64,000 bases of DNA from Candidatus Bathyarchaeota archaeon (GTDB lineage Archaea; Thermoproteota; Bathyarchaeia; Bathyarchaeales; Bathycorpusculaceae): NCBI GenBank assembly GCA_963775895.1, contig CAVZKL010000018.1, positions 32,001 to 96,000 on the forward strand, in the 5' to 3' direction. Shown here in pieces: positions 1 to 64,000 of the stretch (position 1 is the first letter of the stretch; each line of letters begins with the position of its first letter). The translations under genes and the position numbers were made by a program. Below the pieces are notes generated by a model that searched no databases, was not told the origin of the DNA, and worked only from the letters and a program-made list of their open reading frames with translations.

Positions 1-293
1 TTTCCTCCTGCAACATTGGTTACGTAAGTAGCCGCGTTTCTCATGCTTGTGAATGTTATCTTTTGTGGAACGGTTCCCGTTCGTACAGTGATGACCAGCC
101 CACTCACAGTCACGGTGCCCGGCTTACCGACCCCTGGCACAAACCCAGGGATATTCATGACTATTAACACAGCTGCAATGACCCCGATAATCACGATTAC
201 CCCAATTACGACATTCCTGCCAGTATGCGAGACCTTAGCATTGGTTACTGGTGAAGGTGGCGGGGGTGGTTCGTATGTTCTTATAGAAAACAT
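1..293 (-). CDS. Membrane-anchored hypothetical protein, 5' part (runs off window)
   Basis: Manual translation MFSIRTYEPPPPPSP...NVVIGVIVIIGVIAAVLIVMNIPG: Pro-rich N-terminus plus TM helix, open to window edge. Confidence 0.6.
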   Translation of the reverse strand, partial: MFSIRTYEPPPPPSPVTNAKVSHTGRNVVIGVIVIIGVIAAVLIVMNIPGFVPGVGKPGTVTVSGLVITVRTGTVPQKITFTSMRNAATYVTNVAGG

Positions 294-621
294 TTTCTTC
301 TCATGCACCGATGTGTTAGCATACTCTAAATAAGTTTAGCGGGTTACACGCAATCGCAGAAAGCGCGCGTCGAAGACCAATCAACCACGACCGCCCCCGC
401 GAGCGCTTTTGCTCGACTCGTGCGCGATGGCAGAAGTCTCCATCGCAAACGAAAGCTCTGACGTGGAAACTAGCAACTTTGAAAATTATCGATAGCTTGT
501 AGTCACATGGAGTAACTAGTGGAGACGTCTCCCACACAATTCCCCCTCCTTTTTTTATTTGAAGGCGTTTGCTGGCTTGTGCAGGGTTCTAGTTAACAAT
601 ATTAGACGGGGAAGCTCTATT

Positions 622-3075
622 ATGGTTGGGAGGATGGAGGCTGGAAAGGCTGTGAGGCTGTTTCTAGTCTTGTTCTGCGTTTGCATTCTGTTTGTCTCTT
701 GTTACTTGCCTGCAAGTTCATATTCACGGTCGTCTATCGACACGAGCAGGTTCGTTGAAGGAACGACGGCTTGGGGTCCCTACGACGCTGATCCAGGAAT
801 TGCCTACGATGTTCAGAGCGGAGAACTGATATTCAACACGTACCAGAACCTGATCGCCTTCAACGGCGAGCAGTACTACGGTTTTGTTCCGCAGCTGGCG
901 ACGAACGTTCCGACACTGCAGAACGTGACGATGACGGTGACTAACACGTCAGCAGTCGTCATCGGTGGAGACGCGATGGTACCACTTGGACGGACGGAGT
1001 GACAAACTACACCGTGGTCTGGTGGACGGACGAGTTCGGGGATGGTTTCCATCAGGGTGACGTAATCACTCTGAGTCCAGGCTACATGACACTTGGACGG
1101 TTGACAGCCTCACTGGCACGTCGGCTGATAACGTTGGGCCTGTGGCATGGGCAGTACGTGTTCAACATCGACACAACCCACAACATCTACTTCTACGACA
1201 ACAATGGCAACCACGTTGGCAAGTTCAACGTCACTGACGCAGCCTACTCGCTGCAGAGGTACCTCGTCATGGACGTGCCAGGTCAGCCGATATGGATGTT
1301 CGACAAACCGCTGTTCGACCTCGCAGACCACACTGGTTTCACGAATGATACTGCGATGGTTCTGGCGAACATGATAAACGCCGCAGTCGTTTCTGACACT
1401 GTCGCCAACACGCTGACGATAAACGTTGGCTGTCACTTCCCTGACAACGCCTTCAAGCAGATATTGTCGAGCACTTGGAGTGCCATCGGAAGCATGAACA
1501 ACACGATCGCGATCGGAGGCTGGAACGGGAATCTGTTTGACACTTCTAAGTATGGCGGTCCATTTCCTGACTGGTGGATCGACTGGGCTGGACAAGGTAA
1601 CGGAACAAACTACTCGACAGATCCGTCAGACCAGCTGCTTCCATCAGTGTACGTCGGCACAGGACCATACCACATCGTGACAATCGACGAAGCAAACAAC
1701 AAGGTGGTCATGCAGAGGAACCCGGACTTCTGGATGGGCTGGCCTGCAGCCAGGATGTAACGGTGTCTCTGGACACGATTGAAATAGACTACATCGCAGA
1801 CTGGTGGACGAGGAAGGCTGACTTTTTGGCCGGTTCAATCGATACTTGGCAGGTTCCAACGGTCTACCAGTTCGAGCTGCTTGACAACCGAACAAAGCAA
1901 CCGATCATCCCGCAGATAGAGACAGTCAAGAATCTTCCGCAACTGCATCGGAGATGTACATGTTCGACTTTACCATCAACAGCTCAAGCCCGTACATCGG
2001 AACTGGAAGCCTTCCAAACGGCATACCCCGGACTTCTTCAACAACACGCACATCAGAAAAGCGTTCGCCTACTCTTTCAACTGGTCAACTTTCGATGCGG
2101 AAGCGTACTTCGGAGAGTCATGCTACCGAAACAACTTTCTGATCCAAGGCTTGTACCCAGACTACTACAGCTACGGTACGCCCGCCTAGGCTACTACGAG
2201 AGCCTGACAACGCCGAAGCCGAGTTGAAAGCAGCGATCTTCGACGGACGAGCGTCTGGGACAGCGGTTTCACCCTCACATTGCCCTACCCTACTGGACAA
2301 AATCCTCAGATTCATATCCCTGCACTATGATCGTTGATTTCTTCTCGACGCTCAGCACTTTCGACGGCACGAACAGGCAAACCCGCTTTCAATAGTCGTT
2401 CTCGAAGAAATCGACTGGACCACTACAATAAATGGTATGACGCAGAGGCTGCTTCCGATGTTCGACAATAAATGGCTCGCTATTCGAACCCTTGGGAGGA
2501 GGCACAAACTTCGCGGACGCTGATGAATTCGCACGTCCATACATGCACAGCAGTGGTTTTTTCGCGTACTACGAGAACTACACTGCTGCCAACGGTTGGG
2601 GCAGTCTAAAAGATCAGTTGGTCGACCAAGCAGCCTTGACGCCTGACGGTCCCGCAAGACAGAGCTCTGTACGATCAGCTGCAGCTGATCTTCTACAACG
2701 ATTGCCCAAGCTTTCCAGTCAACAACCCTCTGGCAGGTTCTGGTGTCAGTACTGGGTCAAAGGATGGTACTACAACGCGATGTATCCAGCGACTTCTACT
2801 TACACGATGTGGAAGGGGACAACCCCTGGTACGACGTCAGCGGCAGCACGCCAGGAATCTCGGACGGCGTTGTCAACATGAAAGACATAGCCTACCTCAT
2901 CGCTCACTTCAACGCCAAAGCACCAGTTCCAGGCCAGCCGCCAGATCCGAAGTGGGTAGGCGTGTACGGTGCAAACGGTTGCGTTGACCCGTTCGGAGAC
3001 CGCGTTTGCAACATGAAAGACATTGCAGGCGCAGTAATACACTTCAACCATCACGCGAACACAGGCACACCGTGA
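622..3075 (+). CDS. Family-5 (oligopeptide) ABC substrate-binding protein with C-terminal dockerin-like repeats; heavily frameshifted
   Basis: Fragments carry signal peptide, DPGIAYD..SGELIFNTYQNL, GTGPY, YADADEFARPYMHS, WVKGWYYN and duplicated DG.VNMKDI motif across at least 6 ORFs. Confidence 0.8.
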
Positions 3076-3167
3076 CTCTGAGTTATTCACAGAGATTTTT
3101 GCTACAGCTGAAAACTTCGCCGACATCTGAAACAGTAAAGCGCGTCCTATAGTCACAACTTGTGAGG

Positions 3168-3443
3168 TTACTCTTGCAGGGCAGCAAAGAATTTGCGCAT
3201 GCGTTTGAACGTTTCCAAGTATTCAAGCCCCCATTTCGTGGCTCGATACTTCTTAGAATCCTCCAACTGTACTTCGGTGATGAAACCATGGGCCATTAGA
3301 AAGTTGAGTTCTTTCTTGGTTCGGTCAACGGGCATGTTGGCTCCGTAAGAGACTCGAGTTAGTGAACAAAGTCCTTTTCTGGCGATTATATCAACTATGT
3401 CTGCGTAGATGTCGTACTTTGTTCTTCGCCGTTCCTCAGACAC
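3168..3443 (-). CDS. Winged-helix transcription regulator (archaeal HTH_45-like)
   Basis: RRRTKYDIYADIV...TRVSYGANM...YRATKWGLEYL pattern; GTG start at 3443. Confidence 0.8.
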   Translation of the reverse strand: MSEERRRTKYDIYADIVDIIARKGLCSLTRVSYGANMPVDRTKKELNFLMAHGFITEVQLEDSKKYRATKWGLEYLETFKRMRKFFAALQE

Positions 3444-3509
3444 GTCAGAGTCTCCGAACCCATTACTATTAAATTCTTGCAGGCTTAATCTTAATTTCGG
3501 TGAACAAAA

Positions 3510-4331
3510 ACGCATTCCAGAACTCACAGTCCGTCTCAATATCATATTGGTTGCAAGAAAGGTGACCTTGCCAAGTATCTGATCGTTCCCGGAGACCCTG
3601 ATCGAGTCCCAAAGATCGCTCAATCATGGGATTCAGTCAGGGAGATCGGGGCTCACCGTGAGTTTCGGAGTTGCACAGGAGAGTACAAGGGTGTCGCTGT
3701 TTCTGCGCTTTCCAGTGGAATTGGCCCAGCCTGCATGGCTATCGCGGTGAACGAAGCAGCGAACATCGGAGTGAAAACGTTCATTCGGGTGGGCAGCACG
3801 GGTGCTATTCAACGAAACATCAGGTGTGGCGACGTGATAATATCCACTGCCGCGGTGCGTCTGGATGGCACGAGCAACTGTTACGTGATTCCCGAGTTTC
3901 CAGCCGTGGCAAGCTATGAAGTTGTCATGGCACTGATCACAGCGGCGGAGGAATTAGGAATAATCAATTACCACGTTGGAATAACCGCAACAACAGCTGA
4001 TTTCTACGCAGGACAGAACCGCTGCTCCCCAGCAGGCCATCTTCCCTTAATGGACAACTTGATGCCGATGCTTCAGAGGGCCGGTGTGTTGAACTTTGAG
4101 ATGGAAACGGCGACTCTCTACACGCTGGCTGAGCTTTTCGGGTTGAGAGCAGGCGCCGTATGCGCCGTGTACGCAAACAGGTGTACAGACGAGTTCGAGG
4201 CGGGGGCTGGAGAGGAGAACGCTATTAGGATAGCGAACGAAGCTGTCAAGATACTGAGCGGTTGGGACGCAACGAAGAGAAAGAGGAGAAAACGGTGGCT
4301 CTTCCCGTCTATTGTTTGCCAAGGACAGTAG
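3510..4331 (+). CDS. udp: Uridine/nucleoside phosphorylase
   Basis: QYHIG, VPGDPDRV, HREF, SSGIGP, IRVGSTG, NFEMETA motifs; frame open upstream of 3735 to an ACG at 3510. Confidence 0.9.
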   Translation, partial: THSRTHSPSQYHIGCKKGDLAKYLIVPGDPDRVPKIAQSWDSVREIGAHREFRSCTGEYKGVAVSALSSGIGPACMAIAVNEAANIGVKTFIRVGSTGAIQRNIRCGDVIISTAAVRLDGTSNCYVIPEFPAVASYEVVMALITAAEELGIINYHVGITATTADFYAGQNRCSPAGHLPLMDNLMPMLQRAGVLNFEMETATLYTLAELFGLRAGAVCAVYANRCTDEFEAGAGEENAIRIANEAVKILSGWDATKRKRRKRWLFPSIVCQGQ

Positions 4332-4376
4332 TGTGTGGATAAAGCTAAAAGGCGCAGTTCAGAAGTTCTAAGCAGT

Positions 4377-4508
4377 GCCGGGGTGGCGGAGTGGTTATCG
4401 CGCTGGCCTCGAGATCATGTCAAGAGGAAAGTGGGCCTAGGCATACAATGACAAGTCAGCCAGTGGGCCTTTGGGCTCGCAGGGGTTCGAGTCCCTTCCC
4501 CGGCGCCA
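4377..4508 (+). tRNA. tRNA-Ser(CGA) with 44-nt intron at 37/38 (4414-4457), encoded CCA
   Basis: GCCGGGG/CCCCGGC acceptor stem, CTGGC/GCCAG anticodon stem, long variable arm, GGTTCGAGTCC T-arm. Confidence 0.93.
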
Positions 4509-4709
4509 TTTTATCACCAGCATGAAGGGAATGGATGTTCATGCATCTAAAGAATTCCGATTGAGGAATGTACTCTTTGGGAGTGTTCCCAAGAAGCTAT
4601 TAACAGGCGGATCACATACGTTGCAACCTACGTAAATGGGAAAACTATCCTTCCAATGTCTCCGAGAAAGTTCCTCAAAGACCTTGCGAAACAGCGTTAT
4701 TCTTGCAAT

Positions 4710-5205
4710 TCACTCTTTCCGTGTTTTGAGGGGTATTTCCGTCGTTTCCTTGCAAGTCTCGAAGACCATGCATGTGAGAGTCTTTTCGATTCCCCTGACA
4801 AACCGTAGCTTATCAATAACGAATTGTCCTATCGAGTAAACGCTTTCTGCTCTGAGCTTTATCAGGAGGTCCCAGTCGCCCGTGATTATGTGAACCTCTT
4901 GAACCTCAGGAAACCTGGATATTTCCGCCGCTCTTTCTCTCTGCGAAAAAGGCTTCTCCTCATTCCTTACCCCGTAAGTTACGGAGGCAAGAATAAAGGC
5001 TGTGGTGCCGCAATCAAGTTTCTTTGGATCCAAGAACTGCTCTGTACTCTTTTATGACCCCCCGCTCTTCCATGCGCTTTATCTTCGCGAAAACGGTTGT
5101 TATTGGCGAATCAATTTTTCTGGCAATCTCCCTTGCAGTGAGCTTGCAGTCTCTTTGAACAAGAGCCAAGATTGCTATGTCTTTCTCGTCGAGTTTCGCT
5201 TCCAT
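4710..5205 (-). CDS. Lrp/AsnC family regulator (one frameshift near 5020)
   Basis: LDEKDIAILALVQRD..TAREIARK HTH in 5014-5205; EVHIITGDWDLLIK ligand domain in 4710-5033. Confidence 0.9.
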
Positions 5206-5369
5206 AGCTGTAATTATTACATCTTCTGCTATAAAAAACTAACGTTTTCTGAAAAATTTCCAATTTTTGTTATAAAAAGTTTATTTTCCAGTACGCGCAC
5301 TTCTACACGCATTAACATTGGTCAATCTGGAAGTGTTCACAAGACATGCTGAAATCAAAAGGTGATTGG

Positions 5370-6359
5370 ATGAGTGAAAAACGTTTCAGCCCGCAGAGAA
5401 GTCTGACGATTGGTGAGTTGCCGAGGCCCTTGGAGGAATTGTCTGAAGACGAAATTCAAAGAAAACATTGCATCAGCAAGATAATGACTTGCACTCTGAA
5501 ATGCCTCACTCAAGAGTTTACCGACAACGACTTCGAATGGTTGCTGCCAGTCATTCTTTCCCAGTCAACCGACCCCCTGTGGCCAGACTCATGTGCATCC
5601 ATTGAGAAACGCGTTGAGGTCGAAATCTACGGAAAAACAGTCAGAACGACGACAAGCATGATAGTTCACAAGATGGTTGCCTGCTCCTTAGCCGTTCCAA
5701 AGCTATTCATACTCTCTCCGAACGTAAGGATAGAAAAAAGCGAAAGAGCAGCTACTGGAATGCACGCCTACGAGTTCACACAACTTGACTTCGAGGTTAG
5801 AAACACCACATCACAGGATATCAGAAACTTTGTTGAAAGAACTGTCCAGCGATTGATAGATAGTTTGAAAACGAACATGAAGGATGAGCTAATCTCTCTC
5901 AGAAAACATGATGGTTTGAGAACACCAAGAATCCCCTTCAAAGTCTACGATAAGGCAGAACTCGAAGAAGACTATGGAAAAGAATGGGAACCTCAAATTC
6001 TATCTGAAACCGAGGATCCTGTCTGGGTGACCAACATTCCCCGAGAATTCTACGATTTTGAGGATGCCAAGAGCGGCAAATGGGACAACTACGATCTATA
6101 CTTGCCAGGATACGGAGAGGTCTTGTCCGGTGCGAGAAGAGAGTTCGAATACGCCAAGCTTAGCGGAAAAATGGAGAGAGATGGCGTAAGAAAGGAGAAC
6201 TATAGGCTGCTGCTGAAACTCGCAAAAGAGGGAAGATTGAAGCCGACAGCCGGCGCGGGAATAGGTATAGAAAGACTAGTAAGCTGGATAGTTGGGGCCA
6301 AACATGTTGGAGAAACACAAGTGTTTCCCAAGGTACCAGGGGCAATCTATGATTTGTAG
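5370..6359 (+). CDS. asnA: Archaeal asparagine synthetase A (AsnRS catalytic-core paralog)
   Basis: TDPLWPD, SMIVHK, SPNVRIEK, HAYEFTQLDFE, GEVLSGARRE, AGAGIGIERL; no anticodon-binding domain. Confidence 0.9.
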   Translation: MSEKRFSPQRSLTIGELPRPLEELSEDEIQRKHCISKIMTCTLKCLTQEFTDNDFEWLLPVILSQSTDPLWPDSCASIEKRVEVEIYGKTVRTTTSMIVHKMVACSLAVPKLFILSPNVRIEKSERAATGMHAYEFTQLDFEVRNTTSQDIRNFVERTVQRLIDSLKTNMKDELISLRKHDGLRTPRIPFKVYDKAELEEDYGKEWEPQILSETEDPVWVTNIPREFYDFEDAKSGKWDNYDLYLPGYGEVLSGARREFEYAKLSGKMERDGVRKENYRLLLKLAKEGRLKPTAGAGIGIERLVSWIVGAKHVGETQVFPKVPGAIYDL

Positions 6360-6477
6360 GGTGGACCGATGAAGACGGCACTCATCGTTCACGCAGGAGA
6401 GATAATATTAATAGTTGGTATCAAAAGATTTGGTTGAAATCGGAGACTGCCTTTATCTCCAATTTCAGAGGGATCTT

Positions 6478-6822
6478 ATGAAGAAACTCTATGTTTGTGG
6501 GAGTTTCAAGTTCATGCGTGAGATGGAAGGATTGGGGCGCAAGCTCAAGGAGGAGAACATTCAATTTCAGATATCAAAGGAAATGGACAGTCGCGGGATT
6601 ATGGGATGTCTAAAGAAAATCGATGATGCAGATGTTGTTTACGTCGTTAACCCGGAAGGCTACATTGGAAAGAGCGTGTCCGTTGACATAGGATACGCCT
6701 ACGCAAGAAACAAGCCAGTTTATGTCATGCATCCAGTGGATGACCCGCCAGTAATGGACTTGATACGTGGTGTCTTGTCTCCAAAAGCGTTAATCGCCTT
6801 TCTCAAGGAAGGCTCCCACTAG
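6478..6822 (+). CDS. Nucleoside 2-deoxyribosyltransferase-like fold protein
   Basis: KLYVCGS...KIDDADVVYVVN..GYIGKSVSVDIGYAYARNKPV. Confidence 0.6.
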   Translation: MKKLYVCGSFKFMREMEGLGRKLKEENIQFQISKEMDSRGIMGCLKKIDDADVVYVVNPEGYIGKSVSVDIGYAYARNKPVYVMHPVDDPPVMDLIRGVLSPKALIAFLKEGSH

Positions 6823-6837
6823 AGTGAGCTGAGAAAC

Positions 6838-7149
6838 TCATTGACGACTGTTCTCGAATTTTTCCCACTTTTCAATCTCCACATCCAATTTTCTTTTAAC
6901 CGCTTTCCACAAGTCAACTCCACAGACTTTAGCACATGTAAAAGTGGTAATCACGATGTCTGCGAGTTCATCGCTCAGCTTTGTCTTGATCTCACTGGCA
7001 CCATAGTTTTCCCTTCTGAGCCCTGTTAGCTTAAAAGCTAGGCTTATTGCTTCTCCAGTTTCTTCAGCTATCTTTGCAGCTTGAAAGACTGGATGCTTCA
7101 GTGGAGCCTTATCAAAAAGCTTAAACAATCTCTCAAACTCGTCGTCCAA
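6838..7149 (-). CDS. MazG-like NTP pyrophosphohydrolase
   Basis: KIAEETGEA...ELADI...DLWKAVKRK all-alpha MazG signature. Confidence 0.8.
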   Translation of the reverse strand: MDDEFERLFKLFDKAPLKHPVFQAAKIAEETGEAISLAFKLTGLRRENYGASEIKTKLSDELADIVITTFTCAKVCGVDLWKAVKRKLDVEIEKWEKFENSRQ

Positions 7150-7212
7150 ATCGCGCGCGCAAGACTTTACGACGAATGGCTACAGAACCAAACGAAATAG
7201 CATGGCGCGCAG

Positions 7213-7401
7213 TTACCTGCTGATTCTGACGGTGGCAAGAGTCTTCAAAGGCTTGCTTTCTTGGGAGATTCTCACTAGCTTAACGGCCAGTCTGTCTATT
7301 GCATATTCCGCAGCTTGCTTGGCTTCTCTTCTGGTTGCGTACTCCCTTTTCAGCTCGATCCATGGCAGCGTTTCGTCGATTCTTATCCATACGGTGTACA
7401 A
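7213..7401 (-). CDS. Small hypothetical protein
   Basis: 62-aa ORF with GGTGA RBS upstream. Confidence 0.6.
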   Translation of the reverse strand: MYTVWIRIDETLPWIELKREYATRREAKQAAEYAIDRLAVKLVRISQESKPLKTLATVRISR

Positions 7402-7608
7402 GCGGTTTCACCAACTACCGACAAACGTTGATCTGAAGTGATTAAAACAGTTATGAATTCAGAGTAGTGATCCAAAATCAACGTGTCAATTGAACGCACG
7501 CGTGAATGCTTGAGCTCTCTATTGGTAATCGTTGGTTACTTCGGATACTAATTCTGACTGCATTAATACTATAAGGGGCAAGGTCAGATTGTTAGATGAG
7601 GATACATA

Positions 7609-7995
7609 ATGCCAAAAAGGAAAGAGCTTCCGAGGGAAGATCAGACCTTCACATGTTCAAACTCTGCTTGCAGTCTCGTCTTTTCCAAGCCCATCAAGGT
7701 CATCAACTTGCGTGCCGCAAACACGGAGCCCTACGATGCGTGTCCTCGGTGCTTTACTGAGCTTGTTATCGAAAGCAAGCCCGCGACTGATAAAAGGCAG
7801 AAACTCGACGTAGAGGCAGCCGAAGTCGAGATCAAACCTGAATCTCATGGCAAGAAAGTTGAAGAGGAACCCACGGTCAAGTGTGCACATCACTTTGGTT
7901 ATCTGAGTGAACGTTCAAGGAATGAACAGATACCTGATGAATGCGTGACATGTGAACACATAGTGAACTGCATGCTCAAGGGTATGAGCAAATAG
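7609..7995 (+). CDS. Hypothetical zinc-binding protein
   Basis: CSNSAC/CPRC and C.HHFGYL..CVTC..C clusters; GAGG RBS. Confidence 0.7.
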   Translation: MPKRKELPREDQTFTCSNSACSLVFSKPIKVINLRAANTEPYDACPRCFTELVIESKPATDKRQKLDVEAAEVEIKPESHGKKVEEEPTVKCAHHFGYLSERSRNEQIPDECVTCEHIVNCMLKGMSK

Positions 7996-8084
7996 TTCAA
8001 ACGTTTTCGACCCGTAGAATGCAGTTTAAATAGAATGGGTTTGTTCAAAGCAAAAAAAGATTAGGGCTTAGCTATCTCTGTCCT

Positions 8085-8441
8085 TCACTTTTTCTTCTCG
8101 GGCTTCTTTGGCTCTTCCTTGGGCTCTTCTTTCACAGCTTCTTCGGCTGGCTTCTCTTCAGTCTTCTTCTCTTCTGTTTCTATTTCGCTTGTGATTTCTT
8201 CGATTGGTTTCGGCGGCGGTGTAGTAGCCATTGTCCAACCAATCCATGCGCCGATGCCCATTATAGCGATGAATGCGACGAGAACTGGGACAGCAACGAT
8301 CCAGAATCGGATGCTATCCTGGTCTGTGAGGTTGAAGTAGCTGAGCCATTGGGGATAGAACAGTGTTACGACGTAGAACAGGCCAACGATTGCGCAGACG
8401 ATGAAGATTAATCCACCTATAGCTTGATCTTTACTGACCAT
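8085..8441 (-). CDS. Two-TM membrane protein with Pro/Glu/Lys-rich tail
   Basis: MVSKDQAIG..., two hydrophobic helices, WIGWTMATTPPPKP. Confidence 0.75.
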   Translation of the reverse strand: MVSKDQAIGGLIFIVCAIVGLFYVVTLFYPQWLSYFNLTDQDSIRFWIVAVPVLVAFIAIMGIGAWIGWTMATTPPPKPIEEITSEIETEEKKTEEKPAEEAVKEEPKEEPKKPEKKK

Positions 8442-8510
8442 TGATATCACCACATGATAGCCAAGTTTATCTCTGTGATACCTTTTAAAGTTTACCATGA
8501 TTGGCAGGCT

Positions 8511-9767
8511 TTATGTTGTGCCTGATTCCCATGTGCGCAGATATTTCTTCTGTTCTTTCGTTAATGCGTCTATTTTGATTTTCATTGATGCGAGTTTCAG
8601 TTTTGCCACTTCTTCATCGATTTCTCTGGGCACCTCATAGACTTTAGCGTCAAGTTTCTGGCTCTTGGCGATGTGTTCAACGCAAAGTGCTTGGTTCGCG
8701 AATGACATGTCCATAACTTCCGATGGGTGTCCTTCGGCTGCAGCCAAGTTGACGAGTCTCCCTTCGGCCAGCAGGTACAGTCTCCGCCCATCTTTGAGAG
8801 TGTATTCGTCAAGGTTGGGCCGGATGTTTCTCTTCTTTACCGAGATTTCTTGAAGGTCATTTTGATCTATCTCCACGTTGAAGTGACCACTGTTAGCCAT
8901 CACGGCGCCGTCTTTCATCTTTTCCATATGCTCTCTTCTTATGATGCTGGTGTCGCCTGTTGCTGTCACGAAAATGTCGCCCACCGCTGCGGCTTCGGCG
9001 ATGGGCATGACTCTGAAACCGTTCATTGCGGCCTCGAGTGCTCGTAGGGGATTTGCTTCGATTACGATGACGTTTGCTCCCATGCCCTGGGCTCGCATCG
9101 CTATTCCTCTTCCGCACCAGCCGTAACCGCAGACTACGAAGTTCTTTCCAGCTAGGAGGATGTTTGTGGCTCTCATTATGCCGTCCAACGTGCTTTGTCC
9201 TGTGCCGTAACGGTTGTCAAACAGGTACTTTGTGTAAGCATCGTTGACAGCTATTATCGGGTACTTGAGGGCTCCATCCTTCTCCATGGCTCTCAATCTC
9301 AGAACGCCAGTTGTTGTTTCCTCCGTGCCTCCTTTGATTCTGGGCAGAACTTGCTTTCTTTTGCTGTGAAGAGTGCTGACTAGATCTGCGCCATCGTCAA
9401 GAGTTATGGACGGGGCGAGGTCAAGCACTCTTTCAACGCACCAGTAGTATTCCTCAGTGTTCTGACCTCTCCAAGCGAAAACGCTGACACCTCTCTTTGC
9501 CAAAGCCGCTGCCACATCATCTTGCGTCGACAATGGATTAGAGCCGCACAACGCCATTTTGGCACCTCCAGCCAGAAAAGTTTCAGCCAGTACACCCGTC
9601 TCCTTCGTGACGTGAAGACATGCGCCTAGGGTCAAACCTTTCAGAGGCTTGTTCTCGCTGAATCTCTTCCTCACCTGAGCTAGAACAGGCATGTGCATCG
9701 ATGCCCATTCAATCTGCAACTCTCCGTTAGAAGCCAAACTTGGATCTTTGACTTTGAATTTTTCCAC
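8511..9767 (-). CDS. ahcY: Adenosylhomocysteinase
   Basis: [40 protein letters not shown]. Confidence 0.98.
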
Positions 9768-9969
9768 GAGTTTTCACCGTTTACGTTCTTCGTTGATACT
9801 ATTTAAGGCTAATTCACAGACGTTCCAGTGTTCAACTAACTTCATGCAAAGAGCAGTGTTCATTGCTTCCCCTCTAGTTTTTCTTCTTCGGCTATTTCAC
9901 GCATGTCGCGCGTGTCGTATCGCTACACTTTTAACCCGTGATGGCTAACTCTTGGTTCTGGTGGTCTTG

Positions 9970-11059
9970 TTGGTTGAATTGAAGCTTGAAAGAGTGGAGG
10001 AGTACCTCTCGGACGTTTACAAGACAGCTGTGAAAGTCTTGCGAATCGTTCCTCTCAAGGACGGTCAAGCTGCTGATCTGAAGGGTTTCGGTTATGGCGC
10101 ACCTTACACAATCGAGTTTACCGTTGAAAATCAGACTAGGCTATGCGTTCTTGAGACGTTGCGTCCAGGAATCTTCGGCCACGATCACTTTGCAGACAGA
10201 GCTGGGATCCTGCTCTGGCAGTATTCAACCTTCAACAAACTGCCCAGGCACGTTCATTCTATAGATGTGGGCTCGTTCTTGAGCGATGGTGAATCATTGA
10301 AGTCTTTGGGCGATTGCGTCGAGTATCTTTCTTTTGACGGATTTCGTTCAAGGATCGCTGTATCACCTGGATCTTGATAGGATCGCACAAACGTGTGAAG
10401 TCATCGATCTTGACGAGGAGAGGTGTGTTGCCTTGGCAGATTATCTTGCTGAAATTCACTCAGTGAAGAATGCGGATGCGCCTCAACTCTATTTTCGCAG
10501 GATTCGTGACCTTCTTGGTCACGGTGAAGGAATATTCGGACTGACTGACAGCTACCCGACCAACTTGGGGTACGTTAACGAGAAATCCTTGGTCGAGTTT
10601 GAGAAGCGATGCTTGGAGTGGCGCTGGCGTCTGAAGCACAAAGCTCAAAGACTTTCGCAAGTGCATGGAGACTTTCACCCATGGAACATAATGTTCACGC
10701 AGGGTAACGAATTCACGGTGCTGGATCGAAGCTGGGGTGAGTGGGGCGAGCCTGCTGACGACGTGGCCACACTGACGATGAACTATGTCTTCTATTCTTT
10801 GCGGGCTTTCGGCGAGATGAACGGACCATTCGGAAGATTGTTTGCTCTCTTCTGGAAGAACTACTTGGACAGAACAGGAGATGACGAGATATTGAAAACG
10901 GTTCAACCATTCTACGCTTGGCGGAGTCTGGTGCTGGCTTCACCCCTCTGGTATCCAAATTTGTCTGTGGACGTTAGAAAGAAAATTCTCCGGTTCGCAG
11001 AGAAAATCATCAGCTGCAAGGAGTTTGAATTCGAAAGTGTTGAATCTTACCTGAAATAG
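9970..11059 (+). CDS. Aminoglycoside phosphotransferase (APH/choline kinase) family protein, frameshift near 10330
   Basis: VHGDFHPWNI, VLDRS.GEWGEPADD kinase motifs. Confidence 0.8.
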
Positions 11060-11171
11060 TGTTCAGAACGTTCTCCTCGTTGACTAAGGGAATATTGAAA
11101 GCGTATATCGACCGCTGGACTAAAGCTTAAATAGAGTCCGAAGCAAGGCTTTTCTGGATGCGGGGTCAAAC

Positions 11172-11291
11172 TTGACTGTAGAGTCTATTGATGACCTTGA
11201 ACGGCGTTTGAGAGAGATGGGCTATTCGCGTGGTGCGGTTACTGAAATATTGAAATGGTACCGAGAGAAGGATTCTTCTGGGGCAGAATGA
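11172..11291 (+). CDS. 39-aa small protein missed by ORF track
   Basis: TTG start after GGGG RBS; MTVESIDDLERRLREMGYSRGAVTEILKWYREKDSSGAE; ATGA overlap with next gene. Confidence 0.6.
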   Translation: MTVESIDDLERRLREMGYSRGAVTEILKWYREKDSSGAE

Positions 11292-11689
11292 AAGGTATTT
11301 ACGTTCTCATGATCTCGGTTAGCAGAGACATTAACGTCCAAATTGGCGCTCTAGGTCTTCTGCGTTTTGAAAAGGGTTTGTATGCTTATGTCGGTTCGGC
11401 CCAGAATAATCTTGAAAAGAGGGTAGCTCGCCACCTCGGCAAAGTTAAGAAAAAGTTTTGGCACATAGACTATCTGCTCGGCGATGCAAGAGTAACCGTT
11501 CAAAGAGTCCTTACAAGAGAGTCAGGAAAATCTGAGGAATGTGAACTGGCAGATCAGTTATGTCGAGAAGGTTCCCCGGTTCTAGGTTTTGGTTGTTCAG
11601 ACTGCAAGTGCAAGAGCCACTTGTTCAAGATCAAAGGTTATGAATTCTTAAAGGAACGCATGCATGAAACAGTGGTGGAGTCAGTTTGA
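11288..11689 (+). CDS. GIY-YIG nuclease family protein (DUF123)
   Basis: KGIYVL, YAYVGSA, RVARH, WHIDYL, GFGCSDCKCKSHL. Confidence 0.9.
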   Translation: MKGIYVLMISVSRDINVQIGALGLLRFEKGLYAYVGSAQNNLEKRVARHLGKVKKKFWHIDYLLGDARVTVQRVLTRESGKSEECELADQLCREGSPVLGFGCSDCKCKSHLFKIKGYEFLKERMHETVVESV

Positions 11690-12264
11690 AGAAACTCTGT
11701 CCAACCGAGACTGGCTGGTGCGTTTGGATCACAGGCTTGCCTGGCAGCGGCAAGTCTGTCGTGTCTGAAGCATTTTTGGCGTTGCTGTCTGAGAATCGTG
11801 TTCCGGCCCAGTTGCTGTCTTCAGACGCGTTACGAAGGGTGATTACGCCCAAACCGACTTACTCTCTGGACGAACGCGAAGTTGTCTATGCGAGTCTCGT
11901 CTACATTGCCAAACTCTTAACACAGAACGGGGTGAATGTGATTATTGATGCTACAGGAAACCTGCGACGCTACCGTGATACTGCGCGAAGACAAATATCA
12001 AGGTTCATCGAAGCCTACCTCAAGTGTCCCCTAGACATTTGCATGGAACGCGAACGCAAGCGGAAAAAGACTTACCACGCTCCGAGGAGAATATACGCTC
12101 AAGCTTTGAAGCGCAAGGGATCAACCGTGCCAGGGGTGGGACAGCCTTACGAAGAGCCTTTGAATCCAGAAATTGTTTTGGACGCCTCTGCTTGCTCACC
12201 ACGAGAGTGCGCTGAAGCGATTTGGAAAAGGATAATGCAGCTGGAGAGCGAAGAAGAGAAGTAG
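11686..12264 (+). CDS. Adenylylsulfate kinase-like P-loop kinase
   Basis: VWITGLPGSGKS, EAYLKCPLDIC, PYEEPLNPE. Confidence 0.8.
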   Translation: MKKLCPTETGWCVWITGLPGSGKSVVSEAFLALLSENRVPAQLLSSDALRRVITPKPTYSLDEREVVYASLVYIAKLLTQNGVNVIIDATGNLRRYRDTARRQISRFIEAYLKCPLDICMERERKRKKTYHAPRRIYAQALKRKGSTVPGVGQPYEEPLNPEIVLDASACSPRECAEAIWKRIMQLESEEEK

Positions 12265-12429
12265 CCAGTTGTGCAGCCGAAATTGCTGATTCTCTTGAGC
12301 CCTCCCTGAAAATGATCTCTTCTCTGTTGCCTGAAGAGTGATGTGCAGGTGCTATTTGGCGGAGGTTTCAGTCAAAAAACGGAGTTGAGCTTCTCTAATG
12401 ATACTCGGTGCGCTAGATTGCTGTCGGGC

Positions 12430-13041
12430 TCACAGTTTCTTCACGTAGTCTAGAACGGCTTCTCCCTGTTCTTTCGTTATTTTTGATTCCTGAACAAGCT
12501 TTTGCGCTAGGTCGGTGATCTTGGCCAGGGAGCTGACTTTGTAGCCAAGCTTTTCGAGTTTTTCTTTGCCGCGTTGTTCTCTGTCAACGATGACAAGTAT
12601 GTGTTCAACCTTTGCTCCGAGTTCTTCAAGAGGTTTTATTCCCTCAACTTTGGATAGTCCCTCTGTGACCACGTCGTCAAAAAACAGTATCCGTTCACCT
12701 TTTACGATGTCCGAGCCAGCGGTTCTTCCAGTTGCGCCGTAGCTCTTCGTCTCTTTTCTAACGATCACGCAGGGCATGTTTGTTCGGCATGCGATGCTCG
12801 GAAGCATCAAAGCTCCTTTGAGCTCGATCGTTGCCAGTTTGTCCACTCTGTCCTTGGCTGCAATCTGTTTCACTCGTTCAGCGGCTATGTCGACCAAAGT
12901 GCAAAGGTCTTTCGGCGAAGAAAGCACGGACGCTAGGTCAATGTAATACGGGCTCAGAACCCCCGACTTGAGTCGGAACGTGCCAAACTTCAGGCACCCA
13001 GAATTGAAAAGGGCTCCGGCCACTTCTGACGTGATGTCCAT
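12430..13041 (-). CDS. pyrE: Orotate phosphoribosyltransferase
   Basis: FGTFRLKSG.LSPYYID, RKETKSYG, FFDDVVTEG. Confidence 0.92.
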   Translation of the reverse strand: MDITSEVAGALFNSGCLKFGTFRLKSGVLSPYYIDLASVLSSPKDLCTLVDIAAERVKQIAAKDRVDKLATIELKGALMLPSIACRTNMPCVIVRKETKSYGATGRTAGSDIVKGERILFFDDVVTEGLSKVEGIKPLEELGAKVEHILVIVDREQRGKEKLEKLGYKVSSLAKITDLAQKLVQESKITKEQGEAVLDYVKKL

Positions 13042-13256
13042 GATTCAATCATCAACAAGATTATGCGCTTGAAGATTTAACGCTTACCAAGAATGTGAAA
13101 AACGCAGACTGGAACGCGTCAACGTTTGCGTTCTGCTAGGGTCGAAATCTTTATTATAACGGGTCTATATTCGTTTGTTGCACTATCAAAAAGGAACGAG
13201 AACAATCGTCAATAACGCATTGTTCAGATTCCTAGAAGACACGAAGCGGAAATACA

Positions 13257-14269
13257 ATGGGACATCGCAAAACACATGCTCCTAGACATGGTTCTCTCGC
13301 TTATCTGCCTAGGAAACGCGCTGAAAGTTTACTGGCTAGAATACGTTTTTGCCCAAGATCGAATCAGAAACGCCCAGGTTGCTGGGTTTTGTAGGCTACA
13401 AAGCCGGTGGGACACATATATTCACGATAGAGGACCGAAAACGTTCACCGAACTTCGGCAAGGAGGTAATCCTTCCAGCAACGATCTTGGACACTCCGCC
13501 CACGATCGTTTGTGCCGTGAAAGCTTACGCCAAAGACATTAATGGTTTACGAACTTTTGCTGAGGCATGGGTCAAGGAGCCTCCGGCCGACTTGGAACGC
13601 GTGTTCACTCTTCCCGAGAATTTCAAGACGGAAGAAGCTTTGAAGAAGATTGAAGAAAGCCTACCGATGGTTGCGAAGATTCGCGTTGTGGTTATCACTC
13701 AACCCAGGGAAACGAGCGTGCCCAAGAAGAAGCCTGATATGGGGGAGGTTGAGGTAGGCGGCGGCACGGTTCAGAAACAGTTCGAGTACGCGAAGAGTCT
13801 TCTCGGTAAAACAATCACGGCCGCGGAGATATTCAAGGAAGGCCAGTTCGTCGATATCGCCTCAGTGTCAACTGGAAAAGGATGGCAAGGACCGGTGAAG
13901 CGCTGGGGAGTCACGATACTTCAGGCTAAGGGAAGGAAGACAAAAAGAGGTGTTGCAACTCTCGGTCCATGGAACCCTCATCACGTAATGTACTCTGTTG
14001 CTCGCGCTGGCCAGATGGGTTTTCATCAGAGAACGGAGTACAATAAGCGAATTCTCAAGATAGGCAAGGATGGGAAGGAAATAACTCCTAAAGGCGGTTT
14101 CCTCCGATACGGTATCGTAAAGGGTCCATACCTTCTTGTTGCGGGAAGCATTGCGGGCACCGAGAAACGACCGATACGACTACGCTATCCGGCCCGTCCG
14201 CCTAGTGGTTTTGCGGAAGAGCCGCCGCAGATAACTCACATATCATTAGAGTCGCCACAAGGAAGATAG
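13257..14269 (+). CDS. rpl3: 50S ribosomal protein L3 (frameshift near 13350)
   Basis: [54 protein letters not shown]. Confidence 0.97.
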
Positions 14270-14282
14270 GCGGTGCACACTG

Positions 14283-15075
14283 ATGGTCAAGAGGGCAGCG
14301 AAGGTTTTCAACCTCGAGGGAAAACCCGTAGGGAAGATTGAGCTTCCACCAGTTTTCACAACACCGCTCAGGCCAGACGTTATCAAACGCGCGGTTCTCG
14401 CAATACAGTCATCCAGGATTCAGCCGCAGGGCAGAGATCCTATGGCTGGAAAAAGGACAACCGCAGAATCTAGAGGAACAGGCTCAGGAACAGGCCAGAT
14501 TGCCCAGACGTAAGACAGGTGCGGGGAGAGCAGCTTTTGCACCTGGCACGGTCGGTGGAAGACAAGGACACCCGCCTCTTTCAGAGAAGAAGATCCTCAA
14601 GAAAATTCCCAAGAAAGAAAAGAAGCTAGCTTTGTTCTCAGCCATAGCTGCAACAGCTTCAAAAGAACTCGTAGCAAAAAGAGGGCACAACATAGAAGAC
14701 GTTCCTCAGATTCCTCTCATAGTTACCGCCGAACTCGAGGAGTTGAAGAAAACCAAGGAAGTTGAGGAAACTCTCATTCATTTAGGAATCCTGTCCGAAC
14801 TCTTCAGGGTGAGAGAGAGCAGAAAAGTGCGGGCTGGAAGAGGCAAAAGCCGAGGACGAAAGATGAAACAAGCTTCTGGTCCTCTCATAGTGGTGGCAGA
14901 GAACAAAGGGATAATGGAGGCAGCAGGCAACATCCCTGGAGTTGATGTCGCTCTACTAGCAAACCTCAACACCGAAATGCTTGCTCCTGGAACGCATCCC
15001 GGAAGGCTTACCTTGTGGACAAATACCGCGATAGAAGAACTGGCCACGTTGTCAACCAAAGGAGGACGCGCATAA
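14283..15075 (+). CDS. rpl4: 50S ribosomal protein L4 (frameshift near 14490)
   Basis: [41 protein letters not shown]. Confidence 0.97.
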
Positions 15076-15335
15076 TGGACCCTTATGCGGTCATACTTTA
15101 TCCGTTGATGACTGAATCTGCCAGTCTGATGGTTGAAAAAGAAAACAAGCTTGTCTTCGTGGTAGGCATGAAGGCCAACAAATCAGACGTCAAGAGAGCC
15201 GTTGAACAGTTGTACGAAGTGAAAGTCGACGGCGTAAACATCCAGATAACTCCTAACGGAGAGAAGAAAGCTTTCGTGAAACTCAATCCTGAATTCAAAG
15301 CCGCTGACATTGCGATTAGACTGGGAATACTGTAA
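15075..15335 (+). CDS. rpl23: 50S ribosomal protein L23
   Basis: YPLMTE..ENKLVFVV..KKAFVKL; TAATG overlap. Confidence 0.97.
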   Translation: MDPYAVILYPLMTESASLMVEKENKLVFVVGMKANKSDVKRAVEQLYEVKVDGVNIQITPNGEKKAFVKLNPEFKAADIAIRLGIL

Positions 15336-15356
15336 GCTGACATGGAGGACTGTTTG

Positions 15357-16136
15357 GTGGGAAAGAGAATTCGGGTTCAAAGGCGTGGACGTGGCGGTTC
15401 CACATTTCGCGCTTCAACGCACAAGAGAGTGGCACCGTCGAAATACCCTGCGAGTACGAAAGTGAAGGAAAGTTTTGACACATTGGTGACCGGTGTCATC
15501 GAGGAATTGGTTCACGATCCAGGCCGAGGAACACCGTTGGGCTTTGTCAGGTTTAGCAGCGGCGAAGTCTTCTACACCGTGGTTCCTGAAGGGGTTTTCG
15601 AAGGGAAACGGATTCAGTTCGGAGGGAAAGCCGTGGTTGACGTCGGCAACATTCTGCCGATCGGCAAGATCCCTGAAGGCACAATGATTTGCAACATTGA
15701 GCTTCGCCCAGGTGATGGGGGCAAACTGTCAAAATCATCAGGTTCGTACGCTACGGTTGTCACGCACACACCTAACGGAACGATAATCAAGCTGCCGTCT
15801 GGGAAGACAAAGTACGTTGCAGACTACTGCAGAGCAACCATCGGCGTCGTGTCGGGTTCTGGCAGGACTGACAAGCCGTTCTTGAAGTCAGGAACGAAGT
15901 TCCATTTGATGAGGGCAAGAGGACGCAAGTATCCACGGACCAGCGGAAGGAAGATGGTGGCTGCAGTGCACCCGTATGGAAGCAGCAAGAGAAGCGCACG
16001 CAAGGCAACTACCACTTCGCACGGTGCACCGCCGGGACAAAAAGTCGGACTTATCGCAGCCAGAGGAACAGGAAGGAAAGCAAAGAGTGCGCGTGACAAA
16101 GACAAGATCAGTAGACAATCAGAAGGAGAAAGTTAA
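15357..16136 (+). CDS. rpl2: 50S ribosomal protein L2
   Basis: GKRIRVQRRGRG, HDPGRG, ELRPGDGG, APPGQKVGLIAARGTG. Confidence 0.98.
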   Translation: MGKRIRVQRRGRGGSTFRASTHKRVAPSKYPASTKVKESFDTLVTGVIEELVHDPGRGTPLGFVRFSSGEVFYTVVPEGVFEGKRIQFGGKAVVDVGNILPIGKIPEGTMICNIELRPGDGGKLSKSSGSYATVVTHTPNGTIIKLPSGKTKYVADYCRATIGVVSGSGRTDKPFLKSGTKFHLMRARGRKYPRTSGRKMVAAVHPYGSSKRSARKATTTSHGAPPGQKVGLIAARGTGRKAKSARDKDKISRQSEGES

Positions 16137-16169
16137 TAGCATTAAGAACTACGGATCAGGTGAAGAAGA

Positions 16170-16574
16170 ATGCCGAAAGAATTCACGTATCGCGGACTGA
16201 ACTTAAGCCAGCTGCAAGGCATGTCGATGGACGAGTTCATAGATCTTCTGCCCTCGCGCCAGAGAAGGAGTCTCCATCGCGGTCTTCAACCCGAACAGAG
16301 AATACTTCTTGAAAAGGTCAGGAAGGCGAGAGAGGAGTTTCGAAATGGAGGCAGCCCATCCGTCAAGACGCACGTACGCAACATGATTATTCTTCCCGAA
16401 ATGATCGGCTTGACGATCGGAGTTCACAATGGCAAAGACTTCGTGCAAGTTGAAATAAAACCCGAGATGATCGGCCACTACTTGGGCGAATTTGCGGTCA
16501 CAAACAAGCCTGTGAGGCATGGAACCCCAGGCATAGGTGCTTCTCGTTCTTCAATGTACGTTCCGCTGAAATAA
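16170..16574 (+). CDS. rps19: 30S ribosomal protein S19
   Basis: [31 protein letters not shown]. Confidence 0.98.
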
Positions 16575-16588
16575 CTTTTCTCAACTTT

Positions 16589-17014
16589 CTAAGTGGTGTA
16601 ATCTCTGCCAGATGATTTGCTTACGGCCTGCTTGACTTCACTCACCTGAGGCAATGGAATGGGCGGCGGAATATTCAACGTCTTAGAAATGAGAATTGAT
16701 TCGGTCAGGGCAACGTTGGAAACTGACTGCAAGACGACAGGTGGCGGCGGTTTCTTGTCCTCATAATCCTTGTACGCCTTGTCGATCTCTGCCTTGTCTC
16801 CAATAACGAATGCCATGCCCTTCAGGTTTATCTGAGCGACCGAAGGATTGTAGCTTATCGTTAAAACGAACGGAACCTCAAGGGAATTGTCTGGTTTTCT
16901 CTCCATCTGTGTGAGGTTTAGGTTCGTGTTTATTTGAATTTGAGGGAGAGGTTTTCTAATATCCTGAAAGCGTTCGGCTGAGATGCTTGATACGGTAACG
17001 TTTACTCTTAGCAT
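16589..17014 (-). CDS. Conserved archaeal hypothetical protein, possible SecB-like fold
   Basis: Alternating beta-strand pattern, then helix and LNIPPPIPLP; co-oriented after rps27ae. Confidence 0.7.
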   Translation of the reverse strand: MLRVNVTVSSISAERFQDIRKPLPQIQINTNLNLTQMERKPDNSLEVPFVLTISYNPSVAQINLKGMAFVIGDKAEIDKAYKDYEDKKPPPPVVLQSVSNVALTESILISKTLNIPPPIPLPQVSEVKQAVSKSSGRDYTT

Positions 17015-17063
17015 TTCTTGAATCATCAGAAGGTTATCAAAGCTTCGGACGATTTAAAGCTGT

Positions 17064-17384
17064 TCATTCCTTGGCAGGCTTGTACTTCGTAAACCCGCAG
17101 TGCCCACAGGTGTATCTGTTACCATGATCTGCCATGAAATAGCCTAGTCCGCATCTTTCACATGTTGGGCGAAGTCGAACAACCTTGTCATTTTCAACCT
17201 TGTAGAGTTTGAAGACGCCTTTCTCTTCTTTCTTTTTTTTCTCTGGTTTAGGGGCTTTCTCTGCTTTTGCTGGTTTTGCCTCTTCCTTGGGTGCCTCGAC
17301 TTGTGGTGGTGCTACTTCCTTCTTTGCTTCCTTCTTGGGTTCTTCCTTTTTTGCTGCTTCTTTCTTGTCAGGTTTCTTCGACAT
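17064..17384 (-). CDS. rps27ae: 30S ribosomal protein S27ae with Lys/Glu-rich N-extension
   Basis: RLRPTCERCG.GYFMADHGNRYTCGHCGFT. Confidence 0.95.
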   Translation of the reverse strand: MSKKPDKKEAAKKEEPKKEAKKEVAPPQVEAPKEEAKPAKAEKAPKPEKKKKEEKGVFKLYKVENDKVVRLRPTCERCGLGYFMADHGNRYTCGHCGFTKYKPAKE

Positions 17385-17392
17385 TGGCTAGG

Positions 17393-17707
17393 TTACTCCT
17401 TCTTTCCTTCCTCTGTTGGTTTGGGAGGAGGTGGAACGTTTCTCTTGATTACGTATTCTGGTTCGATGAGTTTTGCCTGATCGGCAGAATCGTAAAGGTT
17501 TGCCACTCCAAGGGCGGTGTGCATTCCGGGTCGTGTTTCAAACTTTTTGACAAAAAGTAAGTCGACATTTGCCCTTAAAGCGTCTGCAACTGCCCGTCTG
17601 ATTTCAGGTCTTGGTGGAGTCGCGCTTGCAACGTGGGTGACGTCGAAGCGGATTTCCTTTCGTTTCAATAAGGGGTTGTCTTTCTGTGAGAGTATTTTGA
17701 TTTCCAT
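17393..17707 (-). CDS. rps24e: 30S ribosomal protein S24e
   Basis: NPLLKRKEI, TPPR, EPEYVIKRN. Confidence 0.95.
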   Translation of the reverse strand: MEIKILSQKDNPLLKRKEIRFDVTHVASATPPRPEIRRAVADALRANVDLLFVKKFETRPGMHTALGVANLYDSADQAKLIEPEYVIKRNVPPPPKPTEEGKKE

Positions 17708-17761
17708 GACGTTTCTCCGTTTGTGGTGTTGACTTGATGTTGCACGCTCTTATTTAGCTTT

Positions 17762-18283
17762 TTAGGGAACTTCCATCGACTCCAAGATGTGAGCGATTTC
17801 TGCTTTTTTGTCCGCTGTAACTTTGATCACAACTATCCCCTCGTCTGGTTGTCCGTATATCACGTACGAGTTTTCAGGGGCATGAGCAACGGCAACGAGG
17901 GTTAGCAGGTCTTCTTCGCCGTCAACGACAATCTTGAAGCTTTCATGGTTTTTCAGGGCGTCTTCCACCGCTGTTTCCGCCTCTTCGGTGATCGTTCCTC
18001 GAGGGTTTGTGACGTAGACCGTTCTGTCGGCGAGCAGTCTTGGTGGTCTGGTGCTTTTTCTCTTGGACTTGTTGTCTATTATCAAGAGCTTGGGGGCAAA
18101 ACCGTTTCTTGCAAGGTTTTTGGAGACGGTGTCACCGACGGCGATTATGTTCGGCGGGTCATCTTCTGCAACCATGTCCTTGAGTCTTTTCATCGTCTCG
18201 ACGAAGGATCCTCTTATCAGAATTCCCAGAGGGTGCTTTAGAGCGGTTCGCAGCTGTGGTGTAAGACGGAGTTTAACGGGCAT
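17762..18283 (-). CDS. DUF359 GTP-dependent dephospho-CoA kinase
   Basis: LKHPLG, VGDTV, NPRGTIT, VDGEEDLL, YGQPDEG. Confidence 0.92.
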   Translation of the reverse strand: MPVKLRLTPQLRTALKHPLGILIRGSFVETMKRLKDMVAEDDPPNIIAVGDTVSKNLARNGFAPKLLIIDNKSKRKSTRPPRLLADRTVYVTNPRGTITEEAETAVEDALKNHESFKIVVDGEEDLLTLVAVAHAPENSYVIYGQPDEGIVVIKVTADKKAEIAHILESMEVP

Positions 18284-18284
18284 T

Positions 18285-18470
18285 TCATCTGACCCTTAAA
18301 GCGTAACGTCCTTTCTCTTTTATGTTCATTGCCTTGGCGATGGCTGAACTTTCAGGGTCGAAAACTATAGCCAAGCCGCTGTAATCGTCGCTAAGACTGG
18401 TCGATTTGCATTTTGGGCAAACGTTTTCTTTCGTGAGGAAGTGGCAGTTTGTGCAGGCTTTCTCGCTCAT
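18285..18470 (-). CDS. spt4: Transcription elongation factor Spt4 (RpoE'')
   Basis: KACTNC..CPKC..LSDDYSG..GRYALRVR. Confidence 0.95.
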   Translation of the reverse strand: MSEKACTNCHFLTKENVCPKCKSTSLSDDYSGLAIVFDPESSAIAKAMNIKEKGRYALRVR

Positions 18471-19066
18471 TTGGTTTCACCCTTCTTCTCTGGAGGCTTC
18501 TTCTTTTCCGCTGCCTCTTTCATCTTTTGAAGGTCGGAATCAATCCATTCTAGCTTTCCAAGAAAGGGTTGCCTGGCTGTTACGCCGATCTTGCCTGAAC
18601 TTCCAGCTCGTCCGAGGGAGACTGCGGTTACGCGTACGCGGACTTGGTCCCCGCTCATTAGCCTGCGTTTTGATTCTTTTCCGAGGAGAACTCCCTGTTT
18701 TTCGTCGTAGGATATGAAGTCGTCCATGAGTTGTGAAACGTGAAGGAGGGCGTCGATCGGGCCTATGCGAACGAAGGCGCCGAAGTCGGCGATTTCGACT
18801 ACTTCTCCTTCGACTACTTCTTGGATTTTGGGGTAGAATGTTAACAGTGAGAAGTTGACTCTGTGATAAGTTGCGCCATCGCCGGGGATTATCTTGCCAA
18901 TGGAGCTTACTTTCACTTCTGTCACGGCTATTACGTAGCCAAGCTCCTCGTCGACAACACCCTCGTATTTCGCCTTGACCTGCTGGTATCCCACCGCTTC
19001 TAGTGGGTTGCCAAACGTGTTAGGCGGAATCCTGATCGTGTCTTCCATCGTTATAAGTTTAAACAG
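18467..19066 (-). CDS. rpoE: RNA polymerase subunit Rpo7 (E')
   Basis: DTIRIPP, IIPGDGATY, S1 domain FGAFVRIGPIDALLHVSQ; probable CTG start at 19066. Confidence 0.97.
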   Translation of the reverse strand: MFKLITMEDTIRIPPNTFGNPLEAVGYQQVKAKYEGVVDEELGYVIAVTEVKVSSIGKIIPGDGATYHRVNFSLLTFYPKIQEVVEGEVVEIADFGAFVRIGPIDALLHVSQLMDDFISYDEKQGVLLGKESKRRLMSGDQVRVRVTAVSLGRAGSSGKIGVTARQPFLGKLEWIDSDLQKMKEAAEKKKPPEKKGETK

Positions 19067-19069
19067 GGA

Positions 19070-19495
19070 CTAAATCCTCCCATCAATAGCCAAACGTGAC
19101 TTTTGTCTCACATAGATAACTGGCACATTTATATCTCTTAGCCTGTTGCGAAGTTGCCTGTCATTCGTGAAAACCGGGTACCCGTATTTGCGGGCTGCTT
19201 GAAGAACTGAATCGTCTGTGGAGTCCTCTTTGCGCGGGCCCGTTTCAAGCAATGCACATCTTTCGGCCAGTTGCAGGGCAATAGCTGCTCTTTTCCTCGT
19301 CTCAAGCCTGCCTCGCAAGGCAATCATCTCGAGCTCCCTCTTGACCGATGGGAGTAAGACAAGCTCAAAGTTCCTGTTCAACAGGTTTTTGAGTTCTTCA
19401 AAGATATCAATGTTAAACTGCAGTGGAACAAACAGTGCGTTTGAGTCAAGAATGATTTTTAGTTTCTTCCTCGCAGATTTGGACTCTTTCGTCAT
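19070..19495 (-). CDS. PIN-domain protein (Utp24/Fcf1-like)
   Basis: IILDSNAL, TDD, FTNDRQLR; usual position between eIF2-gamma and rpoE. Confidence 0.9.
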   Translation of the reverse strand: MTKESKSARKKLKIILDSNALFVPLQFNIDIFEELKNLLNRNFELVLLPSVKRELEMIALRGRLETRKRAAIALQLAERCALLETGPRKEDSTDDSVLQAARKYGYPVFTNDRQLRNRLRDINVPVIYVRQKSRLAIDGRI

Positions 19496-19673
19496 TTTGT
19501 CTTGTCAATCCAAAAGGTCTGAGGGCATTTGCTTGCTCATATTCTTATGTCTTTGTCCGTTTATGAATGAAGGATCGACGCATGTTGTAACGGCCTGATT
19601 TATCGGAGGGGGGCGTGCGCCATGAACGAACTAGATCACACCTTAAATACCTCAAGTACGAGAGACTTTGTCC

Positions 19674-20574
19674 ATGGGGTACCAATCGCGGGCAGGGTCA
19701 CGACGAGATTCTGGCAGAGGGCATGGAATTCCGAGACATGAAAAGGCCAAAGGCAAAACCACGGGACACAAACATCGATCCAGTGAGAGGTACAATTTGG
19801 AGGAGAACCAGGTTGCGACCCAGGAAGAGGTTGTTACTGGAACTCTCAACAGGCTTCGTAACCTAGGAAACCAGAGATTTGTCCTTTCGCCGTTCAGTGA
19901 GTATTTCAACGACTGGTTGACAAGCCTAAAAAACGTAATGTCCGAGTTTGAGTCAAATCCCATCATAAGCTTGGATGAACAATTCGTCGAAGAGCGTTCG
20001 CAAATACTCTCGAATGTTGAGGTTGAACTTCAGAAAAGACAACAGAAGGAGTCATCTCGTGAGGGAATTGTCAAGAGTCTCTCTGAAAATAGACTTTTTC
20101 TTGAACGAATCGAAGCAGAATACGCTGCTAGAACGAGAGAGATCAAAGTACAGAAGAATAACGAAATCAAGCGTGTGTCCCGCAAAATCGATGATCTCAA
20201 AGAAGAATTGGATCGCACAACTCGAATAAAAACCGGCATCTTCCGAGCAGTCTCGAAAAAGGCAAAAGCCCAAAAAGTGGCCAGAAGCAACTCAAAGACT
20301 GAAGACCGCACGAGAGGAGCTCGCATCAGTCATGGAGCGAGAAACTGTTGAGCAAGAGAGGCTCAGAGAAGAGAAGGAAAGAAGGAAGCAACCCATCATC
20401 GAACAGGTTCGAGATCAGGAGAAAGTGGTTGAGAGCCAAGAAATCGATGACTCGCTGGAGGCCAGGCGAGTTGCATGCGAATCTCTGATCAAGTCAGTGA
20501 ATATGCTTCTCCAGAGAAAAAGTTCGCTCGCTTCACTAAAGTCGTGTTTACTTTATTATTCCAAAACCTATTAA
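19674..20574 (+). CDS. Coiled-coil hypothetical protein (frameshift near 20280)
   Basis: Basic N-terminus and long Glu/Lys/Arg heptad-like region over two ORFs. Confidence 0.6.
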
Positions 20575-21793
20575 TCGCCATCTTCCTGAGATTTTTCTGC
20601 TCAGTGCAACTCTTGATCCGGGTTGCACACAGACTGGACGGGTGAGCTTGATTTGAACGCTGCTCTTTCTCGATCGAGGACACTTTTCCGACGCTTATGG
20701 CGGCGCCCACGTGTAGAAGAAGAGTTTCGTTCATTGCTACCTGTTCAATCTTCGTGAGCTCTTTTGTGCCCACTGCCGTGTCAAGAATCTGCGTTTCTAA
20801 TAGCAATTCAGAAGTCGTCGGTGGTAACATGCCTGCTTTTCCTGCGATGTTACCGATGAGGCTGTCCGCTTTGGAGTACGATGGATCCAGCAGCGTACCG
20901 ATTCCCACCAGTCCGCCGCAACGCGCCTCAGTGACGCCTCTTCCGCCAGCTTTTAGGCTTACAACTTCGCTGAACAGCGGTTCGTACGTGTTTCTTCCCT
21001 CCACTGGGATTCCAGGTCGTATTTCGATTTCGTCTCCAACGCTGAATTTTCCTTGCACTATGGTTCCTCCAAGAACCCCTCCTGCGAGTTCGTCGATTTC
21101 AGTTCCTGGTTTGTTAATGTCGAATGAACGCACTATGTACATGAATGGCGGTTTTGTTTCATCCCTTTTTGGCGTGGGTATGAACTGTTCCATTGCGTTG
21201 AGAAGGACGTCTATGTTGACTCCTCGTTGAGCAGAAATCGGGATCACCGGAGCGTTTTCAGCCACGGTTCCCTTTACAAAGTGCTCGATCTCAGAGTAGC
21301 TCTGATGTGCCCTCTTCTCGTTGACGATGTCGATTTTGTTTTGAACGACGATGATGTTCTTTATTCCGATTGCTTGTGCGGCAGCCAAATGCTCTCGGGT
21401 TTGCGGTTGAGGGCACGGTTCGTCTGCAGCGATCACCAGTAACGCGCCATCCATTATGGCGGCCCCTGAAAGCATGGTTGCCATCAACGCTTCATGCCCG
21501 GGTGCATCTACAAAACTCACCGCGCGCACAAAAACTGCTTTTGTTCCACACGCGGGGCAGGTCGGTTCTGTCGTGTAGTTTTTTGGCGGTTCGCACTTTG
21601 GACATTTGTACACTGGCATGTCTGCGTAGCCGAGTTTTATCGTGATGCCTCTTTTCAGTTCTTCGCTGTGTCTTGAGGCCCAGACACCTGTTAGCGCTTG
21701 AACCAATGTCGTTTTGCCGTGATCAACATGTCCTATCGTGCCTACATTGACTTCGGGTTGACGAGGCAAAGGTGCACGTTCTTCGTTGCTCAT
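20548..21793 (-). CDS. eif2g: Translation initiation factor 2 gamma (frameshift near 20660)
   Basis: [38 protein letters not shown]; true C-terminus [11 protein letters not shown] in another frame. Confidence 0.98.
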
Positions 21794-21861
21794 TCTCTAT
21801 TTTCCTACAAATGTGAACAAATTATTGAAGGATTAGAATTACTGCTGTTAATAAACAAGAA

Positions 21862-22362
21862 TTCGCCGACCTGACAGTCTGTCACATCGTGCTCAGCAAC
21901 CTACCAGATGTACCTCGAGCCGTAGCTGAAATGGCCCGGGTGATGAAAAAGGACGGAATAGTCGCTGCGATAGAGCCTGGCGAAAGTCGAATGCACTATT
22001 CACCTGATCCCAAATTGAATGAGATGGAAGAGAAAGTGTTGCAGGCATACGGAAAAGGTATCTAGGACCTGCGGACCAGACTGATCGACTTTTCAAAGGA
22101 TTTGAAAAAGAAAAACGCTCGGTACCGAGAGGTCTTCAATAATTGTGGTCTGCGCAACGTAGAGGTACATGGCATGCTTTCTGTCTTCTTGCTCAGCGAT
22201 CCTCGTAGAGATGTTACGGAAATTCTTGGGTGGCTCAAGAAGCGAGTATTTCTTTTCGAAAGAGACTGGGATCGTACAAAAGTCATCCTTCAGCGCGGAG
22301 GACTCGAAGGGCATGATATCCAGACATATTTTGAAGCTGAGAAAGCGTATCTAGGCAAATAA
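21862..22362 (+). pseudogene. C-terminal fragment of class I SAM methyltransferase with in-frame TAG (22063)
   Basis: FADLTVCHIVLSNLPDVPRAVAEMARVMKKDGIVAAIEP; no start codon or motif I. Confidence 0.65.
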
Positions 22363-22375
22363 ACATTAAGCGTGA

Positions 22376-22825
22376 TTAGGCGTTGCTTTTGGGTTCAGTC
22401 TTTTGCGTCGCTTCTTTATGCGCGGCCGGTGGTTCTTCCTTCTTTTCCTTCTGCTTCTTCCCTTCCTTTGTTTGTTTCGGCCTTTCAACAATTTTCATGT
22501 TGATCTGAACAATCTCGTCGGTTATGACGTTGCCGCGAATGGTCTTGCGTCTTCTCATTCCTTCATTGGTGGGGTTTAGGCCTACTCCGCCGCTGAGCAC
22601 TATTCGTCGGCGAACACCGCCGTGAACGCTCGGTCTCATCGGGAACCCATCTTTGTCGGAGCCTCCCGTGACTTGAATCTTGTGTCCTGGATAGTCCACT
22701 GGCGCGCCGTCCATGATTTCGCCTATCCGCTTTCCGATCAGCGGAGCGGTGCGTGTCTCTGCAAGTTCAACCACTTTTGAAGTTCCCGTTTCTGGATCTG
22801 AGACGATGACCTTGAATTTGGCCAT
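22376..22825 (-). CDS. rps6e: 30S ribosomal protein S6e
   Basis: FKVIVSDP, TGGSDKDGFPMR, GMRRRKTIRGN. Confidence 0.97.
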   Translation of the reverse strand: MAKFKVIVSDPETGTSKVVELAETRTAPLIGKRIGEIMDGAPVDYPGHKIQVTGGSDKDGFPMRPSVHGGVRRRIVLSGGVGLNPTNEGMRRRKTIRGNVITDEIVQINMKIVERPKQTKEGKKQKEKKEEPPAAHKEATQKTEPKSNA

Positions 22826-22881
22826 GCTGCTTGCCTCGTGGGTAGTGGTATGAAAGTTGAACAACTGTCTATTAAGGATTT

Positions 22882-24174
22882 ATGAAGAGCCAGCGAGCTG
22901 CTCACAGAAAAGCCGTCATTGCACACGTAAAAGCTTTAATTCAAGCTTGGCAACGTTTTCTGGCTATGTGGCGCATAGGATTCTTTTTCCACGAGATGGG
23001 TTATGGACTTTTGTCCGTATTCCTGCCTTTGTACGTGATTGCCATCGGTGGATCATTGTTCGAGATCGGCGTTTTGACGTCCGTGGCATTGCTCTTCTCG
23101 ATACCAGCCTCTTTCATGTGGGGTTACCTGTGCGACAGAGGTAGAAGGTATAAGCGGTACATTCTTCTTTCGTTTATTGCCTCAGCGATTCTTCTGTACT
23201 CTTTCACTTACACGTCTAACGTTATGTTGCTCATCATTCTTTACACCGTAATGTCGATTCTTCACGTGGCTCATGAAGCTCCGAAGAACGTGCTTATCGC
23301 TGAACTCTATTCAAGACAGGATTGGGACAAGTCCTTCGCATCCTATGAGGGCTTTACAGAGGTCGGTTGGCTCATCGGACTGCTTTTGGGTTTCATCTCG
23401 TCGACCTTCAAGTTCGGATCCGTGAATACCCTGTTCATCTGTGCAGGACTGAATCTCGCGGCCTTTCTGTTGTCTGCGGCTTTTGTGAGGGATCCTGCTT
23501 TGGTCTTTGAGAGGAGTCTAGTGAGTATTGAGAAGTCGGTTGATTTCGCTTCCCGCGGTATTTCGGTTGCCTCAAGCGTGCTGGACGGCGTGGCTGTGAC
23601 AACTAGACTGAAGAAGGAAAATGTCAATGCTTTCTGCCTTGGATTGATTTTGTTTTCGCTGGCGACCAGCATACTCTTCACGCCGATGCCCGTGTTCGTT
23701 TCGCGTGTCGTCAGTGCTGCTGTCCTTCCGGCGGGGTTGGTGTTCGCGATTTTCGTGTTAAACTCTGGAGGAGGCGTGTTAGGCTACGCTTTAGCTCGGA
23801 GAAGATCAGAAGAACCGATGACGAAGAGCAGCACTGGCCGCCTCGTTCTGTTCAGAGGAGTATTTGCGTTCCTGCTCATCCTGACCGTGCAGTTGTCCGC
23901 TCTGGGGTCGGTTGGTTTGACTACGGGAGTCTTGGTCATTCTGGGCTTACTCAACGCACTCTTCTTGGTCAGCGTGCTTTCTCTGTCTATGGAAGTGATT
24001 CCTGCAGGGAAGGCGGGTCTGTTTAACGTTTTGATAGGCGTCGGCGCAGCAGGTGGGTCGTTTATTGGGCCGCTCATCGCGCAAACTTTCGGCTACCCAT
24101 TTGGGTTCCTGGATGCTTTCATGGTTTCGGGCGTGATGTTCATCCTGGCCTACGTTGCTTTCAAGATCTTCTGA
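22882..24174 (+). CDS. MFS transporter
   Basis: About 12 TM helices; WGYLCDRGRRYK motif A. Confidence 0.9.
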   Translation: MKSQRAAHRKAVIAHVKALIQAWQRFLAMWRIGFFFHEMGYGLLSVFLPLYVIAIGGSLFEIGVLTSVALLFSIPASFMWGYLCDRGRRYKRYILLSFIASAILLYSFTYTSNVMLLIILYTVMSILHVAHEAPKNVLIAELYSRQDWDKSFASYEGFTEVGWLIGLLLGFISSTFKFGSVNTLFICAGLNLAAFLLSAAFVRDPALVFERSLVSIEKSVDFASRGISVASSVLDGVAVTTRLKKENVNAFCLGLILFSLATSILFTPMPVFVSRVVSAAVLPAGLVFAIFVLNSGGGVLGYALARRRSEEPMTKSSTGRLVLFRGVFAFLLILTVQLSALGSVGLTTGVLVILGLLNALFLVSVLSLSMEVIPAGKAGLFNVLIGVGAAGGSFIGPLIAQTFGYPFGFLDAFMVSGVMFILAYVAFKIF

Positions 24175-24202
24175 CAAAAAGAAAATGGGAATTTTGAAGA
24201 GT

Positions 24203-25658
24203 CTATTCAACGTGCACTCTGAAGAGGTCTATGTCTTCACCCATCTGCGGCGTTACTTCGAGGAAGTCTCTTACAGAACGTTCGACATCCTTCGACTGTG
24301 TAACGTATCTGCCGACGATGACTATGTCTGCGCCTTTCTCCAATGCCTCTTTTGCGGTTTCTGGGACTATTCCGCCGGCGACTGCGATAAGGAATTTCTT
24401 GTCCTTGAAGGTCTGTCTGATCTCGGGAATAATGTTCAGTCCGTGTTCCCTTCCGGTTTCTTGATCTATGCCCCTGTGCAGGATTATTATTTCTGGGAAT
24501 TCTTTGACAGGATTTTAGCTTCTTGAGCGGGTCGTCCACGTTCATCATGTCTACCACCGCGTATATTCCGAGCCTTTTTGCTTCGTGAACGAACGCGTCA
24601 ATCGTTTCGCCTGGCGCGAGTCCAGATGCGACGACCGCGTCAGCGGTTTCATCGTAGGCAAGGTCAACTTCGACTTTGCCCACATCCAGAGTCTTGAGGT
24701 CAGCGACGAAGAAGAAGTCTTTTGCCACTTGTCTCAGGTCGTTTATGACTCTTGCGCCGTATCTTTTGATGAGAGGGGTTCCGACTTCCAGTATTATTCT
24801 GTCGCTTCCAGGCAGTTCGGCTATGAGTCTCTTCGCTCTTTCCAGGTCGGGGTTGTCGATTGCGATCTGAAGGTAGGGTGGTCTCCACAACCGTGGTACT
24901 TTGAATCCCATTATCGGGTGTTTGGCTCTGTCTTTGTCGTAGAGTATCTTCTCCAATGGCGGGTACTTGGCGATGGCTCTTCTGAGGGCGAGTTTGGTTG
25001 CGCCGTAGTTGTACTGGTATATCTTGCGAAAATCGGTAGCCTGAGGATGGACGAAGACGCTGGCGATTATGACCCAGTCGTCGATTTTTTCTCGGGGGAT
25101 TATTCCCTCTTCCACGGCGTCAGCGACTCCTTTTGCCACGGCTGCCTGAGCGGGCCCGAAGATTTTGCTGACGTCTTCAAGGTTCTTTGTGGTGACTTTG
25201 GGCACCAGCAGAGTGTGTGGTTTCGGTGGTAGGTTGGGGCGGATCACTGCTAGAAGAGGAGTGTGTCCTGCCGACATGTTGCTCATTCCTGCCGCAAAGG
25301 CGTCTCCGACAGGTCCTTCTTTGTCCCCTATGAGCAGGTCAATGTGCGCGACTTCGTTTCCTTCTCCGATGAGTGCTTCACCGATGAGGTACGCGTGTTT
25401 TGATTCTTCCATTTGATCCGACATCAAATTTGCAGGGAGGTTGTCGGTGATCTCTTTGAAGTCGACATTGAACTCTTTAAGCCACGTGTACAACGTGTCC
25501 CTGTGGATGTTAAGTGCTTCAGCTGTGCCGAGAAGTGTAGGTTTTGTCGGTTTTGCTCTGGAAGTTGCACGTTCTTCAATTGATTTTTTGGCTGCTTCCG
25601 TCAGTACATTGACGAGTTCTTCTTTGGTCTCAGGTTTCTTAACGTTCTGATCCGACAT
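24203..25658 (-). CDS. fae-hps: N-terminal HTH + formaldehyde-activating enzyme + 3-hexulose-6-phosphate synthase fusion (frameshift near 24510)
   Basis: [37 protein letters not shown] (Fae); [25 protein letters not shown] (Hps). Confidence 0.92.
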
Positions 25659-25694
25659 TTCTTGACCAGCAATGTAGTCTTGAATGCGTTACTT

Positions 25695-25704
25695 GTATAT
25701 AAAA
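25695..25704 (-). promoter_or_regulatory. TATA box of fae-hps
   Basis: TTTTATATAC on minus strand about 40 bp upstream of ATG 25658. Confidence 0.55.
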
Positions 25705-25985
25705 GTGTCGGGACGAACTGAATGGCCAACGATCTGGATTCTGATATCGCCATCGAGATGTCGATGATACTAGAGGTCGGATATCCTATCCGGCAGTAAT
25801 ATGTCGTTATTGTCGCTTTGATTCGCTCTATTCGCGCGTACTTAGGTCCTTTTGCGACGTTGGAATGTCGATGTGCGCACCAGATGTCTTTGTCGAGAGA
25901 TTTGTTGATGATTGGTTCCGGTATCGGTAAGTCTATATACTTTGATGATGTAGAAGGCTTAAAACTTGTCGAGGGAGTTTCGTAA

Positions 25986-26186
25986 GTGTCGTGGCGGGTG
26001 TGGCGAGACGTCGTGTCTGTTCTGTTGGTCATCGTTGGTACAATCATGTTTCTGTACGGCGCAAACTACTATGATGCCACGGTTGGGCGGACGGGGTTCG
26101 GGCTTTTCATAAGCGGGTTTGTCGTTTACCTCGTTCTGAAAGCCTACGAGGTTGCCAGGAAAGGGCAGAGCGGTCAGAAGCCGTAG
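25986..26186 (+). CDS. Small two-TM membrane protein
   Basis: Two hydrophobic segments; GAGGGAG RBS. Confidence 0.65.
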   Translation: MSWRVWRDVVSVLLVIVGTIMFLYGANYYDATVGRTGFGLFISGFVVYLVLKAYEVARKGQSGQKP

Positions 26187-27709
26187 AGTTCAGAGTATTT
26201 CTTGTTCAAGTAGGTCAAGTATGGTTTTACGGTCAGTTCTTTTCCAGTGATTCTTTTTATTAGTTCTGCGGGGTCGTAGAGGTTTCCGAATGAGTGGACG
26301 TTTTTGGCCAGCCAATTTTTTACACCGTTGAAGTTGCCTTCTGCGATTTGTGTTCGCCAATCTGGCAGTGTTTTCTGCATTGTTTCGAGTAGTTGTCCGC
26401 TGTAGATGTTGCCGAGTGCGTAGCTGGGGAAATAGCCGAAGCTGCCGCTGGCCCAGTGCGTGTCTTGCATTACGCCTTCTGAGTCGTTTGTGATTTTGAT
26501 GCCGAGAAATTGTTTGTAGCTTTGGTTCCAGGTTTCTGGGAGTTCTTTTATTGTTATCTTTCCTGCGAAGAGGTCGCGTTCGATGTTGAACCTTATGATT
26601 ATGTGCAGGCAGTAGGTCACTTCGTCTGCTTCGACGCGTATTTTTGAAGGCTTGACTTGGTTGATTGCGCGGACGAATGGTTCAAGTTTCAAGTTTGCAA
26701 GTGTTTTTCCTGTGGTTTTTTTGAGTTTGGGTAGAAAGTATGTCCAGAATTCTTTTGATCTTCCAATTATGTTTTCTACTGTGCGTGATTGTGATTCATG
26801 GAAGCCCATGGAGGCGCTGTTGCCGACGGGTTGGTACATCCATTCCTTTTTGAGGTCCTGTTCGTACAGTGCGTGTCCTGATTCGTGTAGGACTGAGAAA
26901 AGCGATGACGTGAAGTTGTTCTTGAAATAGTGTGTGGTTATTCTGACGTCGTCGTAGTATCCCGTTGTGAATGGGTGTTCTGTTTCGTCTATTCTGCCTC
27001 CTGATTGCTTGGAGGTAACGTCGTAGCCTACGAACTGTGCGAGTTCTCTGGCGATTTTGCGTTGGGTTTCTATGGGGACGTTGCGTTTGAGGATGCTGAT
27101 GTCTGGCTGTTTTGGCGCGGATTGGCATTTTTCTATGAGTGAGACTAGGCCGATTTTCAGTTCGTCGAAGATCTTCGTTATGCGTGCAGTGGTCATCTTG
27201 GTTTCGTAGATGTCGATCAGCGCGTCGTAGGGTGTTTTGGTTTTCTTGACTTTTGCCAGTATGTTAGCCGCTTTTTTCTCTAGTTCGAAGAGTTTTTCGA
27301 GTTCGGGTCTGAACATGGCGTAGTTTTTTGTTGCTTTGGCTTTCTTCCAAACGTCGATTGTAAGTGCTTGTTGTTTTGCGGTTTCTGCTACGAGCTGTTC
27401 GGGAAGTTTTGTCTGCTCGTCATAACGTTTCCTGATCAAATGGACGTTTCTTTTTTGCACTTTGTCTAGTTTGTCGTAGTCTTGGTTGTGTGTTATCTTG
27501 TCAAGCAGTGTTTCAATTTCTGGGTCGGTGCTCATCTTGTGTTCGGTCTTGCTGAGGAGGGAGAGTTGTTCGCTTCGAAGCTGGATGGCTTTTGGAGGCA
27601 TCATGGTTTCCATGTCCCAGCCGATGATCGATTCGACTGACTGTAGGATCGCTAGTTGTTTGCTTTTATTCATCAGTTGCTTGTAGTTTGATGTCAACGT
27701 GTCCGCCAT
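26174..27709 (-). CDS. Thermostable carboxypeptidase (M32)
   Basis: WDMETMMP, HPFT, DVRITT, HESGH, HESQS, IRVEADE, QDTHW, GYFPSY. Confidence 0.97.
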   Translation of the reverse strand: MADTLTSNYKQLMNKSKQLAILQSVESIIGWDMETMMPPKAIQLRSEQLSLLSKTEHKMSTDPEIETLLDKITHNQDYDKLDKVQKRNVHLIRKRYDEQTKLPEQLVAETAKQQALTIDVWKKAKATKNYAMFRPELEKLFELEKKAANILAKVKKTKTPYDALIDIYETKMTTARITKIFDELKIGLVSLIEKCQSAPKQPDISILKRNVPIETQRKIARELAQFVGYDVTSKQSGGRIDETEHPFTTGYYDDVRITTHYFKNNFTSSLFSVLHESGHALYEQDLKKEWMYQPVGNSASMGFHESQSRTVENIIGRSKEFWTYFLPKLKKTTGKTLANLKLEPFVRAINQVKPSKIRVEADEVTYCLHIIIRFNIERDLFAGKITIKELPETWNQSYKQFLGIKITNDSEGVMQDTHWASGSFGYFPSYALGNIYSGQLLETMQKTLPDWRTQIAEGNFNGVKNWLAKNVHSFGNLYDPAELIKRITGKELTVKPYLTYLNKKYSELYGF

Positions 27710-27798
27710 TTTTGGTCGCCTTTTTTGTGAAGTCTACTCGATAGTTGGACGTTATATTTGAGCTTGGCCCAGACGAACGCGGGTGCGACTGAAAACAG

Positions 27799-27876
27799 TG
27801 GTGCTCCGGCCGGGATTCGGACCCGGGTCTCCGGCTCGAAAGGCCGGAATACTTAACCGGGCTATACTACCGGAGC
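27799..27876 (-). tRNA. tRNA-Glu(TTC), encoded CCA
   Basis: GCTCCGG/CCGGAGC acceptor, CCGGC-CTTTCGA-GCCGG anticodon arm. Confidence 0.95.
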
Positions 27877-27919
27877 TCTAGCCCAGCGCAATGAGGTTGT
27901 GTTTCCGTTCGAATAAAGC

Positions 27920-29091
27920 TTATCCTCTAAGTGCTGTTTTCAGACATTCTTTCATCGGTGCGAGTATCGGTGTAGCTTTGCAGAGTGAAGGGGTGTAGTA
28001 GGCGGTCTTGGCGGAGTTGGTCATGATCGATCTTATTCCAAGTTTTTCTGTCCATGAAACGATGGTGCACACGCCTGTCAGGACGTGGCCTCCGCTCTTT
28101 TCTATTTGCTTGACGTGTTTTTCGCCCATTTTTTTCACGTGGTTTGACGTGCAGACCCAGAACTTGATTTCTGAGCGACCTTCTTTCCCTGAACAAAGCG
28201 TGCAATTTGTTTCATCTCACTTAGTGAGCAGTGTGGGCACCCCAGAAAGACTAGGTCTGGTTTCTTGACTGAGGATGGGGACAGTTCCTCAATGGTTTGT
28301 TTGAGGTTTGAGGCTTCAACCGTTATGGTTTCGAACCGGGCTCTTTTCGGGCATGTGCCGCAGTGAAACATGTTCGTCATACCCGTCGTGGCGATAGCAG
28401 CGCTAAGTTGCTTCAGTCCGTCTGCTGGAATCCTCTGCAGGTTGTCTATCACTGGAATCTTGTCCTGCAACAGTTTGCCCAGGTAGATTCCAAGTGCGCC
28501 GAGTTCTGTTTCGTTCTGCAACTTCGCTTCGACGTGCACGCCGATTTTTGGCTCTCGATTCTCGGCTTTGTGGATTCCGTAGTTCGGTGTCTTCCCGATT
28601 ATTCCTGCTGCGAGGGCGCTGGGTCCACCTTCACGGTTTGTTCTGCCGCCAAGGATGGAATTGGAATAGACTACGGCTGATGATTCGGCCCAGGCTAAGT
28701 GTGAATCAGGCTGTATCTCGTTGAGATAGTATGGTGTGCACGTTGAGGATTGTGTTAAGCCCATTCTGTCGAACTGTTTTAGAATGTCGAGTTGTTTCTT
28801 GACTAGGTTTTCGGGAAGCTGTTTGCTCATGTACTTTGGGTCGAGGCTCTGCGGGTTCAAAGTGGTTCTTACTCTTACTTTTGCTCCGCGATCTGCGAGG
28901 GTTTTGAGAAATTCTATCGGAGCATCGCCGAGCGTTTTGTAGGATACTCCTGAAACGTGTGCTGACGTGATGGGAATCAGTTTTTCAGCGTCAAACAGGT
29001 CGCCTAGGCGGACGAGTATTTTCATGCAGGTCTGGTTTGCCCATCCGCATTCGCCGTTGAGAATTCGTTCTTCCTCTTTCGTTAAATACAT
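27920..29091 (-). CDS. Aconitase X catalytic subunit (phosphomevalonate dehydratase large subunit-like), frameshift near 28170
   Basis: HVSGVSY, TCTPY, AWAESSAV, TNREGGP, GCPHCS, MTNSAK. Confidence 0.92.
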
Positions 29092-29513
29092 TCGTTGGCT
29101 AGTTCTCCTTTGGTTTTCAGTATTTTTGCGAAGCCTTTGCACGCGTCGACTTCAACCGTGTCGCCGGTTCTGATCTGTTTGATGTCGATCTGATCGAGCA
29201 TGGGCACGTTTGCGATTATTGCACCGACCACCACGACGGGGTCGGCTGTCTGGTTGAGTATTGCCTTTGGCGCCAGCCCTTTCTTAGCTAAGGAGTAGAG
29301 CACGTAACTGCCTACGGTGGAGCCATGCCCGTGAGGAAAACACAGCACCTTGTCCTTTATGCACATGCCGAGCAGCTCGTGGTTTTGTTCGATCACCTTT
29401 CCGTCTGCAGGGTCGATTCCTCCCAGAAAACTGATCGGCTTTGCGCTGACCAACGCTTCGGCTTTGCAGTGTCCCTCAACGATCACGCGGCCTTTCAAGG
29501 TTATCGATTGCAT
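29082..29513 (-). CDS. Aconitase X swivel subunit (DUF126)
   Basis: PISFLGGIDP, P.GHGSTVGSY. Confidence 0.92.
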   Translation of the reverse strand: MQSITLKGRVIVEGHCKAEALVSAKPISFLGGIDPADGKVIEQNHELLGMCIKDKVLCFPHGHGSTVGSYVLYSLAKKGLAPKAILNQTADPVVVVGAIIANVPMLDQIDIKQIRTGDTVEVDACKGFAKILKTKGELANECI

Positions 29514-29523
29514 CTTGACTCCT

Positions 29524-30804
29524 TCAGTACGATATTTTTGCTGAGGATGGGATTCTGCCCAGGATTTTCGTGGCTGCCTCGCCTACTTTTTCGCGTTGTT
29601 CCGCCGTGGTGTAAACACGCAGTATGTTCATGAATCCCCTCAACGTTTCGAAAATCTTGGAGATCTCGCTCAGTCTTTGCGGTATCTTCTTTCCTTCTGG
29701 TGTCCTGTAGAAGACTGGAATTTCCATGCTTTCGGTGAGCACTGAGTGTTCGTAAGGTACGGATGGAACCGTTGGCACGTCGATGATCACGGTTTCTGTT
29801 TGGACGTTGGCATCTTCCGCGATTTCGATTTGCAACTGTTTCCGGTAGTTTTCACGGCTGAAGATGTTTGAAATCATCGTGTCTTTTTCGTAGAAGGTTT
29901 TTTCGTAGGCGCACTTGAGCATTCTTCTGTTTTCAAGATCTCTTATGATTCCTTTTGATTTTGAACAGTTTTTCAGCATAGTATAGACCGTATAGTCGTC
30001 CATGGCCAGATATTGTTCAGGAGTCTTGAAGCGTGTTAGTCCGAGTTCTTCGTTTGCCTTGTCCATCGCTGTGGACAGCATTATTTGGGCGGCTCTGCCG
30101 ACGCGGTGGAAGTATATGCTTTTGAAGGATTCTATTCGGGCTATCAACAGCGATTCGAGTGCGGAGAGTGCTCCAATTTCGACCGCGAGGTTTTCGCCGA
30201 CTACATCTAGTGTATGAATGAGACGGAAGATGTCGATGTAACCGTATTCTGCGCCCGTGTGATAAGTGTCGCGAACGATGAAGTCTTGTTTGTCAACGTC
30301 GACTGTGCTGCTTATTATCTGATCCAGAAAGGCTTTCTTGGGTTTGTGCAGTTTGCCCACTGCGAGTTTTCCGATTTCTTGCGGGCTGTATCCCGCTCTG
30401 CTTATTATGTCCTTCAGCTCGCTCTTCTGAATGATCCACGTCGTAAGATCCTCGTGGGTCTTGTCCAACTCTCTCGTGAGTAAGTGTTCAAAAACGTGTG
30501 AGAACGGACCGTGCCCCACGTCATGGAGCAGGGCGGCGATTCTGACCATTTCAGCTTCGTTTCCGGTCACATGTTCCGAAATGTTTGGGTTGCCAACCAC
30601 TCCGCTAGCCAGGTGCATGACTCCTACAGAGTGCTCGAAGCGGGTGTGGTTTGCTCCTGGATAGACGTATTCTGCGCCTGCCAGTTGGCGTAGTCTGTGG
30701 AGTCTCTGTACGGGGTATGAATCGATGATTGTCTTTTCTTTCTGCGTTATGTAGACGTAACCGTGGACGGGATCTTTTATTTCGGCGCAATACTCTCTGG
30801 GCAT
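29524..30804 (-). CDS. HD-domain phosphohydrolase (SAMHD1/dNTPase-like)
   Basis: IKDPVHG, QRL..LRQL, HTRFEHS, LLHDVGHGPFSH, DVDKQD. Confidence 0.92.
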   Translation of the reverse strand: MPREYCAEIKDPVHGYVYITQKEKTIIDSYPVQRLHRLRQLAGAEYVYPGANHTRFEHSVGVMHLASGVVGNPNISEHVTGNEAEMVRIAALLHDVGHGPFSHVFEHLLTRELDKTHEDLTTWIIQKSELKDIISRAGYSPQEIGKLAVGKLHKPKKAFLDQIISSTVDVDKQDFIVRDTYHTGAEYGYIDIFRLIHTLDVVGENLAVEIGALSALESLLIARIESFKSIYFHRVGRAAQIMLSTAMDKANEELGLTRFKTPEQYLAMDDYTVYTMLKNCSKSKGIIRDLENRRMLKCAYEKTFYEKDTMISNIFSRENYRKQLQIEIAEDANVQTETVIIDVPTVPSVPYEHSVLTESMEIPVFYRTPEGKKIPQRLSEISKIFETLRGFMNILRVYTTAEQREKVGEAATKILGRIPSSAKISY

Positions 30805-30988
30805 TTCTAGTTGCTCCCTCTGGTGCTGGTTATTGATTAGTGCAGTTTCGTTCTTATAATGCCCTATGTTCTTAGTGAAGTATCCAGTTTGGATCTCCTT
30901 TTTGCAATCTCATACACGGGAGGTACCGTGACTGGCGTTGAAAGAGAGATCCTCTGAGAATTCGAAGAAGCGGAGTTGTGACATACGC

Positions 30989-31405
30989 CTAGATTTCCTT
31001 TTTCAGAAGGGTCATGATTGTTTCGTATCCAAAGTACGCGGCGGCCACGACCAGCATTGTTGTTGCAAACACGTATTCCCTAGTTAGTGCAGCGGGCCTG
31101 AACAGGATTACCTGAAACATGATGGCTGTGGCGAAGAGTATGAAGTAGAAGAGATATTTTGGCACCAGAAGTTGTCGGAGTTTCACGAAGTTTTCAAGTA
31201 CCAGTTTTTCTACAACGTACCCCTCTGGCGTTTGTTTCAGTAGCCCTGCTTCTTCCAACTTGTCCAAGTGATAGGCTGCGAGTGTTGGGCTGCTTAGTTT
31301 GAGCGCTCTTTGAACCTCTCTAACTCCTATTGGTTTTCTCTGCTTCACGGCGTACTTGTAGACTTGAGCGGTGTTGCCTGTCAAAACATCGCGTTCATTC
31401 TTCAC
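30989..31405 (-). CDS. Membrane-tethered winged-helix regulator (HTH + 2 TM)
   Basis: GVREVQRALKLSSPTLAAYHLDKL then two hydrophobic helices. Confidence 0.8.
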   Translation of the reverse strand: MKNERDVLTGNTAQVYKYAVKQRKPIGVREVQRALKLSSPTLAAYHLDKLEEAGLLKQTPEGYVVEKLVLENFVKLRQLLVPKYLFYFILFATAIMFQVILFRPAALTREYVFATTMLVVAAAYFGYETIMTLLKKEI

Positions 31406-31526
31406 GTCTTTATCCGACTCACTAAGAATCTACTCATAGATGCTATTTTTGGTTGTCGCCGTACAACAGAATTGTACAACCGTACAAAAGTCTAGGATTA
31501 AATCAAAGCTCGCTTTGTGTAGTGGG

Positions 31527-32373
31527 ATGGTGAAGTCTTTGAGTCTATCCAAGAAAAAAGTAACACGATCAGTGATAATTCCAATAATTGCAGTTTCTCT
31601 TCTCGCCGCAACCGTTTACTACTCGGTTCCAGACAGTCTCCACCTCAGATCAATCGCGTTTGCACTTGGTCCTAGCCTATCCAACTCTATGAACTCAGCA
31701 AATTCCTCATTATATTCACTCATAGCAGATCTGAACGTGACGTTCCAAAACGGAACAACCTGGGAGTTTTACAACTCGCCATTCGGACTGAATTATGTAG
31801 GAGCGGCTGAACTGAATTCAACAGACATCAAAGAGATCCAACTTTTCCCCTTCCCTGGTTATAGCCCTGGCCTCGATCTTCAAAAACCCTTTTGGGCAGC
31901 AATCGAGTACGCAGCAGATTGGGGGATACGCGCTGAGTCTCACGGGGGAAGAAAAGACGAATCTGGGCGTGCTAAACGCTTTTAACTACACTTTTAGCTT
32001 CGGTGACGCAAAAGACATGCACCCGCCACCAGGCTATAGAATCCCCACGCTCAACTACACACTCGCGGTGAATGGTACCGGCTACTGGGATCTGGGCTTG
32101 CTCCCTTACGGCCCTTGGAATTGGCATATGAATATCGACCAAATCCGGAGCATCCTTCTTAACACGACAGGTCCCGCGAGCATATCCTTCGACTTGGATC
32201 TCAGCATGAACGTCTTCTATCAGATCACAACAGAAGACGGTACTCAGGCAGGCAATGCCACAGTGGAATGGTCAGGAAGGTGGGGTACTCTTCAGCTACT
32301 ACATGACGGTGACCAACTGCTCGGATTACAATACAGCTTTGCAGACGTAAGTCTAAGGATGATGGCTACGTAA
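31527..32373 (+). CDS. Secreted/surface hypothetical protein (frameshift near 31930-31970)
   Basis: Signal-anchor; many N-x-S/T sequons across two ORFs. Confidence 0.6.
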
Positions 32374-32537
32374 CTTTGCGGATGGAGGACCAGCACTGAG
32401 AAAGCGTATCAAAGATGCACCAGCTTTTGGATCATTTGACACGTCCTCTTTTTTCGTTTGCTTCTGTTAGATGATCACCAGACTCATTCATCGGCTTGTT
32501 CCGGCGTCGTAGCGGCTCGAACTTTGCGGTGTCGAAA

Positions 32538-33311
32538 ATGATCCGGGTACCTCTCCTTTTTGTCCTAGCTTTGATGCTGACAGCTATATTCTATGCATTT
32601 GGGAGCGCCAAGGGTCAAGCACAGAATTTCGTAAGAATGTACATTGTCAATCCGCTCACAGAAGATAACTCTTTCAATGTCTCCAACTACCATGTCGGTG
32701 ATGTTTTAACGATGGAATTCTATGTAGGCAATGTTACAGACATGGTCTCTTGGCAAATACATTTGGCCTACAATCGCACCCTGATTCACTATTCGAAGGC
32801 ATGGTTCCCAGACACATGCGTATTTAAAACAACAGCAAACGAAAGTGCGACTCCACTGACCGAGGTATCCAACAACGTGGATAACGCTTCAGATAGGGTA
32901 GATTTGCTGATTATAATGACAAGCTCCTACTCTCCAGACAGTTCTCTCCAGTATCCCGTGAGTGTAGAAACACTGGGACTCCTGTGCAAGCTGAACTTCA
33001 CGATTGTATCACACCCAGTCCATACGAAAATCGATTTCGTCGTGAACGGGTCACAAAGCTCATCTAGCATCTACGTCACCCCGCCCTACTATCTGCCTGC
33101 TTACGAGACATCAGTGGAAACTTTGAGTGGAATATACACGGCAGGTGGGGAATCTGCGGTTGTTTTCGAAACAGACTCTGTGCCGGAATTTTCAGCTCTG
33201 CCGCTTCTTTTTTTAGCGATTCCAGCAACATCAACTCTCATTTTGGCATGGACAAAACGCACGAAGTGCCGACAGAGCAAGCATAGTTGTTTTTCAAACA
33301 AGGACGCATAG
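32538..33311 (+). CDS. Surface protein with cohesin-like domain and PEF-CTERM-like tail
   Basis: Signal peptide; NVTDMVSWQIHLAYN..GLLCKLNFTI; VPEF + TM + basic tail. Confidence 0.7.
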   Translation: MIRVPLLFVLALMLTAIFYAFGSAKGQAQNFVRMYIVNPLTEDNSFNVSNYHVGDVLTMEFYVGNVTDMVSWQIHLAYNRTLIHYSKAWFPDTCVFKTTANESATPLTEVSNNVDNASDRVDLLIIMTSSYSPDSSLQYPVSVETLGLLCKLNFTIVSHPVHTKIDFVVNGSQSSSSIYVTPPYYLPAYETSVETLSGIYTAGGESAVVFETDSVPEFSALPLLFLAIPATSTLILAWTKRTKCRQSKHSCFSNKDA

Positions 33312-33585
33312 ACTCTGCTATGCACGTCAGCTTGGCACGCTGGCTGTCTTGGTTTCTTCAAGTCGCAAGATCGGAGGAATCTGAAGTATCCATGGGATAG
33401 CTGCGGCGATAAAGGCGATGACCACGGTGGGCTAGGATTGGTATAGTCCAATGCTTATGAAGGGGCCGAAGACATTCCTATGCCGCTTATTGCGTTGTTC
33501 AAGCCTGCGCGATCGGAGTTTGTGAAAAAACAGTTATAGTTCTAATCCTATTATGGTCAGTCTTGGCTTTGGGAGACGGGAAATA

Positions 33586-34185
33586 ATGGTCAGTCGCGGC
33601 GTTTTCATTTGTCTTGAGGGGTTGGATGGTTGTGGGAAGACGACGCAGGCAAGACTGCTTGTGAATAGACTGAGAAAAGAATGCGATGCGGTTTATACGG
33701 CTGAGCCGAGCAGAGGGCCGATCGGGAAATTGATCAAGAAGCATTATCTGCACGCCGAGAGGCGTGGTTCTGTCGTGGCTGAGACTTTGCTGTTTTCAGC
33801 GGATCGTGTTGAGCATGTGAAGAGTGAGGTTCTTCCAGCTGTGAAGAGAGGCAAGGTCGTGGTTTCTGACAGGTATGTCTTCTCATCATTAGCCTATCAA
33901 GGGGCAGCAGGTCTCGATTTGAAGTGGATAGAGGAGGTCAACAAGCATGCTGTTCGACCAGAATTGGCGCTTTTTATCGATGTTGACCCGAAAACCGTGG
34001 TTGGCAGGTTGAAACGCAAGAAGTCGGTTATGGAGAACTTGCAAACGCAGTTGAAAGTGCGAGAGGTCTACTTAAAATACGTTGAAACTGGCGCTCTTCT
34101 CAGAATAGACGGAAACAGGTCGAAAAGAGAAGTGGCAAGGGAAATCTGGGGAATCGTGAAGGATTACTTGGGAAAAGCCCGCTAG
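33586..34185 (+). CDS. tmk: Thymidylate kinase
   Basis: FICLEGLDGCGKTTQ, LLFSADR, SDRYVFSSLAYQ. Confidence 0.97.
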   Translation: MVSRGVFICLEGLDGCGKTTQARLLVNRLRKECDAVYTAEPSRGPIGKLIKKHYLHAERRGSVVAETLLFSADRVEHVKSEVLPAVKRGKVVVSDRYVFSSLAYQGAAGLDLKWIEEVNKHAVRPELALFIDVDPKTVVGRLKRKKSVMENLQTQLKVREVYLKYVETGALLRIDGNRSKREVAREIWGIVKDYLGKAR

Positions 34186-34688
34186 AAATCTCTGATTTTG
34201 AGCACTTTCTTAGGAAATTCGTCGTTGACTATTTTGGTTATGAAATGGGGCAGGTCTTTCTGTGAAACGTGCATCGGGCCCTTTTCGTGGAAGATCTGCA
34301 TTTGAGCGGCTTTCTGGGCAAACCTGAAACGCAGCATATAGTGGTCGAACTTCAGCGGTTGTTTCTTTTCGCCCTCCGTTTTGTAGTAACAGATTATGCA
34401 GAGAAAGTCCAGCGACGAAAATGGTTTCTTTTGAACTGCCGAAAGGAGCTTGTCTTTTTCATGAACGTCAAGGTAGTTGAAGTTTTTGTCTTCGGCTACC
34501 CCGAACTCGAAACCGACTGCACAGTGTGGAAGCGATGGGTAGGCAACTTCTTCCAACGTTAAAGCGCTGCCGTTGAGTTTGTAAAATGCCTCGGCGAGCG
34601 CTTTTTGCAGTCTTGTTTCGGATATGTTGGTTTCAAAATCAACGATTTTATGGACACCGGTCGGGAAGTCGTCGTAAACTCCAAGCAT
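34182..34688 (-). CDS. Conserved hypothetical protein
   Basis: 168-aa ORF in operon with UPF0148-like gene. Confidence 0.7.
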   Translation of the reverse strand: MLGVYDDFPTGVHKIVDFETNISETRLQKALAEAFYKLNGSALTLEEVAYPSLPHCAVGFEFGVAEDKNFNYLDVHEKDKLLSAVQKKPFSSLDFLCIICYYKTEGEKKQPLKFDHYMLRFRFAQKAAQMQIFHEKGPMHVSQKDLPHFITKIVNDEFPKKVLKIRDF

Positions 34689-34702
34689 CGCTCTTGTTCC
34701 GG

Positions 34703-35065
34703 CTATGTTTTCTTGATCCTTCTCGTCATCTCGAGGTTCTGCAATAGCCCCGTAAGAGTGCTTCCCAGTTTCTGCAGTTTTTCAGGATCTTTTTCACATT
34801 CCATCTGTTTCTGGATTTGCTGTATCTTGGTCGTGAGCGTCGCTTCAAGACTGTTTAGAGCTGCGGCCCCTGCGAGTTTCGGCTCTTCGCCTTCTTTCAC
34901 TACCACTACTTTCTTTTGGTCTTTTTCGCACCAGAGCTCTCCATTTTTCAGTCTGAACAGGGGCGATGCGCATGCTGGACAGGCTAGGTCGGTCATAGCA
35001 GCTCCGCTCTTCAGCAGTTCTGCCATGCGTTTGATGTGCGATTCGTCTGGTCTCTTCTGGGACAA
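34703..35065 (-). CDS. UPF0148 / autoantigen p27-like zinc-ribbon protein
   Basis: MAELLKSGAAMTDLACPACASPLF..GELWC. Confidence 0.88.
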   Translation of the reverse strand: MSQKRPDESHIKRMAELLKSGAAMTDLACPACASPLFRLKNGELWCEKDQKKVVVVKEGEEPKLAGAAALNSLEATLTTKIQQIQKQMECEKDPEKLQKLGSTLTGLLQNLEMTRRIKKT

Positions 35066-35141
35066 GCTTTAAAACCTCAAACTAAATAGGTATCCCAGCC
35101 TATATAACTAGGTTATCATGATGTTTCGTGAGGTGGCACTT

Positions 35142-35420
35142 GTGGTAAGAAAAAAGAAGGCTGAGGAGTATGAGGAACGTATCAAGCAGGCGCTTGCCGT
35201 TCTTGGACTCGTTTCGGAAGACAACACTACACCCAGAAACATTAGAAGGGCGGCAAAGGATGCGATGAACTCCATGCAAACCGGAGAGTACACACCTGCC
35301 GTGAGAGCTTCGAACGCCGTATCACTTCTGGACGAAATCCTGCAGGATCCGAACATGCCACCGTACACTCGAGTTAAGCTTTGGAACGTTATGAGTCTGC
35401 TGGAAGCAATAAAGGATTAG
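35142..35420 (+). CDS. UPF0147 family protein
   Basis: DNTTPRNIRRAA, QDPNMPPYTR. Confidence 0.9.
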   Translation: MVRKKKAEEYEERIKQALAVLGLVSEDNTTPRNIRRAAKDAMNSMQTGEYTPAVRASNAVSLLDEILQDPNMPPYTRVKLWNVMSLLEAIKD

Positions 35421-35567
35421 CCGCCTCTGAATGCCTATTTTCCAAGTTTTTCTTGCCGAGTTTTCTCTGCTTGTTCTTGGTGCGCTTGATTTTTCTACAA
35501 GGATTTATAAGAAGCAAAAGTCAATGTGCAGTCCGAAATAGACAATCGATTTGCACTATGGAGGAGA

Positions 35568-35918
35568 ATGAATTTGGTGAAGGTATTTCCGTACACAGAC
35601 GTTGAAGCAAAGAAAGCCGACGAAGGCGCTTCAAAGGTAAAGGTCAGATGGCTCATAACCAAGGACATTGGTGCACCAAATTTCGCCATGAGACTGTTTG
35701 AAGTCGAGGCGGGAGGCTACAGCCCGTTGCACTCTCATGATTGGGAACACGAGGTGTTCATTCTCGAGGGCGAAGGAACAGTCTTTGGCAAAGAAGGAGA
35801 AAAGAAGTTCAAGCCAGGATGCGTCGTTTTTGTTCCGCCTAACGAGAAGCATCAGTTCAAGAACACGGGCAAGAGCCTCTTGAAGTTCCTTTGTCTCGTG
35901 CCTTATCATGAAGAGTGA
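35568..35918 (+). CDS. Cupin domain protein
   Basis: GAPNFAMR, HSHDWEHE, PPNEKHQF. Confidence 0.9.
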   Translation: MNLVKVFPYTDVEAKKADEGASKVKVRWLITKDIGAPNFAMRLFEVEAGGYSPLHSHDWEHEVFILEGEGTVFGKEGEKKFKPGCVVFVPPNEKHQFKNTGKSLLKFLCLVPYHEE

Positions 35919-36011
35919 AAAGTAAACTTCACTTGTTTTCCTTTCTCGGTTGCTCGCTAGGAATATATGCTAGTTGCTTCATCTAGTTCAAGGTTTCAGG
36001 AGACAAGCCGG

Positions 36012-37400
36012 TTGAAATACGACGTGATAATTGTTGGCGCTGGGCCGGCGGGAATATTTTCTGCGTTGGAGCTCACTGAAAAGACCAAACTTAGCGTTCT
36101 CATGCTGGACAGGGGTCAGGACATTAGTCAACGCAAGTGCCCTGCCAGCAGAGGATACGAGTGTGTTAACTGTGATCCGTGCGCGGTCTTGTCTGGTTGG
36201 GGTGGGGCAGGCGCCTTCAGTGACGGTAAACTGACACTGTCCACCGAGGTTGGCGGCTGGCTCGACCAGTACATGTCCACCAAGGAGCTTCAAGAGCTCT
36301 TGGACTACGCTGACAGCATCTATCTGAAGTATGGGGCAACAGAACAGGTTTACGGCAGAGACGAGGAAAAAATAGAAAACATTGAAAGAAAAGCGTCTCT
36401 GGCAGGTCTGAAGCTTGTGCGGCAGAAAATCCGTCACATGGGCACGGAAAGGTGTGCTCAGACACTTCGAAAGATGCGGCAGGAACTGAACGGTAAGGTT
36501 GAATTCAAACCTCGAACCGACGTAAAGGGTCTGATTGTCAAGAACAATGTGGTCGAAGGCGTTGAAACGACTAACGGTGAAAAATACCCTGCCAAATACG
36601 TCATCGCCGCTCCGGGCAGAGGTGGCGCCGAATGGCTTAAGACAGAGTCTCAGGCGTTGGGTTTGAAAACCCTTAACAATCCAGTTGACGTAGGGATAAG
36701 AATTGAAGTTTTGGCCTCGGTCATGGAAGAGTTGACAAGCGTGCTCTACGAGCCAAAGCTTATCTACTACTCGAAATCGTTCGACGATCAAGTTAGAACT
36801 TTTTGCGTGGCTCCTCACGGTGAGGTTATTACAGAATCGTACGACGGGGTCTTGACCGTTAACGGTCAGAGTTACGCTGAACGGAAAACCGAGAACACAA
36901 ACTTCGCCATACTCGTGAGTACATCTTTTACGGAACCCTTCAAGGAACCAATAGCCTACGGAAAGTATGTTGCTCGGCTGGGCAATTTGCTCAGTGGAAG
37001 CGTGATGGTTCAGCGTCTAGGCGATTTGGAGTCCGGTAGAAGATCAACTCCTGAGAGGATTGCGCGGAGTGTCGTGACTCCAACTCTGAAGAATGCGGTG
37101 CCTGGGGATTTGAGCTTCGTGCTGCCCTATCGTTACCTCACCGACATCAGGGAGATGCTTCAGGCGTTGGACAAGCTTGCGCCCGGTCTTCACTCGCGAG
37201 ACACGTTGTTGTACGGCATCGAGGTCAAATTCTATTCGTCAAGACTGCAGTTGACAAACAGCTTGGAGACGAAGATTCATAACCTCTTCACTATTGGAGA
37301 CGGAGCGGGCGTAACGAGAGGGTTGATTCAGGCTTCGGTTTCAGGTGTCATAGCCTCAAAGGAGATCATCAAACGGGAGGAGCAAGGGGCGTCGAACTGA
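36012..37400 (+). CDS. NAD(P)/FAD-dependent oxidoreductase
   Basis: IVGAGPAG, GWGGAGAFSDGKL, VRTFC, GDGAGVTRG. Confidence 0.9.
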   Translation: MKYDVIIVGAGPAGIFSALELTEKTKLSVLMLDRGQDISQRKCPASRGYECVNCDPCAVLSGWGGAGAFSDGKLTLSTEVGGWLDQYMSTKELQELLDYADSIYLKYGATEQVYGRDEEKIENIERKASLAGLKLVRQKIRHMGTERCAQTLRKMRQELNGKVEFKPRTDVKGLIVKNNVVEGVETTNGEKYPAKYVIAAPGRGGAEWLKTESQALGLKTLNNPVDVGIRIEVLASVMEELTSVLYEPKLIYYSKSFDDQVRTFCVAPHGEVITESYDGVLTVNGQSYAERKTENTNFAILVSTSFTEPFKEPIAYGKYVARLGNLLSGSVMVQRLGDLESGRRSTPERIARSVVTPTLKNAVPGDLSFVLPYRYLTDIREMLQALDKLAPGLHSRDTLLYGIEVKFYSSRLQLTNSLETKIHNLFTIGDGAGVTRGLIQASVSGVIASKEIIKREEQGASN

Positions 37401-38152
37401 TGGGCATAGTCAATGAGATCAAATGTTCCCATTGTGGGGGACCCATTTCTTTTCAGCCGGGAGAAATACTGGCAACCTGCAGGTACTGCGGTTTCACTGT
37501 CGTAATAGAAACCGGTCAGACTTTCACTTTTGAACATTCCTTGCTGCTAAATAGGTTCGACCAGGTTCAGGTCGAGGCACCCGCCAGAGACTGGATGAAA
37601 GAAGGGTTCCTGAAACCTTCCGACTTGGCAAAGAAGGCTAAACTTGTTGAAAAGGAACTGATATACCTGCCTTTCTGGGTCGTTTCGGTTGAAGCTAGGA
37701 GCAGTTACAAGGGCATTTTCGAGAGAATAACTCCTGCAGTGACGAAGGAAGGGTCGATCGAGAAAGATTATGACTGGCTTGTCCTAGCCAGGAAAGCAAC
37801 TGATTTTCCGACGAGGGACTATGAGGTGCCCTTGGAAGGAAAGATTCCCTTCGACTTCAGACGGATAGAGGGCTTCGCCAAGGTGTTGAACAGTGAAATA
37901 GACAAGAACGAAGCGGAAGAGCAGGCGAAAGAGGAGATTGAGGGAAACCACAAGTTCTTGGCTCAACAGGACGTTGACAAGATAATCGAGTTCAAGACCG
38001 AAATAAAGATCGTTGAAACGGTTTACCTGCATGCACCCCTTTGGTTCATAAAATACGAGTATAAAGGAAAAGACTACCAGCTTGTTGTTGACGGCGCGAC
38101 TGGAGTCACGATAAAGGGGGACATTCCACCCGCGGGTTTTGGAATACTCTAA
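37400..38152 (+). CDS. Zinc-ribbon protein, YdjG-like
   Basis: CSHCGG..CRYCG, YLPFW, PLW..Y.YKGK.Y..VDGATG. Confidence 0.65.
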   Translation: MGIVNEIKCSHCGGPISFQPGEILATCRYCGFTVVIETGQTFTFEHSLLLNRFDQVQVEAPARDWMKEGFLKPSDLAKKAKLVEKELIYLPFWVVSVEARSSYKGIFERITPAVTKEGSIEKDYDWLVLARKATDFPTRDYEVPLEGKIPFDFRRIEGFAKVLNSEIDKNEAEEQAKEEIEGNHKFLAQQDVDKIIEFKTEIKIVETVYLHAPLWFIKYEYKGKDYQLVVDGATGVTIKGDIPPAGFGIL

Positions 38153-38388
38153 ATCAGACTGCACACGCGCATGTTCGCGCAACGTGAGTTTGACACCACG
38201 TAGAATTGTGAATGGGCTAGGATGTGCCCGTGTTTTGACGACGATTGAAATGTGCTAATATGCCTACTGTCTCTCATGTCGTACACGAGCGCGCGCGACG
38301 ATAATGGCTCAGCGTGATCCTCTAATTTTCTTGCCAGAAAACTTTTTCTTTGTGAAACGAGTGGACATCGAACAGGAATGGTGATAGT

Positions 38389-38754
38389 TTGAACCGAGCT
38401 AGAGATCAACTGGACTCAGGCTATCCTGAAGTCATAACGTCTCTACCCGAAGCAGACATTCAGTTCAGAGGCATCAGAGCATGGATCTTGCAGGGCGAGA
38501 AAACTCAACTCGTCTTCTTTGAAATGGAGTCTTCTGCAGCCGTACCCGAGCACACACATGGATACCCTCAATGGGGAATGGTGATTGACGGGGAAATGGA
38601 CTTGATTATTGACGGCAAATCCATGATATGCACGAAAGGCACCGAGTATCTAATTCCGGCCGGAGCCAAACACTATGCCAGATTCCACAAAAAGACTAGG
38701 GTTGTCGACTTTTTCTCCGAGAAAAGTAGGTACCGACAGAAACTGCTAGGATAA
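38389..38754 (+). CDS. Cupin domain protein
   Basis: PEHTHG..QWG, IPAGAKH. Confidence 0.85.
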   Translation: MNRARDQLDSGYPEVITSLPEADIQFRGIRAWILQGEKTQLVFFEMESSAAVPEHTHGYPQWGMVIDGEMDLIIDGKSMICTKGTEYLIPAGAKHYARFHKKTRVVDFFSEKSRYRQKLLG

Positions 38755-38905
38755 CCGTAAAAAGCCTTGCCTTTCTATTTAGTGTCTTACGGAGACTTTT
38801 CCCCCAAGCCTCTCCACCCTGCTCTTCAGTTTCTCAATCGCCTGTCTGAGCTCCGAGTTCACTAGCGCGCGCGAAGTCATGCTTAACCTTATTGTCGCGC
38901 TAGCT

Positions 38906-39148
38906 TCACGCTCGCGCTCCAACCCAATTGCCGAGCTTTGCAAGTTCGACCGATAAGTAACCGGGACCGGGGGCGATTTCAAGCACGTTACTGCTGGGTG
39001 CGGTATTGTCCTTTACAAGCTCAGCCCAGGATTTGTATTGTGCAATGCTGTTCTTCTGAATTCTATTATACTGCCAAGCGACAATGCCTTCCATCGCTAT
39101 GCCTTTGTAGGCTTTTCTTTTGTTAGACGAAGGAGAATTTGTTGTCAT
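38906..39148 (-). pseudogene. 5' fragment of class I SAM methyltransferase
   Basis: MEGIVAWQY...VLEIAPGPGYLSVELAKLG, truncated right after motif I. Confidence 0.75.
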
Positions 39149-39354
39149 GCTATCTCTCACTCTTTATCTGTTCCCCTGTATTTCTTCAGGGGTTGCTTAA
39201 GATTGATGAGGTTTTGCTCAAGATCTTGGTCTTCATATTTATTCCAAGAAAGGAATGATAACTGTTGCCTAACGCGCGCTTGCAATTAATCAGGCTCAAA
39301 AAGTAGTCCTTCGAACAATGGCGATCGATTTTAACCTTAATGCATTGCCAGTAC

Positions 39355-39398
39355 CACTAATAAATCTAATGTCACACTTTCCCTTCTAATGTCACACT
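39355..39398 (+). repeat. 44-bp imperfect direct repeat, copy 1
   Basis: 37/44 identical to 41357-41400 by manual alignment. Confidence 0.8.
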
Positions 39399-39402
39399 CT
39401 TG

Positions 39403-39717
39403 CTATGTGCCCAGAACAGTTTTTGAATTATTTGCCCATCTTTTCAGATATAGTACACCCATTATCAATGAGGCAGCAAAAACTACCGATCCTAGCATTG
39501 AAAGGCGAAAGATCGATTGGAAATATTCAGGGTTGACTTGTTGCTCGCCACGGGAGTATGCTAACCACACAGCCAATCCGATGAGACTCAAGATCAGACC
39601 AGTTGTCAACAGAACAAGGAGAAGCAAATGCCGCCTCTTGATTAGATTATTGGTTCGCTGTAACTTTTCCGCAACAACAAAAGTCAGTCTGCCAAAGAGT
39701 TTTATTAGTTGACCCAA
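39403..39717 (-). CDS. Small membrane protein
   Basis: Two hydrophobic helices; start uncertain. Confidence 0.5.
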   Translation of the reverse strand: MGQLIKLFGRLTFVVAEKLQRTNNLIKRRHLLLLVLLTTGLILSLIGLAVWLAYSRGEQQVNPEYFQSIFRLSMLGSVVFAASLIMGVLYLKRWANNSKTVLGT

Positions 39718-39882
39718 TATGCGTTTTCAGAAAAGCATTACGCATCATCTTTTCCACTCATCGTCACACTCTCAGCGAACTCGGAAAACCAAAAAGCGTA
39801 CGCACTAAAATGGGGAGAGATAGTTGCTGATACAAAAAATATGGAATAGCCTCAGCGGAACCAAGGGCTCAGACCAGAGCGC

Positions 39883-40404
39883 CTATAGAATTATCGGTCT
39901 GAACTGTCTTCTTTTGCCAACTCGGTATCCCAGGTAACCACCTATCACATAGGAGAGTAAAATATATGGTATGAAAACAAAAGGGTCTTCTGCCAACGCT
40001 GTGAGGAGGAGGACACGGTTTAAGAGAAAGGTTATTGCAGCGTATATGACGAAACCGAAGACGCCGGCTCCGAGGGCTGTCCAATACGTTTGCCAGAATT
40101 TGAGACTGGCGTGCGCCCACGCAATTCGGTAGACCCGAAAAACTGCATAAGTCAAGATTGGGGCTAGTAAAGTGTATAGTAACGCACCCTCCAATGTAGC
40201 ATAGCCTGTCAGTTTATTGAAGTAGTCTAGCCAAGTGAACAGAAGCAAAGCAACATAGAGAGATATTGCCAACCACTTCATGCGGTTGCTTGGAACCATT
40301 TCCTTCTGAATACGCACGGACGCTCTCACAATGTAACGTCCAGTCCGCTTTATTGGCCTCGGACAATAATACCTGAGTTTTTCACGCACTCCCACGTTCT
40401 TCAC
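39883..40404 (-). CDS. Membrane protein (about 4 TM)
   Basis: Hydrophobic segments; overlaps stop of upstream HTH gene. Confidence 0.65.
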   Translation of the reverse strand: MKNVGVREKLRYYCPRPIKRTGRYIVRASVRIQKEMVPSNRMKWLAISLYVALLLFTWLDYFNKLTGYATLEGALLYTLLAPILTYAVFRVYRIAWAHASLKFWQTYWTALGAGVFGFVIYAAITFLLNRVLLLTALAEDPFVFIPYILLSYVIGGYLGYRVGKRRQFRPIIL

Positions 40405-40898
40405 TCTCCAGTGATTTTTTGAAAGAGGAGTTCAGCAATCTTGCTGGGTGAGATTGATTCAAAATTGTCGGGAGACTGAATGTTTCGTTCTTCCATCTCG
40501 GCAAGCAGTGTTTTTCTGCAGTTCTCAAGATGATCGCAGTTCACGCAGTCGCCTTCGTGTCTGTACCAGACTTGAACTCCGTTTTTAGCAGAAAAAGTGA
40601 TTATGGCCGGTGTCTTGAACTCGGAGCTGAACCCTGAAAGAATTCCAATTGCGGGATTTACCGCTTCCACTTTTATCTTGTTCAGTTTGGCCGTTTCCAT
40701 GAGTGCTTGCGAGACCTTGCTATCGGCCACATCCGCAGCTTTGTGCACCGTTTGACGGCTTACCTCCAGTCTTCTGGCTATTCCCGCCTCGAACAAACCC
40801 TTCCTTTTCAGGTCCCAGATCTTCAATTGCTTGGAAGTCAGGTAACCATCGCTTAGAGCCACGATTCTCCCTGTAAGTATTTGAATGCTGACAACCAC
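40401..40898 (-). CDS. HTH regulator with C-terminal Cys cluster
   Basis: LTSKQLKIW..EAGIARRLEVSRQTVHK; HEGDCVNCDHLENC. Confidence 0.8.
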   Translation of the reverse strand: MVVSIQILTGRIVALSDGYLTSKQLKIWDLKRKGLFEAGIARRLEVSRQTVHKAADVADSKVSQALMETAKLNKIKVEAVNPAIGILSGFSSEFKTPAIITFSAKNGVQVWYRHEGDCVNCDHLENCRKTLLAEMEERNIQSPDNFESISPSKIAELLFQKITGE

Positions 40899-40986
40899 TT
40901 AAATCTTGTGCTCGCCCAGCGCGCGCACAAAGTACTTAAAGTTGAGAAACGACCCTAGAATTGATGGGTGTAGACTTGTGAAATAT

Positions 40987-41208
40987 GTGTCTGACCCAGT
41001 TTCACGTAGAAAAATCAGTATCGGACTTTGGATACTGACAGTTACAATATTGGTAACTGTTTTGGTTATTACTGTTTGGAGCCACATCTTTAGACCAGAT
41101 CTATTTGGATTCATGTTGGTTGCAGACCCTGTTTTGTCCGTCATTGCCTTTTGCCTAATTTTGCTCAGCCTGTCGTTAAATCGCTGGAAGCCGTTACTTA
41201 GAAAGTGA
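40987..41208 (+). CDS. Small two-TM protein
   Basis: Hydrophobic ORF divergent from the HTH gene. Confidence 0.5.
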   Translation: MSDPVSRRKISIGLWILTVTILVTVLVITVWSHIFRPDLFGFMLVADPVLSVIAFCLILLSLSLNRWKPLLRK

Positions 41209-41356
41209 AGCAATTTCAATAGTAACATCACATTTCTTTTTTTCTTGACGGATAAGCGCGTGCTAATCCGGCGCGACCCAGGTCTAAAATCCCGATTGTG
41301 CCTTGAAACATGAAGTACGTTCAGTTCATAATTCGATAATGTTCCCAAAAATTTAG

Positions 41357-41400
41357 CACTAGTAAATCTAATGTTCCACTTTCCTTTCTAATGGAACATT
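41357..41400 (+). repeat. 44-bp imperfect direct repeat, copy 2
   Basis: Matches 39355-39398; contains AATGTTCCA/TGGAACATT inverted repeat. Confidence 0.8.
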
Positions 41401-41436
41401 CCTGTAAACCATACCCTGAAAAAGGAAGCACGCGCG

Positions 41437-41874
41437 CTAGTATTCCAGAACTCCGATTTGCATCGTCATCTTCCACTCCTTCCCGACCTTCGCGTAGACT
41501 TTGCAGACGCGCCCCTTCCATCGCATCCCCCTGCCTCTGCTGTCGCGCCAGAGCGTGTTGATGTCTACGACCGCGAAAGCCCCGTCTCTTTCCTCCGACA
41601 CGACTATTTTCTTTATCCTCCTTTCGTTATGGATGAGGATGTGGGTGTCAAATAGATTCTGCCATCCCCTCTTCCAGCGGTCATGGTTGAACCTACCCTG
41701 CGTAAGTACCCAGTCCATCGGGTCGTGTGACTTAGTGGTCTTCGGCCAAGGCCAAACCATATCGGGGTGGAAGACTGTCAGCAGCAGCTCAGCGTCCCTA
41801 GTGTCCCATGCGCGCGTCTCTCTGTTGACGATTTCCTCTATCTCCTTCTTCGCCGTCTTGAGTTTGAGCGCCAT
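41437..41874 (-). CDS. NTF2/SnoaL-like protein
   Basis: AWDTRDAELLLTVFHPD..AFAVVD..KVGKEWKM. Confidence 0.8.
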   Translation of the reverse strand: MALKLKTAKKEIEEIVNRETRAWDTRDAELLLTVFHPDMVWPWPKTTKSHDPMDWVLTQGRFNHDRWKRGWQNLFDTHILIHNERRIKKIVVSEERDGAFAVVDINTLWRDSRGRGMRWKGRVCKVYAKVGKEWKMTMQIGVLEY

Positions 41875-41918
41875 GGTTCCGTTTCCGCTCGACATAAGAT
41901 GCGCGCGCAATTTTCTGG

Positions 41919-42215
41919 CTATTTTCGCTCTAGCTTGAAGATCACTGGTCTTAACCCGTCTGGGCAACACGCTACTGCAACTCCAGGTTCGTCATACCAC
42001 TCAGAACAGTTGCCACCGAACCTGAGCGTCATAATCATCGGGAAGATTGTGTCCCAAGCGTAAGGGCAAAACCCGTTTGGCGTGCTATCATCAACTTGGA
42101 ATACCTGTCCTTCTTTGAAGATGGGACATGGACCACTATACTTTGCCTTGATTGGAGGATCTTTGAATACCTCTTTTGTATCAAACAGTTTGAGCACTGT
42201 AATCTTTATGCAATT
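41919..42215 (-). CDS. TIGR04076-like protein (start uncertain)
   Basis: CPIFKEGQVF, FCPYAW, CCPDGLRPVIFKLER. Confidence 0.85.
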   Translation of the reverse strand, partial: NCIKITVLKLFDTKEVFKDPPIKAKYSGPCPIFKEGQVFQVDDSTPNGFCPYAWDTIFPMIMTLRFGGNCSEWYDEPGVAVACCPDGLRPVIFKLERK

Positions 42216-42379
42216 TGCTTCCTTCTTCAAACAAACACCCCATATGCTCACAGTTGTTCTAGCAATACTATTAAAGACTACATCAGGGCGCGCGATTGTT
42301 GAATTGCGGCCTAACCTAATTAAACTTTAAAAGCAACAGCTTATTCTGTAGTTATCGACCAAAAACTGCGAGGATCAGA

Positions 42380-42721
42380 ATGAAAACCGAACGAAAACGA
42401 TTCAGTTACGGTGTGGGAGCTGTTGCGGTCTTGGCGATTTCCCTAGGCGTAGCCCTAATCTTCTACGGTTTAGGTCTGATCGCTTTCAACTTCCTGAACC
42501 TTCTAGGATGGATTTTCGGTCCCCTAGGAGTCTACACCGTCGTCTATTCGTTCATCACTAAAAACCAGTCTACGTACTACTTGGTGTGGGGCACAATAAT
42601 GGTTGCAGTAGCCATCATCGGAGGCTTCTATAACGTCGTCCCCTGGTACCTCGTCTTGGGAATACTGGTGATAGTGCTCGCAGTGATAGGCGTTATCGCA
42701 TACATGGAGGGTAAAAATTGA
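42380..42721 (+). CDS. Four-TM membrane protein
   Basis: Hydrophobic; first gene of three-gene operon. Confidence 0.75.
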   Translation: MKTERKRFSYGVGAVAVLAISLGVALIFYGLGLIAFNFLNLLGWIFGPLGVYTVVYSFITKNQSTYYLVWGTIMVAVAIIGGFYNVVPWYLVLGILVIVLAVIGVIAYMEGKN

Positions 42722-43254
42722 GTGGAAAGGACTATCTTGGAAAAGTGAAGGGCGAACGAAGTCTTCTAGAACGAATAATGGGCTACATTCCCGGATATCA
42801 TGGATACAAAGAAAAAGAGTTGAGGCGTGAAAGTGATCGCCTCGTCAGAATGGAAGCCGTCAACAGACTCAAGTCTGCGAAAAGTACGATGAGACGTGCT
42901 TTTGCAAACCCCACGATGGTTCAGAAACTGAACGGTGAAGATGCCTACAGGTATGACTCGCTCAACTCCCGCTTGGACAGAGTCACTCAAAGGGTTGACA
43001 GGGCAGTCGCAGGTTATGCAGGTATGTTTGACGCGGTGAAGGTCAAAGAGGACAAGCTTGACGTAGTGCTTCAAAGCGACGTGAACATGATCGAGAAGGC
43101 TGATGGAATAAAAACTGACTGCGAAAAACTCGCCAAAATGCAGCCCGGAAACGATGATTGGAGCACAGCGATGGATGCGTTGCTTTCCAAGGTCGAAGAG
43201 TACGATTCATTAATCGATTCTCGAACGGAGGCTCTAAGAGGGCTGGGGCCATAA
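42718..43254 (+). CDS. Conserved helical hypothetical protein
   Basis: LERIMGYIPGYHGY.EKELRRESD, AGYAGMFDAVKV. Confidence 0.8.
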   Translation: MSGKDYLGKVKGERSLLERIMGYIPGYHGYKEKELRRESDRLVRMEAVNRLKSAKSTMRRAFANPTMVQKLNGEDAYRYDSLNSRLDRVTQRVDRAVAGYAGMFDAVKVKEDKLDVVLQSDVNMIEKADGIKTDCEKLAKMQPGNDDWSTAMDALLSKVEEYDSLIDSRTEALRGLGP

Positions 43255-43289
43255 TCCCCACCCGCTACCGCACAAGGAGGTGAAAGCGA

Positions 43290-44346
43290 ATGCCAAAAGT
43301 TATCGAATGGGTTGGAGCAAAAGACAGCGACATGGTCTGGAAATACCCCAACGAGGAAATCGCTTGGGGAGACAACCTCATAGTTCACGAGTACGAAGCA
43401 GCAGTGTTCTTCAGGGACGGAAAAGCCTACGACGTATTCCGAGCAGGACGCCACGTGCTGACAACAGCCAACCTGCCGTTGCTAACCAAGATACTTACAA
43501 AGATCACCGGTTTCGACAGAAACCCGTTCACGTGCACCATATTCTTTGTCTCGCTGAAACAGTTCCAAGGAAAATTCGGCGCTCAAGGACAGACCAAAGA
43601 ACTTGCACCTCTGAAGTTCTTCGGAGGATTCTGGTTCAGAGTCGAGGAACCAAACTTGTTTGTCAACGAAGTGGTCGGCGGACAAGGAGCCTACACAACA
43701 GATGCGCTACAGGATTTCCTCAGAGGCTTCTTTAACGAACGATTGATCGACACTCTGAGTCAATACTCGCTTTCGGACGTTTACGGCAAACTGGATGATA
43801 CGAGTCTTCTTTCAAAGAACATGCTTTTCGATGCTTTGCACAGGATAGGACTCGAACTGATCGATCTCAAGTTCGAGGGAATCGACACCACGCCTGAATG
43901 GAGAGACAGACTATTCTACATTAAGACCGGAGTAGGCGCAGCCGAAGTGCTCAGGATGGAAACGGTTCAAAAATCAACCGAGAGTCTTTCGAAGAGTACG
44001 GGAGGCGCAGCGATCGCGGCTGGAACGGTTCTCATTCCACCCTTGTTCCAAGGCCAGCCAGCAGGGACTCAGGTAACGATGGTAGTGTGTCCCAAGTGCG
44101 GTTATCAGAACCCACAGACATCGAAGTTCTGCAACAACTGCGGCGCACCGATGCAAGGTCAAGCAGGCTGCACAGCCAGCGGGCACGGTCAACTGTCCCA
44201 AATGTGGAACTGCGAATCCTACCAGCGCGAAGTTCTGCGTCAACTGTGGAACTCCGATGCAAGCTACCGTGAAGTGTGCGAAGTGCGGAACTGAAGCACC
44301 TGTCGGGACCAAATTCTGTCCCAACTGCGGAGCCAAACTGAAGTAG
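43290..44346 (+). CDS. SPFH-domain protein with C-terminal zinc ribbons, YdjI-like (frameshift near 44160)
   Basis: LIVHEYEAAVFFRDGK, GRHVLTTANLP; repeated CPKCG...FC..CG. Confidence 0.88.
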
Positions 44347-44453
44347 TCAACTTCCCTTTTTCTTCATTTTTCTCTCTTTTTCATACTTGCGCAATTTTCT
44401 CTGTAACGTTTTTATTTCCATGTTGCGAATGCTAATGGAGAGCACGGTTTCAG

Positions 44454-46061
44454 ATGAGTGAAAAAATCATCGGCCACGGCACGTGGTACGACAAGATGGC
44501 CGCGAAGATAATCGCCAGGGAAAAGAAGCTAGGAAGGAGCTTGGATCCGGTCAGAACCGAAATGGGTATAGCTGCTTCGGGTCTTCCTCACATCGGCAAC
44601 CTGAGCGACGCCGTCAGATCCTTTGCGGTTGCTCTTGCGCTTCGGGAGCAAAACGTCAATTCTGAGTTGATCGCTTTCAGCGACGACAAGGATGGGTTGA
44701 GAAAGGTTCCAGCAGGCATGCCCGATGAATTGAAAGAACATCTGGGACGACCCGTGACCGACATTCCAGACTTCTGCGGCTGCCACGCAAGCTACGGTGA
44801 GCACATGTCCATCCTTCTGCGCGAAGCACTCGACAAGTGCGGTCTCGATTACACGTTCATGTCTGCGACGGAGGTCTACAAAAAGGGATCGTTCAACGAA
44901 GAGATCAAGAAGATACTACTGAACGCGAAGAGAGTTGGGGAAATAGTCAAAGAAGAGATAGGACAAGAGAAGTTTCTAGAAGCTCTGCCCTACTTTGCTG
45001 TCTGTGAAAAATGTGGGCGCATATACACTACTAAAGCCTACGAGTTCTTGCCAAGGGAAAACAGGATCCTTTACTCTTGTGAAGGAATGGAGGTCAAAGG
45101 AAAATGGTTGGAAGGCTGTGGCCACAAGGGCGAAGTGGATTACAGAAAAGGGATGGGCAAACTCAGCTGGAAGGGCGAATTTGCCGTTCGATGGAGAGCC
45201 TTGGACATCCGGTTTGAAGCCTTCGGAAAAGACGTTGCAGACTCGGTGCGTGTGAATGACCGAATCTGCAGGGAGATACTGGGTTGGGAGCCCCCCGTTC
45301 ACGCGCAGTATGAAATGTTTTTGGCTCAGGGCGGCGGGAAAATCGCGAAGTCAGCCGGTGGCGTGTTGACTCCGCAGACGTGGTTCAAATACGGGTCTCC
45401 GCAGTCGCTCATGCTATTGCTGCTGAAACGGTTCGTTGGCACTCGCAAAATAGATGTCACTGACATACCAGCCTACATGGATGAACTGGATGGACTCGAG
45501 GATGTGTACTTCGGAAAGAAACCGGCAAAGGACGAGCGCGAGCTGGCAAAACTCAAAGGCCTTTACGCGTACTGCTTCGCACTGCACCTTCCAAAATCTC
45601 CAGGCATCCACGTACCGTACAATTTGATGACGTTCTTGGTGAAGGTCGCTCCTAAGGGCAGTGAAGAGGAATACGTCGGTGAGAAGCTTCAAGGCTACGG
45701 AGTTTTGCAGAAAGGTCAGAAGGTCGATGATCGTCTGAGGGAACGGATAAAATACGCTTCGAACTGGATCAAGGATTTTGAGGAGATAAGGGAAGCACGG
45801 GTTAGCCTGAGCGAGGACGAGCGAGCTGCGATTGCCCAACTCGTTGAGGTGTTACAGACTGAAGAGGAAGCCGAGAAGATTCAAAACGCCGTTTACAACA
45901 TTGCCAAGGAATGCGGGATTCAACCTTCATCTTTTTTCAGAATAGTCTACTCAATTCTACTGGGCGTGCCTCAAGGTCCAAGACTCGGCCCATACATCCT
46001 CGCGATGGGAAGACACAACGTCATAGCAGCCCTCGATCGGGCTTCGAGAGAACAAGACTGA
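44454..46061 (+). CDS. lysS: Lysyl-tRNA synthetase, class I
   Basis: ASGLPHIGN, GKLSWK.E..RW, FEAFGKD, KIAKS, GPRLG. Confidence 0.96.
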   Translation: MSEKIIGHGTWYDKMAAKIIAREKKLGRSLDPVRTEMGIAASGLPHIGNLSDAVRSFAVALALREQNVNSELIAFSDDKDGLRKVPAGMPDELKEHLGRPVTDIPDFCGCHASYGEHMSILLREALDKCGLDYTFMSATEVYKKGSFNEEIKKILLNAKRVGEIVKEEIGQEKFLEALPYFAVCEKCGRIYTTKAYEFLPRENRILYSCEGMEVKGKWLEGCGHKGEVDYRKGMGKLSWKGEFAVRWRALDIRFEAFGKDVADSVRVNDRICREILGWEPPVHAQYEMFLAQGGGKIAKSAGGVLTPQTWFKYGSPQSLMLLLLKRFVGTRKIDVTDIPAYMDELDGLEDVYFGKKPAKDERELAKLKGLYAYCFALHLPKSPGIHVPYNLMTFLVKVAPKGSEEEYVGEKLQGYGVLQKGQKVDDRLRERIKYASNWIKDFEEIREARVSLSEDERAAIAQLVEVLQTEEEAEKIQNAVYNIAKECGIQPSSFFRIVYSILLGVPQGPRLGPYILAMGRHNVIAALDRASREQD

Positions 46062-46159
46062 ACCATTGAGAATGTACATGTTTCACAGTCGCGCGCGTTC
46101 TGGCGAGGGGGTCTGGTTGACGGTTAGGCGGATTGCGTTCAGAGACGTTCTAAGGTGAA

Positions 46160-47220
46160 TTAGGCATCTTCGGTCCAGTAGATCTGTCTTTGTCGCTTTC
46201 TTTTCTCAGAGTTCCTTTCTTCACTCTTCGTGCAAGGAGGCCCAGAATTTTCTTTTCGTGACCTTTCGTAGGAATCCTTTTCGTTTCTAAGGCCCTTGCG
46301 ACATCTTCTAGAGTTCTTTCGTTCGGGTTCTTGAAGAATCCTTCTTCGATGAGACTCTGGAAGGCATGATGGGCAAGGCCACCCCACGTCTGGGGACCTT
46401 GGTTTCTTTTCGGTTTTGGTCGTGTTTTCTTCGCTGCTTCGAACTCTCTCTTCAGGTCGTCAAAGTCGGCGCCGACGATTTCTATGTTCTTGATGTTGGC
46501 TTGTCCGAGATTTCTTCTCGTGAATTCCTGTATGACTGGCATTTTCTGTGGGTCCATGCCTGCGAGTGTTGAGCCGACCGCGTCGACCGCGACGGCGTCT
46601 CTGCCTACGAGAACGATGTTCATTCGCGTTACAGGGCCGCTCCATCCGTGCCAGAAGTTTGTTCCGTCCATTACTGCGAGATCGATTCCTCCTATTGCCT
46701 CGTAGAGGTCTGCAAGTGCCGTGGGCAGTTTCTTGTGGAATCTCGCTTTTTTCTTGTCTGGAACGAGTCCAAACAGGTTTTTGAGGATGCTTCCTCTCTC
46801 GAAAGTGCGCAGGACGTGCGTGCTAACGACTACGTTGGGTTTGAATAGGATGTGTGAGAGGCTTATGTTTTCATCGGCGATTCGGAACTGTCGCGTTTCA
46901 ACATCTTCTGAAAGGTTGAAAGGAACTATTTGTCGGGTGAAGAGTTGTTTCCAGATTTGAAGTCTTTCTGAACCCGTTCCCTTGTAATTGTCAGATTCTG
47001 CTAGAAAGATTTTGGAGGCTCTGTCAAAACTGCGGGTGATAGCATTTACCACGTCGATGGATGAATGATGGTCCGTTTCATGATTGAACACTCCGACTTT
47101 GACGACGACCGGTTTTTTTTCATCGTTGAGGTCGTCGATTCCTCCGATTAGTTCAAGCCCACGCGCAAACGGGATGCGTTGATCTTCGTCGAACCGTATC
47201 ACTGCAACTTTCGAGCCCAC
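46160..47220 (-). CDS. DUF362 protein with C-terminal wHTH-like domain (frameshift near 3' end)
   Basis: LKNLFGL, DLAVMDG, GRDAVAVDAV; tail LIEEGFFKNPNERTLEDV. Confidence 0.75.
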
Positions 47221-47383
47221 GTCATCTCCCCTCTCTGATAGAGGATTCGGATGGTTGGCACGGTGATAAGGCTTTTCTACAGGATTGAATACGCTTGCGA
47301 AAAGTCATCTGTGAGGATTGATGTTCTGCTGTCTAGTACCGTGGAGGTTGACGGTTTTTCAGCCAGGTGTAGATGCGATAGGT

Positions 47384-47764
47384 CTAAGACTGTGGTATTT
47401 CAGTCGCTCCGATTTTGCTCTTGAAATCTTCGATAAGTTTCTTCATTTTTTGCTTTCTTTCTTCTTCCAGCTGTCTGTATATGGAAACGTACTTGTCCTC
47501 TCTAGGCGGCGGGACCTCTTCGGCATAGGGCCATTTAACGTTGATCTCGGTGCCGTTTTCTCTTTCCTTGAAAAAAAATTCGATCTCGAAATTCTTTCCC
47601 ACCCAGCTGGGGCTGTACTGCACTAGCAAATAACGGGGGGACACCTCCTTCCGTACAGTTATGTTCTTCATGCCCACTTCATCTAAGGCTTCTTGAACCA
47701 AAAGAGAACAGTCTTGGATGGGCCTGTTGACCAGGTATTTACCTTGTAAGTATTTGAGGAGCAT
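47384..47764 (-). CDS. Hypothetical protein
   Basis: 126-aa ORF with plausible start and stop. Confidence 0.6.
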   Translation of the reverse strand: MLLKYLQGKYLVNRPIQDCSLLVQEALDEVGMKNITVRKEVSPRYLLVQYSPSWVGKNFEIEFFFKERENGTEINVKWPYAEEVPPPREDKYVSIYRQLEEERKQKMKKLIEDFKSKIGATEIPQS

Positions 47765-47923
47765 TTGATGATTTCCCGAGTTATGTAGTAGTCTTTTCTC
47801 TCATAAGCCTTGTTCGGGCATACACGTCGTCACGAGCCCGCGCGCTAGAATGAGTGGAGCCACTTCTGGATGTATAGAAGGATTTATACGCAGAAAAACT
47901 ATTCCAGCTAATTGGTGCTTGCT

Positions 47924-48166
47924 ATGGTTGAAGCGCTAATTCTAGTTCGCACAGGTTCTGGCGAAACTCTCAATCTCATGAAAACTGTTAAAGAGAAGAT
48001 TCGCAAGATCAAAGGTGTTAAAGAAGTGTATGGTGTCTTCGGTCGGTACGATTTCGTCGTGATGCTGGAAACAAAGACAACCGTGGAATTGGGGAACCTT
48101 GTCACTGACTGCATCCGCGGAATTGAAGGAGTCGTGTACACAGAAACCCTCGTAGTCGGCTTCTAA
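47924..48166 (+). CDS. Stand-alone Lrp/AsnC ligand-binding (RAM) domain protein
   Basis: GVKEVYGVFGRYD..IRGIEGVVYTET. Confidence 0.9.
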   Translation: MVEALILVRTGSGETLNLMKTVKEKIRKIKGVKEVYGVFGRYDFVVMLETKTTVELGNLVTDCIRGIEGVVYTETLVVGF

Positions 48167-48996
48167 CTCCTTGTACGCAGACTGGAAAATACAGTGACTG
48201 TAGGGCGCCTGCTTATTATGACTTGGTTCCTCTGCAAAGGATTGCCCCTGTGCCAAATCTCAAACCAACTGCTTTGATTTGTCTCACCATTTTGTCGTGA
48301 ACAAGACGGACTTCGTTTCTCTCTGCCCCTCCATCTACAACAAGCTTCCAGAGCGAACGCTCGCCAAACAGGTTTTTCGTCGTCCATTCAAACATCGAAA
48401 CATCGGTCACTGTTGGCGGCTCCCTCACCATGACCTCTACGTTTCCCAATCCAGCCCTTTGAAATAGACGTCTTCATATTATCTTCATTGAAAGGCACGT
48501 CGACGTATAGTTAGTAAAAGGCCCTTTTGATTTGAATAGGAATGCCTAGAAGTCCTCCAGGCTCTGCGACCACGACCCTTCCACCATGTTTTGCCACGCG
48601 CACCATTTCTCTCATCGCTTTTAATCTACGATTGTCGATCGATGCAATCAAGGACTTACAGCATACGACATCGGCAAAATCATCTTCAACTGGAATACTG
48701 TAGACATCTCCAAATTTGAATTCAAGCGTTTGATACTGACTCTTTCTTCGCAGTCCTCCGTCTTGCTTGCCGGATAGCAGACTTTGAAATATCTAGGCCT
48801 ATGACTTTTCCACTTTCCCCAACTTTTTCTGCTAGTTTAAACGCGAGGAACCCTGCCCCTGTTCCCACATCAACTATCGTTTCCCCTGTCTTTGGTCCAA
48901 TAAACTGCACTATACTATCAAGCAGTTGTTTGCTATGGTCTGGGAACTTCGGTACATTTTCTCAGGGATTTTGTATGCAGATTCGGTCCAAGACAT
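48163..48996 (-). pseudogene. UbiE-like SAM methyltransferase with multiple frameshifts/stops
   Basis: IVDVGTGAG..GKVIGLDIS, DDFADVVCC, REMVRVAKHGGRV in different frames. Confidence 0.65.
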
Positions 48997-49259
48997 TTAA
49001 CTCCCTCTTCGAAAACTTGTTGAGCAAGCTTTTAAAAGTTCATCTGAAAGAAGTGACTTTCAATGCCTTCGCAGGCGCATCTTGAAGTGATTCATGAACC
49101 AGAAACGCTAAACCTCATTTCGGATGAAACGAGAAGAAACGGTGCGCGCTTTCGATTCACTGCGGTTTCGAACCTAAACCGTGCGTGCGGTGGAAAGATT
49201 TAAGGTCATCAGGCTCGTTTTGCTGTAATCTATCAGTGAGAAGTTTGGACTCGAGTCTG

Positions 49260-50177
49260 ATGGGAGAGACAGCTGCTATACTGACCTCATGCCTCTGGAC
49301 GGGCAGTTCTCTCCTTTTCACGTCGGCTGGCAGAAGAATAGGCTCATTCGGCGTAAACGCCTATCGCACCACGATGGCCATCGGGCTACTGCTTGGCGCA
49401 CACGTGATTCTGCTTGGCGCCATATTGCCCATTGCGAGCAGTGGACAATGGTTTTGGATGGGTTTGAGTGGAATCGTGGGGCTGGGCATCGGCGATTTCG
49501 GATTGTTCGCTGCGTACGTTACCATCGGTCCGAGGCGCTCGGTGCTCATTCAGTCCTCAGCCCCGATATTCGCGTTAGTGGGAGCATACTTGATGCTCCC
49601 GGGAGAGACGTTCAAACTGTTGTCGATCATCGGAATCGCGGTCACGCTGTCAGGCATTTTCGTTGTCGTGCTGGAAAGACAGGAAACGAGGGAAGAGAAG
49701 TCGGAAGAGATGCTTGCAGCCAAGAAACGAAGGAACCTGGGAATCTTTTTTGGTTTGATTTCAGCGATAGGGCAGGGGTTCGGTGTAGTTCTTACGAAGA
49801 AGGGGCTATATCTTGGCGTAAGTGTGGCCATGAATCCCTTGTCCGCGGCGTTGATACGGATGCTGTTTGCAGGCGTCTTCGTGTGGGCATGCGTCGTCTT
49901 CGCGGGAAAACTGCCTGCACTGCGTAGCGCTTTGAAGGACAGAGAGGGCATGAAGTACACGGCCGCGGGCGCGTTGATCGGGCCGTTTGTAGGGGTGACG
50001 CTTTCCATGGTGGCTGTAGCCTACGCCGAGGCAGGCGTTGCTCAGACTTTGATGTCTTTGATGCCGGTCTTCATAATTCCAGTGATATGGGTGATCTATA
50101 AAGAGAAAACGAATTGGCGTGGAATAGCAGGAGCCGTGCTTGCCGTCGTTGGGGTTGCCATCTTGTTTCTGACCTAG
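49260..50177 (+). CDS. EamA/DMT transporter
   Basis: About 10 TM; SGIVGLGIGD, IGPRR. Confidence 0.92.
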   Translation: MGETAAILTSCLWTGSSLLFTSAGRRIGSFGVNAYRTTMAIGLLLGAHVILLGAILPIASSGQWFWMGLSGIVGLGIGDFGLFAAYVTIGPRRSVLIQSSAPIFALVGAYLMLPGETFKLLSIIGIAVTLSGIFVVVLERQETREEKSEEMLAAKKRRNLGIFFGLISAIGQGFGVVLTKKGLYLGVSVAMNPLSAALIRMLFAGVFVWACVVFAGKLPALRSALKDREGMKYTAAGALIGPFVGVTLSMVAVAYAEAGVAQTLMSLMPVFIIPVIWVIYKEKTNWRGIAGAVLAVVGVAILFLT

Positions 50178-50327
50178 CGCGTGCCGTGTCTGTGGCGAAT
50201 TGTTTTTCCTGCGCGATATGAGAAGACATGGCTTGTTCAAAAAAGCTGATGCTTAGAGTATCGGTGATCGCGGATTCTTATTCTGGGTTCATAAGTGTTA
50301 TTTCACGCTATGATGCACGAGCGATTG

Positions 50328-50795
50328 ATGAGCCCTACGAGGAAATATCTGGCGTTTTTCATTCTTGTCGGTGTCTTGTTAGAGGTTCTTATTTTTCCCG
50401 CAGAAGCCACTTCGATGAGCTTCACTGTTCAGGCCGGTCAGGAAGTGACAAAGCCTCTTGACCTTGCGGTTGAAGATCGCGTTACGGTAAAATTCACTGT
50501 GACAGGGCGGACTTCGAACGTGCTGGATTTCTATTTCACCGATCCTGATGGAAACGTCATTCAAGCCTTCAACGGAACGGGAAGCGTGAATTTCTCCTTC
50601 ATCTGTTCAAAAGAAGGCACGTATGTATTGCACTTCTCTAACGTAGGCTCGTCGGAGGACAAGCTTGTCAGCTTGGACTATGAGGCTCAGCACTATATTT
50701 TCGGGATGCCTCAGATGCTCTTTATGACGTTGGTTGTCCTCGGCATCTGTTTGGTCATGATTGCAGTTTTCTTTTTGATGGGAAAACCTCACTAG
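50328..50795 (+). CDS. GOLD-domain (emp24/p24-like) single-pass membrane protein
   Basis: Signal peptide; DFYFTDPDG, FSF....GTYVLHFSN..S..KLV; C-terminal TM. Confidence 0.7.
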   Translation: MSPTRKYLAFFILVGVLLEVLIFPAEATSMSFTVQAGQEVTKPLDLAVEDRVTVKFTVTGRTSNVLDFYFTDPDGNVIQAFNGTGSVNFSFICSKEGTYVLHFSNVGSSEDKLVSLDYEAQHYIFGMPQMLFMTLVVLGICLVMIAVFFLMGKPH

Positions 50796-50938
50796 CAAAC
50801 ACTATGTCTCGCTCACGCCGACCAGACGGCATGAAACATGCGTTCAAACAAAAAAAGAGGAGCATTGGATTGGCGGGGTGATGCGTCTTCTTCGCTGTCT
50901 GACGTGCTTTTTGCGCTTGCTAAGGTGCTGAGATGAAC

Positions 50939-51193
50939 TCACTTCTTGTCTGTTCCAAACCACTTCACAAGTTTCTTGTAGGTTTCTGGGCACACTTTTT
51001 CCTTTCGAGTCTCCAAAATACCGTCTTTGCGCATAGCTTCAAAAATCTCAGCCTTGGCTTCATCGAGCCACATGAGCATTGAAGCCAAACTCTCGTTCAT
51101 GCTGGAACATGACTTTAACGTAGATACCGGTGGGAATTGCTCCAGTATCCTCTTGACTCGTTTTGCCAATTCTCCCGTTTCGTTCATATTCAT
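50939..51193 (-). CDS. Hypothetical protein
   Basis: 84-aa ORF with GGAAG RBS. Confidence 0.5.
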   Translation of the reverse strand: MNMNETGELAKRVKRILEQFPPVSTLKSCSSMNESLASMLMWLDEAKAEIFEAMRKDGILETRKEKVCPETYKKLVKWFGTDKK

Positions 51194-51423
51194 CTTCCGC
51201 CTTCGACTGTCATTTTCCTTCTAACTTTCTAAAGTAGGTTTCGCTCGACTCACGGTTTCAATGGTGCCCAAGGTTGCAGCGCGATTAATGGCACGCAATC
51301 GCTACAGGCAGGGCTAGTTCGGAAAAAAGTAGACCGCACTGTTCTTCTCTTTTGGGAATTCAAATTTTCAACCAACAAAAAGCTTCTTAAAGACTCTGAG
51401 CCACAAGTGGTATTGGTGAGCAT

Positions 51424-51735
51424 ATGCCACTCAAAGTCGAGGATGCGAAGAAGTACGATGCGTACGTAGAAGACGAAGTGAAAATTGTCAGTTTTCTCGC
51501 CAAAAACAAAGGGAACGCTTTCGCCGAAGAGGAAATAATGAGAGGCATTGGAAAGGCTCCGCCTGCTTACACCCAGGACGAGAAGGGTTCCTATTGGACG
51601 TGGCAAAATGTCGGCGAGTTCGCAGTTGGGGTGACCGAGGGCGTTTTGTTTAGGCAAACACTGGGCGAAATGGTCAAGAAGGGAAAGATAAGGGCCAGTG
51701 AAGTCGCCAGAAAGATCTACTATTTCATAGAATAA
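51424..51735 (+). CDS. Hypothetical protein, wHTH-like
   Basis: IVSFLAKNKGNAFAEEEI..LGEMVKKGKI..YY; GGTGA RBS. Confidence 0.65.
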   Translation: MPLKVEDAKKYDAYVEDEVKIVSFLAKNKGNAFAEEEIMRGIGKAPPAYTQDEKGSYWTWQNVGEFAVGVTEGVLFRQTLGEMVKKGKIRASEVARKIYYFIE

Positions 51736-51928
51736 AGACAACGGAAAACGCGATAGAATATTTGTGGGGTTTTTTGCTCTGCCAAGATAGGAATATGCGT
51801 TGAGAGCTCAGGGCTGAGGAGAATTTCATACGTTGATTGTGCTCCCGATGACAACGCGGGCTTGTCTCTCGGGGATTGAAAAGTTATAAATGCAAGATGT
51901 TGTCAAAATCCGTAGTCTAGGGAGATTT

Positions 51929-52267
51929 ATGAGCAAAAAGAAGAAAGAAGCCAAGAAGACCGAGATTGCTCCCGCGACTGTGTGGGAATGGTTGGTGAAT
52001 CCAGTTAGCGCGATCTACCACGATGGTGAGAAATACTTGATTGAAGCCCAATTGCCAGGAGTGAAGAAGAAGAACATTGAGATTGAGGCCGTTGAAACTA
52101 GTTTTTGCATCAAAGGTCATAAGAAAAACGTGCTGTATTCTGCTTGTTACAGCTTGGCTCATGAAGTGGACTTGAAGAAAGTTGAAGCAGCGTTCAAAGA
52201 TGGGATACTGACCGTCAATTTGCCTCTGAAGAAGCCCGTAAAAACGGTGAAGATAGCAATCAAATAG
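51929..52267 (+). CDS. Small heat-shock protein Hsp20
   Basis: AQLPGVKKKNI, AAFKDGILTVNLP. Confidence 0.9.
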   Translation: MSKKKKEAKKTEIAPATVWEWLVNPVSAIYHDGEKYLIEAQLPGVKKKNIEIEAVETSFCIKGHKKNVLYSACYSLAHEVDLKKVEAAFKDGILTVNLPLKKPVKTVKIAIK

Positions 52268-52445
52268 CCTGAACAATCAACATCCTTTTTTCTCTGTACG
52301 TTGAGACGCGTAGAGGACGCTGTCTCTTCGGGCTAAAATTAATATTTTTGATTCTCCATTGTTAACCTAGCCAAGGTGTCCACAGGCAGTTACTTGGCAA
52401 TAGACTTTCGAGTAACTGTGGCACTAGGCTGGCTGGCATGCGACG

Positions 52446-53045
52446 ATGGTGAATGGCAAACGAGGCAGACGAAGGAAACATAGCTGGGTTGAATTTCCTG
52501 ACCTTGAACAGGATTCTTCACGTGAAGCCGTGTACCTGAGGTGGGTCAGTGTCAACAATCCCGCGTTGGCTCGATGTGCACATGATGGATGCCCACAATG
52601 TCGCGACAAGCGCTTCAGGCTCAGACATGACGAGAAATTCAACAACATACGTTTCTACTGTTCAAACTGTGGTTATGAGACTTCATTCCACATAATACGC
52701 CCCAAACAGAGCTTCAGTTCGATAGAAATCTATGACGAACGAGGTATTCTTGTTGGCTTGAAAAACGTTGATGATCATCATGAAAAAACTAGCCGGGAGA
52801 ACGCTGATTCGCGGGTGATGCTTTCTGAGCAGAAGCTGGAGTTGGGCGGTGAATGGTTCGACGGTGTTTCAGGCACCAATTCGCAGTCTCGCTATTTAAC
52901 TCGCGAGGAAGTCCTGAAACGGATTGAGGATCGTAAGATGAAGAGATTGATGGAGGCCAACCTTGATGAGATCGAAAGCATAGAACGGGATGAACGAGGC
53001 TCGAGTTTGAAACCTGAGGCTCAGGATGAGGATGTTGCGGACTGA
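52446..53045 (+). CDS. Hypothetical zinc-ribbon protein
   Basis: CPQC and CSNC pairs; acidic tail. Confidence 0.6.
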   Translation: MVNGKRGRRRKHSWVEFPDLEQDSSREAVYLRWVSVNNPALARCAHDGCPQCRDKRFRLRHDEKFNNIRFYCSNCGYETSFHIIRPKQSFSSIEIYDERGILVGLKNVDDHHEKTSRENADSRVMLSEQKLELGGEWFDGVSGTNSQSRYLTREEVLKRIEDRKMKRLMEANLDEIESIERDERGSSLKPEAQDEDVAD

Positions 53046-53156
53046 TTTTCTGTAATATAGTATGAGGAAGAGCAGAAGCGCAATATCGCTGTTTCTTGAT
53101 CTCAATTAGAGCTTTTGGCTTTTTTGACTAGCGCGGTCGTGTTTCCGCGCGGGCAT

Positions 53157-53705
53157 TCAAGAACCGATTTTTCTATCTTCTTTTGATCGTTCTGGACGGT
53201 AGTATCTGAATAGATTGTATCTCTGCAGGCGTGGCCAACCCGTCTTCGCGTAAATCAGCTTTTCTGGATTTTTCCTCAGCCAATTCATCATGTGGAAGAA
53301 GCTCTTCGCCTTTTTCGTGTCTCTCTCCTCTATCGGTTCATAACCCAAGTTTCTGATTTCGTCAAGGTAGGCTATTTCCGTGAGCCTCTGCGGTTCCCCC
53401 GTGACTGTGATTCTGTCAATCTGATCGTCGCCATACCTCTCCTTTAGTCCGTCCACAGCTTCGTCGAAGATGTAGCCTCTGCAGATTTGGATTTGTTCGT
53501 CTTTCTTGAGTTCAAGCTTATCGAGCAGGTGAAACACGATTCTCGAAGCTTCCTTCAGGTACTCTTTTGATCGGAATCGCGGATACCTGAAGTATTTGAC
53601 GTCCAAGACGTCGTACGTGAATTCCTGAGTTTCGCAGCGAAAGGCGCCTATGACCACGCCGAAAAGTAGGTCACCTATGCCGGCATCATCGACAATTATC
53701 GTCAG
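53157..53705 (-). CDS. Hypothetical protein with RNase HII-like N-terminal motif
   Basis: Frame extends upstream of track ORF: (M)TIIVDDAGIGDLLFGVVIGAFR; CTG start after GGGGATGG. Confidence 0.65.
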   Translation of the reverse strand: MTIIVDDAGIGDLLFGVVIGAFRCETQEFTYDVLDVKYFRYPRFRSKEYLKEASRIVFHLLDKLELKKDEQIQICRGYIFDEAVDGLKERYGDDQIDRITVTGEPQRLTEIAYLDEIRNLGYEPIEERDTKKAKSFFHMMNWLRKNPEKLIYAKTGWPRLQRYNLFRYYRPERSKEDRKIGS

Positions 53706-54085
53706 TTAACGCCATCCCCCTTTTGTGAGAGATAGATGAACCACACGCGCATTTATAAAAACGCCTCACACGTGTCATGAATATTGTTTGTTTCTCGGAT
53801 TTCTTGACGCTCACGCACGTCATGCTATTCTGCTGAAAGACCGACGATTGTCCAGACCACGACTATATCGTGGGATAGTTGGGATTGGAATTGAGGATAA
53901 AGGGAGATGTTTTCGACAAAACGCTCTCTCGTGACTAGATGCTGCAGGACTCTTCGAGTCTTCTTCCCAAATGCTTGAAGCTGGAAAAAGGACCAAGAGT
54001 GGGCGCGCGAAAGTTTTAAGAGCAGTTTTCTTCATATACGACTTCAAGGTTTTGCAGAAAAAACAGTTGGAGAGAGGAAAAAGAC

Positions 54086-56047
54086 ATGAATGTGAAGAAA
54101 TGTACAGCTTTGCTTTGCTTTTCAGTGTTGTTGGCAAGTTTGATGGCGGGTGGTTTGGGCAGAGTCCAAGCTCAAACATATCCGAGGGAACAGACGATGA
54201 TTCTGGGCGGTGACACATCGTACGCCGGTATGGGCTTCAATCCTTACGGTCTCCCTGGCGGCACGTGCAACAGAGGTAGAGCGCTAACATACATGTCGCT
54301 CTTCTGGTACAATTGGACCAGCGGCAGCTTACAGCCGTGGCTGGCCCAAAGCTATGAGTGGTCCACGGATGGCTTAACGTTTATAATTCATCTGCGTCCG
54401 GAAGCTAGATGGCGGGACGGTACGCCCGTGACTGCTGATGATGTCGTGTTCGATTTTATGACAGAAGATCAAAACGGGTCCTATCCCATAGAAAGCTCGA
54501 TAATAGATTCAATAACGGCCGCTGACACCTACACCGTGCACTTTAATCTCGTGTCTGGTACCGAGTTTAGCAATCACGTGTTTTCGGACCTTCAGGACGT
54601 GCCAATCTTTGAAAAGGCAAGGTGGCAGCAGCTCCTGGCGAGCGCGAGCTCGAATTCAACGGATATTCTGTCGTATACGAACGAGAACTTTGACCAGATA
54701 GACGGTAATGGTCCGTATCTGCCAGTCTATTCGGATCCCAACAAGATAGTGTATCAGAGAGTCGATGATTGGTGGGGCAATAGCACGTTTGGACAGCCAG
54801 CACCAAAGTACGTGATGATGATAAATCACGCTACGAATGATTTGGAGCAACGAGACTTCGACGCTGGCTCCGTGGATTGGGACGACAGTTTCTTCAGCGG
54901 AATCTCCAGTTACGTCACGAGCCACAGCAATGTAGTGGTCTGGAACAGAAATGATCCCAACGGAAAGATCTTCAACACGGCTGGTGCCATATACATGGTT
55001 CCGAACATTAACAGCACAACCCATCCCGAACTCGGTCAGCCTTGGCTGAGACAGGCTGTGGCGTATGCAATCAACGTAAGCCGGATAATCTCGACCGCTC
55101 AACAAGGACTCGTCGTGGAAGCTTCTCCATCGTTCATCACTCCTACAGGACCAATGGCCGACCAGTACATCGATCACGATTTAATAAACAAAACATACGG
55201 AGACCCGAACTACATTCCATACGATACGCAGAAGGCGATACAGATTCTGCAGCAGCACTGCAGCGGAAGTGTTAGCGCAGGCTGGAGTTGGAATGGGAAG
55301 CCTATAGGTCCATGGAATGTGTACAGCGTTTCAGGCTGGAGTGACGTCAACCTGATGAGCACTCTGATGGCAGAAGATCTGCAGAAGATCGGAATAAAAT
55401 TGAACGTGGACATCATCGATGAATCCATTTATGACGACCGCAGGCACGCAATGGACTTCGATTGGTTGGATTTCACCTCTTCGGTGGACAACTCACCGTC
55501 GCCTACATATCCTGTCAGCAACTTCGACAATCTGTTCCATGGGGACCCAACGTTGGACGTGGATCCATGCAATTACACTACATCCGCGAACTACGAGGAA
55601 GTCTACAACTCGACACTGAAGATGTGGAACTTGCCAATCGGGAGCGCCGCGTCAATAGCAGCGGCCAAGCAAATACAGGCATTAGTCATGCCAGAGCTTC
55701 CGTACATCCCACTCTACGTTCAAATCCCGTGGAGCAGATACATCACATCCTACTGGACTGGATGGCCAACCGTTGACAATCGAGGTCCAGGACAGGGCGC
55801 TAGCTGGTGGGAACCAATCATTCCACAGGTGATACTGATGCTCAAACAAGCGCCGACAACGACGACCATTGGCGGAGTGTCACCATGGGTCTGGGTCGGC
55901 GTTGGAATTGTCATCGTCGTCATCATCGCAGCTGTGGCGTTGGTCTGGACACGGAGAAGCAAGCCAGAAAGCTCGAGTCCATCTGCTGGAAGCGAAGCGC
56001 AAGATAAGGGGAAAGCAACCCCCACCTCTTTTATTTCTTTTTCCTAG
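54086..56047 (+). CDS. Family-5 ABC substrate-binding protein with C-terminal TM anchor
   Basis: PWLAQSY, WRDGTPVTADDV, GNGPY, LRQAVAYAIN, GWSD, ELPYIPL, YWTGWP. Confidence 0.92.
   Translation: MNVKKCTALLCFSVLLASLMAGGLGRVQAQTYPREQTMILGGDTSYAGMGFNPYGLPGGTCNRGRALTYMSLFWYNWTSGSLQPWLAQSYEWSTDGLTFIIHLRPEARWRDGTPVTADDVVFDFMTEDQNGSYPIESSIIDSITAADTYTVHFNLVSGTEFSNHVFSDLQDVPIFEKARWQQLLASASSNSTDILSYTNENFDQIDGNGPYLPVYSDPNKIVYQRVDDWWGNSTFGQPAPKYVMMINHATNDLEQRDFDAGSVDWDDSFFSGISSYVTSHSNVVVWNRNDPNGKIFNTAGAIYMVPNINSTTHPELGQPWLRQAVAYAINVSRIISTAQQGLVVEASPSFITPTGPMADQYIDHDLINKTYGDPNYIPYDTQKAIQILQQHCSGSVSAGWSWNGKPIGPWNVYSVSGWSDVNLMSTLMAEDLQKIGIKLNVDIIDESIYDDRRHAMDFDWLDFTSSVDNSPSPTYPVSNFDNLFHGDPTLDVDPCNYTTSANYEEVYNSTLKMWNLPIGSAASIAAAKQIQALVMPELPYIPLYVQIPWSRYITSYWTGWPTVDNRGPGQGASWWEPIIPQVILMLKQAPTTTTIGGVSPWVWVGVGIVIVVIIAAVALVWTRRSKPESSSPSAGSEAQDKGKATPTSFISFS
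56008..56043 (+). terminator. Hairpin plus T-tract, probable terminator
   Basis: GGGG-AAAGCAA-CCCC followed by TCTTTTATTTCTTTTT. Confidence 0.45.
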
Positions 56048-56083
56048 CATGCACATCTAACGCGCGGTTCGTTCGGTTCGGTC

Positions 56084-56878
56084 TTAAATTTTCCACCTTT
56101 CATGAATGGGCGGCACGCTTGCAACAAGATCCTTCGTGTAAGGATGTTGTGAGTGGAAGATAACATCCTTGACTGCGCCCTGCTCGACTATCTCTCCGTT
56201 TTTCATTATCGCTATCCTGTCGCCGATGTAGTACGCTTGTGATAGATCGTGTGTTATGAATAATACTGACATTTTCTCCACCTGCTTCAATCGCAGGAGT
56301 TCGTTCAAGACTGCGACGCGAGTTGACGCGTCTATCATGCTCGTTGACTCGTCAGCCACTAGTAGATTGGGATGGATAATCAAGGATCTCGCGATGAGCA
56401 ATCGTTGCATTTGTCCGCCGCTAAGCTGATGAGGGTATCTTCCCATAATCTCATCTGGATTCATGCCGATTGTTTCCAGAGTAGACCTGATTATCTTCTT
56501 TCGTTCATCCTTCGAAGTAGACTGCTCCAAGAGGTCAAATGCGTCGTTCAGAGGCTTATCGACGTTGTAGAAGAAGTTGAACGACGAGTAGGGGTCCTGG
56601 AAGATAGCCTGCACTTTTCTCCAGTAAGCTTTCTTGTCGTAGGAATAAGCATCTTTGCCGTCGAGGAGGATTTTGCCACTGGTCGGCTTGATCAGTCTCA
56701 AGATTGCGTTGCCGACGGTGGTCTTGCCGCTGCCGCTTTCCCCTGCCAAGCAGAATACTTCGCTTCTTTCCACGTTGAATGACACTTTTTTTGCTCCTGT
56801 CACTTCGACCGTCCTGACGTAGCCTGAGGTGTACATCTTGGTCAGATCGTTGACTTCCAAAAGCTTGTTTTCGGTCAT
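56084..56878 (-). CDS. Dpp/Opp ABC ATPase (DppF-like)
   Basis: GESGSGKT, FQDPYSS, YPHQLSGGQ. Confidence 0.95.
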   Translation of the reverse strand: MTENKLLEVNDLTKMYTSGYVRTVEVTGAKKVSFNVERSEVFCLAGESGSGKTTVGNAILRLIKPTSGKILLDGKDAYSYDKKAYWRKVQAIFQDPYSSFNFFYNVDKPLNDAFDLLEQSTSKDERKKIIRSTLETIGMNPDEIMGRYPHQLSGGQMQRLLIARSLIIHPNLLVADESTSMIDASTRVAVLNELLRLKQVEKMSVLFITHDLSQAYYIGDRIAIMKNGEIVEQGAVKDVIFHSQHPYTKDLVASVPPIHERWKI

Positions 56879-57864
56879 GCGGTTTCACTTACGCTTTCAG
56901 GATAGCACTTGACGATTCTGCCTCTTACCTCGATCGTCGGAGGCTCCGTCTCCAAGCATCTCTTCGTGCACTTTTCACACCTCGGACCAAACCTGCAGCC
57001 GGGTGGAGGATTTCTCAGATCGGGAACTACTCCACCTATACTGGATAACAGTTTATCCTTCGTCTGCGGTTCGAGCGGCAAAAGAGAATTCATAAGCGCT
57101 CGCGTGTACGGATGAACAGGACTGTTAATCACTTCGTCTGCTTTCCCTTCTTCCACAAATTCTCCGGCGTACATGATCACAATCCGATCGCAGAGTTGGT
57201 TCAGAGCAGCCAAATCGTGGGATATGCACACGAGACTTTTTATTATCCCCTTTCTCTGAATGTCCATCATCAGTTCGATCATTCGCCTCTGCGAGGTCAC
57301 ATCAAGGGCCGAAGTCGGTTCATCCGTAATCAGAAGCTTTGGGCTCGCCATCGTTGATATCGCTATGATGGCTCTTTGCATCATGCCTCCGCTGAGTTCG
57401 TGCGGATAAACGTCGAGCACTCGTTTATCTAGACCCAACTTCTCGAAGTGTTCAGCGGCTATTTCGCTGGCTTCCTCGACGGAGTACTTCCGGCCAGTGC
57501 GCTCCCTCAACATGTCTGCAATGAATTCCCTGACCCTTCTCACGGGGTTCAGAGAATTCAGCATGGCTTGAGGAACGTAGGACAGGCGTTTGCATTTGAC
57601 TTCTTTTCTCAACGTTTCTGGAGCGATCTTCCAGATGTTGAAGCCATCTGCTATGACTTCGCCACTCTCATAATGCAGCAGAGGCGTCGTGGTACCCGTG
57701 ATTAGCTGTGCGAAACTGGTTTTGCCGCAACCCGATTCGCCAGCGATACCGACTCTCTCGTCCTCGCCTACTTGGAGTGAAACGCCATCCACTGCATGAA
57801 TGACGCCAAAAGTGCCTCTGTAGTAGCCTTTGAGATCTTTAACCACGAGGAGGTTTCCGTTCAT
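56875..57864 (-). CDS. Dpp/Opp ABC ATPase (DppD-like)
   Basis: GESGCGKT, YPHELSGG, HPYT, PPPGCRF.PRC. Confidence 0.95.
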   Translation of the reverse strand: MNGNLLVVKDLKGYYRGTFGVIHAVDGVSLQVGEDERVGIAGESGCGKTSFAQLITGTTTPLLHYESGEVIADGFNIWKIAPETLRKEVKCKRLSYVPQAMLNSLNPVRRVREFIADMLRERTGRKYSVEEASEIAAEHFEKLGLDKRVLDVYPHELSGGMMQRAIIAISTMASPKLLITDEPTSALDVTSQRRMIELMMDIQRKGIIKSLVCISHDLAALNQLCDRIVIMYAGEFVEEGKADEVINSPVHPYTRALMNSLLPLEPQTKDKLLSSIGGVVPDLRNPPPGCRFGPRCEKCTKRCLETEPPTIEVRGRIVKCYPESVSETA

Positions 57865-57889
57865 GTCTTGTTTCCGCCCTTTTCCGGGA

Positions 57890-58735
57890 TCACTCCGTGC
57901 GCACTTTGGGGTTCAGTACGTCGTCGATTACCGCAGTAATCATGATGAGGGTTCCAGTGAGTATTACCAGAGTGAGCCCTGGGGGAGCGAAGTACCACCA
58001 TACTCCTTGCGAGACAGCGTTGAAGCTGATAGCCCATTCAAGCATCTTCCCCAGTGTGAAGCCTTCCGTGGGCCCTAACCCTATCACGCTTATGCTCGCT
58101 TCCCAGACTATTGCTCCGCTGACGCCTAGAATAAGCACCAGAAAAACGTATGCCAGCATGTTTGGCAGAATCTCTTTCACCACTATTGTAAGATCGCCTT
58201 TGCCTGAAATTCGCGCCAGGTCCACGAATCTTCTTTCCCTCAAAGTGAGAATTTGGGATCTTATGCTCCTCGCCATCCAGGGCCAGGAGAGCAGTCCCAT
58301 TAGTAACCCGACAACGACCAGACTTCTGGTTGAAAGAAGCGCGGCAATGATTATGAGAATGACGAGCTCAGGGAGAACCATAAATATGTTCGTAACAAGG
58401 TTCGCTCCTTCATCTACTAACCCTTTCTTGTACGCAAGGAACCCTCCCACCACAACCGCGATCATCAGCGCGGTTAGTCCGGCGATGATGCCTACCCAGA
58501 GTGAGTCGCGGATTGCAGTGCAGAGTTGGGCAAAAATGTCTCTGCCTGCCATGTCAGTGCCCAATAAGAACTTGAACGATGGAGGCTCGTATATTCCACC
58601 TGCATCTTCTGATGGATTTCGGGTGACAAACGGACCCACAACTCCGAGCACGACGATGCTGATTACTATGATTGCGCAGACTTGGAATTTCCAGTTTTTC
58701 GTAAGAAGTTCCATTCTACCGGGCATGCTAACCAC
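57890..58735 (-). CDS. Dpp/Opp ABC permease (DppC-like)
   Basis: LGTD..GRD, WPWMARSIR, WWYFAPPG. Confidence 0.95.
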   Translation of the reverse strand: MVSMPGRMELLTKNWKFQVCAIIVISIVVLGVVGPFVTRNPSEDAGGIYEPPSFKFLLGTDMAGRDIFAQLCTAIRDSLWVGIIAGLTALMIAVVVGGFLAYKKGLVDEGANLVTNIFMVLPELVILIIIAALLSTRSLVVVGLLMGLLSWPWMARSIRSQILTLRERRFVDLARISGKGDLTIVVKEILPNMLAYVFLVLILGVSGAIVWEASISVIGLGPTEGFTLGKMLEWAISFNAVSQGVWWYFAPPGLTLVILTGTLIMITAVIDDVLNPKVRTE

Positions 58736-59759
58736 CCACGTAGCCTGTTCTGATGCGGGGGTCGATGAAACCGTAGATCACGTCCATCAGAAAGTTGCCG
58801 ATCAGCACGAGAAGGACGGTGAACACGAAAACAGCCTGCATAAGTGGATAATCAATCTTGGTGACGGCGTTGTAGATCACGGTTCCCAGTCCCGGCCATC
58901 CGAAGACGAATTCGACTATCATGGTCTGTCCTATGAGGCTGCTGAGAATTATCGGGAGCCCGGTAACTTGGGGCAGAATAGCGTTTTCCTGTGCGTATTT
59001 TCTTAGTTTACCTTCTTTGAAGCCCATCTGTTTGGAGTAGTATATGTAATCTGATTGTTTTTCGTAAATCGTCATCGCCCTCATCCCAGTGCACCAGTTG
59101 CCTATTCCTGTGATGAAGAGCGAGAGGAATGGCAGGACGTAATGGTACCCCACGTCTAGGATAAACGTGGAGCTGAGGGAGGGCGTCAGGAGGTTGGAAT
59201 ACGCGCCGGAACTGGGAAACCATTTTAGATTGACCCCAAGAGCGTACACGAGAATCAGTCCGAACCAGTAGTAGGGCGCCGAATTCAGGTAAACCGCGAA
59301 GGTGTAAAATGCGTGGATGAGCACGTTCTTGGAAAAGGCGGCCTGTGTCCCGAGGTAATTGTTGCCCACTATGAACGCTAGTATCCACGCGGGGATGATG
59401 AGGACCAGTGTCCAAATCAAACCGTATCCAACTACACCGCCCACGGTGTTCGTGGGGTATGAAATTGAGTCTCCGAAATTCAGGGTTAGAACTCTCTTCC
59501 AGAAGAGACTGTACTGAACGATGAGGGGTTGGTCGAGACCAAACAGCGCGGTGTATTTCTGGCGTATCGCTATTATCTGTTGAGGGGTCTTGCCTATCTT
59601 CAGCCGATCGATCATCATGTCGACGGGACTCGAGGGCATAAAATAAGGAAGAATGAACACAAGAGTGAAAGAGAGAAAGACTGCGACTAACAGAAAGATC
59701 AGTTTTTTGAGGAGAAACTTGGCAAACGGATTTAGAGGTCGCGCGCCAGGTTTTTTCAC
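58728..59759 (-). CDS. Dpp/Opp ABC permease (DppB-like)
   Basis: FGLDQPL..QY, EFVFGWPGLG, DYPL, IDPRIR. Confidence 0.95.
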   Translation of the reverse strand: MKKPGARPLNPFAKFLLKKLIFLLVAVFLSFTLVFILPYFMPSSPVDMMIDRLKIGKTPQQIIAIRQKYTALFGLDQPLIVQYSLFWKRVLTLNFGDSISYPTNTVGGVVGYGLIWTLVLIIPAWILAFIVGNNYLGTQAAFSKNVLIHAFYTFAVYLNSAPYYWFGLILVYALGVNLKWFPSSGAYSNLLTPSLSSTFILDVGYHYVLPFLSLFITGIGNWCTGMRAMTIYEKQSDYIYYSKQMGFKEGKLRKYAQENAILPQVTGLPIILSSLIGQTMIVEFVFGWPGLGTVIYNAVTKIDYPLMQAVFVFTVLLVLIGNFLMDVIYGFIDPRIRTGYVGG

Positions 59760-60033
59760 GTTCTCTCCAATTACAACTTGGGTTGATTCAAAGATATTAA
59801 TATAACCAACATACCCAGATCTTCGTCGAGAATTGGAACTGGAGGTAGACGCATAGTGGAACTCTGAGGCGGATAACCATCTGGTCTGCGTTGTTGATCA
59901 TGTGCCTCAACTCTAGCTGGGAGAAGCATGTTGGTGATTTTTACGAAAAGATAATAGCTGTGATCAGATGAACAACAATCCGTCCTAAAGTGTGAACCAT
60001 CTCTGAAAGTGAGTCTGTCTTCGGGCAGAAATC

Positions 60034-61117
60034 GTGGGGACCAGCTTGAAATTTCGCCACTTGATGATTAAGGAAATCTTCGAAGAGCCTCAGGTGACCT
60101 CAACTTTTCTCGCGAAAGGTTTCAAGCAGGTTCAAGAAATCGCCGAAGCTGTCAGTTCAAAACGGTACGGAATGATGTACATCACCGGCAGCGGAACAAG
60201 CTACCACGCTGGCCTCGCAGCTCAGTACGCCATTTCTACATTAACGCGGTTTGTCACAAGCTTGATACCGGCATCAGAGTTTCCATCATGGATTCCGTCT
60301 GGTTCAACAAGAAGACCGTTGCTTATCGCCATTTCCCAGTCGGGAGAAAGTTCAGACGTTCTTGCCGCCGCAAAGGTAGCTTCAGAAAAGGGCATGGACA
60401 TTTTGGCTGTGACCAACACGCAGAACAGTTCCCTCATGAAAATGGCGAAGTACACGTTGCTGACAAGAGCTGGAAAGGAGTCTGCGGTTACAGCCACCAA
60501 AAGCCACGTTGCACAATTGCTTGCGCTCTTTTTGTTGGCCGCGCAGTTTGCGGAAACAGATGGGAATGAAGCTGTTGATTCAGCGCAGCTGAGGCGCCAA
60601 TTGTTCAGGGCGCCAGAAATTATTGCCGAGACGATCAAATCCGTGGACCGCAAGGTTCAGAAACTGGCACAAGAATACTGTCATCAAAACTTTTTCTTTC
60701 TGCTGGGCAGCGGCCCAAATTATGCGACAGCCTTGGAAGGAGCCCTCAAGCTGAAGGAGGCGTGCAACATTTTTGCTGAAGGTTTCGCTACTAGGGAGTT
60801 TCTGCACGGCCCCATACAACTGGTGGACAAGGGAACGTCTTTGTTCTTCATTCTCACTGAAGACCAGTTAGAGGATGCGGTGAGTGAGATAAGAAGAGTG
60901 AGAGCCTTTGAAGCGTCGGTGCTTTCGATTTTTGAAAGAGATGATGAGCGATTGAAGCGCGCGTCCGAACGATCTGATACGTGTTCCCACGGGCTTTCCA
61001 AAAGTCTTTTCTTCGATGATACACATAATTCCGTTGCAGCTGTTTGCGTACTACAGCTCGGTTGCAAGGGGATTGAATCCGGACAAACCGGAGAAACTTA
61101 CGAAGGTGGTGAAGTGA
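60034..61117 (+). CDS. SIS-domain sugar-phosphate isomerase/deaminase (GlmS C-terminal-like), frameshift near 60970
   Basis: MIKEIFEEP, GSGTSYHA, SQSGES, EGALKLKE, EFLHGP, GLNPDKPEKLTKVV. Confidence 0.9.
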
Positions 61118-61118
61118 A

Positions 61119-61818
61119 ATGAAGATTAAATGCGTCATCTTTGGAATTGACGACGTGCTGTACGATGCTTCCTTTCAAATGAGCACAGCTAGGTTGAATG
61201 CTATCAAGGCCATGATTGAGGCTGGGCTCCCCACAGACATAGAAACGGCTTACCGCGTGCTTCAAAGCGTGGTCAAAGAGCGTGGATCGGACAATAACAA
61301 ACACTTTGACAGGCTGCTGGAACGGTTGGGGTTGAAGTGGAACCCGAGAGTGATCGCTGCGGGTGTCGCTGCGTATCGTGAAACAAGCCCTGCATATTTG
61401 AAACTGTACCCGGACACTTTTCCCACACTGTTGAAGTTGCGAGAAACAGGCTACAAAATAGGAATAGTCTCCGAAGGCCGTGCTGTAAAACAGTGGCAAA
61501 AACTCATACAGCTTGGCATTCAGCACTTGTTCGATTACGTTGCTCACATCAGAGGAAACGGGCAGTGAAGTTCTAAAACCTGAAACCATCGGGTCAGTTC
61601 TGAAAACGCTTACAGTGCGTCCTGATCAGGCGATATTCGTTGGCAACAATCTGGAAACAGACATCCGGTGTGCGAACAAGGCAAAGGTGACCTCTGTCCG
61701 AATCAGAAAGGGTGAGAACAGGACTAAAGAACCAGAATCGACTGAGACCAAACCGAAGTATGAAATAAGCAAGATATCAGAGATATTCAAAGTGATAGAA
61801 AAAGCTGAAAAAGCCTAG
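61119..61818 (+). CDS. HAD-family hydrolase (TIGR02253-like), frameshift near 61540
   Basis: VIFGIDDVLYD, VKQWQKL, KP, FVGNNLETDI. Confidence 0.88.
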
Positions 61819-61886
61819 TGCGCGCGCGAAGAATGTTTCGATTCCGATAGACGGATTTCACGAATGAGGTTGGTTCTGTCTGGTAT

Positions 61887-62360
61887 TCATCTATGGCTGC
61901 TGGTCTGCTGGACGGAGAATCTTTTTCGTGCGCGAGATAAGTAGTAGATTTGTAGTATGGTTATGAGTAGCCAGACAACGAGGATGGCGGCAGTCACGAT
62001 TCTTAGTTCCCAGCTTTGAATGAAGTAGTTTACGAGCAGGAGAGTTATCAAGAGAACGATGATGCCCAGCTGAACGAGTCTCAGCGTCATGATTCTTTTT
62101 CTCGGGTTCCACTCGCCGCCTCTTGCGGCTCGCATTTCTTCTATCTGCTTCAGTCTTTCCTCGGAGAGATAGTACTTGCCGTTCACTTCTATGAAGACGC
62201 CTGAGCGGCCCAGACGTCTCTTCATCGCCTCCTCGAATCTTGGCGGGAGATCGAGTTCTTGCGGCGTCATGGCTTTGTCTGGGCTGGTGGCTCCTTTTTG
62301 GCGGAACTTTTCGACGATTTCGTTGAACCATCTCTGGATTTGTTCTCGTCTTTCGAACAT
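61887..62360 (-). CDS. Hypothetical protein, soluble N-domain + 2 TM
   Basis: GATSPDKAMTPQEL..GKYYLSE, then two hydrophobic helices. Confidence 0.7.
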   Translation of the reverse strand: MFERREQIQRWFNEIVEKFRQKGATSPDKAMTPQELDLPPRFEEAMKRRLGRSGVFIEVNGKYYLSEERLKQIEEMRAARGGEWNPRKRIMTLRLVQLGIIVLLITLLLVNYFIQSWELRIVTAAILVVWLLITILQIYYLSRARKRFSVQQTSSHR

Positions 62361-62390
62361 GGTATTTCACTTTGAACGTTTTGTGCTCCT

Positions 62391-62621
62391 TTATTCGTCT
62401 GCGTGTTGTTCTAGTCCTTTGAGGACTCTTGAGGCGAATTCTCTCATGGCGTCTGCCTTTACCATCGTGATGCCGCGTCTGTTCTTGCCTGTTATGACGA
62501 GCAGGAGGTCTCCGGGTTTTATGTTGAAGTCTTTTCTAGCTTGTGCGGGTATGACGATTTGGCCTCGGTCGCCGACCTTTACGGTTCCGTAGATGTGCAT
62601 GTCTTCATCGTTTTTGCTCAT
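62391..62621 (-). CDS. AbrB/MazE/SpoVT DNA-binding protein
   Basis: VKVGDRGQIVIPAQARKDFNIKPGD. Confidence 0.92.
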   Translation of the reverse strand: MSKNDEDMHIYGTVKVGDRGQIVIPAQARKDFNIKPGDLLLVITGKNRRGITMVKADAMREFASRVLKGLEQHADE

Positions 62622-62938
62622 AATTATTCCACTTTTCGTGTATTTCATATTATTCATACTGTTTAAAAGGCGTTGTGCATGATTCGTACATGGCGCGCGC
62701 AAAAAAGGAATCGAAGAAACCTACGACTATCTGAACAGGCAACCAGGTAAACAACGGGCTTAGGTTGTACGAGACTGCTTCGATGCGGTCGGCGACTCAC
62801 TCATGGCCCACTTTCTTCTATCTTCACTCTCGCCCCTTGCCCTTCGAAAGAATAGAGTATTGCAGCGAAATATTCTAGCGAACTCGCTATTTTCGCTTGA
62901 GTCAGACCGTGCTGTGCCAATCAGAGTAGTCTTGAAGT

Positions 62939-64000
62939 CTAATGCGCCTTAAACTGTGGCATGTACTCGGCGTGAGCGAGCAAAAGCTCGTTCATTATTT
63001 TCTTGGCAGCCTTCATGTCATGAACGAAGGGAGATGCTAAAATTGCTTCATACAGAAGACCCTTGTCGCCGCTGAGCGCAGCGTCAACGGTTAGTTCCTG
63101 CCAGTTAAGTATGTGTCTGGTGATTCCTAGAAAGACTTTGGGCAAATGGCCCATTGATATCGGTGTTAAACCTCTTTTGTCCACTATGCATGGTCCTTCG
63201 ACTATTGCATCCTCAGGAAGATTAGTGATAGCGCCCTTATTGGCGAAGTTTATGCCTCCCCATTCGCGTCCTTCGTTGGCAAGTATGCTTACCATGATGC
63301 CTACAGCTTGTCTGGAATGGTGCAGGTGGAAACAGTACTCCGGACGCGCGGGATCATATGGCGTTCCAGCGGCCATTTCGTTTACGAACTTCCATGCCGA
63401 CTCGGTCCATCCAAGTATTGATGCTCGTTTCTTCTCATCCTTGAGGAGCGTTCGTCTGTTTTTCAGGACTTTGTCGTGTTCCCAGAGCATCCAGCAATGA
63501 TCTGGGCAAAGGTTCCAGTAGCCATAAGTTTCGAACAGACGTAATGCAAAATCCATTTCTGGTTCCCGGGCAAGTTGTTTTTTCTTCTTCATCATTTTTC
63601 TCTTGAAAAGAGGAAGTCCATCTTTTCCATTCACCAATAGGTCGACGAGCCAAGTGCAATGGTTGATCCCTATCCCTCTGGGTCTCAAGTCTTCGTTTAC
63701 GCAATACCGCCTTTCTAAAGGCGGCATATCGAGCCAATCGGGAAGGCAGGTCATCGCAAAGCCTGCGAAGCAGTCGCATATAGAAATGAACTTTACCTTT
63801 GTCTCTCTTCGAACTGCGTCGGATATGAAGTTCGCTGGGTTTATGAAGCTGATGACCCAAGCGTCTGGACAAAGTTCCTCTATCAGCCTACAATATTCGA
63901 GAGTCGTGGGAATGGTGCACTGGGCCATGAATGTCCCTCCTGGTCCAGCGGTTTCGTCCCCACATATCCCATATTTTGTGGGAACCACGAAATCGTATCT
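62939..64000 (-). CDS. Glycoside hydrolase family 4 (5' end outside window)
   Basis: DETAGPGG, SFINP, ICD, GINH, NKGAITNLPEDAIVE, ELTVDAALSGD. Confidence 0.9.
   Translation of the reverse strand, partial: RYDFVVPTKYGICGDETAGPGGTFMAQCTIPTTLEYCRLIEELCPDAWVISFINPANFISDAVRRETKVKFISICDCFAGFAMTCLPDWLDMPPLERRYCVNEDLRPRGIGINHCTWLVDLLVNGKDGLPLFKRKMMKKKKQLAREPEMDFALRLFETYGYWNLCPDHCWMLWEHDKVLKNRRTLLKDEKKRASILGWTESAWKFVNEMAAGTPYDPARPEYCFHLHHSRQAVGIMVSILANEGREWGGINFANKGAITNLPEDAIVEGPCIVDKRGLTPISMGHLPKVFLGITRHILNWQELTVDAALSGDKGLLYEAILASPFVHDMKAAKKIMNELLLAHAEYMPQFKAH

Follow-up and report, generated by a model that had tools for sequence, protein, structure and literature searches.

The commonest word between the genes of this uncultured Bathyarchaeia archaeon and of its genus is a short palindrome, GCGCGCGC, which sits where gene modules were inserted, lost, copied or swapped and which is probably the end or the scar of a family of jumping elements. 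Within the window, the whole stretch of 64,000 nucleotides analysed here, it occurs 7 times against 0.59 expected, a number reached by none of 100 dinucleotide-preserving shuffles, and G/C-only hexamers overall are not enriched (547 versus 618 expected). No other 8-mer is as frequent in the intergenic DNA of the 1.77-Mb genome. The original prediction had read the short CG-alternating tracts of the window as marks of gene-module boundaries left by an undescribed mechanism of cassette insertion and shuffling. All 25 positions that it listed do hold a pure CG-alternating tract of at least 6 nt; the window total is 27, with two coding tracts, at 14388 and 60957, to be added to the roughly five that it had counted in genes. 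Its count of eight tracts of at least 8 nt (7152, 38289, 38865, 40919, 41901, 46090, 61820 and 62693) is correct as well. Two of these, 41901 and 62693, fall inside the longest ORFs picked by a crude caller but upstream of the Pfam-matched parts (residues 40 onward), so that the statement that all eight are non-coding is plausible, though not proven.

The expected intergenic excess holds genome-wide. Over 1,771,656 bp, with genes from our own crude caller (81% coding), tracts of at least 8 nt number 216 intergenic, 38 coding and 9 straddling, which puts their intergenic density at 20-30 times the coding one, and the complete genome of a congener, G001, repeats the pattern for 8-nt tracts (231, 28 and 8, respectively). 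Intergenic tract lengths peak at 8 (GCGCGCGC 100 versus CGCGCGCG 22) and are cut off sharply above 10 nt. At 67% of ends the tract adjoins A (5' side) or T (3' side), and the second base outward completes TA in 35%, beyond which, more than 2 nt from the tract, no flank information was found; the commonest extended form is the palindromic 10-mer A-GCGCGCGC-T, and only this mild preference is left of the shared CTAG flank proposed earlier. Variants with one internal mismatch are in excess, which suggests a decay of about 13%, near the divergence among MITE copies, and the tract copies look like decaying rather than maintained sequence. The word is restricted to the genus: AGCGCGCGCT has 7-114 copies in all 10 genomes of the same Bathyarchaeia genus but 0-1 copies in 28 of the 30 other genomes searched (5 and 9 in the remaining two), against 0-4 copies per genome for a reversed control word.

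Tracts gather in the accessory genome. With orthology taken as reciprocal best hits to a single congener and genes from the crude caller, their number per kb of spacer falls from 1.38 between two accessory genes to 0.88 between core and accessory genes, 0.58 where the orthologues are not adjacent and 0.15 in the syntenic core (7 of 461 syntenic spacers). The difference between accessory and syntenic core spacers, about ninefold overall, is seen in all six spacer-length bins. Tract positions are not conserved between species, and only one of the seven tract-bearing syntenic spacers has a tract in G001 too. Of the 20 non-coding tracts in the window, 18 are found at boundaries that are accessory or non-syntenic and, as originally noted for ribosomal spacers, the syntenic block of ribosomal-protein genes around 13-20 kb has no intergenic tract.

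That tracts mark module boundaries is further borne out by the ends of duplicated segments and by strain junctions. Of 121 ends of dispersed repeats in this genome 18% lie within 5 nt of a tract, and of 312 in G001 25%, as compared to 2.7% and 3.3% of random intergenic positions, i.e. 5-8 times more often, and when ends at tracts bearing inverted repeats are removed the proportion is still 48 of 282 (17%). In both genomes unrelated duplicated segments begin or end exactly at a tract; the 33 tracts abutting repeat ends in this genome have 30 unrelated inner sequences. For example, C10:42206-42466 and C7:32365-32625 share a promoter and a 66-aa ORF at 98.9% identity over 261 bp, homology beginning at GCGCGCGCG in both and ending at CGCGCGCG in C10. 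A dispersed module of about 100 nt (TTTAACC..TAAATCTAATGT..), present at 39330-39403 (+) and again at 41354-41437 (+), where it ends in the tract CGCGCGC 41431-41437, loses its homology at the tract in 16 aligned copies from 8 species, and immediately before 39331 the contigs of run X4 have another sequence than the window, one that ends in TTAGCGCGCGC. Among strain-variant contigs, 434 nt of C2 are replaced in C16 by A-GCGCGCG-T, truncating a gene, and contigs of other samples skip or replace segments at tracts. Contigs of X1 and X5, from two studies, carry 33 nt containing GCGCGCG instead of the 971 bp at 48173-49143, with the right junction exactly at the tract GCGCGC 49144-49149; the part at 48219-49024 is 91% identical to G008, whereas core genes matched in the same search reach 72-77%. 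One X1 contig joins tracts 38866 and 42288 with 8 shared letters, although one side measures only 22 letters, which makes it weak evidence.

The individual loci show what lies between the tracts. A solo GCGCGCG at 363-369 occupies a spacer whose two flanking genes have no match in G001, and a spacer of 63 nt is filled by two tracts, CGCGCGCGC (7152-7160) and GCGCGC (7205-7210); the G001 orthologues of its flanking genes (idx1420 and idx1413) are separated by six further genes and a 297-bp inverted-repeat element. A 4.15-kb segment at 38153-42316 is missing from the locus in nine congeners, namely those in which the two flanks had adjacent matches. Eight tracts (38289, 38865, 39273, 40919, 41431, 41810, 41901 and 42288) lie in it among small ordinary genes (cupin, SnoaL-like and others), and one of these genes, at 39883-40404, has a homologue that an IS5-like transposon of G001 carries as a passenger. 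The cupin module of the segment (38289-38873; gene 38389-38754) is bracketed by GCGCGCGCG at 38289-38297 and 38865-38873, and the G001 orthologue of the gene belongs to a cassette of 872 bp whose inverted repeats read GCGCGC-TAGCGGGTTCC. The tract CGCGCGCG at 46090-46097 lies at the left junction of the inserted DUF362 pair (about 46098-47795), and CGCGCGC at 47839-47845 lies some 45 nt to the right of the other junction, inside sequence that is extra with respect to congeners. CGCGCG at 53146-53151 separates two genes that are convergent here and stand in opposite order, and hence divergent, in G001, G002 and G010. The solute-binding-protein gene at 54086-56047, unmatched in G001, lies between GCGCGCG 54003-54009 and CGCGCG 56061-56066, and an AbrB/MazE-type gene pair (61820-62700) between GCGCGCGCG 61820-61828 and GCGCGCGC 62693-62700. 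The G001 orthologues of this pair are at a non-syntenic locus without GCGCGC in the 241 nt before or 2.6 kb after it. These three bracketing pairs, DUF362 included, had been located correctly, whereas the bracket proposed at 50174 is a CG run of 5 nt only. The 6-nt tract in the near-syntenic spacer at 9907-9912, that at 25833-25838 and the coding tracts 14388, 21521, 22702, 59740, 60957 and 63345 are compatible with background and are left out of the system claimed here.

The closest known counterparts of this system are insertion sequences of the IS5 family and their derivatives, for which the terms MITEs, mobile insertion cassettes (MICs), transporter ISs and solo inverted repeats are in use (PMC3129680). 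In congeners, GCGCGC opens the inverted repeats of the following elements: an IS5-like insertion sequence about 1.1 kb long, whose transposase (DUF772 + DDE_Tnp_1) measures about 330 aa, its short non-coding MITEs (about 24 copies), and cassettes that carry passenger genes and no transposase; one further copy combines transposase and passengers. In G001 a MITE of about 205 bp is present in 22 nearly complete copies, and 20 tract pairs have matching inner flanks, as opposed to 5 in an outer-flank control; counted among these pairs are an IS of 1080 bp and a transposon of 2481 bp that have DUF772 + DDE_Tnp_1 ORFs, as well as cassettes with cupin, MFS plus response-regulator, and MEDS genes. IS copies of G004, which has an intact 331-aa transposase, and of G007 likewise start with (C)GCGCGC. 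Outward flanks agree between element ends (T 62%, A 47%) and solo tracts (T 67-70%, A 35-39%). A related IS of the out-group G029 has GTGC-YAGGGTGTTGC at both ends in inverted orientation, which argues that at least the inner GCGC is element-borne and not a target duplication, and three MITE sites of G001 have a syntenic counterpart in this genome, none of which carries a tract, which indicates that the element brings it. Different from the known family, however, the transposase scores below the NCBIfam curated cut-offs (121 versus 140 bits for IS5, 166 versus 270 for IS1182), and no clear target duplication was found for the congener elements: only 3 of 27 paired elements have TA on both sides, and one G004 copy has no duplication. 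Above all, the self-complementary (GC)3-4 tip vastly outnumbers the elements, by about 30 to 1. It mostly lacks an adjoining inverted repeat, in about 90% of cases in G001 and in essentially all cases here, where no IS-type inverted repeat was found. IS-like flanks accompany 3 of 422 intergenic tracts in this genome, the control rate, and 80 of 763 in G001, with almost no intermediate scores, so that the solo tracts are not decayed solo inverted repeats. The mechanism is therefore not wholly undescribed, as GCGCGC tips belong to these elements, yet 90-100% of the tracts stand without a repeat.

Our best explanation, which we hold tentatively, is that a genus-specific population of mobile cassettes has the tract in common as its tip and its scar. 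GCGCGCGC, mostly as A-GCGCGCGC-T, would be the terminal or junction word common to the mobile modules of the genus, and most tracts would be solo remnants left when a tipped element departs or when two tips are deleted into one. Two joined GCGC(GC) tips could give the G...C palindromes of 6, 8 or 10 nt, which would keep the flank bias of element ends. Since the tip reads the same on both strands, two tracts are always an inverted-repeat pair and, at the same time, a direct, GC-rich microhomology of 6-10 bp. The transposase, working in trans, or else joining through microhomology may thus remove, copy, invert or replace the intervening DNA at these points. Such footprints predict an enrichment of GTGCGCAC in G029, where it has 4 copies versus 2 for the control, a weak test given the one IS copy known there. 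The explanation has its difficulties. The 30 unrelated inner sequences would force the transposase to use the 8-10-bp tip alone, which is unusual for DDE transposases. Moreover, neither this assembly, which is 88.8% complete, nor that of G005, at 93%, yielded a DDE_Tnp_1 transposase, and the 2-3 copies in G001 are split or broken. Finally, four congeners have a degenerate tract, ACGCGCAC, GCGCGC or GCACGCAC, at the very position of the DUF362 insertion, which fits insertion beside a pre-existing site.

But might the tract itself be the site at which modules are joined? It could be the primary crossover or target site of a genus-specific enzyme that joins arbitrary modules, be it a recombinase with a short site or a nuclease that makes palindromic cuts which are then re-ligated; on this view the IS5-like element would simply add to the modules, or else be an IS targeting the site with a 4-bp GCGC duplication, much as IS5 targets a palindromic tetranucleotide. 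We consider this the less likely reading, although the tracts without IS-like flank, the many unrelated segments with only the end tract in common, the arrest of homology in the 100-nt module, the two motif-rich genomes without detected transposase, the DUF362 site and the weak tract-to-tract joint all speak for it. So do islands of G001 with tracts between nearly every gene (e.g. 22 in the 14.8-kb island 1414376-1429169), and with a palindromic flank a target duplication and an inverted-repeat tip are indistinguishable within the genus. However, the G029 element has its GTGC at the homologous tip position, the copies look decaying, and the prediction that an empty site should carry one tract had a mixed outcome: the DUF362 locus has a degenerate one, but neither the empty site of the 4.15-kb insertion in G002 and G008 nor the three MITE sites has one. 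As to the enzyme, no candidate emerged: Y1/RAYT and IS630-type DDE_3 transposases were found in none of the five genomes searched, and a C5 methyltransferase in only 2 of 10 congeners and neither in this genome nor in G001. Tyrosine recombinases, one of the families proposed earlier for a correlation with the motif, do not follow it, numbering 9-12 in six congeners (10 here) and being equally numerous in motif-free genera, and a site of 10-12 bp is shorter than the known sites of tyrosine or serine recombinases.

A host function at gene boundaries, as binding site of a chromatin or regulatory protein, Z-DNA-prone insulator or transcription-termination signal, is improbable. Consistent with it are the palindromic 10-mer, the 70 of 325 gene-end distances that place a tract within the first 20 nt after a stop codon, the depletion up to 40 nt upstream of start codons, and the highest density in convergent spacers (1.44 per kb versus 0.82 in tandem and 0.55 in divergent ones). 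The stop-codon peak is probably trivial in part, because flanking TA followed by G makes a TAG that ends any ORF reading in, and the 8-nt tract alone should be unable to form a stable hairpin. Syntenic convergent spacers, though in equal need of terminators, have 2 tracts in 69 spacers as opposed to 40 in 65 accessory ones, and the excess of mismatched variants also argues against maintenance. With 0.15 versus 1.38 tracts per kb and without conserved positions, a general terminator or conserved regulatory site is rejected, and the Z-DNA and chromatin-protein alternatives of the original prediction are disfavoured with it. Chance, base composition or slippage of a dinucleotide repeat accounts at most for the isolated 6-nt coding tracts, since the window's coding 6-7-mers are at the genome's coding background density, and is otherwise refuted by the shuffles, by CpG and GpC observed/expected ratios of about 1, by the lack of intergenic excess of AT, AC, AG, CT or GT repeats genome-wide, by a length profile with a peak at 8, a hard limit near 10 and no geometric tail, and by the restriction to the genus despite similar GC content (48% here and in G001, the two genomes measured).

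Other repeat systems are less close. HIP1 (GCGATCGC) is the highly iterated palindrome of cyanobacteria (PMC6604393, PMC6105098). Like GCGCGCGC it is a lineage-restricted, GC-rich 8-bp palindrome and the most over-represented word of its genomes. HIP1, however, is abundant inside genes too and is tied to a CGATCG methyltransferase, whereas the present word is 20-35 times depleted in coding DNA and gathers in the accessory genome. REP/BIME elements with RAYT transposases are short, lineage-specific extragenic palindromes after genes and linked to insertion sequences, but REPs are imperfect, hairpin-forming palindromes of 20-40 bp, as compared to 8-10 bp here. Insertion sequences that target REPs have been described (PMC12288879). 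Integron cassettes resemble our tracts in their arrays of small unrelated accessory genes, each closely followed by a recombination-site-like element just after the stop codon. Their attC sites, on the other hand, are imperfect palindromes of 50-150 bp, of which the tracts have no counterpart, gene orientation here is mixed, with cassettes having their own promoters, and generic, not motif-specific, Phage_integrase matches were the only ones found in place of an integron integrase. The DNA uptake sequences of Neisseria and Pasteurellaceae are likewise 10-nt lineage-specific words often found after genes, yet they are enriched in the core genome, whereas our word is scarce in the syntenic core spacers and frequent next to accessory genes.

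Taken together, the evidence supports in part the idea of cassette insertion and shuffling. If the reading of the tract as tip and scar of mobile cassettes is true, the tracts would be boundaries of gene modules without being functional sites of the host.

Alternating C and G in uninterrupted runs of at least 6 nt, here called tracts, occur 27 times in the window by a scripted count, which confirmed all 25 positions that the original prediction had listed and added two coding ones that had been overlooked (14388 and 60957). The 8-nt palindrome GCGCGCGC is found there 7 times against 0.59 expected, a number reached in none of 100 dinucleotide-preserving shuffles, and G/C-only hexamers overall, taken as a control in the window, are not enriched (547 versus 618 expected). 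The predicted preference for intergenic DNA extends to the whole assembly, of which the window is C18:32001-96000 (1.77 Mb in 28 contigs, 88.8% complete), and for which our own dicodon-based caller returned 1918 genes (81% coding; as the longest open reading frame is always picked, 5' ends are over-called): the 1.43 Mb of coding sequence contain 38 tracts of at least 8 nt and the 0.34 Mb of intergenic sequence 216, with 9 more straddling, which makes them 20-30 times denser between genes. Their length distribution peaks at 8 nt and ends near 10 nt. GCGCGCGC is the top intergenic 8-mer, with 211 intergenic versus 34 coding copies even though coding DNA is 4.2 times larger, and the 10-nt words AGCGCGCGCT and TAGCGCGCGC are the top 10-mers of the whole genome (56 copies each). 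Since (AT), (AC), (AG), (CT) and (GT) tracts show no comparable intergenic excess, a microsatellite-like origin is ruled out, and neither chance nor slippage is the source of the tracts. The adjoining base is A on the 5' or T on the 3' side at 67% of ends (TA at 35%), and no positional information was detected more than 2 nt from the tract in 422 outward flanks of intergenic tracts of at least 8 nt, so that the element amounts to an 8-10-bp palindrome with no longer repeat around it. Assemblies appear to be interrupted at tracts: one lies within 70 nt of 7 of the 56 contig ends, against a rough expectation of about 1.5 from the genome-wide density. In two places, C4:7982-7989 and C10:112523-112530, a GCGCGCGC tract stands some 24 nt away from CATATTTGGATCCTAATA, a part of one of the genome's two most frequent 12-16-mers; these are probably CRISPR repeats, which would place the tract at the edge of two arrays.

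The word is a property of one genus. AGCGCGCGCT is present in 7-114 copies in all 10 genomes of the genus, and of 30 other genomes from the family and order 28 contain at most one copy and the remaining two 5 and 9; a reversed control word has 0-4 copies. In the one complete congener, G001 (2,346,764 bp, single contig), 8-nt tracts follow the pattern described for this genome (28 coding, 231 intergenic, 8 straddling). The named records matched by one conserved protein of the window are uncultured Bathyarchaeia. A full-text literature search of main articles retrieved no account, for Bathyarchaeia or any other archaea, of GCGCGCGC or of a palindrome iterated in a comparable way, and the terms 'Bathyarchae' and 'footprint' are absent from PMC13343696. 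As an 8-bp palindrome that is grossly over-represented genome-wide, GCGCGCGC resembles the HIP1 type. Palindromes of that type, however, are found within genes as well as between them and are tied to a cognate cytosine methyltransferase, whereas GCGCGCGC is mostly intergenic (34 coding versus 211 intergenic copies) and the C5 methyltransferase family (PF00145) was not found in this genome or in G001. It was found in just 2 of 10 congeners, which rules it out as a genus-wide partner.

But what are the tracts attached to? Dispersed repeats (at least 85% identity over at least 150 bp) end within 5 nt of a tract in 18% of 121 cases in this genome and in 25% of 312 in G001, compared with 2.7% and 3.3% of random intergenic positions. 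The sequences adjoining the 33 tracts that abut repeat ends in this genome fall into 30 unrelated groups. One such repeat, of 261 bp, contains a 66-aa ORF along with sequence resembling a promoter (C10:42206-42466 and C7:32365-32625, 98.9% identity); its homology starts with GCGCGCGCG in both copies and ends with CGCGCGCG in C10. In G001, the repeat ends uncovered an element of about 205 bp (26 HSPs, 22 of them at least 180 bp; no HSP in this genome), whose inverted repeats, GCGCGC-WWGCKTGTTCCTAAAT, are also those of a G001 insertion sequence (IS). Being short, non-coding, multicopy and bounded by IS inverted repeats, it is a MITE, and G001 is the only genome in which this was found. The terms IS, MITE, mobile insertion cassette (MIC) and transporter IS are used here as in passages of the IS literature (PMC3129680). 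The split transposase ORFs of G001 match DDE_Tnp_1 and DUF772. Two such ORFs lie in a 1080-bp element at G001:389080-390159, in which 14 of 16 inner flank positions match. A 2481-bp G001 element, bracketed like the former by the inverted repeats of the MITE, carries DUF772/DDE_Tnp_1 ORFs along with two passenger genes, and window gene 39883-40404 has its best match in one of the two. Passenger genes within these IS-type repeats but lacking a transposase, that is MICs, were likewise found in G001 only: an 872-bp cassette with a cupin gene orthologous to window gene 38389-38754, one of 2549 bp with an MFS transporter and a response regulator, and one of 1765 bp with a MEDS-domain regulator. G001 tract pairs with matching inner flanks number 20, against 5 in an outer-flank control.

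Intact transposase frames of 312-349 aa are present in the congeners G004, G007 and G009 and in the out-group G029. The elements of G004 (1125 bp) and G007 (about 1113 bp) both start with (C)GCGCGC, and, as expected of IS5-family elements (about 0.8-1.5 kb), the congener elements are enclosed by terminal inverted repeats. The intact 331-aa G004 ORF matches Pfam DDE_Tnp_1 (1.5e-29) and DUF772 (2e-13); as no NCBIfam model passed its cut-off (IS5_4, 121.4 bits versus 140; IS1182, 166.4 versus 270), we refer to the family as IS5-like and do not file it as an IS5 member. TA flanks 22 of 54 element ends, at both ends in just 3 of 27 elements. A GCGC target duplication is indistinguishable from the tip, both being palindromic, and one G004 copy is without any duplication. 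The related element of the out-group genome G029, which lacks the motif, opens with GTGC-YAGGGTGTTGC on either side, the two copies being inverted to each other, so that at least the inner GCGC is borne by the element and is not a target duplication.

We believe, at a little short of even chances, that the tract represents the tip of this IS5-like element family and that most tracts, namely the solo ones without an inverted repeat beside them, are its scars. Excision, or deletion from tip to tip, would join two tips into G...C palindromes that are 6, 8 or 10 nt long and biased in their flanks as element ends are. The tip being self-complementary, any two tracts would form an inverted-repeat pair and at the same time offer strong direct microhomology, and the DNA between them could be lost, duplicated, inverted or replaced. 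The enrichment of tracts, their phyletic restriction, their association with the flexible genome, their coincidence with repeat ends and strain variants, and the tipped elements of congeners are observed; the derivation of solo tracts from tipped elements and the mode in which modules move we infer. Outward flanks are similar in both groups, with T at 62% and A at 47% of element ends, and T at 67-70% and A at 35-39% of solo tracts. All three G001 MITE sites that are syntenic here are without a tract in this genome. Internal one-mismatch variants of the tract are in excess and correspond to about 13% decay, which is within the range of divergence among MITE copies and fits neutral relics rather than maintained sites. 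The footprint predicted for G029, its GCAC/GTGC tips joined to GTGCGCAC, is not enriched (4 copies versus 2 of the control), a weak test in a genome with a single known IS copy.

Several observations do not fit this reading, among them TA on both sides of just 3 of 27 elements, the footprint count in G029 and the DUF362 insertion described below. Searches with the G001 transposase (E<=1e-10) and PF01609 returned no match in this genome, where at 88.8% completeness repeats may be unassembled, DDE_Tnp_1 was not found in G005 (93% complete), and the transposase copies of G001 are just 2-3, split or broken. IS-like flanks accompany 80 of 763 intergenic tracts in G001 and 3 of 422 in this genome, which is the control rate, and flank scores have almost no intermediates; with the repeat ends at IS-like tracts subtracted, 48 of 282 in G001 (17%) still lie on a tract. 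Stepwise shrinkage of MITEs to solo tracts is ruled out by this lack of intermediate scores and by the lack of inverted-repeat pairs less than 128 bp apart, in a search of tract pairs at least 32 nt apart. A module of about 100 nt adds a further kind of border. It is present in all larger congeners and in at least 7 copies here (window 39330-39403 and 41354-41437; C7:31712-31783, C9:2716-2792, C10:42141-42215, C10:46103-46165, C20:26354-26427 and C22:60550-60599), and reads TTTAACC.TAATGC...TAATAAATCTAATGTTCCAC...CCTGAAAAAGGAA, with a CG tract behind it. In an alignment of 16 copies, taken from 8 species of the genus, similarity extends as far as the tract and ends there, and many copies have a degenerate GCGC at the opposite end. 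A structured RNA is ruled out (0 pairs by RNAalifold; no Rfam match better than E=0.92), and the module may be promoter-like or the end of an element. Several unrelated kinds of DNA thus have the tract alone in common at their borders.

Cause and effect might then be reversed, the tract being the primary site of an enzyme and the IS a passenger or an IS that targets the site. We regard this main rival as the less likely of the two. No candidate enzyme was found among the families searched. The Y1 (HUH) transposase of the REP/RAYT system (PF01797) has no match in five genomes (this genome, G001, G002, G005 and G008), the same search being positive in 6 of 14 control genomes; IS630-type DDE_3 is absent from the 5 genomes searched, and nothing of the TnpB type exceeded the cut-off in 5. 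Nor was the correlation with a recombinase family, by which the original prediction of a short-site cassette mechanism was to be checked, borne out for tyrosine recombinases, which carry no phyletic signal at the family level: Phage_integrase matches number 10 here, 9-12 in six congeners and 8-12 in several motif-free genera. A Phage_integrase-family match lies at C18:103831-104286, 7.8 kb past the end of the window. Somewhat less probable still, in our estimation, is that GCGCGCGC serves as the universal linker of a modular gene-exchange system of the genus, independently of the IS5-like element. Cleavage and rejoining at GCGCGCGC by some enzyme would then allow promoter modules, single genes, operons and even insertion sequences to be inserted, excised, inverted or swapped as cassettes. 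This would be a short-site analogue of integrons, but without attC sites or a known integrase; integron cassettes carry imperfect palindromes of the attC type, 50-150 bp long with core sites, and the tract flanks here have none. Derivation from IS5-like tips, by comparison, stays within a known kind, IS-derived termini and cassettes, and what is new is a very short self-complementary tip as the dominant intergenic word of a genus.

The tracts belong to the flexible part of the genome. Reciprocal best hits with a single congener, G001, gave 1187 common genes (mean amino-acid identity 71%), and the spacers of this genome were classed by both flanking genes. Tracts of at least 7 nt have a density of 1.38 per kb where neither neighbour has an orthologue (103 of 359 spacers with a tract), 0.88 where one has none, 0.58 where both orthologues exist but are not adjacent in G001, and 0.15 where adjacency is kept (7 of 461 spacers), and this ranking is the same in all six spacer-length bins. 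Just one of the seven tract-bearing syntenic spacers also has a tract in G001. Conversely, a 14.8-kb island of G001 missing from this genome holds 22 tracts, with one in nearly every spacer. Tracts lie near stop codons and are scarce in the 40 nt upstream of start codons; a general transcription terminator is ruled out by the convergent spacers, with 2 tracts in 69 syntenic against 40 in 65 accessory ones. That the tract is a site of some host function is very improbable, as its position is not conserved and core and accessory spacers differ so strongly.

The window reflects this division, and module boundaries are where the original prediction had placed the tracts. Its first 38 kb are collinear with G001 and, the pair 7152/7205 aside, have no intergenic tract of at least 7 nt; that pair is located at a synteny break where G001 has six additional genes. 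Beyond 38 kb, tracts flank insertions and genes out of synteny. Eight of them belong to a 4.15-kb segment (38153-42316), which is missing in the 9 congeners whose matches to both flanks stand side by side; its short repeats are not tRNAs, which rules out tRNA-linked integration, and the only tRNAs of the window are at 27799-27876 and 4377-4505. The latter (plus strand) matches the full Rfam tRNA model over 129 nt (45.9 bits), is absent from the ARAGORN output and is probably an intron-containing tRNA gene. The DUF362 pair, the solute-binding-protein gene and the AbrB/MazE pair are ordinary genes bracketed by tracts. The DUF362 insertion directly adjoins tract 46090, and four congeners without it have a degenerate tract at the same position, which fits insertion beside an older site. 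The modules of the window are bounded by bare tracts without IS-type inverted repeats and are accordingly no more than candidate MICs; alignment of the cupin module with the G001 cupin cassette is restricted to the coding part. Genes 52446-53045 (plus strand) and 53157-53657 (minus strand) are convergent here, and their matches in G001, G002 and G010 stand in reverse order and are divergent, which would amount to a swap of two neighbouring modules about the spacer with tract 53146. The second of these genes encodes 166 aa without a Pfam match and is 82-85% identical at the DNA level in five congeners, against 72-77% for core genes in the same search. In contigs from three of four public metagenome runs, summed depth over 52675-54008 is 5-50 times that of neighbouring bins (2190 and 1359 against about 30-40 in run X1).

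Between species, junctions in diverged spacers are not placeable to the base. Contigs C16 and C2 of the assembly are strain variants, 90-93% identical, and in C16 A-GCGCGCG-T replaces 434 nt of C2 and truncates a gene; judged from the two sequences, the tract is at a deletion junction. The two contigs have 5.4 kb in common at 93%. Other contig ends overlap at 97-98.5% identity (C22:62522-68030 with C6:1-5509, C6:30501-33922 with C12:1-3426, C25:25935-30350 with C13:1-4415), which suggests strain variants or unmerged ends, and the 91% identity of C22:1-9095 to its own reverse complement suggests either a large inverted duplication or an artefact of assembly. Among the assembled contigs of the four runs, which come from four studies of wetland and freshwater sediment, those of X1 and X5 have window 48173-49143 swapped for 33 nt with GCGCGCG, the right-hand breakpoint falling precisely on tract 49144. 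Within this stretch, 48219-49024 is 91% identical to G008:C3:160487-161294, where GCGCGC precedes the match by 23 nt; core genes in the same search reach 72-77%, which points to recent transfer, and the segment has probably been exchanged recently. In a single contig of X1, tract 38866 is connected directly to tract 42288; 3421 nt are left out and 8 letters are common to both, a weak case with just 22 letters on one side. The other apparent skips (69-394 nt), which either are intragenic or have no more than 20-30 letters on a side, were taken as cross-matches from other organisms.

Bathyarchaeia are abundant uncultured archaea of sediment and peat, and little is known of the ways in which their genomes change. 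Intergenic GCGCGCGC provides a simple sequence marker for the flexible genome of one genus, which places gene-module boundaries at base resolution and ties them to IS5-like IS, MITEs and gene-carrying cassettes, and in MAGs the tracts may help to mark out islands. Should the solo tracts be scars, several hundred of them would record much cassette traffic of the past; as active sites, they would represent a new mode of archaeal gene shuffling.
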